64,000 nucleotides of DNA from Macrostomum hystrix (GCA_950097015.1 CATNEN010000038.1:22010001-22074000), one strand, 5' to 3'. Positions 1 through 64,000 are shown, counted from the first letter of the stretch. Numbers and translations are program-made. The notes: generated by a model not told the origin, from the letters alone.

Positions 1-216
1 ATTCCAAAACTGGATAGTAACAGTGGACACAGTAGAAGTTGCTTCAGTTAAGGACACAGTTAAAGTTTAGTTGCTTTATTTGTACAATATTTTAGCACGT
101 TATAAGCATATAATGTTTATACTCAATACTTTTATATTTTAAATAACTTTTGCTTCCACTGAGCAAAGTAGTTCGATACTTTAACTGCTGAAAACTTGGA
201 AACGCCCGAATTGACA

Positions 217-3084
217 ATGGTAAGTTTAATTATGCGTGTATTAGTGACTAAAAAAGACTGTAAAAAAATTATTGAACTGCAGGGTGGCTTCAACTTTTTC
301 TTAGCTTAGCTCATCTACATTATGTTTGCAAAAGTAAATAAAGCTTGAAATAGCCACTAGGTCCTTTGTTAAGTTTGATTAATGTAGAGTGTATCTAAAT
401 GATTATTATTTTGCATTGACCAACTTTCGACAAAACTTGGTTATTTTTCCTACGCTTTGATATAGGTCCTTGGTACAGTATATAGTGAAAACTTTGAAAG
501 TTAATACTTTATTGTCTATTTACTCTGCTAACTTTTGTTTACATAATATTTATGCTATACCTATAATATTCATTTATAAACTTTTAGAAATTTGTAACAA
601 AATGTACTTAGCATACACATTTCCAGGCAAAAGAGCACATGCTTGTCACCTGGCTTAAAACCAGGCTTAATGAGGGTCGCTTTCAACGACTAGCCTGGGT
701 GGACAGGGATGCTGGCATCTTCACAATGTCCTGGATGCATCACAATAGCAGTTCATGGCAGGCGGAGGAATTCGAGGTATTCGACAAGTTTAGTTTAAAA
801 CCTTTAAAAAACTACCTTTTAAGTTTTTTTAATTAAAAAAATCTGTACAAACCTTTCTGCCGCCAGGTGTTTTTAGATTGGGAAAAATACAGTAATAGGA
901 ACAAGGCAAATAAAAAATTCAAACCCGATAACGGAAAAAGTGCAAAATTAGGCACCTGCAGCGATTGGACAGCTTGTAAGGCTCGACTGCGTTGCGCAAT
1001 CAACAAAAGCACGTGAGATTATCGTCATTTTCGTTTCTGTGACAAATTACACGATCCTCCTCCATGCGGACGACAATGATCCCAGTATCCCATATATGAT
1101 GCCATAAACACGGGAGCAGGATGCTGATAGGAAGAGGATAATATTCACAGGAAGGGGATAATCATCCCATAATATCACGGGGTAGGGGTAAAAATCGGTT
1201 AATAAAAGCTTCTAAAATCAGCCCTAAAACATTTCAGTCGAGTGAAGATCCTCGACAAGAAGCCGAAGGATGGCCGGCGAACATTCCAGCTGCTCGACTA
1301 TCAGAGTGAGCAGTCCAACTCAATGCAGCAGCGGCAGCGCCAGAAACTGCTGCAGCAACAGCAAAAGCAGCAGCAGCAACAACAGCGGGAGAGGCTGCAG
1401 AGGCTGAGCCAGGAGCTAGCCGACGCCATCGCTTGTGGTGGCTGCTGCTCCAGTTGGAATGACACAGAGGACGGCCTGTGGTTGTCCGATCCGTCTAGTC
1501 CATATCGGCACAGCTTCCTGTTGGTGCTTCATCACATGGAGCAGCGCCTGTTTTACAGACTAGTTAATTTCCCCCGCGGAGCTATCATATTGCCGGCTGA
1601 TGATAATCTGACTGAGGATCTGGGGTATGGATTTCTACATGAAATAAGCCGACAGCTGCTATTGCGCTGCGCATCTGAAGGCTGCGTACAGCTGTTCAGT
1701 CCATGGACTGGGGGGACGCCACACCCGCCAGCAATGCAGAGTTAAGTGTCTTGCTAAAGGAGACTAAATTGTTCCAGTGGAGTTGGGGATTGAACCCCCC
1801 ACCTTGAAGTCATTAGCCCGTAGCTCTCACCACCAGGATACAACCCCTTCAACATGGTGAGAATGAGTAAAAACCTTAATATGCATGGCCGCTTCACCCA
1901 GTCCATGGACTGAACAGCTGCTGTACGCAGCCTTCTGATGCGCCGCGCAATAGCTGCGGTTGTACCAGTGGCTGTAAATATCCATATAGCTGTATTTTAA
2001 AAGTAAATAATTCACGAGTGCATATTTCATGTGCAATTATATTTTGAAAGGCCTGAGTTCCCTGATGGCTCTTTCAGCTGTCAATCGCAGCTACAGCCAA
2101 TAATCAGGAGTCAACAGCGACGCTCCACAGACTGTCAAGATGTTGAAAACGTGCCCGTGTCTGTTCCAAGCAGTCTGGCGCGGCACACCCAAGTCCTGAG
2201 TAATATTCTCAGCAACTTAAAGGGCGGCATCGAACTCTGGACTACAAACTGTGCCAACAGCGGCGACACGGTCATTATGGCCAATAGAAAGTGAGTACTT
2301 ATTTTTTGTTTCGTTTTTAGGAAGCTGTTATCACTACTTTAAGTAGCTCGTAGCAGGCTGTAGTAATACTTGACTAAGCGGAAATTCGATGCAATCAAAA
2401 GACATTTTTTCTCTCTGCGGATGCTTAAATAGAATATCTACGATATGTACAGCCGCAGAGCTATTTCGCGGCGTATCTAACTAATGGTTTCGTACAACTG
2501 TGCATAAATCAGTCCATGGACTAAGGGAACGCTACACCCTCACCCTCAATTACCTCAGCTGATGCTGGTGCGTGCATTCTTACCAGCATTCGTGCATTCT
2601 TAAGGACCCAGAGTGTTCCAGTATAGTAGTATAGGAATCGAACCCCTGACCTTTAAGTCATGAGTCCGACGCTCTAATAACTTGGCTACAAACCCTGTCG
2701 CTTAATAAATTCTAAACAGTTTTTCAGAGAGACGTCAAATATATATATTTTAGGTGTCACACGAAAGTGTTCGTCTACCAAGCAGTGAACGGAATGTACA
2801 TCAGCTCCGAGGATAACGAGCTGCGCTATAATCAGCCGGAGTCCATATTCAGCGCCAACAGCTGGCTGCAGCTCACGAGCAGCCAGCGCAGCAGTCGCCA
2901 GCGCGGACTCTTCTCGCCTACAACTGGTTCATCAGCGTCGTCATCGACATCCGTGCGGCCGCATCTGCTGCTAACTTTCGGGCAGAAGCTGCGCTCCGGG
3001 CCGCACAGGCTGGTGCTGTGGGCTGAACTGCTGCACTTGAGCACCTGGGCTAAGACCGCCACGGCTGTGTCACAATGCTCATGA
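217..3084 (+). CDS. IRF: Interferon regulatory factor family transcription factor; predicted exons 217-219, 627-776, 867-1012, 1238-1624, 2051-2290, 2754-3084
   Basis: The spliced N-terminus (LVTWLK..LAWVD..FTMSWMHH..SWQ..FLDWEK..DWTACKARLRCAINKS..RTFQL) shows the tryptophan cluster and KxxxRCAxNKS motif of the IRF DNA-binding domain. The C-terminus (LKGGIELW..ANRKCHTKVFV..LLLTFGQ) resembles the IRF-association domain. All introns are GT-AG with matching phases. The ATG-only first exon is the least certain part. Confidence 0.88.
1648..1848 (-). mobile_element. tRNA-derived SINE copy in IRF intron 4
   Basis: The minus strand reads ggttgtatcctggtggtgagag (A box) ... ggttcaatcccc (B box) ... 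tagcaagacacttaac (CORE-like) ... cccagtccatggactgaacagctgtacgcagccttcagatgcgc. Homologous to 10053-10231. Confidence 0.8.
1897..1960 (+). mobile_element. SINE 3' tail fragment, inverted relative to 1648-1715
   Basis: cccagtccatggactgaacagctgctgtacgcagccttctgatgcgccgcgcaatagc is close to the reverse complement of 1650-1712. Confidence 0.75.
2495..2696 (-). mobile_element. Diverged tRNA-SINE copy in IRF intron 5
   Basis: The minus strand has gtagccaagttattagagcgtcggactcatgacttaaaggtcaggggttcgattcc (A/B boxes) and the agtccatggact tail. Confidence 0.7.
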
Positions 3085-3167
3085 TCATCTGCTTATTTGT
3101 GAATGAACATAACCAGGGGGAAAGGGGGCTGTGCCCCCTCAATAGCGCACCCAAAATCCTAAATCCT

Positions 3168-3348
3168 CCGCCCCAAATCTAAGATGGCGCCCTCCTCCCC
3201 AAATCCCAGATTGCTACCTCCTCCCCAAATCCCAGATGGCTTTTTCCACCCCAAATCCCAAATGGCGCTTTCCGCCCCAAATCCAAGATGGCGCCCTCTG
3301 CCCCAAATCCAATGCGGCGCCCTCCGCCCCAAATCCCAGATGGCGTCT
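3168..3348. repeat. ~26-bp tandem repeat (CCCCAAATCCCAGATGGCGCCCTCCG), ~7 copies, just 3' of IRF
   Basis: ccccaaatc recurs at ~3171, 3197, 3223, 3249, 3274, 3301 and 3327. Confidence 0.85.
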
Positions 3349-6300
3349 AAGAATGAAAATCCAAATTGAAATACTTAAAAAATGACAAAAAATCTAATTC
3401 GTTGTAGACAAACAATGTAAATCTTAATGGCAGCCATTGCTTCCCATAAACTATGTTGCATACTCCCGTGCTTATACACAAACCGTTTATTATAAGTCCA
3501 GTTTAACGTCAAATTTTTATGCTTAAATAACATTTTAATTTCATTACTTAGCCATACACAGATAAGACTCTCTGTTTCAGATGCAACTTCGTCATGTTTA
3601 CACAATTTGCTGCTCAAACTATCTAACTAGGGAACTTGTACAAGTGTATTTGCACATCCTTTTTTCAAGAATATGTTTACCAGAATAAATAACTACTGAT
3701 TATGTAGTGTTACTTTCTTGTGTATACCGTGTTACAAACCCACATATATATATAATTTTTATAATTATAATTATAATATATAAATCGCCATGTTTGAAGT
3801 ATTTTGGTGCTTACGAAACACAATTGACAGCCAAGTAGCCAGAAAGTTTTACTAGCTTTAACGTTTTAAGAGGAAAAACGTTTGCAAAAATGGTTTAACC
3901 CAGAAAACACATAAAATGGTTTTATGCAGAAAACACTTGTTGTACGTATTTAAGTCCAAGAAATCCTACATAATGGTTGTAGTGCATAATATGTATTAAC
4001 TTAAGGACTACAAAAAGTAACTTATCTGACGGACAAGCAATTTAAATTGGTATTTTTTATCGGAACTCTATAGCACTATACCATGGGACTTAAGGCGCGT
4101 TTAATATTTGAAGTTAAAGAGCGTGTAATAAATATATGCACAGAAAATGTTTAATAAAAAAAAAACTTTTAATCAAATAAATATTTCTGTCTTACCATTA
4201 GTAACAAATAAGAAAAAAACTTTTGTTTAAGCTAAGTTGACTTTTTGTTATTATAATGCTCAAGTTTTAAACAATCGTAAATTTTTAATTTTAAAAACAA
4301 ACAAATAAAAAAATCGTGGAAAACTTTCTGATATTTGTTTTCATAATATTTGTGCGTTATTACGCTTACACAATTCTTTTATGGTAAGTTATGCATACGA
4401 TAGCCCTAGTGTAATGCGAGAATTCGCCTCATTCATGTTAGTATGAGTAAGATATTAAGTTATATAACTTAAAAAGTTAAGTTAAGTTAAGTTAAGTTAT
4501 CCTAATAACTTAAAATATTAAGGTAAATACATAAATAATAAAAACTTGGCGAGTTACCTAGTGGGTAAACAATCAAGCTTGGAATTGCATCGTGGTAGTG
4601 TGTCTATTCGAGTTAGTCAAATTTACTTAAATATAAAATGTCTAGGACAGGGGCAGCTGAGGCGAATGCATACATTTCATTAACAGAACCTGGTGCATGT
4701 AATTTCTATAAAAATGACTGCTTCTGGTTAGTTAAATATATGCAAATTATTATAGACAAAAATATAATCTCAGTTATTCATAAGGGCCTTGCGAGATAAC
4801 AATGATTATAGTTTCTTTGCTAAGCTTTGCTTAAGCTTAAGTAGCTTGAATCTTGATATTTTTATTTTATTTTAAAACTTTTTCATTTGTAAGAACAACA
4901 TCTAGTACTAACAAAGCAATGTCGATGAAATGAAAAAGTCTAAGTTGACTTTAAGAATTAGAATGGGCTTTCAATTTCTAGCTTTTTCATGTAGTATTTT
5001 AATGACTTATGTCCTATTATATCATGTTTTTGGCTTACATAAAATATTAGCTGTTTCAATGTACACCTAGTTTATAAAGTCTAGTTTAGTTTATGAAATA
5101 TTTTTGATCTTAGACAATACATCATCAATTTTTGTCATCCTACATGTTTTTCATCAACTTTTCAGATTTAGCACTTTTTCATCTAGCCAATTGACAAATC
5201 TTGAAGTTAATGTTAGGTCAGTTTGTCATTTATCAATAGAAAGGACAGTGTTGACTTGATTTATAGTTGCCCATGTGTACAGTATACAAAAAACTGAAGG
5301 CAAACTGTAAGTGTGAGAACACTATGTGTGTGCCTGCAGTTCCTGGTGATTAAAAATGTTTATATTCAATAATTAAAATTATTATAACTCTAATTCCTAC
5401 CCTAAAAATAAATGTGATTGTTATAACACCATATAGATAGTTTGTAAACTTGTAGACAGACTACAAAAATCAAAGTAATGAAGTAATTATCAAAGAAAGC
5501 TACTAGGCTAGGCTTACTGATTTTTGAGGTGTTCAATTTCACAATTGAATTTCAAATTTTAATTTTTGTACAATGTATTAAAGCAGTAAAGACAAAGTGT
5601 TTGCAAGTCTTGGTATATAGTCTTGGTTTGCAAAGTGTCCAATAACCATATTTTAATTTTTAAGAAAGTGCTTAACTCTAGAGTACCTATACAGATTATA
5701 AGTAATTATCTTATAATCTTTCCATTATCTTGGGATCAATAAGTTATTTTTAATGCCCTATGTAAATATTTTTTATTTAAGCATGCTTCCAAGCAAGTAT
5801 CTCTCAGTTAAGCTGATAGCTAAATTATTGTTAATAACATATCTATATATATAAAAGTGAAAACTCTGTCTGTCTGTGTGTGTGCAACCTTTTGTCTTTA
5901 TAGACGCCGAAACCGCTCAACCAAATCGCACCAAACTTTGCACATACCTAAAACCACCTACGCTGAGTGCAATAGGCTACTCAAATTCCCGAAAAATCAT
6001 TTCCTTCCTGCTCAAAAGTGCAAAAAACTGCTCAAAAATCGTCAAAAAATCACTCAATTCGACATATCGTCGCCCCACTTTGTCAGATTTTCTCCAAATT
6101 TGATCCACTTACACTTTACATGTTTTCCAACAATGCTGTCAATTTTGAACATCTCTACTCAATCCAGAGCAAAGCTGCATCATCTCAAAGTGAGTCACTT
6201 TTTGTTTTCCGAGGACAGCCACCCCAACTCCCCTCCGCCACTCTGCGGGCCAAATTTTTTTACAGCCACCCCCCTCCCTTCCCCGGGCGCCGAAGCCCCA

Positions 6301-6459
6301 GACTGTACATTGTATTTCAAGCCGTGAATGTACACAGCCCAAACCCCTAGACTGTCTACTGGCCCCCAAGCAGCACTGAGACTGAGTGCGGTGAGTGCGG
6401 TGGCGTCCCAGTGCGCAGGGCTTTTTTGTAGCTAAAGTGAAAACTCTGTCTTTAGGCTC

Positions 6460-6630
6460 AAGGCTCAGGGACAGTCGCTGAAGGTGGCTGGCATCAACCT
6501 GGAGACTCCTTGCTTCTCGCATGGGCAGCTTTATGTCGCCTGCTCCCGTGTTGGAACTCCAGCTGGCCTATTCATTTTCGCACCAAGGGGAAGAATGAAG
6601 AATGTGGTGTATCCCCAGGCCTTGAGGTGA
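6460..6630 (+). pseudogene. Helitron RepHel PIF1-like helicase C-terminal fragment
   Basis: Translates to KAQGQSLKVAGINLETPCFSHGQLYVACSRVGTPAGLFIFAPRGRMKNVVYPQALR*, i.e. helicase motifs V/VI and the typical Helitron KNVVY terminus. Not present in the ORF track. Confidence 0.92.
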
Positions 6631-6782
6631 CTCGCAAGCAATTAATAGAAAAGTAGTCACGAATTGACCTTGACCTGTCTAACTCTGAACTCTGAAACAG
6701 TTTAATTTTGTTTCTTTGACATTGTTATTGTTATGCCATGGCTATTTTCCTTATGTATACGCGTGTACATGCATACTGTATA

Positions 6783-7057
6783 CAGAGGCAGATTTAGGGG
6801 GGGGGGCGGGGGGGCAGTCGCCCCCCTAAATTTTAATCATGGGAATAAGATGCCCCCACCAGGGGCGCCAGTCGCAGCACTGGCGCCCCTTTTCGGCCGC
6901 TGGCGCCCCTTTTTCAGCCGCTGGCTCCCGTTTTTCAGCCACTGGCGCCCTTTCTTGGCTCCTGGCACCCTTTTTCGGCCGCTGGCACCCCCTCTGTGAT
7001 TCTCATGGCGCTCCCCTGACAGACCGCCCCAAAACAAAATTCCTGGATCTGCCACTG
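6783..7057. mobile_element. hAT-type MITE nested in the Helitron
   Basis: Imperfect TIRs CAGAGGCAGATTTAGG / CCTGGATCTGCCACTG. Exact 8-bp TSD ACTGTATA (6775-6782 and 7058-7065). Internal tggcgccc repeats. Confidence 0.9.
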
Positions 7058-8399
7058 ACTGTATAGAGGAGTGGCTAAGAGACATGTTTCTAAAGAAGTA
7101 ATCAAGAGGGGGCTGTTTGGACAAACTTTTCACTTATTTTTTACTTAAAACCCCCTTAAACAAACTCTTCACTTTTCATTCATGCAGTAAATAAATAAAT
7201 GGTGACCTTCACTATAAAGTTAATACAGAGACGTGAATTGCTTACTGCTTTGCTTTAAATTTCTGCCCCAAAAACAACGGGCAAAAAAAGCTAGTATTAT
7301 AATATTTTTGACTAGTTGAGTATTTTGACAATTGTATACATGCTATATTAGTATTTCCTTAGCTCTTTTAACATCTCTCTCTCTGTCTTAATATAATAGT
7401 CATAATGTTTTCAAAAAAAATTAATTCAAGTATGTATTGAACATACTTTTGAAGAATTTGAATTACTAAAAATTGTTATATTTCATTTCTTTACTTTACT
7501 TTAATTAATTATTAAACCCCCCTCAGTGTATTTTAACAAATTTGCAGATTGAAACTATTTAGTTTATGCGCAATAAAATGGTGCAATTAAAGCAAATATT
7601 TGCATAGTAAAGCTATTTTGTTAGAGCTATTCTAAGAAACCTACAACTATAGACCCCACTGTCAAGGTACCTTTTTGTATATAACAAAAGCTTTTAAATC
7701 TTACTTTTACATAATTAAATTAAAATAAGTGTTAATTTTGATGTACCCCACAAGTAATAGATTTTTATTGGAAACTAAAATTTTAATGCTATTTCCCATG
7801 TAAATTCTTAATTAGGTAGTTTTCTACTTGAATATTCCAGTTTATTCTAATGCCACTGTTTAGTTTTTGAGAGCTAGATAATTTGTCGCATGACATCATT
7901 TGTGTGCATTTTTTGTTTTACTTGTTTTAAGTGAAACAACATTTAGAGCAGTAAGTTTTACAATATCCTGTTGCCTTCGGCAAAAAATGAGATAAGCAAA
8001 ATTAATTATTTAAAAATTAGTTGATTTAATTTTTAGGTTAACATACTGTATCTTTTAAAGTACTGATACATGAATATTTAGAGTGATGAAATTGTTCTTA
8101 ATATTGTAATATTGTAACCAAATTAAAAAGTTTGAGATGAAATCAAATGAGTCAAAGCCATTGGATTATATATACTAAACTCTAAGGATTCAATTAAAAA
8201 AATCTTCACAACAGTTAATTTGTATTTTAAATCTTTTCCTAATTATGCTTGCATACTATAACAAATATATACATAAGTCTTTAGTCTAAACAGAAGTATA
8301 CTTAAATTATTAGCAATTTTTTGTTTAATATTTCGTTGTATTTAGGAATTACATTTTTACTCTGTCTACTAATAGTAGCATAAAAAATTCACATTTCAG

Positions 8400-11300
8400 G
8401 TTGAGCTAAGCCAACCGTCCGGTCCAACGCTGGCTGCCACCACCAACACCGCCGGCGTTGTTCTCGGCGTTGTCGGCGGCGACGGTCCGCCTGGCGGAGC
8501 TAAGCGCGCCAGGCGCGGCCCGAGACCGCACGAAATGGAGGACGAAGATAGTTCCCTATTTGCCATTGTTAAACAGGGTCGAGGAGCTCTGCAACAGATC
8601 GCTGACGAATGGATTCAACAGTACAAGCAGGATAGGGATGCCGCCCTAGTCCGCTTATTGCAATTCTTCATTAGTAGTAGCGGTTGCAAGGGGCGCATCA
8701 CCATGGAGATGTACCTGAACGATAGCTACACGGAGATTATACGCAAGATGACGGAGCAATTTGATGAAGATAGCGGCGAATATCCTTTAATCATGACTGG
8801 ACCAGTGTGGCGTAAATTTCGTTCCAGCTTTGTAGATTTTATCACCATCCTGATTCGCCAGTGCCAGTACAGCGTTATCTACGATCAGTTCATGACGGAC
8901 ACTGTCATCTCGTTGCTAACTGGCTTAACCGATTCTCAGGTGCGAGCATTTCGTCACACTAGCACTCTGGCCGCTGTGAAACTAGTTACAGCCCTAGTTG
9001 AAGTGTCGCTCAGTGTGTCTATTAATCTAGATAATACCCAGCGTCAGTACGATGCCGAACGATTGAAAGCGCAGAATCGTCGAGCTCACGACAGGCTGGA
9101 CGGCTTATTGAAGAATAGACAGAAATTGCAAGAGAATCTAGAAGAGATCAAGACTATGATCACCTACCTGTTCAAGGGAGTGTTCATTCATCGCTATCGC
9201 GACGCTCAAGCGGAAATTCGCACCATCTGCATCCAAGAGATTGGCCAATGGATGAAGAAGATGCCGAATGTCTTCTTAGAAGATTCTTATTTAAAGTACG
9301 TCGGCTGGACATTGTACGATCGCGTAGCCGAGGTCCGCCTAACCTGTCTGAAATCGCTCCAGCCGCTGTACGAAGATCCTAACGCTGTTAGCAAGTTGGA
9401 ATTGTTTAGCAGCAGATTTAAGTCCCGCATCCTAGACATGACTCTAGACAAAGATAGCGAAGTAGCCGTCGAAGCTGTTCGCTGTGTCACCTGTATGCTG
9501 CGCAATCTAGATAGAATCTTAGACGACAAAGACGCCGAGAATATTTACGAACTGGTGTACTCCAGCCATCGGCCATTGGCTGTTGCCGCTGCCGAATTTC
9601 TCAATTTGAAACTGTTCCAACTAGACGAGCACGCGCCCCAGTTGCGCACTAAGAAGGGCAAGAAACGCAGCCAAAACACTGTCCTGCTGCGCGATCTAGT
9701 CCAATTCTTTATCGAGTCCGAATTAAATGAGCACGCCGCTTATTTAGTTGACAGCTTCTTTGACATCAACGACATGCTGCGCGACTGGGAGGCCATGATT
9801 GATCTGCTTCTAGAGGAGCCTGGCCGCGGCGAGGAGCCGCTTGGTGACCTTCAGGAGTCCTCTCTAATTGAAATCCTCGCCTGCTGCGCGCGTCAGGCCG
9901 CCACAGGCGAAAGTCCGGTCGGGCGTCAGGCTGGCAGGAAACAGATGACTAATCGAGAGATGCGACAGGTAAGTCTGGGAGATAAACTTGGAAGTAAACA
10001 ACAAGGGTAAACGGCACACACTAATTTTCTAAGTGAATTTTTTCGTATGAAGAGGTTGTTGCCTTGTGGTTAGGGTGTCAGACTCACGAATTCAAGGTCA
10101 GGGGTTCGAGTCCCGACTCTACTGGAACAATTTGTTAGCTTTAGCTTAGCTTAGCACCCAGTAATTGAGGGTAGGTGTGGCGTCCCCCCAGTCTATGGAC
10201 TTAACAGCCGTACGCAGCCTTCAAATGCGCCTCTTATAATTATTATTTCTATTTAAATAAAACAGGTGCAAGAGGACAAGCAGAAGCTCACTGAGCACCT
10301 CATTCCAACGCTGGCCCAACTGATCCTAAAATATGGCGAAGACACTGGCAAGATGCTCAACCTATTGTCTCTAGTGCAGTACATGGATCTCGATATGTTT
10401 GTCAGCACTCGCCAGGAAAAGCATCTGGATCTGCTGCTAAAGTACATGCAAGAGTCCATCGTTAAGCACACCGAAACCGAAGTCCTGCTAGCGTTTGCTC
10501 GAGTATTCGAATCTGTAACCCAAGAGGACTTGCAAATTGGCAGCAAATGCTTGGCCGTTCTCAACACTCTCATTGACAGACTAGTGGAGTCCTATAAGCA
10601 GGCCTATTTGAATTATTTTCAAGAGGAACGACCAGACGAAGACGACAAGTACGCGCTACTGTCGGCATTGAAGAGAATATTTGCTTTCTACTCTTATCAC
10701 GATCTGACTTCGTGGGATCTGTGGATCAGTCTGCTAACAATTTTCCGTTCGGCTCAGGAGCGGCCGTTCTATTACGAAGAGGTGGTTGCTAGGGGCATCG
10801 GTTGCGCAAATTTTGCCCTGTACTGGCAGCAGTATCGCCAGATGAAGGAAGGCCGGCCGGACAAGAATGAACAGAAAGATTTAAAGAAATGCGTGGAACA
10901 ATTCTTCCAGGTGAGACGGGGTAAAATCAATGATGGAAGGACAGTTGATGTTTGGGACTGACTGAATGACAGGTGGTTTTAATTTATCGGGAATTGTGGT
11001 AGGATTATCGAAAACAGTAGTGGGATTATCGGAAATGGTTGTAGGATTATCAATAATCATAATAGGATTATCAACAATCATAATAGGATTATCAACAATC
11101 ATAATAGGATTATCAACAATCATAATAGGATTATCAATATATTTAATAGGATTATCGATAATCATAATAGGATTATCAACAATCATAATAGGATTATCAA
11201 CAATCGTAATAGGATTATCAATAATTATAATAGGATTATCAACAATCATAATGGGATTATCAATAATTATAATAGGATTATCAACAATCATAATAGGATT

Positions 11301-13881
11301 ATCAATATATTTAATAGGATTATCGATAATCATAATAGGATTATCAATGATTATAATAGCATTATTAATAATCACAGTAAGTGTAATAATAAATGAAGGA
11401 GGATTGTCAATAGTTACAGTATGATTATTATCAATAATCAAAATAGGATTATCAAGAATTGTATGATTATATTAAGAATGGTGGTAGGATTAGCGGAAAT
11501 GTTAATTCCACTACCTGGACTGACATGTAGTGTTAACAACTGATGCAATGACAAGTTGTGTATTGTATGCTAGGCCTCTATACAGTTTAGTGATAAACGA
11601 AGAAATGTCAATGTTAGCAAAGAAAGCCATTTACTATTTCTCTTTTTTCCCTTAGGTGACCACAGCTTACCTGTCCCACGATGAGAAGTCTATAGCGAGC
11701 GAAGCCTTCGTCTCTATCTGCGACTTGCTGGTGGTATTCAGTAGGCACAACGAAGCGACCGGACTTCAGCAGGGATCAGAGCTGCAGCAGCAGCAGCCAG
11801 CTAGCAATGTTGTCACATTCACCGCTGATGCCGGCCTCCAATCAGGTCTGGTTCATTTCATGCAGCGTCGAGTATTTATCGAAGACGAGACAGAAACAGA
11901 CGAAGACGCCAAGATTGAAGAATTGCACAATCGGCGCACTTATCTAGCCAGCTTTGCCAAGTTAATCGTTTATAATTGCGTACCGCTGCAATTGGCTAGT
12001 CACATGTTTGTGCAGTATATTCGTTTCTATAACGATTTCGGCGACATTATGAAGACTACGCTGCAAAAGTGCAAAGAGATTAATAAACTGGATGCTACGC
12101 TGTGCATTGCCGCGACGCTGCAGAAGGCCTTCGCCCAGTTGCCAGCCAACGCTGATAGGGGCTCTCCTGGCTTCGTTGCGCTCAAAGATCTGGCTAGACG
12201 CTTCAATTTGAGCTTTGGATTAGATGCAGCTAAGGTTATTTTTGCATTAAAAAAGCGCGCAATTATTTTTTCTCATAATTCCTTCAACTGAACGTTTTTT
12301 CGATAGTCCCAAAAATCCATTCTTCTATCATTTCTATAAAGTTTCTAATAACCACATCGGCGTTTCTATAAACTCATCTGCGTTATCAATATCTCAATAA
12401 CTTTATCGATAGTCCCATCGGCGTTAAAAAACAACCCCATCATCGCTATCGATAATCTCAACAGGGTTATCGATGATCTTAACAACGTTATCGATGATCT
12501 TAACAACGTTATCGATAATCCCATCCGCCTTTCGATAATCCCATCAGCCTTTCGATAAACCCATCAGCGTTATCGATAATCCACTCAGCCTTTCAATAGT
12601 CCCATCAGCCTTTCGATAATCCCATCAGCCTTTCGATAATCTCATCAGCGTTATCGATAATCCCATCAGCCTTTCAATAATCCCATCAGCCTTTCAATAA
12701 TCCCATCAGCGTTATCGATAATCCCATCAGCCTTTCATTAATCCCATCAGCCTTTCGATAATCCCATCAGCCTTTCGATAATCCCATCAGCCTTTCGATA
12801 ATCCCATCAGCCTTTCGATAATCCCATCAGCCTTTCAATAATCCCATCAGCCTTTCGATAATCCCATCAGCGTTATCGATAATCCCATCAGCCTTTCGAT
12901 AATCCCATCAGCGTTATTGATAATCCCATCAGCGTTATCGATAATCCCATCAGCGTTATCGATAATCCCGTCTTTGATATAAAAATTCACATTATTGATT
13001 TTGTTAATCCCATCATCGCTATCGGTAATTCCTTTAATATTTTTAATAATCTCTGCAACATTTCCGATAACCCTATCAGCTTTTTCCATCAATATCTATC
13101 TGCGTTACCGGTGATAGCCGATAATCCTGTCATAATAACACACAACCATCTCACCCCCCCGATGCAGGTTCGCGAGCAGATGCGCTGCCTACACGAGGAG
13201 GGCGTGAAATTCGCCCTAGCCGACTGGGATCCGTCTTCTAATACGGCCGCTCCGCCGACTCCGCCCCACAATGTGGCATTCTTCGACGTCCTAGCCGAAT
13301 TCTCTAATAAACTATTGCGAGAAGACAAAGCCCAGCTGGCTAATTGGTTGCGCACCGGTTGGCAGGTGCGAACCACAGGCCTAGGCCAGCAATGGCAGAG
13401 TCTAATCTACTATTTGTCATCGTTGGAGAATCCGGATGATAGTTCTGTTAGTGGCGCCGCATCGGCTGCCGGTCAGCCGCACTCGCACCAGACTGGCGGT
13501 GGCCCCGGCCGCGGCAGCGGTCAGCGCGGCCGGCCGAAACGACCGCGCGATTCTTCGCTAACTACTTCAACTACAACTGGACCTGCAGGCGCCGCGTTGA
13601 ACAGCCCGCCTGGCGCTGCCGCAGCAGCCGCCGCCGCTGCGGCTTCTATGTCGGCTATAGCGTCGACGTCGATGTCTGGACCGCAGGCGATTTCAACGGC
13701 TGTCAAACGATCTAGGCGAGATCATTCGGCAATGCCGCCGCCTCCGCCGCCGCCCATGCAGTCTGGCGTTTCGGCTACTCCTGTCCAGGGTACACCTCAG
13801 CAGCCGCCACAATCGCACGGACCAACCACTTCGGTTCTGCAGCTCCGGTCGCATCAACAATTTTTAGCCGGGGGTCTATAA
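8400..13881 (+). CDS. STAG1/2: Cohesin subunit STAG/SA (Scc3); exons 8400-9968 (first in-frame ATG 8535), 10266-10910, 11656-12234, 13168-13881
   Basis: Strong STAG-domain motifs: FDEDSGEYPL, DSQVRAFRHTSTLAA, VFIHRYRD..EIR, YLKYVGWTLYD, HAAYLVDS, FYNDFGDIMKTTL, LKDLARRFNLSFG. Three phase-0 GT-AG introns. The true start is uncertain because the exon is open from the acceptor at 8399. Confidence 0.97.
10053..10231 (+). mobile_element. tRNA-derived SINE copy in STAG intron 1
   Basis: A box (ttgccttgtggttagg), B box (ggttcgagtcccg) and family tail ggtgtggcgtccccccagtctatggacttaacagccgtacgcagccttcaaatgcgc. Confidence 0.82.
10985..11500. repeat. 21-bp minisatellite (ATAGGATTATCAACAATCATA) in STAG intron 2
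   Basis: Direct tandem copies with degenerate ends. Confidence 0.95.
12400..12970. repeat. 20/21-bp minisatellite (GATAATCCCATCAGCCTTTC / GATAATCCCATCAGCGTTATC) in STAG intron 3
   Basis: Direct tandem copies; decayed copies extend to ~12300 and ~13130. Confidence 0.95.
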
Positions 13882-14159
13882 GAAGGCGTGGAATGGCATT
13901 TTTTGTTTTAATTTAGCTTCTTTCTTTTTTCTCAATATCAAGAATTAAAAATATTAATAAATAATAAACTTGTTCTTTAATGTTGTACCGTTGCATTGGG
14001 TAAATTATCTAGGTGTAAATTAAGTGTCGTTGCAAATACCTTGTTTAAATAAAAATTCTTTTTCGTGTCTTTTTTTGTCATTTGGTTATACTTGGTAGCT
14101 TTTTTCAATAAAATAAAATAAAACGTGCTTAGTATTTTAAGTTGATCAGCTTGTTCTGC

Positions 14160-14578
14160 CCCGCTAAAAAATAGGTATGTTTCTTTGGGTGATTCCAGTG
14201 GAATCTGCGGTGTTTCCAGAAAAAGAAACAGCCGAACGCTGGAAACAGACCAATCGGATGATTCCATGCTTAGAATCTACCCAACTGGGCGTTTTCTCGG
14301 TGCTTCTTGGTGGCGAAATGGAATCACCCAAAGAATCCTCCAGTTCGGAAGATTCCATGCTCAGAAACCGCCGAGGAATCGCCCGTAAATAAGTCTCTGG
14401 TTGTCCCATGGGCCACTGGTTCGGGTGATTCTTCGGCGGTTTCCGCACAATTTACGGTTTCATCGGCTGCTTCCTGGGTGGTTTCTTTAACTCTTGCGAG
14501 ATAGGGGGGATTTTGGTAGATTCCTCTCCTATTTTGCTCGAAAAACCCGCCGAAAAAGCAGCCGAATTTTTTACAGGG
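14160..14578. mobile_element. Putative CMC/EnSpm-like MITE
   Basis: Termini CCCGCTAAAAAAT / ATTTTTTACAGGG are imperfect inverted repeats flanked by GC on both sides (possible 2-bp TSD). The interior is rich in GAATC/GATTC motifs in both orientations. Confidence 0.55.
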
Positions 14579-15205
14579 GCTCTGTTGTATAAGTTATAAA
14601 GTTCTAAATCATAAAATATGATTTAATGTTGGCATGCTTGGTTTCGGTATTGCTAAATGGCGAAGTTCATAATTTGGCTTTGAAAATGCGCGATTTTATG
14701 CAGTTATGTATACATCCATCTCTCTCTTTTGTTAGCAAAGTAACTTATTAAAAAGTAGCGATTTAGATCCGTTAAAAAGCTACCTAGTTTTTCCCAACTT
14801 TTCTGTCTCCTATTTGCATCTTCGCTAGTATCTGAAATATGTATAGTGAATTTATTAGCGAAACCTGTTATGGCAGCTCTCTTACTATGCAGTGTGTGTC
14901 TGTACCTGTGTGTTTTGTTTGTATCTATCAAATTTGATTATTGCTAAACCTATTGTTTTTTGTTATACAAAGTTTTAATTAAAAATCTTACACTACTGTG
15001 TTTATACACTTCTAAACATTATCTACCCAGTAACTATTCGCTTGTATTTCTACCCCGTTGAAATTATAATTTACTGTTTATTTCACAGCCTTCTATTTCA
15101 TTAGGCAAATTCAGGAATTTTTAATTAGAAAATTGAACAATTTCAACTTTGCTGTCTGTTTTTTGTTGTCCATAACTAAATTATTAGGAGTTTAAATTAT
15201 TTCTT

Positions 15206-15410
15206 GTTTCCATAGCAACCAAACATTCAATATCGGTGAAAAGTCTCCAAATTGTAATGGCACGCGCATCACCATGTTGTTTCGTGTACCAATACTATGT
15301 AACGTTACCATAGCAACCAGTTTGTGCAGCTAATTTGTTCTAAGATAAATCGTTTAGTTATTTTAGCTAATTTTGTTTTTGTTAGCAACCAGTGTTAGCA
15401 ACATGGCGGG
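15206..15410. promoter_or_regulatory. RFX X-box cluster / probable promoter
   Basis: GTTTCCATAGCAAC (15206-15219) and GTTACCATAGCAAC (15304-15317) match GTNNCCATRGNAAC. Half sites TAGCAAC at ~15383 and ~15396. AACATGGCGG (YY1-like) at ~15400. Confidence 0.65.
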
Positions 15411-15591
15411 TTTTAGTGTTGCCAGTCAGCCGGATGCAAGTGCTCTTAAAGATATTAATCTATTAATAAATTTGGCCATTATTTATCTGCTATAACATAC
15501 GTCCCAATGTCGCCGATGCCATTGTGTTTTCTTCCCTGTTTTAATATTCAACAACTTACGTCCCGCGTGTTAATCTTCTACTTTTTTTCAG

Positions 15592-15671
15592 TTTTATTCT
15601 GCGCTGAACAGATCATGTACATATGGTGTGGCAACCGTTAAGTTAAATCGCGTGTTAACCAACAATCTTTG
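15592..15671 (+). other. Possible non-coding 5' UTR exon of GTF3C4
   Basis: Preceded by ctttttttcag and followed by gtaagg. The next good acceptor (ttttcttcag, 25276) lies 75 bp before the GTF3C4 ATG. Confidence 0.35.
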
Positions 15672-16136
15672 GTAAGGTATATTAGATTCACGCACTAGGA
15701 CTAGTATATTTTGTGTACATAACAATTCAACTAAAACCTCTACCTATAATTATATCCATCAGAGGTATAGTAACTAAGTAGGAAAATAATATTAGTTTTT
15801 TTTAAATCCATATTGTAACTAACAAGACACTGTCAATATTAATGTCATGAACTTCATGAACTGCTATTGTTTTCAATCGTTTATTTTAATGCAGCAAAAT
15901 CAATTTACACTTTAAACAGTGAAAAATAAACACGTACAATTTTTTTTACTCAGCCTCGCTTCGCTCTCCATCTCTCCCTCCCTGCCTGTCCGTCTGTGTC
16001 CGCGTTGTTTCTTCATTTTAATTCTCGTTTCTTTTAATATTTGCAACACCACTTTTGTGAGCCTTTGTTGTTGATCACTTTTTATTGTAGTTCTTAGTAA
16101 ATAAATTACTATTTGTCCTTCTACCACTCTGCATTA

Positions 16137-19100
16137 GTCTCTCCGAATCTCTAATGTCTCTCTGAATCCCTGATTGTCTCTCCGAATCCCTGAATGTCTC
16201 TCCGAATCTCTAATGTCTCTCTGAATCCCTGATTGTCTCTCCGAATCCCTGAATGTCTCTCCGAATCTCTAATGTCTCTCTGAATCCCTGATTGTCTCTC
16301 CGAATCCCTGAATGTCTCTCCGAATCTCTAATGTCTCTCTGAATCCCTGATTGTCTCTCCGAATCCCTGAATGTCTCTCCGAATCCCTGAATGTCTCTCC
16401 GAATCTCTAATGTCTCTCTGAATCCCTGATTGTCTCTCTGAATCCCTGAATGTCTCTCCGAATCCCTGAATGTCTCTCTGAATCTCTAATGTCTCTCTGA
16501 ATCCCTGATTGTCTCTCCGAATCCCTGAATGTCTCTCCGAATCTCTAATGTCTCTCTGAATCCCTGATTGTCTCTCCGAATCCCTGAATGTCTCTCCGAA
16601 TCCCTGAATGTCTCTCCGAATCTCTAATGTCTCTCTGAATCCCTGATTGTCTCTCTGAATCCCTGAATGTCTCTCCGAATCCCTGAATGTCTCTCTGAAT
16701 CTCTAATGTCTCTCCGAATCTCTGAATGTCTCTCCGAATCTCTAATGTCTCTCTGAATCCCTGATTGTCTCTCTGAATCCCTGAATGTCTCTCCGAATCT
16801 GTAAATGTCTCTCCGAATCTGTAAATGTCTCTCCGAATCTGTAAATGTCTCTCAGAATCCCTGATTGTCTCTCTGAATCCCTGAATGTCTCTCCGAATCT
16901 GTAAATGTCTCTCCGAATCTGTAAATGTCTCTCTGAATCCCTGAATGTCTCTCTGAATCCCTGATTGTCTCTCTGAATCCCTGAATGTCTCTCCGAATCT
17001 CTGAATGTCTCTCCGAATCTCTGAATGTCTCTCCGAATCTCTGAATGTCTCTCCGAATCTCTGAATGTCTCTCCGAATCCCTGAATGTCTCTCCGAATCT
17101 GTAAATGTCTCTCCGAATCTGTAAATGTCTCTCCGAATCTGTAAATGTCTCTCCGAATCCCTGAATGTCTCTCCGAATCTGTAAATGTCTCTCCGAATCC
17201 CTGAATGTCTCTCCGAATCTGTAAATGTCTCCCCGAATCTCTGAATGTCTCTCCGAATCCCGGAATGTCTCCCCGAATCTCTGAATGTCTCTCCGAATCT
17301 GTAAATGTCTCTCCGAATCCCTGAATGTCTCTCTGAATCCCTGAATGTCTCTCCGAATCCCTGAATGTCTCTCCGAATCTGTAAATGTCTCTCCGAATCT
17401 CTGAATGTCTCTCCGAATCTGTAAATGTCTCTCCGAATCCCTGAATGTCTCTCTGAATCCCTGAATGTCTCTCTGAATCCCTGAATGTCTCTCCGAATCC
17501 CTGAATGTCTCTCTGAATCCCTGAATGTCTCTCTGAATCCCTGAATGTCTCTCCGAATCCCTGAATGTCTCTCCGAATCTGTAAATGTCTCCCCGAATCT
17601 CTGAATGTCTCTCCGAATCCCTGAATGTCTCCCCGAATCTCTGAATGTCTCTCCGAATCTGTAAATGTCTCTCCGAATCCCTGAATGTCTCTCTGAATCC
17701 CTGAATGTCTCTCCGAATCCCTGAATGTCTCTCCGAATCTGTAAATGTCTCTCCGAATCTCTGAATGTCTCTCCGAATCTGTAAATGTCTCTCCGAATCC
17801 CTGAATGTCTCTCTGAATCCCTGAATGTCTCTCTAAATCTCTGAATGTCTCTCCGAATCTCTGAATGTCTCTCCGAATCCCTGAATGTCTCTCCGAATCT
17901 GTAAATGTCTCTCCGAATCTCTGAATGTCTCTCCGAATCTGTAAATGTCTCTCCGAATCCCTGAATGTCTCTCTGAATCCCTGAATGTCTCTCCGAATCC
18001 CTGAATGTCTCCGAATCTGTAAATGTCTCTCCGAATCCCTGAATGTCTCCCCAAATCTCTGAATGTCTCTCCGAATCTGTAAATGTCTCTCCGAATCCTT
18101 GAAAGTCTCTCTGAATCCCTGAATGTCTCTCCGAATCCCTGATTGTCTCTCCGAATCTGTAAATGTCTCTCCGAATCTCTGAATGTCTCTCCGAATCTGT
18201 AAATGTCTCTCCGAATCCCTGAATGTCTCTCTGAATCCCTGAATGTCTCTCTGAATCCCTGAATGTCTCTCCGAATCCCTGAATGTCTCTCTGAATCCCT
18301 GAATGTCTCTCTGAATCTCTGAATGTCTCTCCGAATCTGTAAATGTCTCTCCGAATCTCTGAATGTCTCTCCGAATCTCTAATGTCTCTCTGAATCCCTG
18401 ATTGTCTCTCTGAATCCCTGAATGTCTCTCCGAATCCCTGAATGTCTCTCTGAATCCCTGAATGTCTCTCCGAATCTCTAATGTCTCTCTGAATCCCTGA
18501 TTGTCTCTCTGAATCCCTGAATGTCTCTCCGAATCTGTAAATGTCTCTCCGAATCTGTAAATGTCTCTCCGAATCTGTAAATGTCTCTCAGAATCCCTGA
18601 TTGTCTCTCTGAATCCCTGAATGTCTCTCCGAATCTGTAAATGTCTCTCCGAATCTGTAAATGTCTCTCTGAATCCCTGAATGTCTCTCTGAATCCCTGA
18701 TTGTCTCTCTGAATCCCTGAATGTCTCTCCGAATCTCTGAATGTCTCTCCGAATCTCTGAATGTCTCTCCGAATCTCTGAATGTCTCTCCGAATCTCTGA
18801 ATGTCTCTCCGAATCCCTGAATGTCTCTCCGAATCTGTAAATGTCTCTCCGAATCTGTAAATGTCTCTCCGAATCTGTAAATGTCTCTCCGAATCCCTGA
18901 ATGTCTCTCCGAATCTGTAAATGTCTCTCCGAATCCCTGAATGTCTCTCCGAATCTGTAAATGTCTCCCCGAATCTCTGAATGTCTCTCCGAATCCCGGA
19001 ATGTCTCCCCGAATCTCTGAATGTCTCTCCGAATCTGTAAATGTCTCTCCGAATCCCTGAATGTCTCTCTGAATCCCTGAATGTCTCTCCGAATCCCTGA

Positions 19101-22100
19101 ATGTCTCTCCGAATCTGTAAATGTCTCTCCGAATCTCTGAATGTCTCTCCGAATCTGTAAATGTCTCTCCGAATCCCTGAATGTCTCTCTGAATCCCTGA
19201 ATGTCTCTCTGAATCCCTGAATGTCTCTCCGAATCCCTGAATGTCTCTCTGAATCCCTGAATGTCTCTCTGAATCCCTGAATGTCTCTCCGAATCCCTGA
19301 ATGTCTCTCCGAATCTGTAAATGTCTCCCCGAATCTCTGAATGTCTCTCCGAATCCCTGAATGTCTCCCCGAATCTCTGAATGTCTCTCCGAATCTGTAA
19401 ATGTCTCTCCGAATCCCTGAATGTCTCTCTGAATCCCTGAATGTCTCTCCGAATCCCTGAATGTCTCTCCGAATCTGTAAATGTCTCTCCGAATCTCTGA
19501 ATGTCTCTCCGAATCTGTAAATGTCTCTCCGAATCCCTGAATGTCTCTCTGAATCCCTGAATGTCTCTCTAAATCTCTGAATGTCTCTCCGAATCTCTGA
19601 ATGTCTCTCCGAATCCCTGAATGTCTCTCCGAATCTGTAAATGTCTCTCCGAATCTCTGAATGTCTCTCCGAATCTGTAAATGTCTCTCCGAATCCCTGA
19701 ATGTCTCTCTGAATCCCTGAATGTCTCTCCGAATCCCTGAATGTCTCCGAATCTGTAAATGTCTCTCCGAATCCCTGAATGTCTCCCCAAATCTCTGAAT
19801 GTCTCTCCGAATCTGTAAATGTCTCTCCGAATCCTTGAATGTCTCTCTGAATCCCTGAATGTCTCTCCGAATCCCTGATTGTCTCTCCGAATCTGTAAAT
19901 GTCTCTCCGAATCTCTGAATGTCTCTCCGAATCTGTAAATGTCTCTCCGAATCCCTGAATGTCTCTCTGAATCCCTGAATGTCTCTCTGAATCCCTGAAT
20001 GTCTCTCCGAATCCCTGAATGTCTCTCTGAATCCCTGAATGTCTCTCTAAATCTCTGAATGTCTCTCCGAATCCCTGAATGTCTCTCCGAATCTCTGAAT
20101 GTCTCTCCGAATCTCTAATGTCCCTCTGAATCCCTGAATGTCTCTCCGAATCTCTGAATGTCTCTCCGAATCCCTGAATGTCTCTCCGAATCTCTAATGT
20201 CTCTCTGAATCCCTGAATGTCTCTCTGAATCCCTGAATGTCTCTCCGAATCTCTGAATGTCTCTCCGAATCTGTAAATGTCTCTCCGAATCCCTGAATGT
20301 CTCTCTGAATCCCTGAATGTCTCTCTGAATCCCTGAATGTCTCTCTGAATCCCTGAATGTCTCTCTAAATCTCTGAATGTCTCTCCGAATCTCTGAATGT
20401 CTCTCCGAATCCCTGAATGTCTCTCCGAATCTGTAAATGTCTCTCCGAATCTCTGAATGTCTCTCCGAATCTGTAAATGTCTCTCCGAATCTCTGAATGT
20501 CTCTCCGAATCTGTAAATGTCTCTCCGAATCCCTGAATGTCTCTCTGAATCCCTGAATGTCTCTCCGAATCCCTGAATGTCTCTCCGAATCTCTGAATGT
20601 CTCTCCGAATCTGTAAATGTCTCTCCGAATCCCTGAATGTCTCTCTGAATCCCTGAATGTCTCTCTGAATCCCTGAATGTCTCTCTGAATCCCTGAATGT
20701 CTCTCCGAATCTGTAAATGTCTCTCCGAATCTCTGAATGTCTCTCCGAATCTGTAAATGTCTCTCCGAATCCCTGAATGTCTCTCTGAATCCCTGAATGT
20801 CTCTCTGAATCCCTGAATGTCTCTCCGAATCCCTGAATGTCTCTCTGAATCTCTGAATGTCTCTCTGAATCCCTGAATGTCTCTCTAAATCTCTGAATGT
20901 CTCTCCGAATCCCTGAATGTCTCTCCGAATCTCTAAATGTCTCTCCGAATCTCTAAATGTCTCTCCGAATCTCTGATTGTCTCTCCGAATCTCTGAATGT
21001 CTCTCCGAATCTGTCAATGTCCCTCCGAATCTGTAAGTCTGTCGGAATCCCTGAATGTCTCTCCGAATCTCTGAATGTCTCTCCGAATCCCTGAATGTCT
21101 CTCCGAATCTGTAAATGTCTCTCCGAATCTCTGAATGTCTCTCCGAATCTGTAAATGTCTCTCCGAATCTCTGAATGTCTCTCCGAATCTGTAAATGTCT
21201 CTCCGAATCTGTAAATGTCTCTCCGAATCTGTAAATGTCTCTCCGAATCCCTGAATGTCTCTCTGAATCCCTGAATGTCTCTCCGAATCCCTGAATGTCT
21301 CTCCGAATCTCTGAATGTCTCTCCGAATCTGTAAATGTCTCTCCGAATCCCTGAATGTCTCTCTGAATCCCTGAATGTCTCTCTGAATCCCTGAATGTCT
21401 CTCTGAATCCCTGAATGTCTCTCCGAATCTCTGAATGTCTCTCCGAATCTCTGATTGTCTCTCCGAATCTGTCAATGCCCTCCGAATCTGTAAGTCTGTC
21501 GGAATCCCTGAATGTCTCTCCGAATCTCTGAATGTCTCTCCGAATCTCTGAATGTCTCTCTGAATCCCTGAATGTCTCTCTGAATCCCTGAATGTCTCTC
21601 CGAATCTCTGAATGTCTCTCCGAATCTCTGAATGTCTCTCCGAATCTCTGAATGTCTCTCTGAATCCCTGAATGTCTCTCCGAATCTCTGAATGTCTCTC
21701 CGAATCTCTGAATGTCTCTCCGAATCTCTAATGTCCCTCTGAATCCCTGAATGTCTCTCCGAATCTCTGAATGTCTCTCCGAATCCCTGAATGTCTCTCC
21801 GAATCTCTAATGTCTCTCTGAATCCCTGAATGTCTCTCTGAATCCCTGAATGTCTCTCCGAATCTCTGAATGTCTCTCCGAATCTCTGAATGTCTCTCCG
21901 AATCTGTAAATGTCTCTCCGAATCTCTGAATGTCTCTCCGAATCTGTCAATGTCCCTCCGAATCTGTAAGTCTGTCGGAATCCCTGAATGTCTCTCCGAA
22001 TCTCTGAATGTCTCTCCGAATCCCTGAATGTCTCTCCGAATCTGTAAATGTCTCTCCGAATCTCTGAATGTCTCTCCGAATCTGTAAATGTCTCTCCGAA

Positions 22101-25100
22101 TCTCTGAATGTCTCTCCGAATCTGTAAATGTCTCTCCGAATCCCTGAATGTCTCTCTGAATCCCTGAATGTCTCTCCGAATCCCTGAATGTCTCTCCGAA
22201 TCTCTGAATGTCTCTCCGAATCTGTAAATGTCTCTCCGAATCCCTGAATGTCTCTCTGAATCCCTGAATGTCTCTCTGAATCCCTGAATGTCTCTCTGAA
22301 TCCCTGAATGTCTCTCCGAATCTCTGAATGTCTCTCCGAATCTCTGATTGTCTCTCCGAATCTGTCAATGTCCCTCCGAATCTGTAAGTCTGTCGGAATC
22401 CCTGAATGTCTCTCCGAATCTCTGAATGTCTCTCCGAATCTCTAATGTCTCTCTGAATCCCTGAATGTCTCTCTGAATCCCTGAATGTCTCTCCGAATCT
22501 CTGAATGTCTCTCTGAATCCCTGAATGTCTCTCCGAATCTCTGAATGTCTCTCCGAATCTCTGAATGTCTCTCCGAATCTCTAATGTCTCTCTGAATCCC
22601 TGAATGTCTCTCCGAATCCCTGAATGTCTCTCCGAATCTCTGAATGTCTCTCCGAATCTCTAATGTCCCTCTGAATCCCTGAATGTCTCTCCGAATCTCT
22701 GAATGTCTCTCCGAATCCCTGAATGTCTCTCCGAATCTCTAATGTCTCTCTGAATCCCTGAATGTCTCTCTGAATCCCTGAATGTCTCTCCGAATCTCTG
22801 AATGTCTCTCCGAATCTCTGAATGTCTCTCCGAATCTGTAAATGTCTCTCCGAATCTCTGAATGTCTCTCCGAATCTGTCAATGTCCCTCCGAATCTGTA
22901 AGTCTGTCGGAATCCCTGAATGTCTCTCCGAATCTCTGAATGTCTCTCCGAATCCCTGAATGTCTCTCCGAATCTGTAAATGTCTCTCCGAATCTCTGAA
23001 TGTCTCTCCGAATCTGTAAATGTCTCTCCGAATCTCTGAATGTCTCTCCGAATCTGTAAATGTCTCTCCGAATCCCTGAATGTCTCTCTGAATCCCTGAA
23101 TGTCTCTCCGAATCCCTGAATGTCTCTCCGAATCTCTGAATGTCTCTCCGAATCTGTAAATGTCTCTCCGAATCCCTGAATGTCTCTCTGAATCCCTGAA
23201 TGTCTCTCTGAATCCCTGAATGTCTCTCTGAATCCCTGAATGTCTCTCCGAATCTCTGAATGTCTCTCTGAATCCCTGAATGTCTCTCTGAATCCCTGAA
23301 TGTCTCTCTGAATCCCTGAATGTCTCTCTGAATCCCTGAATGTCTCTCCGAATCTCTGATTGTCTCTCCGAATCTCTGATTGTCTCTCCGAATCTGTCAA
23401 TGTCCCTCCGAATCTGTAAGTCTGTCGGAATCCCTGAATGTCTCTCCGAATCTCTGAATGTCTCTCCGAATCTCTAATGTCTCTCTGAATCCCTGAATGT
23501 CTCTCTGAATCCCTGAATGTCTCTCCGAATCTCTGAATGTCTCTCCGAATCTCTAATGTCTCTCTGAATCCCTGAATGTCTCTCCGAATCTCTGAATGTC
23601 TCTCCGAATCTCTGAATGTCTCTCCGAATCTCTAATGTCCCTCTGAATCCCTGAATGTCTCTCCGAATCTCTGAATGTCTGTCGGAATCCCTGAATGTCT
23701 CTCTGAATCCCTGAATGTCTCTCCGAATCTCTGAATGTCTCTCCGAATCTCTGAATGTCTCTCCGAATCTCTAATGTCTCTCTGAATCCCTGAATGTCTC
23801 TCTGAATCCCTGAATGTCTCTCCGAATCTCTGAATGTCTCTCCGAATCTCTGAATGTCTCTCCGAATCTCTAATGTCCCTCTGAATCCCTGAATGTCTCT
23901 CCGAATCCCTGAATGTCTCTCTGAATCCCTGAATGTCTCTCCGAATCTCTGAATGTCTCTCTGAATCCCTGAATGTCTCTCCGAATCTCTAATGTCTCTC
24001 TGAATCCCTGAATGTCTCTCCGAATCTCTAATGTCCCTCTGAATCCCTGAATGTCTCTCCGAATCTCTGAATGTCTCTCTGAATCCCTGAATGTCTCTCT
24101 GAATCCCTGAATGTCTCTCTGAATCTCTGATTGTCTCTCCGAATCTCTGAATGTCTCTCCGAATCTCTGATTGTCTCTCTGAATCCCTGAATGTCTCTCC
24201 GAATCTCTAATGTCCCTCTGAATCCCTGAATGTCTCTCCGAATCTCTGAATGTCTCTCCGAATCTCTGAATGTCTCTCCGAATCTCTGAATGTCTCTCTG
24301 AATCCCTGAATGTCTCTCCGAATCTCTAATGTCTCTCTGAATCCCTGAATGTCTCTCCGAATCTCTAATGTCCCTCTGAATCCCTGAATGTCTCTCCGAA
24401 TCTCTGAATGTCTCTCTGAATCCCTGAATGTCTCTCTGAATCCCTGAATGTCTCTCTGAATCTCTGATTGTCTCTCCGAATCTCTGAATGTCTCTCCGAA
24501 TCTCTGATTGTCTCTCTGAATCCCTGAATGTCTCTCCGAATCTCTAATGTCCCTCTGAATCCCTGAATGTCTCTCCGAATCTCTGAATGTCTCTCCGAAT
24601 CTCTAATGTCCCTCTGAATCCCTGAATGTCTCTCTGAATCCCTGAATGTCTCTCTGAATCCCTGAATGTCTCTCCGAATCTCTGAATGTCTCTCCGAATC
24701 TCTGAATGTCTCTCCGAATCTCTGAATGTCTCTCCGAATCTCTGAATGTCTCTCTGAATCCCTGAATGTCTCTCCGAATCTCTAATGTCTCTCTGAATCC
24801 CTGAATGTCTCTCCGAATCTCTAATGTCCCTCTGAATCCCTGAATGTCTCTCCGAATCTCTGAATGTCTCTCTGAATCCCTGAATGTCTCTCTGAATCCC
24901 TGAATGTCTCTCTAAATCCCTGAATGTCTCTCTGAATCTCTGATTGTCTCTCCGAATCTCTAATGTCCCTCTGAATCCCTGAATGTCTCTCTGAATCTCT
25001 GATTGTCTCTCTGAATCCCTGAATGTCTCTCCGAATCCCTGAATGTCTCTCTGAATCCCTGAATGTCTCTCCGAATCCCTGAATGTCTCTCCGAATCTCT

Positions 25101-25152
25101 GAATGTCTCTCCGAATCTCTGAATGTCTCTCGAAATCTCTGAAGTTCTCTCT
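16137..25152. repeat. ~9-kb satellite of 19/20-bp units (GAATC[T/C]CTGAATGTCTCTC[C/T], variant GAATCTGTAAATGTCTCTCC), ~450 copies, with higher-order repeats
   Basis: Continuous tandem array. Rare variants recur at a 1736-bp offset. Confidence 0.98.
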
Positions 25153-25350
25153 GAGCATTCTTGTCCATTGGTGACAGTAAAACGTCATGAATTTGTTCGT
25201 CGTTTTTAACACTAAATTTTTAGTTGTATGCTTTTTAATTTCAAGCAACTACAATTTTACTCAATATTTTCTTCAGCTTGAGGACAAATAATAAGTAATA
25301 AAACGACACTGTTGCCATCATACTACTAACAGTAGCTGTAATTTTAAAAA

Positions 25351-28300
25351 ATGTCGTCTCGCCTGGTGTTTGGCGGTCAGCCACTTCTAACAGGCGGCTG
25401 TCTAGTATCTAGTAACAGTGGAGCTGTCGCTGTTTTGACTAGCCGAGGCGTGGCCTTACTTAGCCTAGACTTGGACCCCGCTTGGCAAGGCCAGTCGTCT
25501 AGTCTAAATAGTAACCACGACAACGAATTGACTGACGAGACGGACCATGAATTCGATGCGGATAATGGCGGCGAAGGATTTTGCTTTCGGTTAACTTGTT
25601 CCGCGTCCCTACGAGACAGGTTAGTTGGCGATCTTATTGGTTCACATTAATTTGTGGTGCAGCCTAGTCGAGAAGGCTTGAGGGCCAACTTACAAGGCAG
25701 CTGACAGATGTACACACCTGTGTGAGCGTGTGCCTGCGTACAGTATCTGTGTTCGGGCCGTTTCAATCTCCTATTCTGAAGTTTTTCGAGTTTGTCTAAT
25801 TTTAAGATCATAAAAAAGGGGAAAGTGGGTTTTTATGTAAAGAAGACAACTTCCTCCTGAGAGACAATTCAAATCAATCGAAAATTCACACCTGTGACTT
25901 ATCAAAAAGAGGAATTTGCTTGCAAATAAGGTTGGCCTGGATCAACCTCACTGTCCCCAAATAGAAGATTTTGAGCTTGAAGTTATATTACCTCAATCTC
26001 ATCCAAAGGAGTTCTATTCGTACGTTACTATCATTTGCGTAAAACGGCCCTTTTATTAGCGGTAAATTCAAACCGGTATTATACGAGCGTATAGTATTTT
26101 AAAGTACTCTTCGCTGATATTCCGATATTTGAATCTTTTTCGCTAAAACGGCCCCTTTAAGGAACTTTTCAGTTACAAAGCTAAAACCAATAAATTTATT
26201 CAGTTACCGTCTACCGTTGGCCATCGATCCGGCGATGCTAAAATCAATCAGCCATCTGCCAGATGCTGTAACGGATCCGTTGCGCTCGTTTCACATCCTA
26301 GCTAGACAATTCCCGGCTAGTTCAATAATAATTGACGAAGCTACTAAGACAATTAAACAGCGCAAATCAACAGATCCATTGGTTAGCGATAGTTGCCATG
26401 ACAGGGCTCCCATTGACGGCTTTGTCAAAGCTGATTGGTCGCCATTTGAGCGGTTCGGTCGTGGCTGTTTAGCAGCGGTTTCCAACTCCGGTAGGCTAGT
26501 TCTGCTTGGCTGCAGTCGGTCATTAATTGAAGCCGAATCTATGCGCGTTATAGCCGAGCCTGGCCAATCATGGTGCAGCGCCTATGTACAAGTTGGCCGC
26601 GTTGTCCAATCAGAATCGTCCGATCCGACAGGCGAATTGAATTTTCTAAGTCGAACAAATTTGACTAATTCTGACGTCGATGATAAAGATTCTACTGGCG
26701 GTAGTTATATCTGGTGCGATAGGATTGATGAATTCACACTGGCTATCATGGATATGTGCTTCGCTGGCGTCAGCTGGTCTAGGTTGGTATTTGTTTATCC
26801 CGTTTATCCTCAATCCTTTCCCTCCCGTTTATCTTCAATCCTTCCCCCGCCTGTTTATCCTCAATCCTTCCCCGCCTGTTTATCCTCAATCCTTCCCCGC
26901 CTGTTTATCCTCAATCCTTCCCCGCCTGTTTATCCTCAATCCTTCCCCGCCTGTTTATCCTCAATCCTTCCCCGCCTGTTTTTCCTCAATCCTTCCCCGC
27001 TTATTTATCCCCTATCCTTTCCCTCCCGTTTATCTTCAATCCTTCCCCCGCCTGTTTATCCTCAATCCTTCCCCGCCTATTTATCCCCTATCCTTTCCCG
27101 CCTGTTTATCCTCAATCCTTCCCCGCCTGTTTTTCCTCAATCCTTCCCCGCCTATTTATCCCCTATCCTTTCCCTCCCGTTTATCTTCAATCCTTCCCCC
27201 GCCTGTTTATCCTCAATCCTTCCCCACCTGTTTATCCTCAATCCTTCCCCGCCTGTTTTTCCTCAATCCTTCCCCGCCTATTTATCCCCTATCCTTTCCC
27301 TCCCGTTTATCTTCAATCCTTCCCCCGCCTGTTTATCCTCAATCCTTCCCCCGCCTGTTTATCCTCAATCCTTCCCCGCCTGTTTATCCTCAATCCTTCC
27401 CCGCCCGTTTATCCCCTATCCTTCCGCGCCTATTTATCCCCTATCCTTTCCCGCCTGTTTATCTTCAATCCTTCCGCGCCTGTTTATCCCCAATCCTTCC
27501 CCGCCCGTTTATCTTTGCCCTTTATTGCCCTTTTAATGCCCTTTTAATCCATGTCAATCAGGCAAATGCGACCCAAGCCGTGGCACGCGCTTCTAGCCGG
27601 CGTCACCCGGTCCGGAATTCTAGTGCTGTTTAGTTACAATCCGGCTAGCCAAACTGCTGCATTGTTACACGCTACCTATGCGGCCTCGTCAATCAATTTG
27701 AATCAATCTGATACTTTAACTAATTTCGGTTTACAAGCCTGTTCAATTAGACTATGCGATCTAACAGCTAGTTCAAACTCGACTGAGGCAGATAGCAGCC
27801 TACTAGCTTTAATTGGACTATGCGATGGTCGCGTGTTGGGCATTAAAATACGATTAATCAATAGAGCTATCAGCTCAGATTGCATTGCACTAACTAGCGC
27901 TGGTCCCGATTGGTGTCTGTGGCGTTGGCCTGACCAATTGCAAATGTTGGACGCCGTTTGGTCCACTGCTGAGCGATTTGGCTGCGTTGCTAAGGGCGCT
28001 CATCTGGTTAGCTTCTCTTTAAAGCGGTAAGACCAGTGGTGTTCTAGTACATACGTGTTAGATACTAGCAGCTGTGTTCTGTGTATACACCTGTTAGATA
28101 CTAGCAGCTGTGTTCTGTACACACCTGTTAGATACTAGTAGCAGTGTTCTGTACACACCTGTTAGATACTAGTAGCAGTGTTCTGTACACACCTGTTAGA
28201 TACTAGCAGCAGTGTTCTGTACACACCTGTTAGATACTAATAGCAGTATTCTGTGTACACACCTGTTAGATACTACTCGTAGCAGCAGTGTTCTGTACAA

Positions 28301-31043
28301 ATAAATTTTATAATCTACTGTTCTACTGTTCTATAATCTTATTGAAATGTTCCGTTACCCGCAGTGGTGAAGGCGTGGCTGCTAGCACAGTGACTACCAG
28401 CGTTAATAGCCTTCAGATCACTGGCTTAGCCTGCGTTGGTCGCTCAATCTATTACTGCTGTCTGGATGGTCGTCTATTTAGGGCCACATTTGCACCGGAT
28501 ACTACTAGTACAGGTGTCGCTAGTAGTAATACTATCAGTGGAGTAGTGTGTAGCAGTATCTCGGAGCTGCATCTCACTCATAGCGGACCGCCATCTCGTG
28601 TGCTTGACCCCAACTCGGAGTCCTATTATTACGGGCTGTACTGCTCTAGAAATGGCGTCCTAATTGGCGTATTGGAAGGTCGCAGTTTGCAGTGCGGCCG
28701 AAGGTCGAAGCATAAATTAGCATTCCGATTAACCTGTGGAGTTGGCGAGGACAGACTGGTCGGTGAGTGCGTCATGCCTGCGCAGGGGGTTGCTCTGCTG
28801 CATATTGAAGACTGAGGGAGACAGGTAGAGAGCAAGTGAGGGGGAGAGCAAGTGAGGGAGAGAGCAAGTGAGGGGGGGAGCAAGTGTGGGGGAGAGCAAG
28901 TGAGGGGGAGAGCAAGTGTGGGGGAGAGCAAGTGAGGGGGGAGAGCAAGTGAGGGAGAGAGCAAGTGAGGGGGGGAGAGCAAGTGAGGGAGAGAGCAAGT
29001 GAGGGGGAGAGCAAGTGAGGGAGAGAGCTAGTGAGGGGGGGAGAGCAAGTGAGGGAGAGAGCAAGTGTGGGGGAGAGCAAGTGATAGGGAGAGCAAGTGA
29101 GGGGGAGAGCAAGTGTGGGGGAGAGCAAGTGTGGGGGAGAGCAAGTGAGGGGGAGAGCAAGTGAGGGAGAGAGCAAGTGAGGGGGAGAGCAAGTGTGGGG
29201 GAGAGCAAGTGAGGGGGAGAGCAAGTGAGGGAGAGAGCAAGTGAGGGAGACAGGGGGATAGCTAGTGAGGGGTAGGCAGGGGGAGAGCTAGTGAGGGAGA
29301 CAAGGCAGAGCAAGTGAGGGAGACAAGGCGGAGCAAGTGAGGGAGACAGGGCAGAGCAAGTGAGGGGGAAAGAAAGTCAGGGAGACAGGGCAGAGCAAGT
29401 GAGGGGTAGACAGGGGGAGAGCTAGTGAGGGAGACAAGGCGGAGCAAGTGAGGGAGTCAGGGCAGAGCTAGTGAAGGAGACGGGAGAGCAAGTGAGTGAG
29501 ACAGAGGGAGAGCAAGTGAGTGAGACAGGGGGAGAGCAAGTGAGTGAGACAGGGGGAGAGCAAGTGAGTGAGACAGGGGGAGAGCAAGTGAGTGAGACAG
29601 GGGGGAGAGCAAGTGAGTGAGACAAGGGGAGAGCAAGTGAGTGAGACAGGGGGGAGAGCAAGTGAGTGAGACAGGGGGGAGAGCAAGTGAGTGAGACAAG
29701 GGGAGAGCAAGTGAGTGAGACAGGGGGGAGAGCAAGTGAGTGAGACAGGGGGAGAGCAAGTGAGTGAGACAGGGGGGAGAGCAAGTGAGTGAGACAGGGG
29801 GAGAGCAAGTGATGGAGGCAGGAAGGGGAGAGCAAGTGAGGGAGACAGGGAGAGCAAGTGAGGAGACAGGATAGAGCAAGTGAGTGAGGGAGTGAGGTGT
29901 CAACTGGAATGATGAGCAAGCTTTTTACTGCGCTCACCTGTGCTCAACTTCAGAACTGCTTCGCAGCGCTGACCGTCCGATTGGACAAAAACTGGACGTT
30001 CTGGAAGCTGTTCGCCACGTGTACTATCGGGACAAGTTTACGTCCGCCAATTTTTTAGGCGCCGAGTTGGACGGCCTGACCGAGATAATGCGAAATCCGG
30101 CCACAATTCTGGCCCTCGGCAGTGAGTTGCACAACCTGCGCGTGCTCAGATTTCTTCTGTCACTTGCTGGCGGGCAGGCTGCTATGACAATGGCCCGAGC
30201 TATTGAAGGGCTTATGATTTTAAAGCACTGCGGCATAGCGTTGCGCTATCTATTGCGCATGGTTGGCGATGATCTATCAGGTAAGCGAAACTCATTTAAA
30301 TATCGGTTAAATATTACCTTTACGATTTTTTCGATACATATCGCCAACATGACGACCCAAATAATTTCTTTGCACTTTGTTGCATTTGAAAAAAACTCTT
30401 TCAGTCAGTTCCCTACTTCGGTTCCCTCTGTCTATTCCCTTTCTAATTATTAGGTAAACAGCAGCAGCAGCAGTTGCTCAAGCGCCAGCAAAATCCAAGC
30501 GATCGTGATCTGCTAGTCCTAGATTGCATGCTGGATGCCCTGCGCCTGGCTTGCGATGCAGATCCGCGCCTTCTGGGCGCTGCCCGCTCTGCGTGGCGTC
30601 TCGACTCTATAATTGAACGCGCTAAAAATCTGCTAGTTCAATACGAAAGACAGCGAGAACAGCAGCAGCAGCAGCAGAAATCAACTTGGAAAACTTGCAT
30701 TGTCTGCCAATCGGATTATAACAGCAGTAGCAGTAGCGACTCGCCAACTTCTTCCGTAGCGATGCCCTCGATGGATCACCTTGCCGGCGTCTGCTGCCGC
30801 AATGGTCACGCATTTGCCCGCTGTTATCGCAGCTTATTACCGGTGACAGGCGGCCCTGAGTCCGGCGCCTTTCTGCGCTGCAGCCTCTGTCCAGCCTCTA
30901 GCCTTACTACTACCAGTAGTTGCTTCCTACCTGATGTCAATGTTAGTGAACAAGTTAGCAACGATTGGTTAGCCTGGTTGCTTAGCAGTGACGCCTGCCT
31001 CTTTTGCGACGCACCCATTTTGCCAATACAATCTAGTCTATAA
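25351..31043 (+). CDS. GTF3C4: General transcription factor IIIC subunit 4 (TFIIIC90/delta); exons 25351-25619, 26204-26782, 27562-28026, 28365-28762, 29954-30280, 30454-31043
   Basis: N-terminal propeller motif ADWSPF..GCLAAVSNSGRLVL like TFIIIC-delta. C-terminal Cys/His finger CIVC..CRNGHAFARCYRSLLPV..RCSLC..CLFCD (zf-TFIIIC-like). All splice phases are consistent. Confidence 0.78.
26790..27515. repeat. 25/26-bp pyrimidine-rich minisatellite (CCTGTTTATCCTCAATCCTTCCCCG) in GTF3C4 intron 2
   Basis: Tandem copies start ~8 bp after the donor. Confidence 0.95.
28038..28298. repeat. ~34-bp minisatellite (ACACCTGTTAGATACTAGCAGCAGTGTTCTGTAC) in GTF3C4 intron 3
   Basis: About 7 tandem copies. Confidence 0.92.
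28826..29892. repeat. Purine-rich 17-bp then 22-24-bp minisatellite (GAGAGCAAGTGAGGGGG / GAGAGCAAGTGAGTGAGACAGGGG) in GTF3C4 intron 4
   Basis: Tandem copies; the unit lengthens along the array. Confidence 0.95.
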
Positions 31044-31129
31044 GTAAAGCCTGTTGCGAGAAGTAATCTAGGTTGTAATCTTTGCAAAATTCGTAACAAA
31101 CCGCGTTTAGAGCATTTCAAAATTTGATA

Positions 31130-31510
31130 CTTTAGTACTTTCATAGTACTTTTCTTTAGTACGCTAGTACTTTAGTACGCTAGTACTTTAGTACGCTAGT
31201 ACTTTAGTACGCTAGTACTTTAGTACGCTAGTACTTTAGTACGCTAGTACTTTAGTACGCTAGTACTTTAGTACGCTAGTACTTTAGTACGCTAGTACTT
31301 TAGTACGCTAGTACTTTAGTACGCTAGTACTTTAGTACGCTAGTACTTTAGTACGCTAGTACTTTAGTACGCTAGTACTTTAGTGCGCTAGTACTTTAGT
31401 GCGCTAGTACCTTAGTGCGCTAGTACTTTAGTGCGCTAGTACTTTAGTGCGCTAGTACTTTAGTGCGCTAGTACTTTAGTGCGCTAGTACTTTAGTACGC
31501 TAGTGCTTTA
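31130..31510. repeat. 16-bp minisatellite (TAGTACGCTAGTACTT), ~22 copies, 3' of GTF3C4
   Basis: Near-perfect tandem copies. The TAGTGCGC variant is confined to the 3' copies. Confidence 0.97.
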
Positions 31511-32046
31511 GTTCGTACGTCGTTATGAAATATCGATGTCAGATGATCGTAGCTTTGTTGGGTCGAAACTATTTTGTAAGTCGCTTGTGTAAAATGCATT
31601 TTGTCGTTGCATTAAGATTAAAATTAAAATTCTGTGCTACTGCTAGTACTACGTGTATTTTTACGCAATTTCTGTTTACCTATTATGTGAATGTTTCAAA
31701 TAAAAAAGATTTTGCAACGCATAAGATTTTGCGCTAACTCTTCTGCTCTTTTGTTAGGTTTAACCGTTTAAATAAAATTAGCATTTCCTATATATATGTT
31801 TGTTATATTTTTGTCAAGCTGGTGTTAGAACAATGGCCTATTCTATCGCATTTTGTTACAGGCGCGAGTTTTGTCACACAGATAATTTCTAAATTCCATC
31901 GGTTTTAAAATATGGCATATTTTAGCCCAATTAAAGCTTTAGTTTTCTTTCTTGGAGGTCTTGGGTTAGATTTTTAACTCAGGGAAAACAATTTGGTAGA
32001 CTTAATTTTGTAGTTACATATAGTTCCCTGTTCACCCGGCTCTCAG

Positions 32047-32083
32047 TCCCCCAGTCCATGGACTGGACAGCGGTACGCAGCCG
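32047..32083 (+). mobile_element. SINE tail fragment
   Basis: ccccagtccatggactggacagcggtacgcagcc matches the SINE family tail. Confidence 0.6.
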
Positions 32084-32224
32084 TTTCTGTCTATCTTTGT
32101 GAAATAAAATATTGTATCTTTTCTCTGGATTTCAGTCATGATTTGAAGATTATTTCAACCATTTTAAAAAAAGAAACAAATAAATAATTTAAAAAAAGGC
32201 GTCCATAATTGACTGCCACTGAAA

Positions 32225-35200
32225 ATGCAAGTAAATTGCGACGATCTACTACAGTCGCACACCAGATGGCAGGCTGACAAATCCGGTTGCTTACATGTAC
32301 TAATAGGCAAAGATTCCTCTTTTAGTTCCGCAGCTGTCGATGGTTCGAAGTCCAAATCGAAGTCTTCTTCATCGTCGAGCCGATGGGCGGGCGAAGCTTG
32401 CATTTGTCGCCTAGTTGGCAATCTGCTGTTCGTCACTAAAGGCATCGATCCTGTTGTTGTTGGCCAGGAATGCGACTATCTGATAGTATTGGAGGCCTGC
32501 AAATTAGAGATTGATTATACGCCTAAGATAGGCCAGTCCGACTATCCGTTTCGTCTAGTGTTCACTCACGAAAGTCAGACCGTACTATTTAGAGCGTCGA
32601 GCGAAGACGATCGCAGCTCTTGGATTGCCGCCATTCGCGAGGCCTCTATATTTGATAAATTAGATTTAGCCGAATCTGCTAGACAGAAAATTATCGAAAT
32701 CACTGGTCAAGATCCGTTGGAGCCAACCCTAGTTGAAGAGGACGACAATCGGGACAATGATGCCGACTTGTTGAAAACTATCTGGCCGCCAATCGATGGC
32801 GACTCAAAATTAACAGCTCAGGCCAGTAAGTCAGCCTCCGGTACTGCCGGCGGTCTTGAATTAGACTTGGCTCTGCGCAATCTGCCAGCTATTGCCGCTG
32901 ATCCGCGCCAGTATCCCAATGCTCACGTTGAAGTGCACGCCAGAACACCGCCGCTGCAGGCGGACTGGGCTCTTGTTGGCCGCACGGACATTGTTGAGAA
33001 CTGTGACGGGCCGATGTTTAGAAAATTGGTAGGTTATAATCATCGATTGAATATTTAAGAAATTCTAAGATTTTTCACTTTAGAGTTTAGACGATCGAAG
33101 TGGGTGAGTAGGAGGATTAGTGGCGGGGCGGTCTGATTCTGAATGTGGATTATCCTATTCTGAATGTGGATTATCCTATTCTATAATCCACATTCGTGTT
33201 CTAAATGTGGATTATCCTATTCTGAATGTAGATTATCATATTCTGAATGTGGATTATCCTATTCTGAATGTGGATTATCCTATTCTGAATATTGATTATC
33301 CTATTCTGAATGTGGATTATCCTATTCAGAATGTGGATTATCATATTCTGAATGTGGATTATCGTGTTCTAAATGTGGATTATCCTATTCTGAATGTGGA
33401 TTATCCTATTCTGAATGTGGATTATCCTATTCTGAATGTGGATTATCATATTCTGAATGTGGATTATCATATTCTGAATGTGGATTATCCTATTCTGAAT
33501 GTGGATTATCCTATTCTGAATGTGGATTATCCTATTCTGAATGTGGATTATCCTATTCTGAATGTGGATTATCCTATTCTGAATGTGGATTATCATGTTC
33601 TGAATGTAGATTATCCTATTCTGAATGTGGATTATCCTATTCTGAATGTGGATTATCCTATTCTAAATGTGGATTATCCTATTCTGAATGTGGATTATCC
33701 TATTCTGAATGTGGATTATCGTGTTCTGAATGTGGATTTTCCTATTCTGAATGTGGATTATCCTATTCTGAATGTGGATTATCATATTCTGAATATGGAT
33801 TATCCTATTCTGAATGTGGATTATCCTATTCTGAATGTGGATTATCCTATTCTGAATGTAGATTATCATATTCTGAATGTGGATTATCCTATTCTGAATA
33901 TGGATTATCATATTCTGAATGTGGATTATCATATTCTGAATATGGATTATCCTATTCTGAATGTGGATTATCCTATTCTGAATGTGGATTATCCTATTCT
34001 GAATGTGGATTATCCTATTCTGAATGTGGATTATCCTATTCTGAATGTGGATTATCCTATTCTGAATGTGGATTATCCTATTCTGAATGTGGATTATCCT
34101 ATTCTGAATGTGGATTATCCTATTCTGAATATGGATTATCCTATTCTGAATGTGGATTATCCTATTCTGAATGTGGATTATCCTATTCTGAATATGGATT
34201 ATCCTATTCTGAATGTGGATTATCCTATTCTGAATGTGGATTATCATATTCTGAATGTGGATTATCCTATTCTGAATGTGGATTATCATATTCTGAATGT
34301 GGATTATCATATTCTGAATGTGGATTATCCTATTCTGAATGTGGATTATCCTATTCAGAATGATGATTATCATATTCTGAATGTGGATTATCGTGTTCTA
34401 AATGTGGATTATCATATTCTGAATATGGATTATCGTGTTCTAAATGTGGATTATCCTATTCTGAATGTTGGATTATCCTATTCTGAATATGGATTATCAT
34501 ATTCTGAATGTGGATTATCGTGTTCTAAATGTGGATTATCCTATTCTGAATGTGGATTATCATATTCTGAATGTGGATTATCCTATTCTGAATGTAGATT
34601 ATCCTATTCTGAATGTAGATTATCCTATTCTGAATGTAGATTATCCTATTCTGAATGTGGATTATCCTATTCTGAATATGGATTATCCTATTCTGAATGT
34701 AGATTATCCTATTCTGAATGTAGATTATCCTATTCTGAATGTAGATTATCCTATTCTGAATGTAGATTATCCTATTCTGAATGTGGATTATCATATTCTG
34801 AATGTGGATTATCATATTCTGAATGTGGATTATCATATTCTGAATGTGGATTATCGTGTTCTAAATGTGGATTATCCTATTCTGAATGTGGATTATCCTA
34901 TTCTGAATATGGATTATCCTATTCTGAATGTGGATTATCCTATTCTGAATGTGGATTATCATATTCTGAATGTGGATTATCCTATTCAGAATGTGGATTA
35001 TCCTATTTATAATGTGGATTATCATATTCTGAATGTGGATTATCCTATTCTGAATGTGGATTATCCTATTCATAATGTGGATTATCATATTCTGAATGTG
35101 GATTATCCTATTCTGAATGTGGATTATCCTATTCTGAATGTGGATTATCCTATTCTGAATGTGGATTATCATATTCTGAATGTGGACTATCCTATTCTGA

Positions 35201-38200
35201 ATCTAGATAACTTTTGACTCATGATTTGATTATTCATCGATGAATTACCCTGAAAATCCGCAGGTAGTAATTCCGGAGGGACAGTACAGCGACAATTCGA
35301 CAATTCTGCGATTCGACATATTCGACGTACGTGATCAGGCCAGCCGCACAACGCGCCAGCTCTATTCTGCAGAGGCCAGCCTTACTCAGTTGCGTGGCTC
35401 AGCCGAAGTTCGTCTGTCGCCCGGCCGCGCTGGCGACATCGCCGCTGGTGACAAAAATCAACAGGGCCAGGATGAGACACCCACCCTGACTGTAAATATG
35501 CGAGTGTAAGCGTAATTTGTTAATCACTTTTTCGAGTTCTTTCAGGGGCAAACATGTCCTCTCATAAACTAAGAATAAAAGTACATATATTATTAGTATT
35601 ATAATAATGTCTAAAAAAATCTAGGTTAAAATCTGCTATTAAAAGAAAAATAAAAACCATTTTTAGAACCTGAAAAGTCTCATTCGGGTACCATTGTTCG
35701 AAATCCAGATCCCTGATTAGATTCAAAGCAATAAAACTCCAATCAAAGCAATTAAGAACATTCTGTTGCTAGGCGTTCCAACCAGCTCGGTGGTTCCAGC
35801 AAGAGCCGGCATTCTGTACTGTTGCGCCACCTGTGCACAGAGCAGCGCTTGGTAGCTTCTCACGCCTACAAATTCAAGATGGAACCAACTGCCGGCTCTA
35901 CACAGCTCGCTGTGCAGGAGTTTATGTGCGATCTCAAATGCGGCATGCACCTGCCAATGCAGGTGGGTTCAATTATATTATTAGTTAGTTCCCACGCAAT
36001 CACATCCATGAAGCAATTCAATAGAATTCCTTTAGATAAGTTCCGATCCCATCCAAATTGATATCATTTAATCAGATTTCACCCAATCAGTTTCTTATCC
36101 GATCCGATCTCATCCACTGAGATCTTATCTAATCAGTTCTTATCCGATCCGATCTCATCCACTGAGATCTTATCTAATCAGTTTCTTATCCGATCCGATC
36201 TCATCCACTGAGATCTTATCTAATCAGTTTCTTATCCGATCCGATCTCATCCACTGAGATCTTATCTAATCAGTTTCTTATCCGATCCGATCTCATCCAC
36301 TGAGATCTTATCTAATCAGTTTCTTATCCGATCCGATCTCATCCACTGAGATCTTATCTAATCAGTTTCTTATCCGATCCGATCTCATCCACTGAGATCT
36401 TATCTAATCAGTTCTTATCCGATCCGATCTCATCCACTGAGATCTTGTCTAATCAGTTCTTATCCGATCCGATCTCATCCACTGAGATCTTATCTAATCA
36501 GTTCTTATCCGATCCGATCTCATCCACTGAGATCTTGTCTAATCAGTTTTTATCCGATCCGATCTCATCCACTAAGATCTTATCTAATCAGTTCTTATCC
36601 GATCCGATTTCATCCAATCAGAGCTCATCCAATCAGAACCCATCCAATCAGAGCTCATCCAATCAGATCTTATCTAATCAGATCTCTCCTAATCAGATCC
36701 ACCTTAGGTATTTTAATCAGATTTCATCTGTTTAGTTATTAACCCATCCGATCTTTTTAAATAATAATCCAAATATATTTAGCCCCACTTCCATCTCATC
36801 CATTCCCAATCAATCTCATTCCATAACTCCCGCCGAACAACAATGAAACTCGCCTCTGCCAGGTAGCCGCCATCGAGACAGCCCGTCTCCGCGCCCTGGA
36901 GGCCGCCTTGTCCAGCCTAGGCGAGCACAATTGTCCCCAGCAGCATCGGTCCGATCTGATGCCGTTGTATCGCCTTGGCGCCACAGACAAGCTGCTGATT
37001 CCGCAGGTTTCCGTCCTCTGCCAAGAATTCGCCGCCTGCGTTGAAGAGACCAATCGTCGATTGTTTGACGGCGACTTTCTCAAATTGAGTCGCCTGCGCG
37101 CCAATCAACAATTAGGCTTCGTGCCGCCGAATCTGCAGCTGCATCGGCTGGCTGTGGTCGATAGTCGGGAAAAGCCCATAGACTATTTGGACATTGTTTC
37201 TATGGGAGCGCCTGCGGCGCATTGTTTAAAGTTTAAAAAGGGTGGCCTACTGTCCGCTTACAAATGTGTACAAGGATTAAAGGAATCTCTCGATATTTGC
37301 GGCGAGGTGAGTGCAGTGTGTGTGCAGTTAAATTCGTTATTTTACCAATGTGCCAGGCTTGGCACATGAAATACATAAACGTACAAATATTTGCAGTCAA
37401 GTGCCGAGTAATCCTCTCAGGATTTTCTTAAACTTGCATCTGGCATTCTTATTTCCGATCGGGCCGGCATATGTGGGCTGATATGGGCCGATATGTTGGC
37501 TGATACGGGCCGACATGTGGGCTGATATGGGCCGATATGTGTGGGCTGATATGGGCCGATATGTGTGGGCTGATATGGGCCGATATGTGGGCTGATATGG
37601 GCCGGCATATGTGGGCTGATATGGGCCGATATGTGGGCTGATATGGGCCGGCATATGTGGGCTGATATGGGCCGATATGTGTGGGCTGATATGGGCCGAT
37701 ATGTGGGCTGATATGGGCCGGCATATGTAGGCTGATATGGGCCGATATGTGGGCTGATATGGGTCGATATGTGTGGGCTGATATGGGCCGATATGTGTGG
37801 GCTGATATGGGCCGATATGTGTGGGCTGATATGGGCCGGCATATGTGGGCTGATATGGGCCGATATGTGGGCTGATATGGGCCGGCATATGTGGGCTGAT
37901 ATGGGCCGATATGTGTGGGCTGATATGGGCCGATATGTGGGCTGATATGGGCCGGCATATGTAGGCTGATATGGGCCGATATGTGGGCTGATATGGGTCG
38001 ATATGTGTGGGCTGATATGGGCCGATATGTGTGGGCTGATATGGGCCGATATGTGTGGGCTGATATGGGCCGATATGTGGGCTGATATGGGCCGGCATAT
38101 GTGGGCTGATATAGGCCGATATGGGCCGATATGTGTGGGCTGATATGGGCCGATATGTGTGGGCCGATATGGGCCGATATGTGTGGGCTGATATGGGCCG

Positions 38201-41200
38201 ATATGTGTGGGCTGATATGGGCCGATATGTGGGCTGATATGGGCCGATATGTGTGGGCTGATATGGGCCGATATGTGTGGGCTGATATGGGCCGGCATAT
38301 GTGGGCTGATATGGGCCGATATGTGTGGGCTGATATGGGCCGGCATATGTGGGCTGATATGGGCCGATATGTGTGGGCTGATATGGGCCGGCATATGTGG
38401 GCTGATATGGGCCGATATGTGGGCTGATATGGGCCGGCATATGTGGGCTGATATGGGCCGATATGTGTGGGCTGATATGGGCCGATATTTGTGGGTCAGT
38501 CTGGGCCACTTTCTGTTTGGGTCAGCGTAGGTCAATGTGGGCTTTCTGCGGGCCGCTCAGAACCAAAATTTGGCCCACTACAAGGGGGGGCCAATTAATG
38601 TGGGCCAGCCGACTTTTTTGACAACTGGGTAATTAGGTCTAATCGAGTAGTATGAGATTTGATTATATGTTATATAATTTATTAGGCTCCCAATTTCCCA
38701 CCAATATCTGACAGGCCGTTAATCTCATCCTCGAAGGCAGTCAGCTGTGCGATCAGCTCAATCGGCTGCTAAACAGCGTCAGCGCCAGGCAGCGCTCCTC
38801 GCAGCCGCCGGCTCCTGGCTGGGCCATTCAGGCTGACGCCGAACGCCTAGGCGAACTAGTCAATAAGCTTATCTTTCTAGCCAGTAATTTTCTCATTGTA
38901 CAAACTAGAATAGGCTTGGAACTGGACAGCGTAGGCATGCAACGATTGAACCGTTTTCTGCTGGCAGCCACCACCGACGATTCCAATTCGGCTCAGTCAG
39001 CTGCGGCATGCGATCAGCTAGCTCTGGAGGTCAACAATGTCTGGCAGCAGTGCCGCTTGACTCTGGCTAAATTGTGGCTGGCTGAGGCTTCCAAGGTGAG
39101 ATTTTAATTCACTCTCTCTAATTCTCACTCTCTCAGCCTATGAGATTCACTCTCTCAGATTATGAGATTCACTCTCTCAGATTATGAGATTCACTCTCTC
39201 AGTTTATGAGATTCACTCTCAGTTTATGAGATTCACTCTCTCAGTTTATGAGATTCACTCTCTCAGTTCATGAGATTCACTCTCTCAGATTATGAGATTC
39301 ACTCTCTCAGTTTATGAGATTCACTCTCAGTTTATGAGATTCACTCTCTCAGTTTATGAGATTCACTCTCTCAGTTCATGAGATTCACTCTCTCAGATTA
39401 TGAGATTCACCGTCTCAGCTTATGAGATTCACTCTCTCAGATTATGAGATTCACCGTCTCAGCTTATGAGATTCACTCTCTCAGTTTACGAGATTCACTC
39501 TCTCAGTTTATGAGATTCACTCTCTCAGTTTACGAGATTCACTCTCTCAGTTTATGAGATTCACTCTCTCAGTTTATGAGATTCACTCTCTCAGTTTACG
39601 AGATTCACTCTCTCAGTTTATGAGATTCACTCTCTCAGTTTACGAGATTCACTCTCTCAGTTTATGAGATTCACTCTCTCAGATTATGAGATTCACCGTC
39701 TCAGCTTATGAGATTCACTCTCTCAGATTATGAGATTCACCGTCTCAGCTTATGAGTTCACTCTCTCAGTTTATGAGATTCACCGTCTCAGCTTATGAGA
39801 TTCACTCTCTCAGTTTACGAGATTCACTCTCTCAGTTTATGAGATTCACTCTCTCAGTTTACGAGATTCACTCTCTCAGTTTATGAGATTCACTCTCTCA
39901 GTTTATGAGATTCACTCTCTCAGTTTACGAGATTCACTCTCTCAGTTTATGAGATTCACTCTCTCAGTTTACGAGATTCACTCTCTCAGTTTATGAGATT
40001 CACTCTCTCAGTTTATGAGATTCACTCTCTCAGTTTATGAGATTCACTCTCTCTAAATTGTCACTCTCAGTTTATGAGATTCACTCTTTCAGTTTATGAG
40101 ATTCACTCTCTCAGTTTATGAGATTCACTCTCTCAGTTTATGAGATTCACTCTCTCTAAATTGTCACTCTCTCAGTTTATGAGATTCACTCTCTCAGTTT
40201 ATGAGATTCACTCTCTCAGTTTATGAGATTCACTCTCTCAGTTTATGAGATTCACTCTCTCAGTTTATGAGATTCACTCTCTCAGTTTATGAGATTCACT
40301 CTCTCTAAATTGTCACTCTCTCAGTTTATGAAATGCATGCTAGTAGAGTCGCTAACAACTAGCATACCCGGTTTCCACATGCAGGTGCAGCCAGAGGCCC
40401 TTTTAGCCGCCTACCGCAGGAGCTCGCAGTCATTTAGCCAGCTGCTCACAGCTGTCGTCTGCGGAGTTGCCGCCCACTTCGCCAGATGGAGCGAAGCCAC
40501 CTGGCGCCAGATGGAGGCCTGCGGCATCCCAGTCTACATGGAGTCCCTGCTGTCCAGCTACAAGTCCGAGTGCGGCATGCTAGAGGACATGGCGGCCAGC
40601 CTGCCCAGATTGGCGTCCGTGACCATCGGCTTCTTTCCAGGTAGGCCTCGGCTATTGGGAGTGAGGCTGGGATAAATTTAGAGTGGCTAAATGTAGAGTT
40701 AGATATGTAAGAGATTGGGATACATGTGAAAGGGGGTAAATGTGAGAGGGATTAATTTGAGACTTGAATGAATCTGAGAGTTAAATGAATCTGGAATTGG
40801 GATAAATGTGAGAGTAGGATGAATGTGAGAGTGGGGTAAATGTGAGAGTGGGATGAATGTGAGAGTGGGATGTATGAGTGGGATAAATTTCAAAACATAG
40901 AGAAATGATTGAGGGATAATTGTAAGAATGTCGCCAAAGGTGATTGCAATGACAGCAATACAATCCGCTACCACCAACACTAAGGTTCCATCGGCGACCA
41001 GCCAATAGTTGAAGAGAGCCTGCGTTGTGTTCGGATCTGTGTGCCCCAGCAGCTGTGGGACCGGCTCAGCGGCTCGCTGGACTCCCTTCTCCGCTGCCAC
41101 CGGTTCCGCCTGGTGCCGCTTCTGTTCAGCGTCGGCATCAACGAGCAGCAGACTCTGGCCGAGAAGAAGCGAGTCGCCTCTCTGGCTGTTCAACGGGATG

Positions 41201-42619
41201 TTAATAAGCGATCTGCCATCGCGCTAAGGACTCTCATCGATCAGGTAAAAATTCGCCCTCGCCACTCACTTTGGTTAGGATTTGCCCTCGCTATTCACTT
41301 TGGTTTCGGATTCGCCCTCGCCATTCACTTTGGTTTCGGATTCGCCCTCGCCATTCACTTTGGTTTCGGATTCGCCCTCGCCATTCACTTTGGTTAGGAT
41401 TCGCCTTCGCCATTCACTTTGGTTAGGATTCGCCCTCGCCATTCACTTTGGTTTCGGATTCGCCCTCGCCATTCACTTTGGTTTCGGATTCGCCCTCGCC
41501 ATTCACTTTGGTTTCGGATTCGCCCTCGCCATTCACTTTGGTTTCGGATTCGCCCTCGCCATTCACTTTGGTTAGGATTCGCCTTCGCCATTCACTTTGG
41601 TTAGGATTCGCCCTCGCCATTCACTTTGGTTTCGGATTCGCCCTCGCCATTCACTTTGGTTTCGGATTCGCCCTCGCCATTCACTTTGGTTAGGATTCGC
41701 CCTCGCCATTCACTTTGGTTTCGGATTCGCCCTCGCCATTCACTTTGGTTTCGGATTCGCCCTCGCCATTCACTTTGGTTTCGGATTCGCCCTCGCCATT
41801 CACTTTGGTTTCGGATTCGCCCTCGCCATTCACTTTGGTTAGGATTCGCCTTCGCCATTCACTTTGGTTAGGATTCGCCCTCGCCATTCACTTTGGTTTC
41901 GGATTCGCCCTCGCCATTCACTTTGGTTTCGGATTCGCCCTCGCCATTCACTTTGGTTTCGGATTCGCCCTCGCCATTCACTTTGGTTTCGGATTCGCCC
42001 TCGCCATTCACTTTGGTTTCGGATTCGCCCTCGCCATTCACTTTGGTTAGGATTCGCCCTCGCCATTCACTTTAGTTTCGGATTTGCCCTCGCCATTCAC
42101 TTTAAACTTTTAAAACATCCCCAGGTAATCCGCTATCGAACCAGCCCGAAGCCGGAAGGCCTCGCAGCTGCCGCCGCCTCGAAATTCGGCGTCCAATCAG
42201 AGGATGACAACGATGAGAGAACGGCTTCTTTGGAGCAGCGTCTCAGAGACAAGCTTCAACAGGCTGAGCTGTGCATAGAGGAGGACAAGAGCAAGCCAGT
42301 TGCACTGCTGCAAACCGTGGAGGAGATAATCTGGCTATTAGACGGGGTTCGCCTAACTAACTGCAAGAGCGGCAAAGACCGCACAGCCATGGCTGTCACC
42401 CTGGAGCAGGCCAGATGGCTTCGCGAGCTGCACCGACTGCGGTCAGAGCGGGAAAGCTTCGAATCCACCGTGGCCTTCCTGCGCACACACGGCCTGCGTA
42501 GGCGAAATTGTTTCCGCAACATCGGCACCAAATTCTACGCATTCAATCGGGTGCAGCTGACCACCTTTCCACAGATGTACAGGCCGCCGAAGGGCACGTA
42601 CGAGCGTGGACCCACCTGA
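32225..42619 (+). CDS. INPP4: Inositol polyphosphate 4-phosphatase (PH-like, C2 and CX5R phosphatase domains); exons 32225-33028, 35264-35505, 35773-35962, 36863-37306, 38715-39095, 40385-40640, 40985-41244, 42125-42619
   Basis: Catalytic GVRLTNCKSGKDRTAMAVTLEQ. Also ESLLSSYKSECGMLEDM, PLLFSVGINEQQTLAE, FVPPNLQLHR, SMGAPAAHCLKFKKGGL and YAFN..FPQMYRPPKGTY, all INPP4A/B-like. C2 motif VGRTDIVEN..PMF. Splice phases are consistent. Confidence 0.95.
33135..35203. repeat. 21-bp minisatellite (ATTCTGAATGTGGATTATCCT), ~98 copies, INPP4 intron 1
   Basis: Highly homogeneous tandem array. Confidence 0.98.
36085..36725. repeat. 45/46-bp minisatellite built from a 15-bp subunit, INPP4 intron 3
   Basis: Unit AATCAGTTTCTTATCCGATCCGATCTCATCCACTGAGATCTTATCT. 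15-bp monomers (AATCAGAGCTCATCC) are visible at 36616-36700. Confidence 0.95.
37458..38497. repeat. 22/24-bp minisatellite (GGGCTGATATGGGCCGATATGT[GT]), INPP4 intron 4
   Basis: Tandem array followed by a tgggcc-rich tail ending ...TTTTTTGACAACTGGG at 38629. Confidence 0.97.
39105..40331. repeat. 22-bp minisatellite (GAGATTCACTCTCTCAGTTTAT), ~55 copies, INPP4 intron 5
   Basis: Tandem array beginning essentially at the donor gtgagatt. Confidence 0.97.
40665..40890. repeat. Degenerate 17-bp minisatellite (GTGAGAGTGGGATAAAT), INPP4 intron 6
   Basis: gtgagag recurs at 40808, 40825, 40842 and 40859, with decayed flanking copies. Confidence 0.75.
41250..42102. repeat. 29/30-bp minisatellite (GGATTCGCCCTCGCCATTCACTTTGGTTTC), INPP4 intron 7
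   Basis: About 28 copies filling almost the whole intron. Confidence 0.97.
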
Positions 42620-43055
42620 TCACTTATATCACCCCATCAACTAATTGTCGTATCGTTTATTCATGTCTGGTGTCTATGCGCCATTTCCTTCATTTGATAA
42701 CTAAGAAGCACAGTATCCAATTTTACAGCTTACAGATTCGAACTTCTGACATATTCGGTAACTACTAACATATTCAACACTACTAACAAATATCAATATT
42801 AGGCGTAATACTACTCAATCATAACACATGAGTAGCATATAGATGATAAATGAGTTTCCAATCGATTCCACACAATATAACATTGAAACTGCACTAAATT
42901 GATACTTGATTACTGCAAGGTAAATAATTATGATACGACTTTGCGTCTTTGTTTATTTTCTCGAACAATTGAGTAGAGCTTGTATTAGCGTAAAATGCAA
43001 AAATATTCTTACTACACTACTGATGTAAGTAGATAAGTAACGCATTTAAATCAGT

Positions 43056-46000
43056 TCAGGACAGACTGTTAAAGTAGGCGCCCAGGGCGTTGTACATAGC
43101 GGTGGCGTTCTCCTCCGCTTCGCTGGCCTCGACGGTGCCAGGCAGTGGCGAAGCAGACGACGATGCCGCATCTTGAGTAGCGGCAGTCTGCACAATGCTG
43201 ATGGATCGTCGCGCTGCTGAGCCGGCGGTCTGACCGGAGAGTTGGCCAATGCCCAGGATGCCAGTCAGCTCGGAGCGCATGTCGCGGCACAGTATGCGCC
43301 TCTGTCTCTGCTCGGGCAGTCGGTGAAGATGCAGCAGGCACTCGGACACCAGCAGGCGGGCTGCAACAGCCTTGCACTCGGCCTGGTTGGGCAGTGAACG
43401 GGGCAGTCGGCAGACGGCTAGCAGGCTGCCAAGGCTGAGGCCCGTGTGGCTCATCTGCAGTGGTCATAAAGCCGTGACTCTTTTATTGTTGGTCATAAAG
43501 ACTGGCCACTTTAGGGATCATTGTTAATGATAGTCATCATGATTGGGTCACTATATGGGGATCTTTGTTAGTGATACTCATCATGATTGGGTCACTATAT
43601 GGGGATCATTGTTAGTGATACTCATCATGATTGGGTCACTATATGGGGATCATTGTTAGTGATACTCATCATGATTGGGTCACTATATGGGGATCATTAT
43701 TAATGACAGTCATCATGATTGGGTCACTATATGGGGATCATTGTTAATAATCAAGGTTGGATTACTATAGTTATGGATTGGGGATCATTGTTTGCGACAG
43801 GGATGAGCATAGGGATCAATGTCATCGACGGTCATAACTTTTGAGTCACTCTCCATATCAGGGGATAATTGTTGGTAGTTAATTACAATTCATTAAACAT
43901 AGCCTGTCTAAGCGGTCATTAGGGTTGGTCATAATCGTTGCTAATGACGCACAAATATTTACCTGCACATTTAGCTGCGTTACTGGCACCATGCTGACCA
44001 CCTCTTCTAGGGGCAGGGCTGCAAGATCGCTGATTGGCGGGCACAATCTACGCACGGCGTGCAGGCAGGCCAACAGCAGGCGGCTTTGGCTGTCGGAATC
44101 GGCAGACTTTGCCGACGTGCTGAAATCTGACAGCCGCCTAACCAGGCAGTTGATGGAGCAGGACAGAGCAGCGGTGAGGCTGGGCAGCAGCCAGGCAGGC
44201 GAGTGCAGAGCCAGCAGGCCCTGATGATCAAACAGAGCGAATGCGAATCCGCAGGCTGCCAGAGCGGCGTCCATGATCGGCCGCGGAGTGGACGCGATGC
44301 CGCCGCAGCCGCCGGATGCCAGGCCGATTAGGCGATACAACAACTCGGCGTAGCAGACGGCGAGGGCTACGCAGCGTTCCAGACTGACTTCTCCTAGAAG
44401 GCGCAGCAAGCAGTCGGCCAGGCGGAGCTGCCAGGCGAGGTTGGTCGTCCAGGGCATCGGCGGCGCTGTCGTTGAAGCCGGCGATGACGCGGACGAGCTT
44501 ACCGGCATTGCCGAGGACGTCAGCAACGGCGGCTGAGGCGCAGAGGCGCACGCGGCGGCGACTGCCGCCAATTCCAGCTGCGATAGTAAAAAATAGTGTC
44601 AATAATAATTATCCCATCTACAAACTTCACCTCCAAGAAATATCCCATCTACAAACATCACCTCCCAGAAATATCCCATCTACAAACTTCACCTCCCAGA
44701 AATATCCCATCTTCAAACATCACCTCCCAGAAATATCCCATCAACAAACTTCACCTCCCAAAAATATCCCATCTACAAACTTCACCTCCCAAAAATATCC
44801 CAGCTACAAACTTCACCTCCCAGAAATATCCCATCTTCAAACATCACCTCCCAGAAATATCCCATCAACAAACTTCACCTCCCAAAAATATCCCATCTAC
44901 AAACTTCACCTCCCAAAAATATCCCAGCTACAAACTTCACCTCCCAGAAATATCCCATCTACAAACTTCACCTCCCAGAAATATCCCATCTACAAACTTC
45001 ACCTCCCAGAAATATCCCATCTACAAACTTCACCTCCCAGAAATATCCCATCTACAAACATCACGAATGCGCACCTGGACACGCCGGCTAATATCGTTGG
45101 CCGAGCCAACAAAGCTAGACAGAATCGAGTCCGCATTGTCGAACAGATCTGCGCCGCCGCCGTGGCGTTGTAAACAACCGGTTGCTAGGCGCAGCAAATA
45201 GGCCAGAGCCGATTGCAATCTGACCGACTGGCGGGCATCGTCAAAAGCTTCGGCGTCTTCCATTGTGGCTGCCTGTTGCTGCTGCTGATCCAGAGTCAGC
45301 AGGGGAAGAGTATCAGCAACACTAGCAGTTGAAGAGCAATCGGTCAAGCCGAGCAGAGCGCCCAGCAGGGCCAGGCTAAGCTGCGGCTCAGAGCTTATCG
45401 ATCGGCGAGCCAAACTGGCCAGTCGGTCGGCTTCGACACCGATGTCGACAGTTGAAGATGAGTCAGCGCTAGCGGCAGATTCTACCGAGCTAGTCAGCGA
45501 GGCAAGCAGATTGGTGATAGACTGACGCTGACTGTGGCCGCAGCCAGTCTGCTGGCTCAGTGCCAGCGCCAGAGCCGTCGAGCAGTCGTTGATTTCTTTT
45601 CCAAGTCGCCGGAGTTCATTAGCGTCGTCTCTGACTACGCCGCAGTCTTTGTCGGCGGAAACGGCTGCCAGCAGAGCCGCAGTCAGGCAGTTGCGAGTAA
45701 CGCCAGGCAGCGGTGAACAGGAGGCCAAGCCGGCTAGGCAGCTCCGCAGCCTGGGCCAGTCGGGCTTCAAAGCGGCGGCTGAGGACTGGCAGGCTGACGC
45801 TGTCACAATAGTCAGCAGGGTTCGAACCCCGCACGCCAGCTGATGCAGGCAGCGCTGGCGCGTGGCCAAACCGGCTACGTCGGCCGCTTCGGCTGCTGAC
45901 GAGGACGAAGCTTCGGCTAATTCGTCGTCGGCTTCAACTAGGCGTTGCAGACAGTCGAGAATGACGGCTAGCCGACAGTCGGGTTGGCACAGTAGTCGGC

Positions 46001-49000
46001 GAAGAGTAGCTAGAAGGCCGTTGGGAACGGCCGACGAAACATTTAACAGTTCAATGCCAAGGAGGCCGAGAATGTGAGCCCAGGTGACCGCCTGGCAGCA
46101 GAGAGGATCAGCGGATGGCTGGGCGATGGCATCGGCTGACAGCACCGCTTGCAGACTCGGCCAGAAGGTTGGGCTGCGAAAATTTGGATTGGTCGTGGTA
46201 ATGAAAAGCTCAGTCTTTTCAGTGGTCAGGTAAGTGACCAATTCAGGATGTTTCAGGGGTCAGGTGAGTGACCAATTCAGGATGTTTCAGGGGTCAGGTG
46301 AGTGACCAATTCAGGATGTTTCAGGGGTCAGGTGAGTGACCAATTCAGGATGTTTCAGGGGTCAGGTGAGTGACCAATTCAGGATGTTTCAGGGGTCAGG
46401 TGAGAGACCTGCGGTAGATCACTGATAAAACCAGCAAGCAAATTTTTACAAACCTATTTCTAATCCTGCCAGTAAGAATGGTGCAGTTTTGTAGCCAAAG
46501 GCTAGAGAACAGTTGCACAACTGACGACAGCAGTAGCGGAGAGATCTGAAACAACAGATGGTGGATATTTGTTTAATGAATAGCGAACAACTATGAATAG
46601 TTACAATACAGTGAAAATACCGTATCGGAAGAATTTAAAAGGCCAAGTGCAATAGTTAGACAGCAGTCGGCTTTAGAGTCGCTTGTTGATTTAGCAGCAG
46701 CAGCAGCAGCAGTCGCTGATTTTGTTGGGGTCGTACTGACTAGATCGTTCAACAAGGAAGTTTTGCCGCACAGAACTGATTCGCTGAGGAAATCAAATAG
46801 CAGGGCACGGACATCGTCAGACTCGGTGGCGGAAGCCAGGCGATCTAGTAGTGTTCGCGCGAGTCGCTTGGCGCACCCGTCCACCAGGGTTCGATTTGTG
46901 GTGCGCGAGAACTGCACACAATAGATGCAAATTATTCAAACTTTAAAATAGTGCGCAAATGTTCGCAATAATTTACTGTAAGTAGCAATGCAGGAAAAAG
47001 TGTATTATCAGCAGCTTTTGGATTGACTAAACTTGAGTGACTGAAATTCACCGATGAAATCGAACAAAGCTTCGACAGATTTAAATATTTTCAGAAAGAC
47101 ATTTCGGATAATCCGCTAAGGAATCGAACGAAGTTTTGTTTCGATCGGCTCACCTTAACAAGCTTCTTTAGCACAATCAGAGACATTTTGGTGACACGAG
47201 GTGTACTATAATACCAGGCGAAAGTAAGCAACGACTGCGTGATTGAGTCCGGATTGAGACCCAGGCTAAATAAGGATTCGGTGTTTTGCTGCTGCTGCTG
47301 CTGCTCGGACGTTGGAATCAGCCGATTCAACAGAGAAAGAGCTAGCCAAACAGTGCGAGCCAATGGCAGACTGTCTGTGGTTAGGCCGCTGCGGGTTGTT
47401 CGCACAATTTCATTTTATTTTAAAGTGACAATCTTTACTTGCTACTAAGTAAGTAGGATTTTAGAAAAATATTTTTTTTTAATTAAAAAACTCACTACGT
47501 GCTCATGTCGCTCTCCAGAATTAATTTGTCGACAGGTATTGTGGCTAGCTGAGCAATGACTGGCGCAACTAGATGACTGCGAAGCATTTTCAGGCATAGC
47601 GACTGGTAGACTGGCGGGCCGCTATATTTCATTGAGCGAAAACAAGAGAAAGCAGTTTCTTTATTTTAACCAAGGGACATTGTTGCTCAAGGGGATCTTG
47701 AAAAATTGTATGAAAATGGACAGGGGATCATTTAGACTTGAAATTATGATCTCAGAAAGTTGTACATTTGCAATGGGATATGACAGGACGGTTAAGTAAA
47801 AAAGTGATCTGGGAGAGTTATAGCTTCAAAATAGGGATATGGGAGAGTTGCAGCTTAAAAATGGGGATCTGGGAGAGTTGTATATTCAAAATGGTGATCT
47901 GGGAGAGTTGTAGATTCAAAATGGGGATCTGGGAGAGTTGTATATTCAAAATGGGGATCTGGGAGAGTTGTAGATTCAAAATGGTGATCTGGGAGAGTTG
48001 TAGATTTAAAATGAGGATTTGGGAGAGTTGTAGATTCAAAATGGGGATCTGGGAGATTTGCACATTCAAAATGGGGATCTGGGAGAGTTGTAGATTCAAA
48101 ATGGTGATCTGGGAGAGTTGTAGATTCAAAGTGAGGATTTGGGAGAGTTGTAGATTCAAAATGGGGATCTGGGAGAGTTGTAGATTCAAAATGGTGATCT
48201 GGGAGAGTTGTAGATTCAAAATGGGGATCTGGGAGAGTTGTAGATTCAAAATGGTGATCTGGGAGAGTTGTAGATTTAAAATGAGGATTTGGGAGAGTTG
48301 TAGATTCAAAATGGGGATCTGGGAGATTTGCAGATTTAAAATGGGGATCTGGGAGATTTGCAGATTCAAAATGGGGATCTGGGAGAGTTGTAGATTCAAA
48401 ATGGTGATCTGGGAGAGTTGTAGATTCAAAATGAGGATTTGGGAGAGTTGTAGATTCAAAATGGGGATCTGGGAGAGTTGTAGATTCAAAATGGGGATCT
48501 GGGAGAGTTGTAGATTAAAAATTGGGATCTGGGAGAGTTTTAGATTCAAAATGGGGATCTGGGAGAGTTGTAGATTCAAAATGGGGATCTGGGAGAGTTG
48601 TGGATTCAAAATGGGGATCTGGGAGAGTTGTAGATTCAAAATGGGGATCTGGGAGAGTTGTAGATTAAAAATTGGGATCTGGGAGAGTGGTAGATTCAAA
48701 ATGGGGATCTGGGAGAGTTTTTTTGGATTCAAAATTGGGATCTGGGAGAGTTGTAGATTCAAAATGGGGATCTGGGAGAGTTGTAGATTAAAAATTGGGA
48801 TCTGGGAGAGTTTTAGATTCAAAATTGGGATCTGGGAGAGTTTTAGATTCAAAATTGGGATTTGGGAGAGTTGTAGATTCAAAATGGGGATCTGGGAGAG
48901 TTGTAGATTCAAAATGGGAACTGGGGGAGATTAAGCTTTAAATCGGGGATCTGGGAGAGTCGCGGGTTTAAAATAGGGATCTTGGGGAGGGGTAGTGCTA

Positions 49001-52000
49001 AAATGGAATTGCAGTAGAGCTAAAGCTTCGTAAATGGGATCTTGGAGAGTGGCAGCTCTCAAATAGGATCACTGGGGATTTTTACCTGCTAGCGTCGCGA
49101 TCCGAGGCAGCCGCAGCAGCAGCCGCCGCAGTGTTGAGCACTTCGTGAAGAAACAGCAGGCACTTGCATGCGATGCGCACACTGTCCATTGGATCAGCGT
49201 AACGCCAGCGTTGAAAATCTGGCAGCAGTACCCGGGAAACGTAGACGATGCCGGATAGCAACAGATTACTGGGCGGACTGAGCTGACAAACAGCCAGAGA
49301 GACAAGAAAGTCAAGATACGCCGACATCACGGGATATTGGCCAATGGCGCGTTCGCGATTATTGTGTACCCAACAAATTAGCGAGCTGTCGATCTGGTAG
49401 CTGTGGGTCGTAGGTTTAAGCCAATAAATTACAAAAAATAACCCACCCTTAATTACTTCAGCTAATGCTGGTACCTATTTAACCTTTTACCTATTTAAGT
49501 GTCTTGATAAAGGACACAAATTGTTTCAGTGGAGCCGGGAATCGAACCATCAACCTTCAAGTCGTGAGTCCCACGCTCTAACCACTAGGCTACAACCTTG
49601 AATCAATACAATAATAACTAACAATGCAACAGACCTATTAGGCTTATCCGCTTCGAATGGACTCCGAATCAAGGGTAGGGCGCTTCCGCCGGCGCCGATT
49701 CCGCTAGATCGTTCCAATAGTCTGGCCAGACGACTGGCATCCATTGGCAGACAGGCAGCTAGAAATGCAACACAGCTTGACAATAGGACCGGATAGCTTT
49801 GCAGACCAGCAGATTGTCTGTGGGTCGAGTTGGATTTGTATGAATAATACGCCTTACACTACTAATAGTAATAGAAAATATTTGAAGGCATTCATTCTTT
49901 AAAAGACAGTAACCAGCTACTAAAACGGCACTTTTTGGTTCTCTTTTGGCACCCTTAATAGGGCCGTTTTAAAAACTGTCAATAGATATTCAAATATGTT
50001 TAATGGGATAGGTATAGATTATTATGATTATTACAAATGTCTGTTTAGAAAAAACCATAGCGAATTTCGCAAAGCAAAAATATCTGTCAAAACGGCCCTT
50101 TTTAGGATTGCTTTGAGTAACTTGAGAATAACTTACCTGACAAGTAGGCAGATAGCGTGATCAGCCAAACGCAGAGCCTCTAGTCTAAACTTGCCCTTCA
50201 ATAACCAGGTGCGAGAATCAGATAGCAGGCCAGATAAACGATTAACTTCCATAGGAGACAATTGATGCAGCGGTTGACAACTGCGGCTGGCCAACTCGTG
50301 CTCAATCACTGGCCAGACTGAGTAGGTCTCGGGTAGTTGCCAGGTAACACAATTGTTGCCTACGGAGGTAGGAGAAATCAGCAAAACTGCAACCTCAGCT
50401 TGTTGAAACTAATCCTTTGGATGAAAAATCACCAAATTCAATGATGATAGTGACTAGATTAGTGACTGATCCAACCAGATTAGTGACTGATCCAACCAGA
50501 TTAGTGACTGATCCAACCAGATTAGTGACTGATCCAACCAGATTACTGACTAATCCAACCAGATTACTGACTAATCCAACCAGATTACTGACTAATCGAA
50601 CCAGATTAGTGACTAATCCAACCAGATTAAGGACTGATCCAACCAGATTTGTGACTAATCCAACCAGATTACTGACTAATCCAACCAGATTACTGACTAA
50701 TCCAACCAGATTTGTGACTAATCCAACCAGATTTGTGACTAATCCAACCAGATTTGTGACTAATCCAACCAGATTTGTGACTAATCCAACCAGATTACTG
50801 ACTAATCCAACCAGATTACTGACTAATCCAACCAGATTACTGACTAATCCAACCAGATTTGTGACGAATCCAACCAGATTAGTGACTAATCCAACCAGAT
50901 TACTGACTAATCCAACCAGATTACTGACTAATCCAACCAGATTACTGACTAATCCAACCAGATTTGTGACGAATCCAACCGGATTAGTGACTAATCCAAC
51001 CATTTCATTCGGCGTTTTCGACCAGCTTACCGACAATCTCGCCTGGACAGCCCGCCGGTATCACGGGCCCGCCACCGCCGCAGCCGCCCAGGGGTCGCCG
51101 ATCCTGCGTGGCGATTACCGAGCGCGGATTGTCATCGGCAGCGGCCACGACGATGTCAGCGTGGTCAGCTAATTCAGCGATTCTCTCTGAGAATGCGCCC
51201 AGGGAGCGAACTAGATCGCAAACCGGATCCGCGTCTTCGAAATTGTCGGCTTCGCCGTCGCAACAAGATCCGTCCTCGCCGTTTGACGTAGCCATACCGG
51301 CCAATTGTGCGCAGACGTGGAAAATGGCCAAACTAGCCGGGAATTCATTGCACATTCGTTCTAGCACCGGCGATAATGATCGCAGTGAGAATCGGCGCCT
51401 GTGCTCATGCTGCTGCTGCTGCTGTTGCTGGCCGGAAGCGCAGACAGAGGGCAGTAGGGACGCGAATAAAGATAAGTAGGCCGATTTGTGCTCACCCAAT
51501 GAGTCCAGAGCAGCATAAGCGGACACCAGTGCTAGAAGGTCCATCACTAGGCAATTGTACAATTGTAGCAGAGCAGACGAACACGAGATGTCAGCGCCGG
51601 CATCCACTCCAACACCGACGCCCATGTTTACCTGGGGTAGTTTTTTGGGGTAAGCTTTTTGTCTTCTTAACTTTTTAGTTATATTCTAACCTTTTCAAGA
51701 ATCTTCCTACCTGTCTTGGATCAGGAATCTTCCCAATAACCAAGGAATCGTCCGAAATGTCTGGGAATCTACCCAGAATGTTTCTCGAATCTGGGAATCT
51801 TCCCAATAATACAGGAATCTTCCCAATAATACAGGAATCTTCGTAATAATCTAGGAAACTTCCCGAAAATATAGGAATCTTCCTTATAATCCAAGAATCT
51901 TCCCAATAGTCAAGGAATCTTCCCAATAATCTAGGAATCTTCCAAATAATCTAGAAATCGTCGGAAATGTCTAGGAATCTTCCCAACAATCTAGGAATCT

Positions 52001-55000
52001 TCCCAATAATCTAGGAATCGTCCGAAATGTCTAGGAATCTACCTAGACTGTTTCTCAAATCTAGGAATCTTCAATAATCTAGGAATCGTCTGAAATGTCT
52101 GGGAATCTACCTAGACTGCTTCCCAATAATCTAAGAATCTTCCCAATAATCTAGGAATCGTCCGAAATGTCTAGGAATCTTCCTAGACTGTTTCTCAAAT
52201 CTAAGAATTTTTCCAATAATCTAGGAATCTTCCCAATAATCTAGGAATCTTCCCAATAATCTAGGAATCTTCCCAATCATCTAGGAATCGTCCGAAATGT
52301 CTTAGAATCTACCCAGAATGTTTCTCTAATCAAGAAATCTTCCCGGCTACACTTTTAACTAGCTAGGATTATTCCAAACTCTCTAGAAGTTGGACTAAAA
52401 AAAACAAACCTGTCGTCTTGTTACAAAATCAGTCCCTACCTGTATATCGGGTCCCAAGCAGCCGGCCAGATAGTCGAAGCCAGCCAAACGTCGAATAGCT
52501 TTGTCAGCTAATACCACAGCCGTAGAGGCGCTGTCACCGCCTGAGTCGTTGGCGGCCCTACTGCCTAGCACGACGGCGCACATCATCAACACCGGAGCGT
52601 GGCTTCGCCGATCGCCGGATAATTGATTGCGCAACTTGTCCGACAGTCTATCGAATACCGGCATCGGCCCGACGGCTACAGGCGAGTCCTCGCCCGCTTC
52701 GGACAATTGTCGACACGCTTCGGCTGGATCCAAAGCAGCTAGAACAATCAGGCATTGAAGGAAGCCGATACGCCTACAGCGGGCGTCGGCGTCGAGATCG
52801 GAATCAATTTCGACATTGTCGGGCAGTAGGTTTGACGGCGGCGCTAGACGCTGCTGCAGTAGAGCTTCGATGGCGTCGACTAAAGCGTCGACATTTGACG
52901 AAAGTTTTTCGGCGTAGGCGGCGGATGACACTAGAAGGTAGACAGCCTGAAGGGTCTCTTCGGCTTCCTGAAGTCGCTGCTCGCGCCATTGTCGAGATTC
53001 CTCGTCATCCTAGAAGATGGGACGGCCACTTCTAATACAATTCAGGAGAAACATAAACTCATGTAACCTTAAAGATGAAAAACACTATTTATAGGCCTAC
53101 TCACATCCAGAAACGGAAAGTACTTGCTGGATTGTCGCTGGCCACTGGCATCGCACAGGGACGTGTAGAACTGCATTAGCTGCGGGTGTACATATAAAAT
53201 TCAGGAAATCCATATAGCTTCTACCCCCTGACCCTTCAGTGCCTCAGCTTCCACATCCTGTTCCTTCAGTGCCTCAGCTTCCACATCCTGTTCCTTCAGT
53301 GCCTCAGCTTCTACCCCCTGACCCTTCAATGCCTCAGCTTCCACATCCTGTTCCTTCAGTGCCTCAGCTTCTACCCCCTGACCCTTCAGTGCCTCAGCTT
53401 CCACATCCTGTTCCTTCAGTGCCTCAGCTTCTACCCCCTGACCCTTCAGTGCCTCAGCTTCCACATCCTGTTCCTTCAGTGCCTCAGCTTCTACCCCCTG
53501 ACCCTTCAATGCCTCAGCTTCTACCCCCTGACCCTTCAGTGCCTCAGCTTCCACATCCTGACCCTTCAGTGCCTCAGCTTCTACCCCCTGACCCTTCAAT
53601 GCCTCAGCTTCTACCCCCTGATCCTTCAGTGCCTCAGCTTCCACATCCTGTTCCTTCAGTGCCTCAGCTTCTACCCCCTGACCCTTCAGTGCCTCAGCTT
53701 CCACATCCTGTTCCTTCAGTGCCTCAGCTTCTACCCCCTGACCCTTCAATGCCTCCGCTTCTACCCCCTGACCCTTCAGTGCATCAGCTTCCACATCCTG
53801 TTCCTTCAGTGCCTCAGCTTCTACCCCCTGACCCTTCAATGCCTCAGCTTCTACCCCCTGATCCTTCAGTGCCTCAGCTTCCACATCCTGTTCCTTCAGT
53901 GCCTCAGCTTCTACCCCCTGACTCTTCAGTGCCTCAGCTTCTACCCCCTGTTCCTTCAGTGCCTCAGCTTCCACATCCTGTTCCTTCAGTGTCTCAGCTT
54001 CTACCCTCTGACCCTTCAGTGCCTCAGCTTCTACCCCCTGACCCTTCAGTGCCTCAGCTTCTACCCCCTGATCCTTCAGTGCCTCAGCTTCCACATCCTG
54101 TTCCTTCAGTGTCTCAGCTTCTACCCCCCGACCCTTCAGTGCATCAGCTAAAATTTCTTAGAAACGCAGCTTTAAAACGGCCTTACCAATCCGAGCACAT
54201 CCTTGTAGTCGCGTCCGGCCAGATCCATCACCACTGGTTGCAGCAGGTCAGCCAGAGCCGACCAAGGCGCCGAGGCTGCCTCCGCGAAGGCCACTTTGTA
54301 CAGTCGAAGCATGCAGAGTCGTTCAGTAAAGTAGAACTGACGCAGCTGTGGCAGCAGGCTGCACAAACTGCTTGATGAGGCTAGCTCGTGCTGCAGAACA
54401 GGTGAGAATAATAAAAGCTTAGAATTATAAAAACCTGACTAACGAAAAGTGACCCCACACCCTGTTACATAGGGCTACTCTGATCAAAGTGACCCCACAC
54501 ACTGTTACATAGGGCTACTCTGATCAAAGTGACCCCACACCCTGTTACATAGGGCTACACTGATCAAAGTGACCCCACACCCTGTTACATAGGGCTACAC
54601 TGATCAAAGTGATCCCACACCCTGTTACATAGGGCTACACTGATCAAAGTGATCCCACACCCTGTTACATAGGGCTACACTGATCAAAGTGACCCCACAC
54701 ACTGTTACATAGGGCTACTCTGATCAAAGTGACCCCACACACTGTTACATAGGGCTACTCTGATCAAAGTGACCCCACACCCTGTTACATAGGGCTACTC
54801 TGATCAAAGTGACCCCACACCCTGTTACATAGGGCTACACTGATCAAAGTGACCCCACACACTGTTACATAGGGCTACTCTGATCAAAGTGACCCCACAC
54901 CCTGTTACATAGGGCTACACTGATCAAAGTGATCCCACACCCTGTTACATAGGGCTACACTGATCAAAGTGATCCCACACCCTGTTACATAGGGCTACAC

Positions 55001-56756
55001 TGATCAAAGTGACCCCACACCCTGTTACATAGGGCTACACTGATCAAAGTGACCCCACACACTGTTACATAGGGCTACTCTGATCAAAGTGACCCCACAC
55101 ACTGTTACATAGGGCTACTCTGATCAAAGTGACCCCACACCCTGTTACATAGGGCTACACTGATCAAAGTGATCCCACACCCTGTTACATAGGGCTACAC
55201 TGATCAAAGTGATCCCACACCCTGTTACATAGGGCTACACTGATCAAAGTAACCCCACACACTGTTACATAGGGCTACTCTGATCAAAGTGACCCCACAC
55301 CCTGTTACATAGGGCTACACTGATCAAAGTGATCCCACACCCTGTTACATAGGGCTACACTGATCAAAGTGACCCCACACCCTGTTACATAGGGCTACAC
55401 TGATCAAAGTGACCCCACACCCTGTTACATAGGGCTACTCTGATCAAAGTGACACCACACCCTGTTACATAGGGCTACACTGATCAAAGTGACCCCACAC
55501 CCTGTTACATAGGGCTACTCTGATCAAAGTGACCCCACACCCTGTTACATAGGGCTACACTGATCAAAGTGACCCCACACACTGTTACATAGGGCTACTC
55601 TGATCAAAGTGACCCCACACCCTGTTACATAGGGCTACTCTGATCAAAGTGACACCACACCCTGTTACATAGGGCTACACTGATCAAAGTGACCCCACAC
55701 CCTGTTACATAGGGCTACTCTGATCAAAGTGACCCCACACCCTGTTACATAGGGCTACACTGATCAAAGTGACCCCACACCCTGTTACATAGGGCTACTC
55801 TGATCAAAGTAACCCCACACCCTGTTACATAGGGCTACTCTGATCAAAGTGACCCCACACCCTGTTACATAGGGCTACTCTGATCAAAGTGACCCCCACA
55901 CCCTGTTACATAGGGCTACTCTGATCAACGTGACCCCACACCCTGTTACATAGGGCTACTCTGATCAAAGTGACCCCACACCCTGTTACATAGGGCTACT
56001 CTGATCAAAGTGACCCCCACACCCTGTTACATAGGGCTACTCTGATCAACGTGACCTCACACCCTGTTACATAGGCTACTCTGATCAAAGTGACCCAGTT
56101 TCAAAACTCACCTTCAAATTGTCGCTATCCAAATCTGGATTCGATGACAAGAATTCCAGGAACACAGAATGAGCAACTTGAGCATTAAGATTCTGTGAAA
56201 CAGTTTATAAACCGAAAATTGCTTGATTGAACAAAATATTATGTTTCAAGTTTTACTTATAATTCAGGAAAAGTTTCTAAAAACATACCAAATAAGCAGA
56301 CAATTTGCTCATGAAAGTTTGCACTTCTGGTTGCAAATTGAGCGCCTTAACATCTGCTTCAATTTCCTGATCAAGCTGTCTGGAAATTTTTTGTGACAAA
56401 TGAGATTTTGGGTTAATTCACTATGAGGCAATATACATATATTATCGTTTTATTTGAATGGTTGAAAAACATCAAAAGACTATACTGTTAATTCCAAAAA
56501 ACTAACACTTATATTGAACTTACTTTGCAGGCTTATAGTACAAAGGTCCATCCTTCAGTATATCTTTAACATCCAACACCTCCTGACAGAAGGTCTCCTA
56601 AAATTGACATTTTATTGATTTATTATTAGCTTGTTTATTTATTTATTTATTTAGAAACATAATTTAATGTGATAAGCTTCTTATCCTCTTACTTACCTCA
56701 TCTAAATCAGTACTGTTTTGTTGTAAAAATGTTAGCAAGTGATACATATTGCTGTT
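43056..56756 (-). CDS. NUP188: Nucleoporin Nup188; predicted exons (high to low) 56756-56697, 56597-56524, 56379-56289, 56192-56112, 54390-54187, 53179-53124, 53009-52440, 51631-51031, 50359-50137, 49817-49635, 49400-49086, 47621-47496, 47388-47154, 46911-46621, 46545-46454, 46173-45075, 44577-43963, 43454-43056
   Basis: Motifs typical of Nup188: LKDGPLYYKP, QFYFTERLCMLR, ERAIGQYPVMSAYLDFL..LLPDFQRWRY, LFSSLW..SPTFWPSL. Exons join in phase through GT-AG introns. The start codon (ATG at 56747 or upstream) and a few junctions are uncertain. Confidence 0.85.
43512..43748. repeat. 44-bp minisatellite (CATCATGATTGGGTCACTATATGGGGATCATTGTTAGTGATACT), last NUP188 intron
   Basis: 5 copies plus decayed gggatcattg motifs up to ~43870. 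Confidence 0.93.
44608..45063. repeat. 31-bp minisatellite (AAATATCCCATCTACAAACTTCACCTCCCAG), NUP188 intron
   Basis: About 15 copies. Confidence 0.96.
46222..46406. repeat. 34-bp minisatellite (GGTCAGGTGAGTGACCAATTCAGGATGTTTCAGG), NUP188 intron
   Basis: About 5.5 near-identical copies. Confidence 0.95.
47800..49075. repeat. 30-bp minisatellite (AAATGGGGATCTGGGAGAGTTGTAGATTCA), NUP188 intron
   Basis: About 40 copies with degenerate ends. Confidence 0.97.
49490..49598 (-). mobile_element. tRNA-derived SINE 5' part in a NUP188 intron
   Basis: The minus strand reads ggttgtagcctagtggttagagcgtgggactcacgacttgaaggttgatggttcgattcccggctccactgaaacaatttgtgtcctttatcaagacacttaa. Confidence 0.8.
50449..51001. 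repeat. 21-bp minisatellite (ACTAATCCAACCAGATTAGTG), NUP188 intron
   Basis: About 26 copies. Confidence 0.96.
51695..52345. repeat. 20-bp minisatellite (CTAGGAATCTTCCCAATAAT) with interleaved variants, NUP188 intron
   Basis: GGAATC recurs every ~20 bp. Confidence 0.93.
53216..54148. repeat. 30-bp minisatellite with two alternating variants (CAGCTTCTACCCCCTGACCCTTCAGTGCCT / CAGCTTCCACATCCTGTTCCTTCAGTGCCT), NUP188 intron
   Basis: About 31 copies with no indels. Confidence 0.97.
54446..56097. repeat. 40-bp minisatellite (AAAGTGACCCCACACCCTGTTACATAGGGCTACTCTGATC), ~41 copies, NUP188 intron
   Basis: Highly homogeneous tandem array. Confidence 0.98.
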
Positions 56757-58781
56757 CTGAAAAAGGGTATAAAAAACCAATTGACGTTAAAATATGTTCT
56801 TTCTACAATACATTGCAGTTGCTATTGCAATAAAACTACTACAAAATATTAGCAATTGCTAACATAAATTCTGAATTTCATCTATACTTTAACTTTGAAA
56901 AAATGCTTACACTTGACTAGGCTACAATGTGTACAAGATAGCTAAGTAGTAAATCAAATAAAGTAGAGTAAAATTTGAGTAAAATTTGAGTAAAATTGAT
57001 TTGAGTAAAATCATGTCAAGAAATTGTAATTAGGCCTAGGCATAGCTGACAATCATTTAGGTAGGTTAGTTACCATGGGCCTTGTCCATAGCTATTAGCT
57101 AATATAGTATATATAAATAAAGAACTAAATAAATTCCTTCTTTTTCTACTTCAATTATTTCAATTTGTCTTACTTAATTTTACATTTAAGGCTAGCTAGG
57201 TGTATAAATTTGCAGTGAAACTAGGCATAGCTAAGTTACTTTTTACTAAAACCACAGGACAGGAGAAAAAATAGTTAAAACTGAAAATAATGTTCTAAAA
57301 ATAAACTTATTTAGAGTAACTATCCAATACACTAGGCCCCTATATGGTCTAATTGTACATAAATTTCAAATACTTAGAGCTAGCTAGGCCTAATGCCTAT
57401 TGGCAATAGGCTATATGACTATTGACTATAGCTTAGGCTACTATAGGGGCCTATACTAGGCCCCTATACTAGGTAGGCCATTAGAGACATTGCATGCCAT
57501 CTAAGCCTAGCTATGTTTAAGCTTTTGGTCTTGGATTATACCTGGCGAATTTAACTATAGAAATTACAACATTTTTGTTAGGCCAATTGTGCTACATACT
57601 AACTCAGTCAACTCAATGTTTGCTAGGCCCTAGCCAAACTCACTAAAGGGGTGAGAAACAAAGAGAAGAGAGACAAAAGTAGGCCTATGTATTTCAAACA
57701 TTACACTGATGCGATACACCATATTAGAGGCCTAGAATAACACAGTTTGATTGGCTGAGGGTTAAAACACACACGAGGTAGGCCTAGCCTGGTAGGCAGA
57801 CAGTTTGAAAGGGTGCATAGTACAGACACTGCAGAACAACCACAATAACATGCAGGCAGTGCTTATTCTTAGCAGAAAACTATCATCACGGATCCATGTG
57901 ATAAAATTGAAATTAATGACACAGTATACATAAAGAGTTGTAAACCTATTCATACTAGCTGCCAGGTAGATAAGCAGAAAATTATTGTCATGGATCCATG
58001 TGGATAAAATTGAAATTATCGGCATGGGACCGTGGGAGTAAGCACTGCCTAACATGAAAGCACAACCCAACACCTATCATTTAATAGGTAGCTAGCTAGG
58101 CTAGTATGAGAGGCCTAGGCAGGGCTAGATGCTAGATATTACCAAGACCTAGGTTGACTTGACTTACTTGCATAAAAGTAGGCCTAGCAGCTACTGAGCT
58201 ACCTAGCAAGCAGAGATATGCTTTTAATTCTTGAAATTAAAAGCTTTGATATTGAATGCTTACTAAACCTATATGACTATGGCCTAGCTTAGCCACAAGC
58301 AGGCTATCGCCTTACCCTATGGGCTATGGTCCCTATGGTCGCTAGGGTACTCTACCTTACCCTATAGTTATGTACAATGGACATTGTACCTGACTATAGC
58401 TTATAGCTAGCTAAATAATTTCTAGGTTCTTAACTAAGCTTTATCCCCTGTATGAAATAAACTTGTAAAAAAGAGCCAAAATACTCAGCATATAATAGGT
58501 ATATAGCTGCGCCACCGCACTCTAATTAAATTTGGTCACGCGTCACGCCGTGCTATTTCTGATGATTGAAAAAGCAGAAGCCTAGTAAAACAAATGTTTC
58601 ATTTTGAACTGTGATGTTAATGTTAATTTGAGCTTTCAAACCATAGGAGAGCATCTAGAAAAGCATCAGTTAGTGTCAGAGCTCAGTTTAATAACTTCGA
58701 TTTTTCTGTATTGCGTGGCATGATTATAGTGTCATTGTGCCCTCCATCCGGCGGCAACTCCGAGGGATGGCAGCTACAGCC

Positions 58782-59087
58782 AGACCTTGGACACCCTTGG
58801 GCTTCCAAGCCAACACACAAAGGGCCACTAAGACACTATCGATCAACATTACGGCCACCAAATATTTTGATAGCAGCGATTCTGGAAACTTATAATAATA
58901 ACACACAAATATTGTATGTATACCGGTACCAGCCAGCTAGACCTTGGACACCCTTGGGCTTCCAAGCCAACACACAAAGGGCCACTAAGACACTATCGAT
59001 CAACATTACGGCCACCAAATATTTTGATAGCAGCGATTCTGGAAACTTATAATAATAACACACAAATATTGTATGTATACCGGTACC
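58782..59087. repeat. Tandem duplication with a 157-bp offset
   Basis: agaccttggacaccc...gtatgtataccggtacc at 58782-58930 and 58939-59087. Confidence 0.92.
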
Positions 59088-59548
59088 GGGTGGCCCATGC
59101 GTTTAAGGACAACCTTAAAAATAGAAGAAAGCAAAGCCAGCGGTAGCTAGAGCATAATAGTTTTGGTCATAGACAAAATAGTATCTATATAGTCTGTAGC
59201 TGCCGCGAAAATTTTCGGCAACTTAGCATTAGCCATGAATCGCGCTAAACGTTTGATGGTGGTAGACCAGCTCGCGCGGGGTATAAGCCCAGCACAGGTA
59301 CCAGCTGGAGTGAAAATCAACTCAGCCGAGTACATCCGCATGCTGCAGGATCATGTACTGCCATGGATTCGACACAACTTTGCCCCAGGTACGTTTGTTT
59401 TTCAGCAGGACGGCGCTCCTGCCCACACGGCTGACATTATGGCGGTCAGTTAAAATGTTAAAGTTTTCGTTTGTTGGTTGTTTTTATAATAAAAATGTAT
59501 ATACATTTTATTATTTTTAAGTTGTCCTTAAACGCATGGGCCACCCGG
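59086..59548 (+). mobile_element. Internally deleted Tc1/mariner-superfamily element (maT/DD37D-like)
   Basis: Perfect 28-bp TIRs CCGGGTGGCCCATGCGTTTAAGGACAAC and TA TSDs. ORF 59235-59453 fuses a transposase N-terminus to the catalytic fragment GVKINSAEY..VLPWI..FVFQQDGAPAHTA. Confidence 0.93.
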
Positions 59549-59919
59549 TAGTATTGACTAATCGCTGTCACAATTCTAAAATCTACGAGTGCACTATCCA
59601 TCAAAAAAATTCACTATTTCGAATCTGCTATCACGAATAAAACTATTAATCATCGTAATATTATAAATAACGTTAAATAGTCGCAAATTAAGCGTTAAAA
59701 ATCTGATCAATCACAGAAACGCATAAAAATTAACGCATTGGGCATGATCGAGACCGCAACCCGCGACTTCTGAGTAGTGAGACTCCTCAGGCAGCAGTCA
59801 AGTTATAATACAGTGGTCCTTGGCAGCAGTGTACTACAGGAGAATAGCTTTTCCGTGTGTAGTGTGTATTGTTGCCTGCAAGCTCGTCTCATTTTCTTAG
59901 AAAGAAGATCGCAAAAGGG

Positions 59920-60081
59920 TGCCAGTTGTCTTTTGAGTCGCAGTGACTTTTGAGGGCCAGTGGCTTTTGACACTGGGCGCCACAGTGACAAAGACTGCGA
60001 ATGAGTTGTGAGTTTCAATGACTTTTTGACTGCCAGTGACTTTTGAGCGCCAGTGACTTTTGAATGTCAGTGACTTTTGAG
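59920..60081. repeat. Short degenerate CCAGTGACTTTTGA repeats (MITE-like interior)
   Basis: The motif recurs about 7 times. Confidence 0.7.
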
Positions 60082-60224
60082 TGAACTTTCCCATGAAAAA
60101 CTGACTGGTGTAGAGAGCGCTAGGTGTCTTTAAGTTTAATCATATTGTGTGGGCTGTTTTAGAAGTGCCAAATTTAGATGTGTGTATTCGATGGTTACAT
60201 ACGGAATTCGCCCCTGGAACCCGC

Positions 60225-60879
60225 GCAGTCAAAAGTGCAACAGTCTAAAAGTCTGGCAGTCAAAAGTGCAACAGTCTAAAAGTCTGGCAGCCAAAAGTGC
60301 AACAGTCTAAAAGTCTGGCAGTCAAAAGTGCAACAGTCTAAAAGTCTGGCAGCCAAAAGTGCAACAGTCTAAAGTCTGGCAGCCAAAAGTGCAACAGTCT
60401 TAAGTCTGGCAGCCAAAAGTGCAACAGTCTAAAAGTCTGGCAGCCAAAAGTGCAACAGTCTTAAGTCTGGCAGCCAAAAGTGCAACAGTCTAAAGTCTGG
60501 CAGCCAAAAGTGCAACAGTCTTAAGTCTGGCAGCCAAAAGTGCAACAGTCTAAAAGTCTGGCAGCCAAAAGTGCAACAGTCTAAAGTCTGGCAGCCAAAA
60601 GTGCAACAGTCTAAAGTCTGGCAGCCAAAAGTGCAACAGTCTTAAGTCTGGCAGCCAAAAGTGCAACAGTCTAAAAGTCTGGCAGCCAAAAGTGCAACAG
60701 TCTAAAGTCTGGCAGCCAAAAGTGCAACAGTCTAAAGTCTGGCAGCCAAAAGTGCAACAGTCTTAAGTCTGGCAGCCAAAAGTGCAACAGTCTAAAAGTC
60801 TGGCAGCCAAAAGTGCAACAGTCTAAAGTCTGGCAGCCAAAAGTGCAACAGTCTAAAGTCTGGCAGCCAAAAGTGCAAC
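60225..60879. repeat. 30/31-bp minisatellite (CAAAAGTGCAACAGTCTAAAGTCTGGCAGC)
   Basis: About 21 copies. Confidence 0.97.
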
Positions 60880-61149
60880 TGATGGGTTTTCTGATCTTTA
60901 AAGCACAATAAGCGTTGACCAATTGCATTCCGATTGTATATATTTTAGTTATAAGCTTTTATTTGAATTCATGTATCATTGAATTCTTAATTGAATTATC
61001 GGATAGAGAGCACACGTATACGAGTTTCAATTAAGTTTTGCCACGTTGGAAAGTTTAATTAGATTAAAGTTTAGAATAGTTTATAATAGAATAGTTAAGA
61101 ATTTTCGAATTTTTCGACATATTGTACGTCGAATAGTCAGTAGATGTGT

Positions 61150-61492
61150 TTTGGCACATCGGAGAGTTTAATTGGTACACTGTACTAACTTTGGCACATC
61201 GGAGAGTTTAATTGGTACACTGTACTAACTTTGGCACATCGGAGAGTTTAATTGGTACACTGTACTAACTTTGGCACATATCGGAGAGTTTAATTGGTAC
61301 ACTGTACTAACTTTGGCACATCGGAGAGTTTAATTGGTACACTGTACTAACTTTGGCACATCGGAGAGTTTAATTGGTACACTGTACTAACTTTGGCACA
61401 TCGGAGAGTTTAATTGGTACACTGTACTAACTTTGGCACATCGGAGAGTTTAATTGGTACACTGTACTAACTTTGGCACATCGGAGAGTTTA
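61150..61492. repeat. 40-bp minisatellite (TTGGCACATCGGAGAGTTTAATTGGTACACTGTACTAACT)
   Basis: About 8.5 near-identical copies. Confidence 0.96.
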
Positions 61493-61503
61493 CGCATATG
61501 AAA

Positions 61504-62172
61504 GTTGGTAAGCAAGTTTTGGCACATTGGTTAGATTCGGCACATGAACACACTACGCGGATAAGCAAGTTTTGGCACATTGGTACAAGCTTAGGCACAT
61601 GTACACACTATATGTTGGTAAGCAAGTTTTGGCACATTGGTACAAGCTTAGGCACATTTACACACTACGTTGGTAAGCAAGTTTTGGCACATTGGTACAA
61701 GCTTAGCCACATGTACACAACTATGTTGGTAAGCAAGTTTTGGCACATTGGTACAAGCTTAGGCACATGTACACACTATATGTTGGTAAGCAAGTTTTGG
61801 CACATTGGTACAAGCTTAGGCACATTTACACACTACGTAGGTAAGCAAGTTTTGGCACATTGGTACAAGCTTAGCCACATGTACACACTACGTTGGTAAG
61901 CAAGTTTTGGCACATTGGTACAAGCTTAGGCACATGTACACAACTATGTTGGTAAGCAAGTTTTGGCACATTGGTACAAGCTTAGGCACATGTACACACT
62001 ACGTTGGTAAGCAAGTTTTGGCACATTGGTACAAGCTTAGCCACATGTACACACTACGTAGGTAAGCAAGTTTTGGCACATTGGTACAAGCTTAGGCACA
62101 TGTACACACTATGTTGGTAAGCAAGTTTTGGCACATTGGTACAAGCTTAGGCACATTTACACACGATATGTG
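61504..62172. repeat. ~55-57-bp minisatellite (TTGGTAAGCAAGTTTTGGCACATTGGTACAAGCTTAGGCACATGTACACACTA[C/T]G)
   Basis: About 12 copies. Confidence 0.96.
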
Positions 62173-63317
62173 GGTATAAGCACATTTAGGCTCATTGGTG
62201 GGACTAAATTGTTAATTAGCATGAGTGAGATGTGACAACTTTTTACTATAAGTTTTATGAATTTAATAAGCTGAAGTATACAGGTAAGGCAATAACATGT
62301 AACATATACCACATATTGGTGTTTATTCTTACTTTAGGACACAAAAATGGAATGTATAGCGCTGTTGATAATAACAATTGTATATACAGTATGGCAAGCA
62401 GTAAAGCAGCTCAAACATTCGCCTAATGTCAAGCTAATGTCACGTGTACATAATGACGGCGATTAGTTTCGGCAGACCTGATGTACACGTAGAGATACCG
62501 TGCCGATCGCCTTCGCGATGTCCAACGAGATTACATGACTAGACTGTTGAAAGGAAGGATGCAGCTCTAGGGTGCACCAAATATCTAAACTAGTTATTAG
62601 GTTTTCTATGTCAGTATAATATAATACGAGCAAGTGCTTCACCCCCTCATTTGGTAGGTAATTTTCTGCATTTTATATCCGAATGGAAATAGAGACAGAT
62701 GCTAAACTTGTGTAGGCGCTTTGAGAGGCCATGCATTAGCGGAGGGTATTGTATTCTATTGAATTTTGGCAGGCTCTGTACAATTAGCAATCGAGGCACG
62801 AGACAGCGGCCAACCGTGCGACAACACGTGCTCGGCAGTGCAGGTTAACAATGGCTGCAGGGTCAAAAAGCTCGTTTATGCTAGACCCTGAGCAATTCCA
62901 ATTATTGCTCACAATTGAATATCACGCAAGATGCGACTCGTTATTTATTAAGTGAATCGTGAGTGGCACACAATTTAGTCTGCACGACAGAACACGCAGG
63001 TTACAGTACTCAAAATCTCGTTGCTTCTCACTGTTTTGCTTCTCGCGTTCTCGCGTGTCGTCCGCTGCACGTGTCAAAAGTTTTCAACAAATTTCATCGC
63101 CAGTGAAGAATAATAGCCAGACTAATGGCTGCAGTTCTGGAGAGATAGGCTGTGCGTTGAGTCATTGACAATATAGTTTCTTTTGCTATTCTAAAATACG
63201 TAAACAACATTTTATGATCACCCTCGAACTTTCCTGGCCTTGTAAGTATGCCAGGAATTTTACTCGACAATACATTACAATGAAGTCCAGATTTATGATG
63301 CAACGGGGATTTCTCGT

Positions 63318-64000
63318 TGGGGAAAGCTCGGCGGGGAAAGCTCGGCGGCGAAAGCTCGGCGGGGAAAGCTCGGTGGGGAAAGTTCGGAGGGGAAAGTTTG
63401 GCGGGGAAAGCTTGGCGGGGAAAGTTTGGTGGGGAAAGCTCGGTGGGGAAAGTTTGGTGGGGAAAGCTCGGTGGGGAAAGTTTGGTGGGGAAAGTTTGGT
63501 GTGGAAAGTTCGGAGGGGAAAGTTTGGCGGGGAAAGCTTGGCGGGGAAAGTTTGGTGGGGAAAGCTCGGTGGAGAAAGTTTGGTGGGGAAAGCTCGGTGG
63601 GGAAAGCTCGGTGGGGAAAGTTTGGTGGGGAAAGCTCGGTGGGGAAAGTTTGGTGGGGAAAGCTCGGTGGGGAAAGTTTGGTGGGGAAAGCTTGGCGGGG
63701 AAAGCTTGGCGGGGAAAGCTCGGCGGGGAAAGCTCGGCGGGGAAAGCTCGGCGGGGAAAGCTTGGTGGGGAAAGTTTGGTGGGGAAAGTTTGGCGGGGAA
63801 AGTTTGGCGGGGAAAGCTCGGTGGGGAAAGTTTGGCGGGGAAAGCTCGACGGGGAAAGCTCGGTGGGGAAAGTTTGGTGGGGAAAGCTCGGCGGGGAAAG
63901 TTTGGCGGGGAAAGCTCGGTGGGGAAAGTTTGGTGGGGAAAGCTTGGTGGGGAAAGTTTGGTGGGGAAAGTTTGGCGGGGAAAGTTTGGCGGGGAAAGCT
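63318..64000. repeat. 14-bp G-rich minisatellite (GGGGAAAG[C/T]T[C/T]GG[C/T]), runs off the window end
   Basis: About 48 copies, with a G4 run in almost every unit. Confidence 0.97.

Follow-up and report, generated by a model that had tools for sequence, protein, structure and literature searches.

Vertebrate hypervariable minisatellites possess shared 'core' sequences. The arrays described here fall within the definition of minisatellites or VNTRs (head-to-tail units of ~10–100 bp, arrays of 0.1–20 kb) and resemble the classical ones in several respects: head-to-tail units of 12–55 bp form non-coding arrays of 0.2–9 kb at very many scattered loci, often in introns, with higher-order periods and with short cores common to otherwise different units. 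Their scale is different: ~30% of the genome sampled here consists of them, as does 72% of the intron DNA in the genes considered, and nearly every intron >450 bp of the window carries one. Satellite-like arrays are also borne by the Cg_HINE Helentron non-autonomous elements of Crassostrea gigas (PMC7492417; reviews PMC10048060, PMC12628747). The PATCs of C. elegans are intronic (PMC4947018) and, according to a 2026 preprint, descend from a Helitron-borne 35-bp minisatellite in introns, in germline-expressed genes (bioRxiv 10.64898/2026.08.08.743475). M. lignano is reported to be unusually rich in simple and tandem repeats (PMC5730564).

The window, i.e. the whole stretch of DNA of the flatworm Macrostomum hystrix that was analysed, is 64,000 nt long (CATNEN010000038.1:22010001-22074000). 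It contains the following genes and dispersed repeat, with the strand given where one was assigned:

639–6598, + strand: IRF-domain gene, approximate, from a weak exon-chaining model; PF00605 at 642–791
8535–13881, + strand: STAG/SCC3 cohesin subunit gene, exon-chaining model; Pfam STAG, SCD and HEAT_SCC3-SA
14160–14579: SINE-like dispersed repeat of 420 bp downstream of STAG; 96–98% identity in 40 scored of 1965 candidates
25351–31043, + strand: GTF3C4-like gene, coding sequence with 6 exons; all 5 introns verified by transcript contigs
32225–42619, + strand: INPP4-like gene (PH-domain/CX5R 4-phosphatase-like), 8 predicted exons
43056–56747, − strand: NUP188 gene, ~19–20 exons

The STAG product matches PF08514, PF21581 and PF24571, and NUP188 is identified by PF21093 and by the M. 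lignano Nup188 protein (UniRef100_A0A1I8HQW7, 55% identical). The GTF3C4-like gene is a weak assignment, zf-TFIIIC being its only match. The predicted phosphatase has a PH domain and the P-loop CKSGKDRT, and it matches P-Rex IP4P and Atlas INPP4 weakly; its putative INPP4-like identity is at the level of a lead only. The exon-chaining model was checked on the GTF3C4 transcripts, where it recovered exactly all five transcript-supported introns (25620–26203, 26783–27561, 28027–28364, 28763–29953 and 30281–30453; GT..AG joints, transcript contigs, four runs), and was then applied to STAG, INPP4-like and NUP188. The GTF3C4 transcript contig begins ~47 nt before 25300. For NUP188 we predict 18–19 introns instead of the 17 of the preliminary description of this locus, a difference due to uncertain micro-exons. 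Positions 10911 and 56111, between which the arrays had been described, are both intron ends.

With a minimum length of 150 bp, TRF detects 27 arrays, which occupy 42.7% of the window; within 10911–56111 their share is 53%. TRF gives periods of 14–55 bp, 5–453 copies and 75–98% matches, and many arrays have higher-order periods. As previously described, arrays largely fill 19 introns, namely, two in STAG, three in GTF3C4, six out of seven in INPP4 and eight in NUP188; this follows from the exon-chaining model together with TRF, and the GTF3C4 introns are verified by transcript contigs. Likewise, the observation that nearly every intron >450 bp is arrayed holds for 16 out of 17, GTF3C4 intron 1 being the exception. 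The intron arrays are:

10984–11459: 21-bp array, STAG intron 10911–11655; its GGATTATC-core family occurs at 12 or more further loci
12512–12969: 20-bp array, STAG intron 12235–13167; at least 20 other loci
26802–27548: 25-bp array, GTF3C4 intron 2 (26783–27561, 96% filled); one marginal relative
28039–28275: 34-bp array, GTF3C4 intron 3 (28027–28364); ACCTGTTAGA core in the unit
28828–29888: purine-rich 16/24-bp array, GTF3C4 intron 4 (28763–29953)
33136–35202: 21-bp array of 98 copies, INPP4 intron 1 (92% filled); at least 15 related loci
36070–36699: 15/45-bp array, INPP4 intron 35963–36862; four related loci
37461–38632, + strand: truncated transposon copy, INPP4 intron 37307–38714; 24-bp VNTR (37461–38495) plus a 134-bp terminus ending ...GACAACTGGG
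39125–40305: 22-bp array, INPP4 intron 39096–40324 (96% filled); at least six related loci
40661–40876: 17-bp array, INPP4 intron 40641–41008
41251–42103: 30-bp array, INPP4 intron 41245–42124 (97% filled); no relative seen
43514–43748: 44-bp array, NUP188 intron; private, with none of 16 candidates, all scored, matching
44610–45064: 31-bp array, NUP188 intron; at least 12 related loci
46217–46409: 34-bp array, NUP188 intron; one related locus
47806–48989: 30-bp array, NUP188 intron; family of ~40 or more loci (295 candidates)
50456–51002: 21-bp array, NUP188 intron; three related loci, identity up to 88%
51788–52315: 20-bp array, NUP188 intron; one related locus
53216–54149: 30-bp array, NUP188 intron; family of at least 25 loci
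54446–56096: 40-bp array, NUP188 intron 54439–56111 (99% filled); effectively private

These arrays are non-coding: they are spliced out within GT..AG introns, as seen in transcript contigs, and their periods are mostly not multiples of 3. Splice joints around the GTF3C4 arrays are exact, and contig depth inside the arrays is near zero. This lack of transcript coverage would fit artefacts of long-read assembly, an explanation that we find scarcely credible: the arrays are internally divergent, have higher-order structure and are decayed at their edges, the exons on either side of them keep their order and are joined exactly, the same pattern is found at 20 random loci on several contigs, and M. 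lignano was independently reported to be unusually rich in tandem and simple repeats (PMC5730564).

Arrays are also found outside introns:

16137–25151: 453 copies of a 20-bp unit, 9 kb, STAG–GTF3C4 spacer; the largest array, with related arrays at ~30 other loci
31154–31512: 16-bp array in a spacer, beginning ~20 nt past the end of the GTF3C4 transcript contig
58777–59087, 60225–60879, 61150–61492, 61504–62164 and 63318–64000+: five arrays in DNA with no coding signal, upstream of NUP188

Tandem repeats account for 72% of the introns of the four genes versus 60% of the pooled spacers, the shares of individual spacers being 79% (13882–25350), 30% (31044–32224), 0% and 39% (56748–64000, no coding signal). 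A random sample of the genome (200 kb from 20 loci on several contigs, 0.09% of the genome, unannotated) is 30.3% tandem repeat and contains 71 arrays of at least 150 bp. Density per 10 kb is very uneven (1.4–67%). Loci rich in coding transposons are array-poor. Outside the window, where intron or spacer status was set by a few Pfam-identified exons, arrays of the random sample also fill introns of genes: at locus L009, array 5213–7060 separates the Ion_trans_N exon of an HCN-type channel gene from its Ion_trans exon, and at L027, array 1864–3328 fills an SBF/SLC10 intron of an SLC10-type transporter gene. Judging from these families in other animals, both genes are probably tissue-specific. 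Since the arrays come from a genome whose sampled DNA is ~30% tandem repeat and the spacers are as repeat-rich as the introns, arrays are not special to housekeeping genes, a label that the preliminary description had itself given to the four genes.

That description had proposed a process, active in broadly or germline-expressed genes, that converts local intron sequence into arrays private to one intron, with transcription-coupled break repair or slippage, or MITE seeding, as candidates. Such a process would fit the presence of arrays in 19 introns of four plausibly broadly expressed genes and the few arrays that look locally derived and have no relatives. The neighbouring IRF gene also fits it: as previously noted, this region, despite the weak gene model, is array-poor (5% tandem repeat) and contains dispersed repeats, at 1647–1963 and 5840–6422, of which copies were found. 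However, one array-poor gene falls within the normal scatter of density given above, the spacers are equally dense, with the 9-kb array among them, random genomic DNA is rich in tandem repeats, the HCN-type and SLC10-type introns are filled as well and most units have relatives elsewhere. We therefore regard this process as very unlikely. The preliminary description had itself named two observations as contrary to its inference, namely, equal density in intergenic DNA and in introns of tissue-specific genes, and recurrence of the same few units throughout the genome. The first is what the spacers, the random 200 kb and the HCN- and SLC10-type introns display; the second applies to most units, although they belong to many families rather than few. 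Thus, the earlier interpretation is partly supported as a whole, while its central inference fails on its own terms.

The reading that we favour, with a probability of about 0.75, is that these are ordinary non-coding minisatellites, which would be born and grow neutrally in any unconstrained DNA from seeds that are partly mobile and partly local. Arrays of 12–55-bp units would arise wherever sequence constraint is absent, including introns of many kinds of genes, DNA just past transcript ends and spacers. The median length of array-bearing introns is 890 bp; minus the array it is 141 bp, and that of array-free introns is 156 bp. Mini-introns of roughly 60–270 bp may thus have been inflated to 0.3–2.2 kb, with growth halting only at the few nucleotides that splicing requires: the donor at one end, and the branch point, polypyrimidine tract and acceptor at the other. 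Expansion and local homogenisation would proceed via replication slippage or unequal exchange. Seeds would come from two sources, whose relative weight we infer: dispersed families of related units, some of them carried by transposons (the element with the 24-bp VNTR and a hAT-like MITE), and local tandem duplication of an intron interior or a splice junction.

Families of related units are well represented in the genome. Relatives elsewhere exceed a shuffled-unit null (genome-equivalent, 78,100 shuffled pairs) for the 9-kb spacer array and for 12 or more of the 19 arrays in introns, the number of other loci per related intron array ranging from one to more than 40. At the level of units, 28 pairs score at least 12 versus 4 expected. 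To this extent the units are not private to one intron, contrary to the earlier claim. The families are many, not few, with related units at many unlinked loci, and identity is 85–98% inside one array versus 65–80% between loci. Several units have 10–14-bp cores in common, and short cores such as ACCTGTTAGACAGG, GGATCTGGGA and GGGATTATCGA are shared among otherwise different units. Within the window, the statement that no unit is reused between introns stands for all BLAST pairs but one: the arrays of STAG introns 2 and 3 (10984 and 12512) are inverted relatives (69%, 95 bits). The genome search revealed no clear relatives for arrays 43514, 41251, 40661, 28039 and, in effect, 54446; for array 28828–29888, the apparent relatives were inseparable from compositional chance in shuffled-unit controls.

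Transposon carriage, defined by flanks and termini shared by several copies, was found in two families within ~330 kb of sequence. The first includes element 37461–38632, which has an 89% identical copy at L030 and is placed 154 nt from one end of an existing intron and 82 nt from the other. A young family (L031–L037) has a sharp common end, GGCAACCGGG; its seven copies are 99.8–100% identical, yet the length of their VNTR ranges from 0.5 to >1.7 kb. Element 37461–38632 shares one terminus only with L030 and L031–L037. The second carrier is a hAT-like MITE with a 17-bp TIR, an 8-bp TSD and a central 16-bp array, present at L012:4980–5490 and L025:5858–6396. MITE seeding, one of the mechanisms proposed earlier, accordingly holds for this MITE outside the window and, in the wider sense of a truncated transposon copy, for one intron array, while most families display no carrier. 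Similar to Cg_HINE cargo, these arrays are short, dispersed in gene-rich DNA and central or subterminal in non-autonomous elements, their repeat number varies among copies and families are linked via repeat modules. By contrast, one carrier is a hAT-like MITE and the other a larger, unclassified element that has a single sharp end; Helentron features were found in neither, and most array families are without a demonstrable carrier.

Carriage is proven for only 1 of the 19 intron arrays because most families lack flank homology. For the other 18, homology ends at the array edges, at a family identity of 65–80% at which short flanks (60–130 bp) would escape BLAST. Flanks lost by age or truncation would allow essentially all arrays to be transposon cargo (of MITEs, Helitron-like or 5'-truncated elements), with negligible local birth. 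Such a view gains from the finding of two carrier families in so little sequence, from the local clustering of related arrays in both orientations (at L009 and in STAG introns 2 and 3), from palindromic cores common to units and from the Pacific oyster precedent (PMC7492417). We nevertheless consider it unlikely. In the families of arrays 53216, 47806, 44610, 50456, 33136, 10984 and 12512, similarity does not extend beyond the array, and the unit of array 39125–40305 mimics the 3' splice junction of its own intron. Moreover, in the two fullest introns whose arrays have no clear relative, the array comes within 6–15 nt of the donor and 7–21 nt of the acceptor, leaving no room for transposon ends: NUP188 intron 54439–56111 consists of 15 nt, an array of 40-bp units and 7 nt, and INPP4 intron 41245–42124 of 6 nt, an array of 30-bp units and 21 nt. 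Arrays 54446, 41251 and 43514 look locally born, possibly from the interior of a ~60-nt mini-intron. The earlier idea that local intron sequence is converted into arrays would apply to this minority, most units having relatives.

Some introns are almost wholly one repeated element between splice sites, as in introners, element families that provide whole introns, including their splice sites, in many genes. Introner elements were considered as the identity of the arrays and rejected: the families share the array only, and not splice-site flanks or intron ends, and the one proven transposon lies within an intron already present.

PATCs are periodic An/Tn clusters, phased at ~10 bp, that are enriched in introns of germline-expressed genes and protect transgenes from germline silencing. 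Like them, the arrays are abundant intronic non-coding DNA of repeat origin, and transposon-borne minisatellite ancestry is a real parallel. The preliminary description had drawn this analogy, suggesting selected chromatin or anti-silencing elements, and the transposon-borne origin of some intron arrays matches the ancestry proposed for PATCs. The sequence test went against it: spectral power of W at 9.8–10.8 bp, compared with 200 shuffles per unit, revealed no excess of 10-bp A/T periodicity (mean z = −0.05, p = 0.64, n = 96), and unit lengths are unphased with the 10.4-bp helical repeat (Rayleigh p ~0.23). Furthermore, the units are highly diverse with a mean A+T of only 55%, spacers are equally array-rich and, unlike PATCs, the arrays are confined neither to introns nor, in the genes covered here, to a single class of gene. 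PATC-like selection is thus highly improbable. Much more speculative than our favoured reading of neutral minisatellites, and improbable, is an extension in which the length of introns and spacers in Macrostomum would depend mainly on minisatellite seeding by mobile elements with short palindromic cores, with array turnover far faster than point mutation and with a subset in germline-expressed genes perhaps co-opted as mechanical or chromatin boundaries, paralleling the proposed Helitron-minisatellite origin of PATCs.

Finally, the purine-rich array 28828–29888 contains 39 donor-like AAGTGAG motifs, none of which is used in the transcript.

The tandem arrays of the window are ordinary minisatellites in an unusually minisatellite-rich genome. 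TRF gave 63 rows, which reduce to 37 tandem-repeat intervals after merging; 27 of these are at least 150 bp long, and the intervals together cover 42.7% of the 64 kb. No RNA family was found within the window using Rfam. The identity of STAG is secure from three Pfam domains, and that of NUP188 from PF21093 and exon-by-exon tblastn with the M. lignano protein (55% identity to Macrostomum lignano UniRef100_A0A1I8HQW7). An IRF domain is located at 642–791. In the INPP4-like gene a PH domain is the sole Pfam result; a CKSGKDRT motif at the C terminus, together with weak matches to INPP4 clusters and the P-Rex IP4P domain, provides a lead to, rather than proof of, a possible INPP4-type phosphatase. 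The GTF3C4-like gene displays only a weak zf-TFIIIC match, and its structure is the best established among the window genes: transcript contigs of ~2.8 kb from four runs of one study, which behave as transcriptomes in that they hold spliced contigs, align to it with five GT..AG joints. A Gln-rich (CAG/CAA) stretch at 30459–30678, in the last exon of this gene, draws many unrelated transcript contigs, and spurious joints and high depth are consequently found there.

Introns of the GTF3C4-like gene, from transcript contigs
25620–26203, + strand, intron 1
26783–27561, + strand, intron 2
28027–28364, + strand, intron 3
28763–29953, + strand, intron 4
30281–30453, + strand, intron 5

Introns of the window were modeled with an exon-chaining gene finder that combines codon log-odds (trained on the secure exons), splice-site scores and frame continuity, and with an intron penalty of 6 the model matches the RNA-verified GTF3C4 structure exactly. 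The NUP188 model was re-run with matches to the protein P0001 as a guide; one P0001-supported exon was then added, and the joined model was compared with P0001 solely as a check of the exon chain. Arrays are present in 2 introns of STAG, 3 of GTF3C4, 6 out of 7 of the INPP4-like gene and 8 of NUP188, the same total of 19 array-bearing introns in four genes as counted in the preliminary description, whose limits, 10911 and 56111, are intron ends. Likewise, nearly all introns longer than 450 bp carry an array (16 out of 17), GTF3C4 intron 1 being the exception, as claimed. For NUP188, the eight array-bearing introns were recovered, whereas the earlier total of 17 introns becomes 18–19 predicted ones, some micro-exons being uncertain. 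The median length of array-bearing introns is 890 bp, or 141 bp once the array is subtracted, compared to 156 bp for array-free introns. Arrays lie a median of 51 nt from the donor and 67 nt from the acceptor, and so show no preference for the donor side. Most of the long introns consist of a mini-intron with a single array. The array at 28828–29888 in GTF3C4 intron 4 contains 39 AAGTGAG motifs (GTGAGT, 14; GTGAGG, 29), which are good sense-strand look-alikes of a 5′ splice site; transcript contigs use the authentic joint only.

Arrays are not specific to introns. The DNA between the genes is also dense in them: tandem repeats account for 72% of the intron sequence in the four genes (59% when the IRF introns are included) and for 60% of the pooled spacers. 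The GTF3C4 transcript contig starts only ~47 nt before 25300, and the array at 31154–31512 begins ~20 nt past the end of the contig.

Tandem repeats in the spacers of the window
16137–25151, largest array of the window, 20 bp × 453, between the STAG stop codon (13881) and the GTF3C4 transcript
13882–25350, spacer, 79% tandem repeat
31044–32224, spacer, 30% tandem repeat
42620–43055, spacer, 0% tandem repeat
56748–64000, spacer without coding signal, 39% tandem repeat

Neither are the arrays specific to this locus or to a gene class. Twenty 10-kb stretches taken at pseudo-random positions on ten contigs (200 kb, L009–L028) include 71 arrays that are 150 bp or longer, and the tandem-repeat fraction ranges from 1.4% to 67% per stretch. 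The array-poor stretches are those carrying coding retrotransposons; the array-poor L028 has an open 2016-aa Ty3/gypsy-type gag-pol frame (L028:3951–9998) and the array-poor L018 an open 1128-aa LINE frame with endonuclease, RT and RNase H (L018:3–3386). The IRF region of the window, with 5% tandem repeat and copies of dispersed repeats, falls inside the normal scatter of the random stretches. In L009, an array (5213–7060) lies between the Ion_trans_N and Ion_trans exons of an HCN-type channel gene, and in L027 another (1864–3328) fills the intron that separates two SBF (SLC10-type) exons. Tandem repeats make up 59% of L023, which has a TRPC-type TRP_2 exon, and a single-exon P450 in L017 is flanked by arrays. 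Judging from the roles of their families in other animals, such genes (HCN-type, SLC10-type and others) would be tissue-restricted. The exon spacing of muscle-myosin (PF01576) matches elsewhere in the genome implies introns of up to ~1.4 kb. The idea that a process active in housekeeping or germline-expressed genes turns the sequence of each intron into a private array thus does not hold and is refuted by the very criteria set for it: spacers are dense, random DNA is 30.3% tandem repeat, units recur and introns of HCN- and SLC10-type genes are filled, so little follows from that idea.

That no unit is reused between introns proved nearly correct within the window, where BLAST finds a single exception, the inverted relatives in STAG introns 2 and 3 (69%, 95 bits). 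Genome-wide the units are not private, since relatives occur elsewhere in the genome (220 Mb, 42 contigs). Because array-versus-array alignments inflate scores, each array was calibrated against a null in which 1,100 synthetic arrays of shuffled units were paired with the 71 arrays of the random sample, giving 78,100 pairs, close to the number of arrays estimated for the genome. The null was scored with the BLAST scoring of the genome search itself, recognized by its reproducing a 95.1-bit match. For most arrays none of the shuffled pairs exceeded 60 bits, and on this calibration the relatives are genuine for at least 12 of the 19 arrays in introns. A ‘family’ of the purine-rich array 28828 could not be established, as composition-matched shuffled units reach 534 bits.

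Loci elsewhere in the genome related to arrays of the window (arrays named by their start coordinate)
47806, about 40 or more (295 candidates)
53216, at least 25
12512, at least 20
33136, at least 15
10984, at least 12
44610, at least 12
37461, 9
39125, at least 6
36070, 4
50456, 3 (up to 88% identity)
51788, 1
46217, 1
26802, 1, marginal after calibration
16137, the 9-kb spacer array, ~30

In the same own-genome search, array 43514 had no clear relative and array 54446 none beyond one 65% match, and for 41251, 40661 and 28039 no clear relative was found among the 40 scored of 163 or 434 candidates. Identity is 85–98% inside an array versus 65–80% across loci.

Units of different length also share short cores. 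In the consensus sequences of 96 units, some 7-mers greatly exceed their frequency in shuffles (TGTTAGA in 9 arrays versus 0.5 expected, AGACAGG in 7 versus 0.3), and they define cores common to different-length units at different loci. Moreover, rotation- and strand-invariant alignments of units reach a score of at least 12 in 28 pairs versus 4 expected, and of at least 14 in 14 pairs versus 0.7. Related arrays cluster locally and in both orientations, as in STAG introns 2 and 3: of 13 BLAST-related pairs, 6 lie within one locus versus 1.3 expected. L009:11–10000 has four ACCTGTTAGACAGG-core arrays (20–21 bp) in both orientations within 10 kb of the HCN-type gene.

Cores shared between arrays of the window and of random stretches
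ACCTGTTAGACAGG, near-palindrome: L009, L010, L011, L017 and window 28039
GGATCTGGGA: L016, L017, L023 and window 47806 and 44610
GGGATTATCGA: L023 and window 10984, 12512 and 33136

Local origin, which had been put forward as the general process, fails as such and is retained for a minority of arrays, among them 54446 and 41251, which are without clear relatives. Intron 54439–56111 consists of GTGAGTTTTGAAACT, 41 copies of a 40-bp unit and TCGTTAG, and intron 41245–42124 of GTAAAA, 29 copies of a 30-bp unit and 21 nt. With one unit each they would measure 62 and 57 nt, a size close to that of the shortest array-free introns of the window (40–113 nt), and both arrays look like the amplified interior of a mini-intron. 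The unit of array 39125, TCACTCTCTCAG/TTTATGAGAT, resembles the 3′ splice junction of its own intron, TCACTCTCTCAG/tttatgaaat. This 22-bp unit reproduces the junction including the first exon bases, so that intron 39096–40324 contains ~54 decoy acceptors. Such mimicry may point to birth in place, but the array also has relatives elsewhere.

The suggestion that MITEs seed arrays gained support from two carriers, a transposon copy at 37461–38632 and a hAT-like MITE with array cargo. In the INPP4-like gene, the intron array 37461–38495 runs into 134 bp of unique sequence ending at ~38632. A locus elsewhere in the genome, L030, has an 89% copy of this array and its tail and diverges right after the tail, and a younger family (L031–L037) has the same layout as 37461–38632. 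All copies of the latter end at a sharp terminus, ...TTTTTTTGGCAACCGGG (...GGCAACCGGG), followed by unrelated flanks; a 24-bp VNTR adjoins the terminus and varies from ~0.5 to >1.7 kb between copies, and beyond its other side the copies are 99.8–100% identical over >780 bp. Array length thus changes much faster than sequence. The element of L031–L037 (e.g. L034:334–2057) is young and exceeds 2.5 kb. The copy at 37461–38632, which lacks the left part, is a truncated one inserted into an existing intron. The MITE, of ~510–540 bp, occurs twice in the random sample (L012:4980–5490 and L025:5858–6396), which implies a high copy number. It has a 17-bp TIR (CAGGGGTCGGCAACCTT), an 8-bp TSD, a central 16-bp array (CCCTGTCTCATCTCTC) and an internal palindrome; its TIR and TSD fit hAT-type elements. 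Part of the minisatellite load is delivered by active transposons, with VNTR length differing between near-identical copies. For the remaining families homology stops at the array edges, but short flanks at 65–80% identity would escape detection.

An analogy had also been drawn with nematode PATCs. It is a timely one, as a 2026 preprint traces PATCs to a 35-bp minisatellite carried by Helitrons and remodelled in genes expressed in the germline (bioRxiv 10.64898/2026.08.08.743475). The units fail this comparison at the sequence level: their A/T power at 9.8–10.8 bp is not above that of shuffled units (mean z = −0.05, p = 0.64) and unit lengths show no phasing with 10.4 bp (Rayleigh p about 0.23). 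Among described systems the Helentron-borne arrays of oyster (PMC7492417) come closest, and no paper on intron minisatellites in flatworms was found in the literature searched. Simple and tandem repeats are reported to make up an unusually large part of the M. lignano assembly, 15% (PMC5730564), and total repeats are given as 22.9% in M. hystrix and 28% in M. cliftonense in a paper that defers the details (PMC10468722). Tandem repeats alone, at ~30% of our 200-kb sample, exceed the published M. hystrix total, and minisatellites are thus probably undercounted in the published annotation. As a feature of genome architecture, the arrays merit a brief mention in a paper on a Macrostomum genome, and they are relevant to assembly, gene prediction, transgene and primer design in a regeneration model and intron-size evolution. 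What is new here is the calibration of the family counts, the two carriers whose ends are defined, the cores common to different units, the test of the PATC analogy and the split between dispersed and locally born arrays.

Other dispersed repeats are also present in the window. A 420-bp SINE-like repeat at 14160–14579 has 1965 candidate copies across the genome; the 40 scored are 96–98% identical, so the repeat was recently active. The ~556-bp element at 5867–6422, in the IRF region, is 99.3% identical to copies in L014 and L020 and belongs to a young transposon family. Finally, fragments of one short dispersed repeat are located at 1647–1963 (IRF intron), 10048–10230 (STAG intron 1) and 49441–49612 (a short NUP188 intron), with 76–96% identical copies in several random loci and in at least eight other places in the genome.
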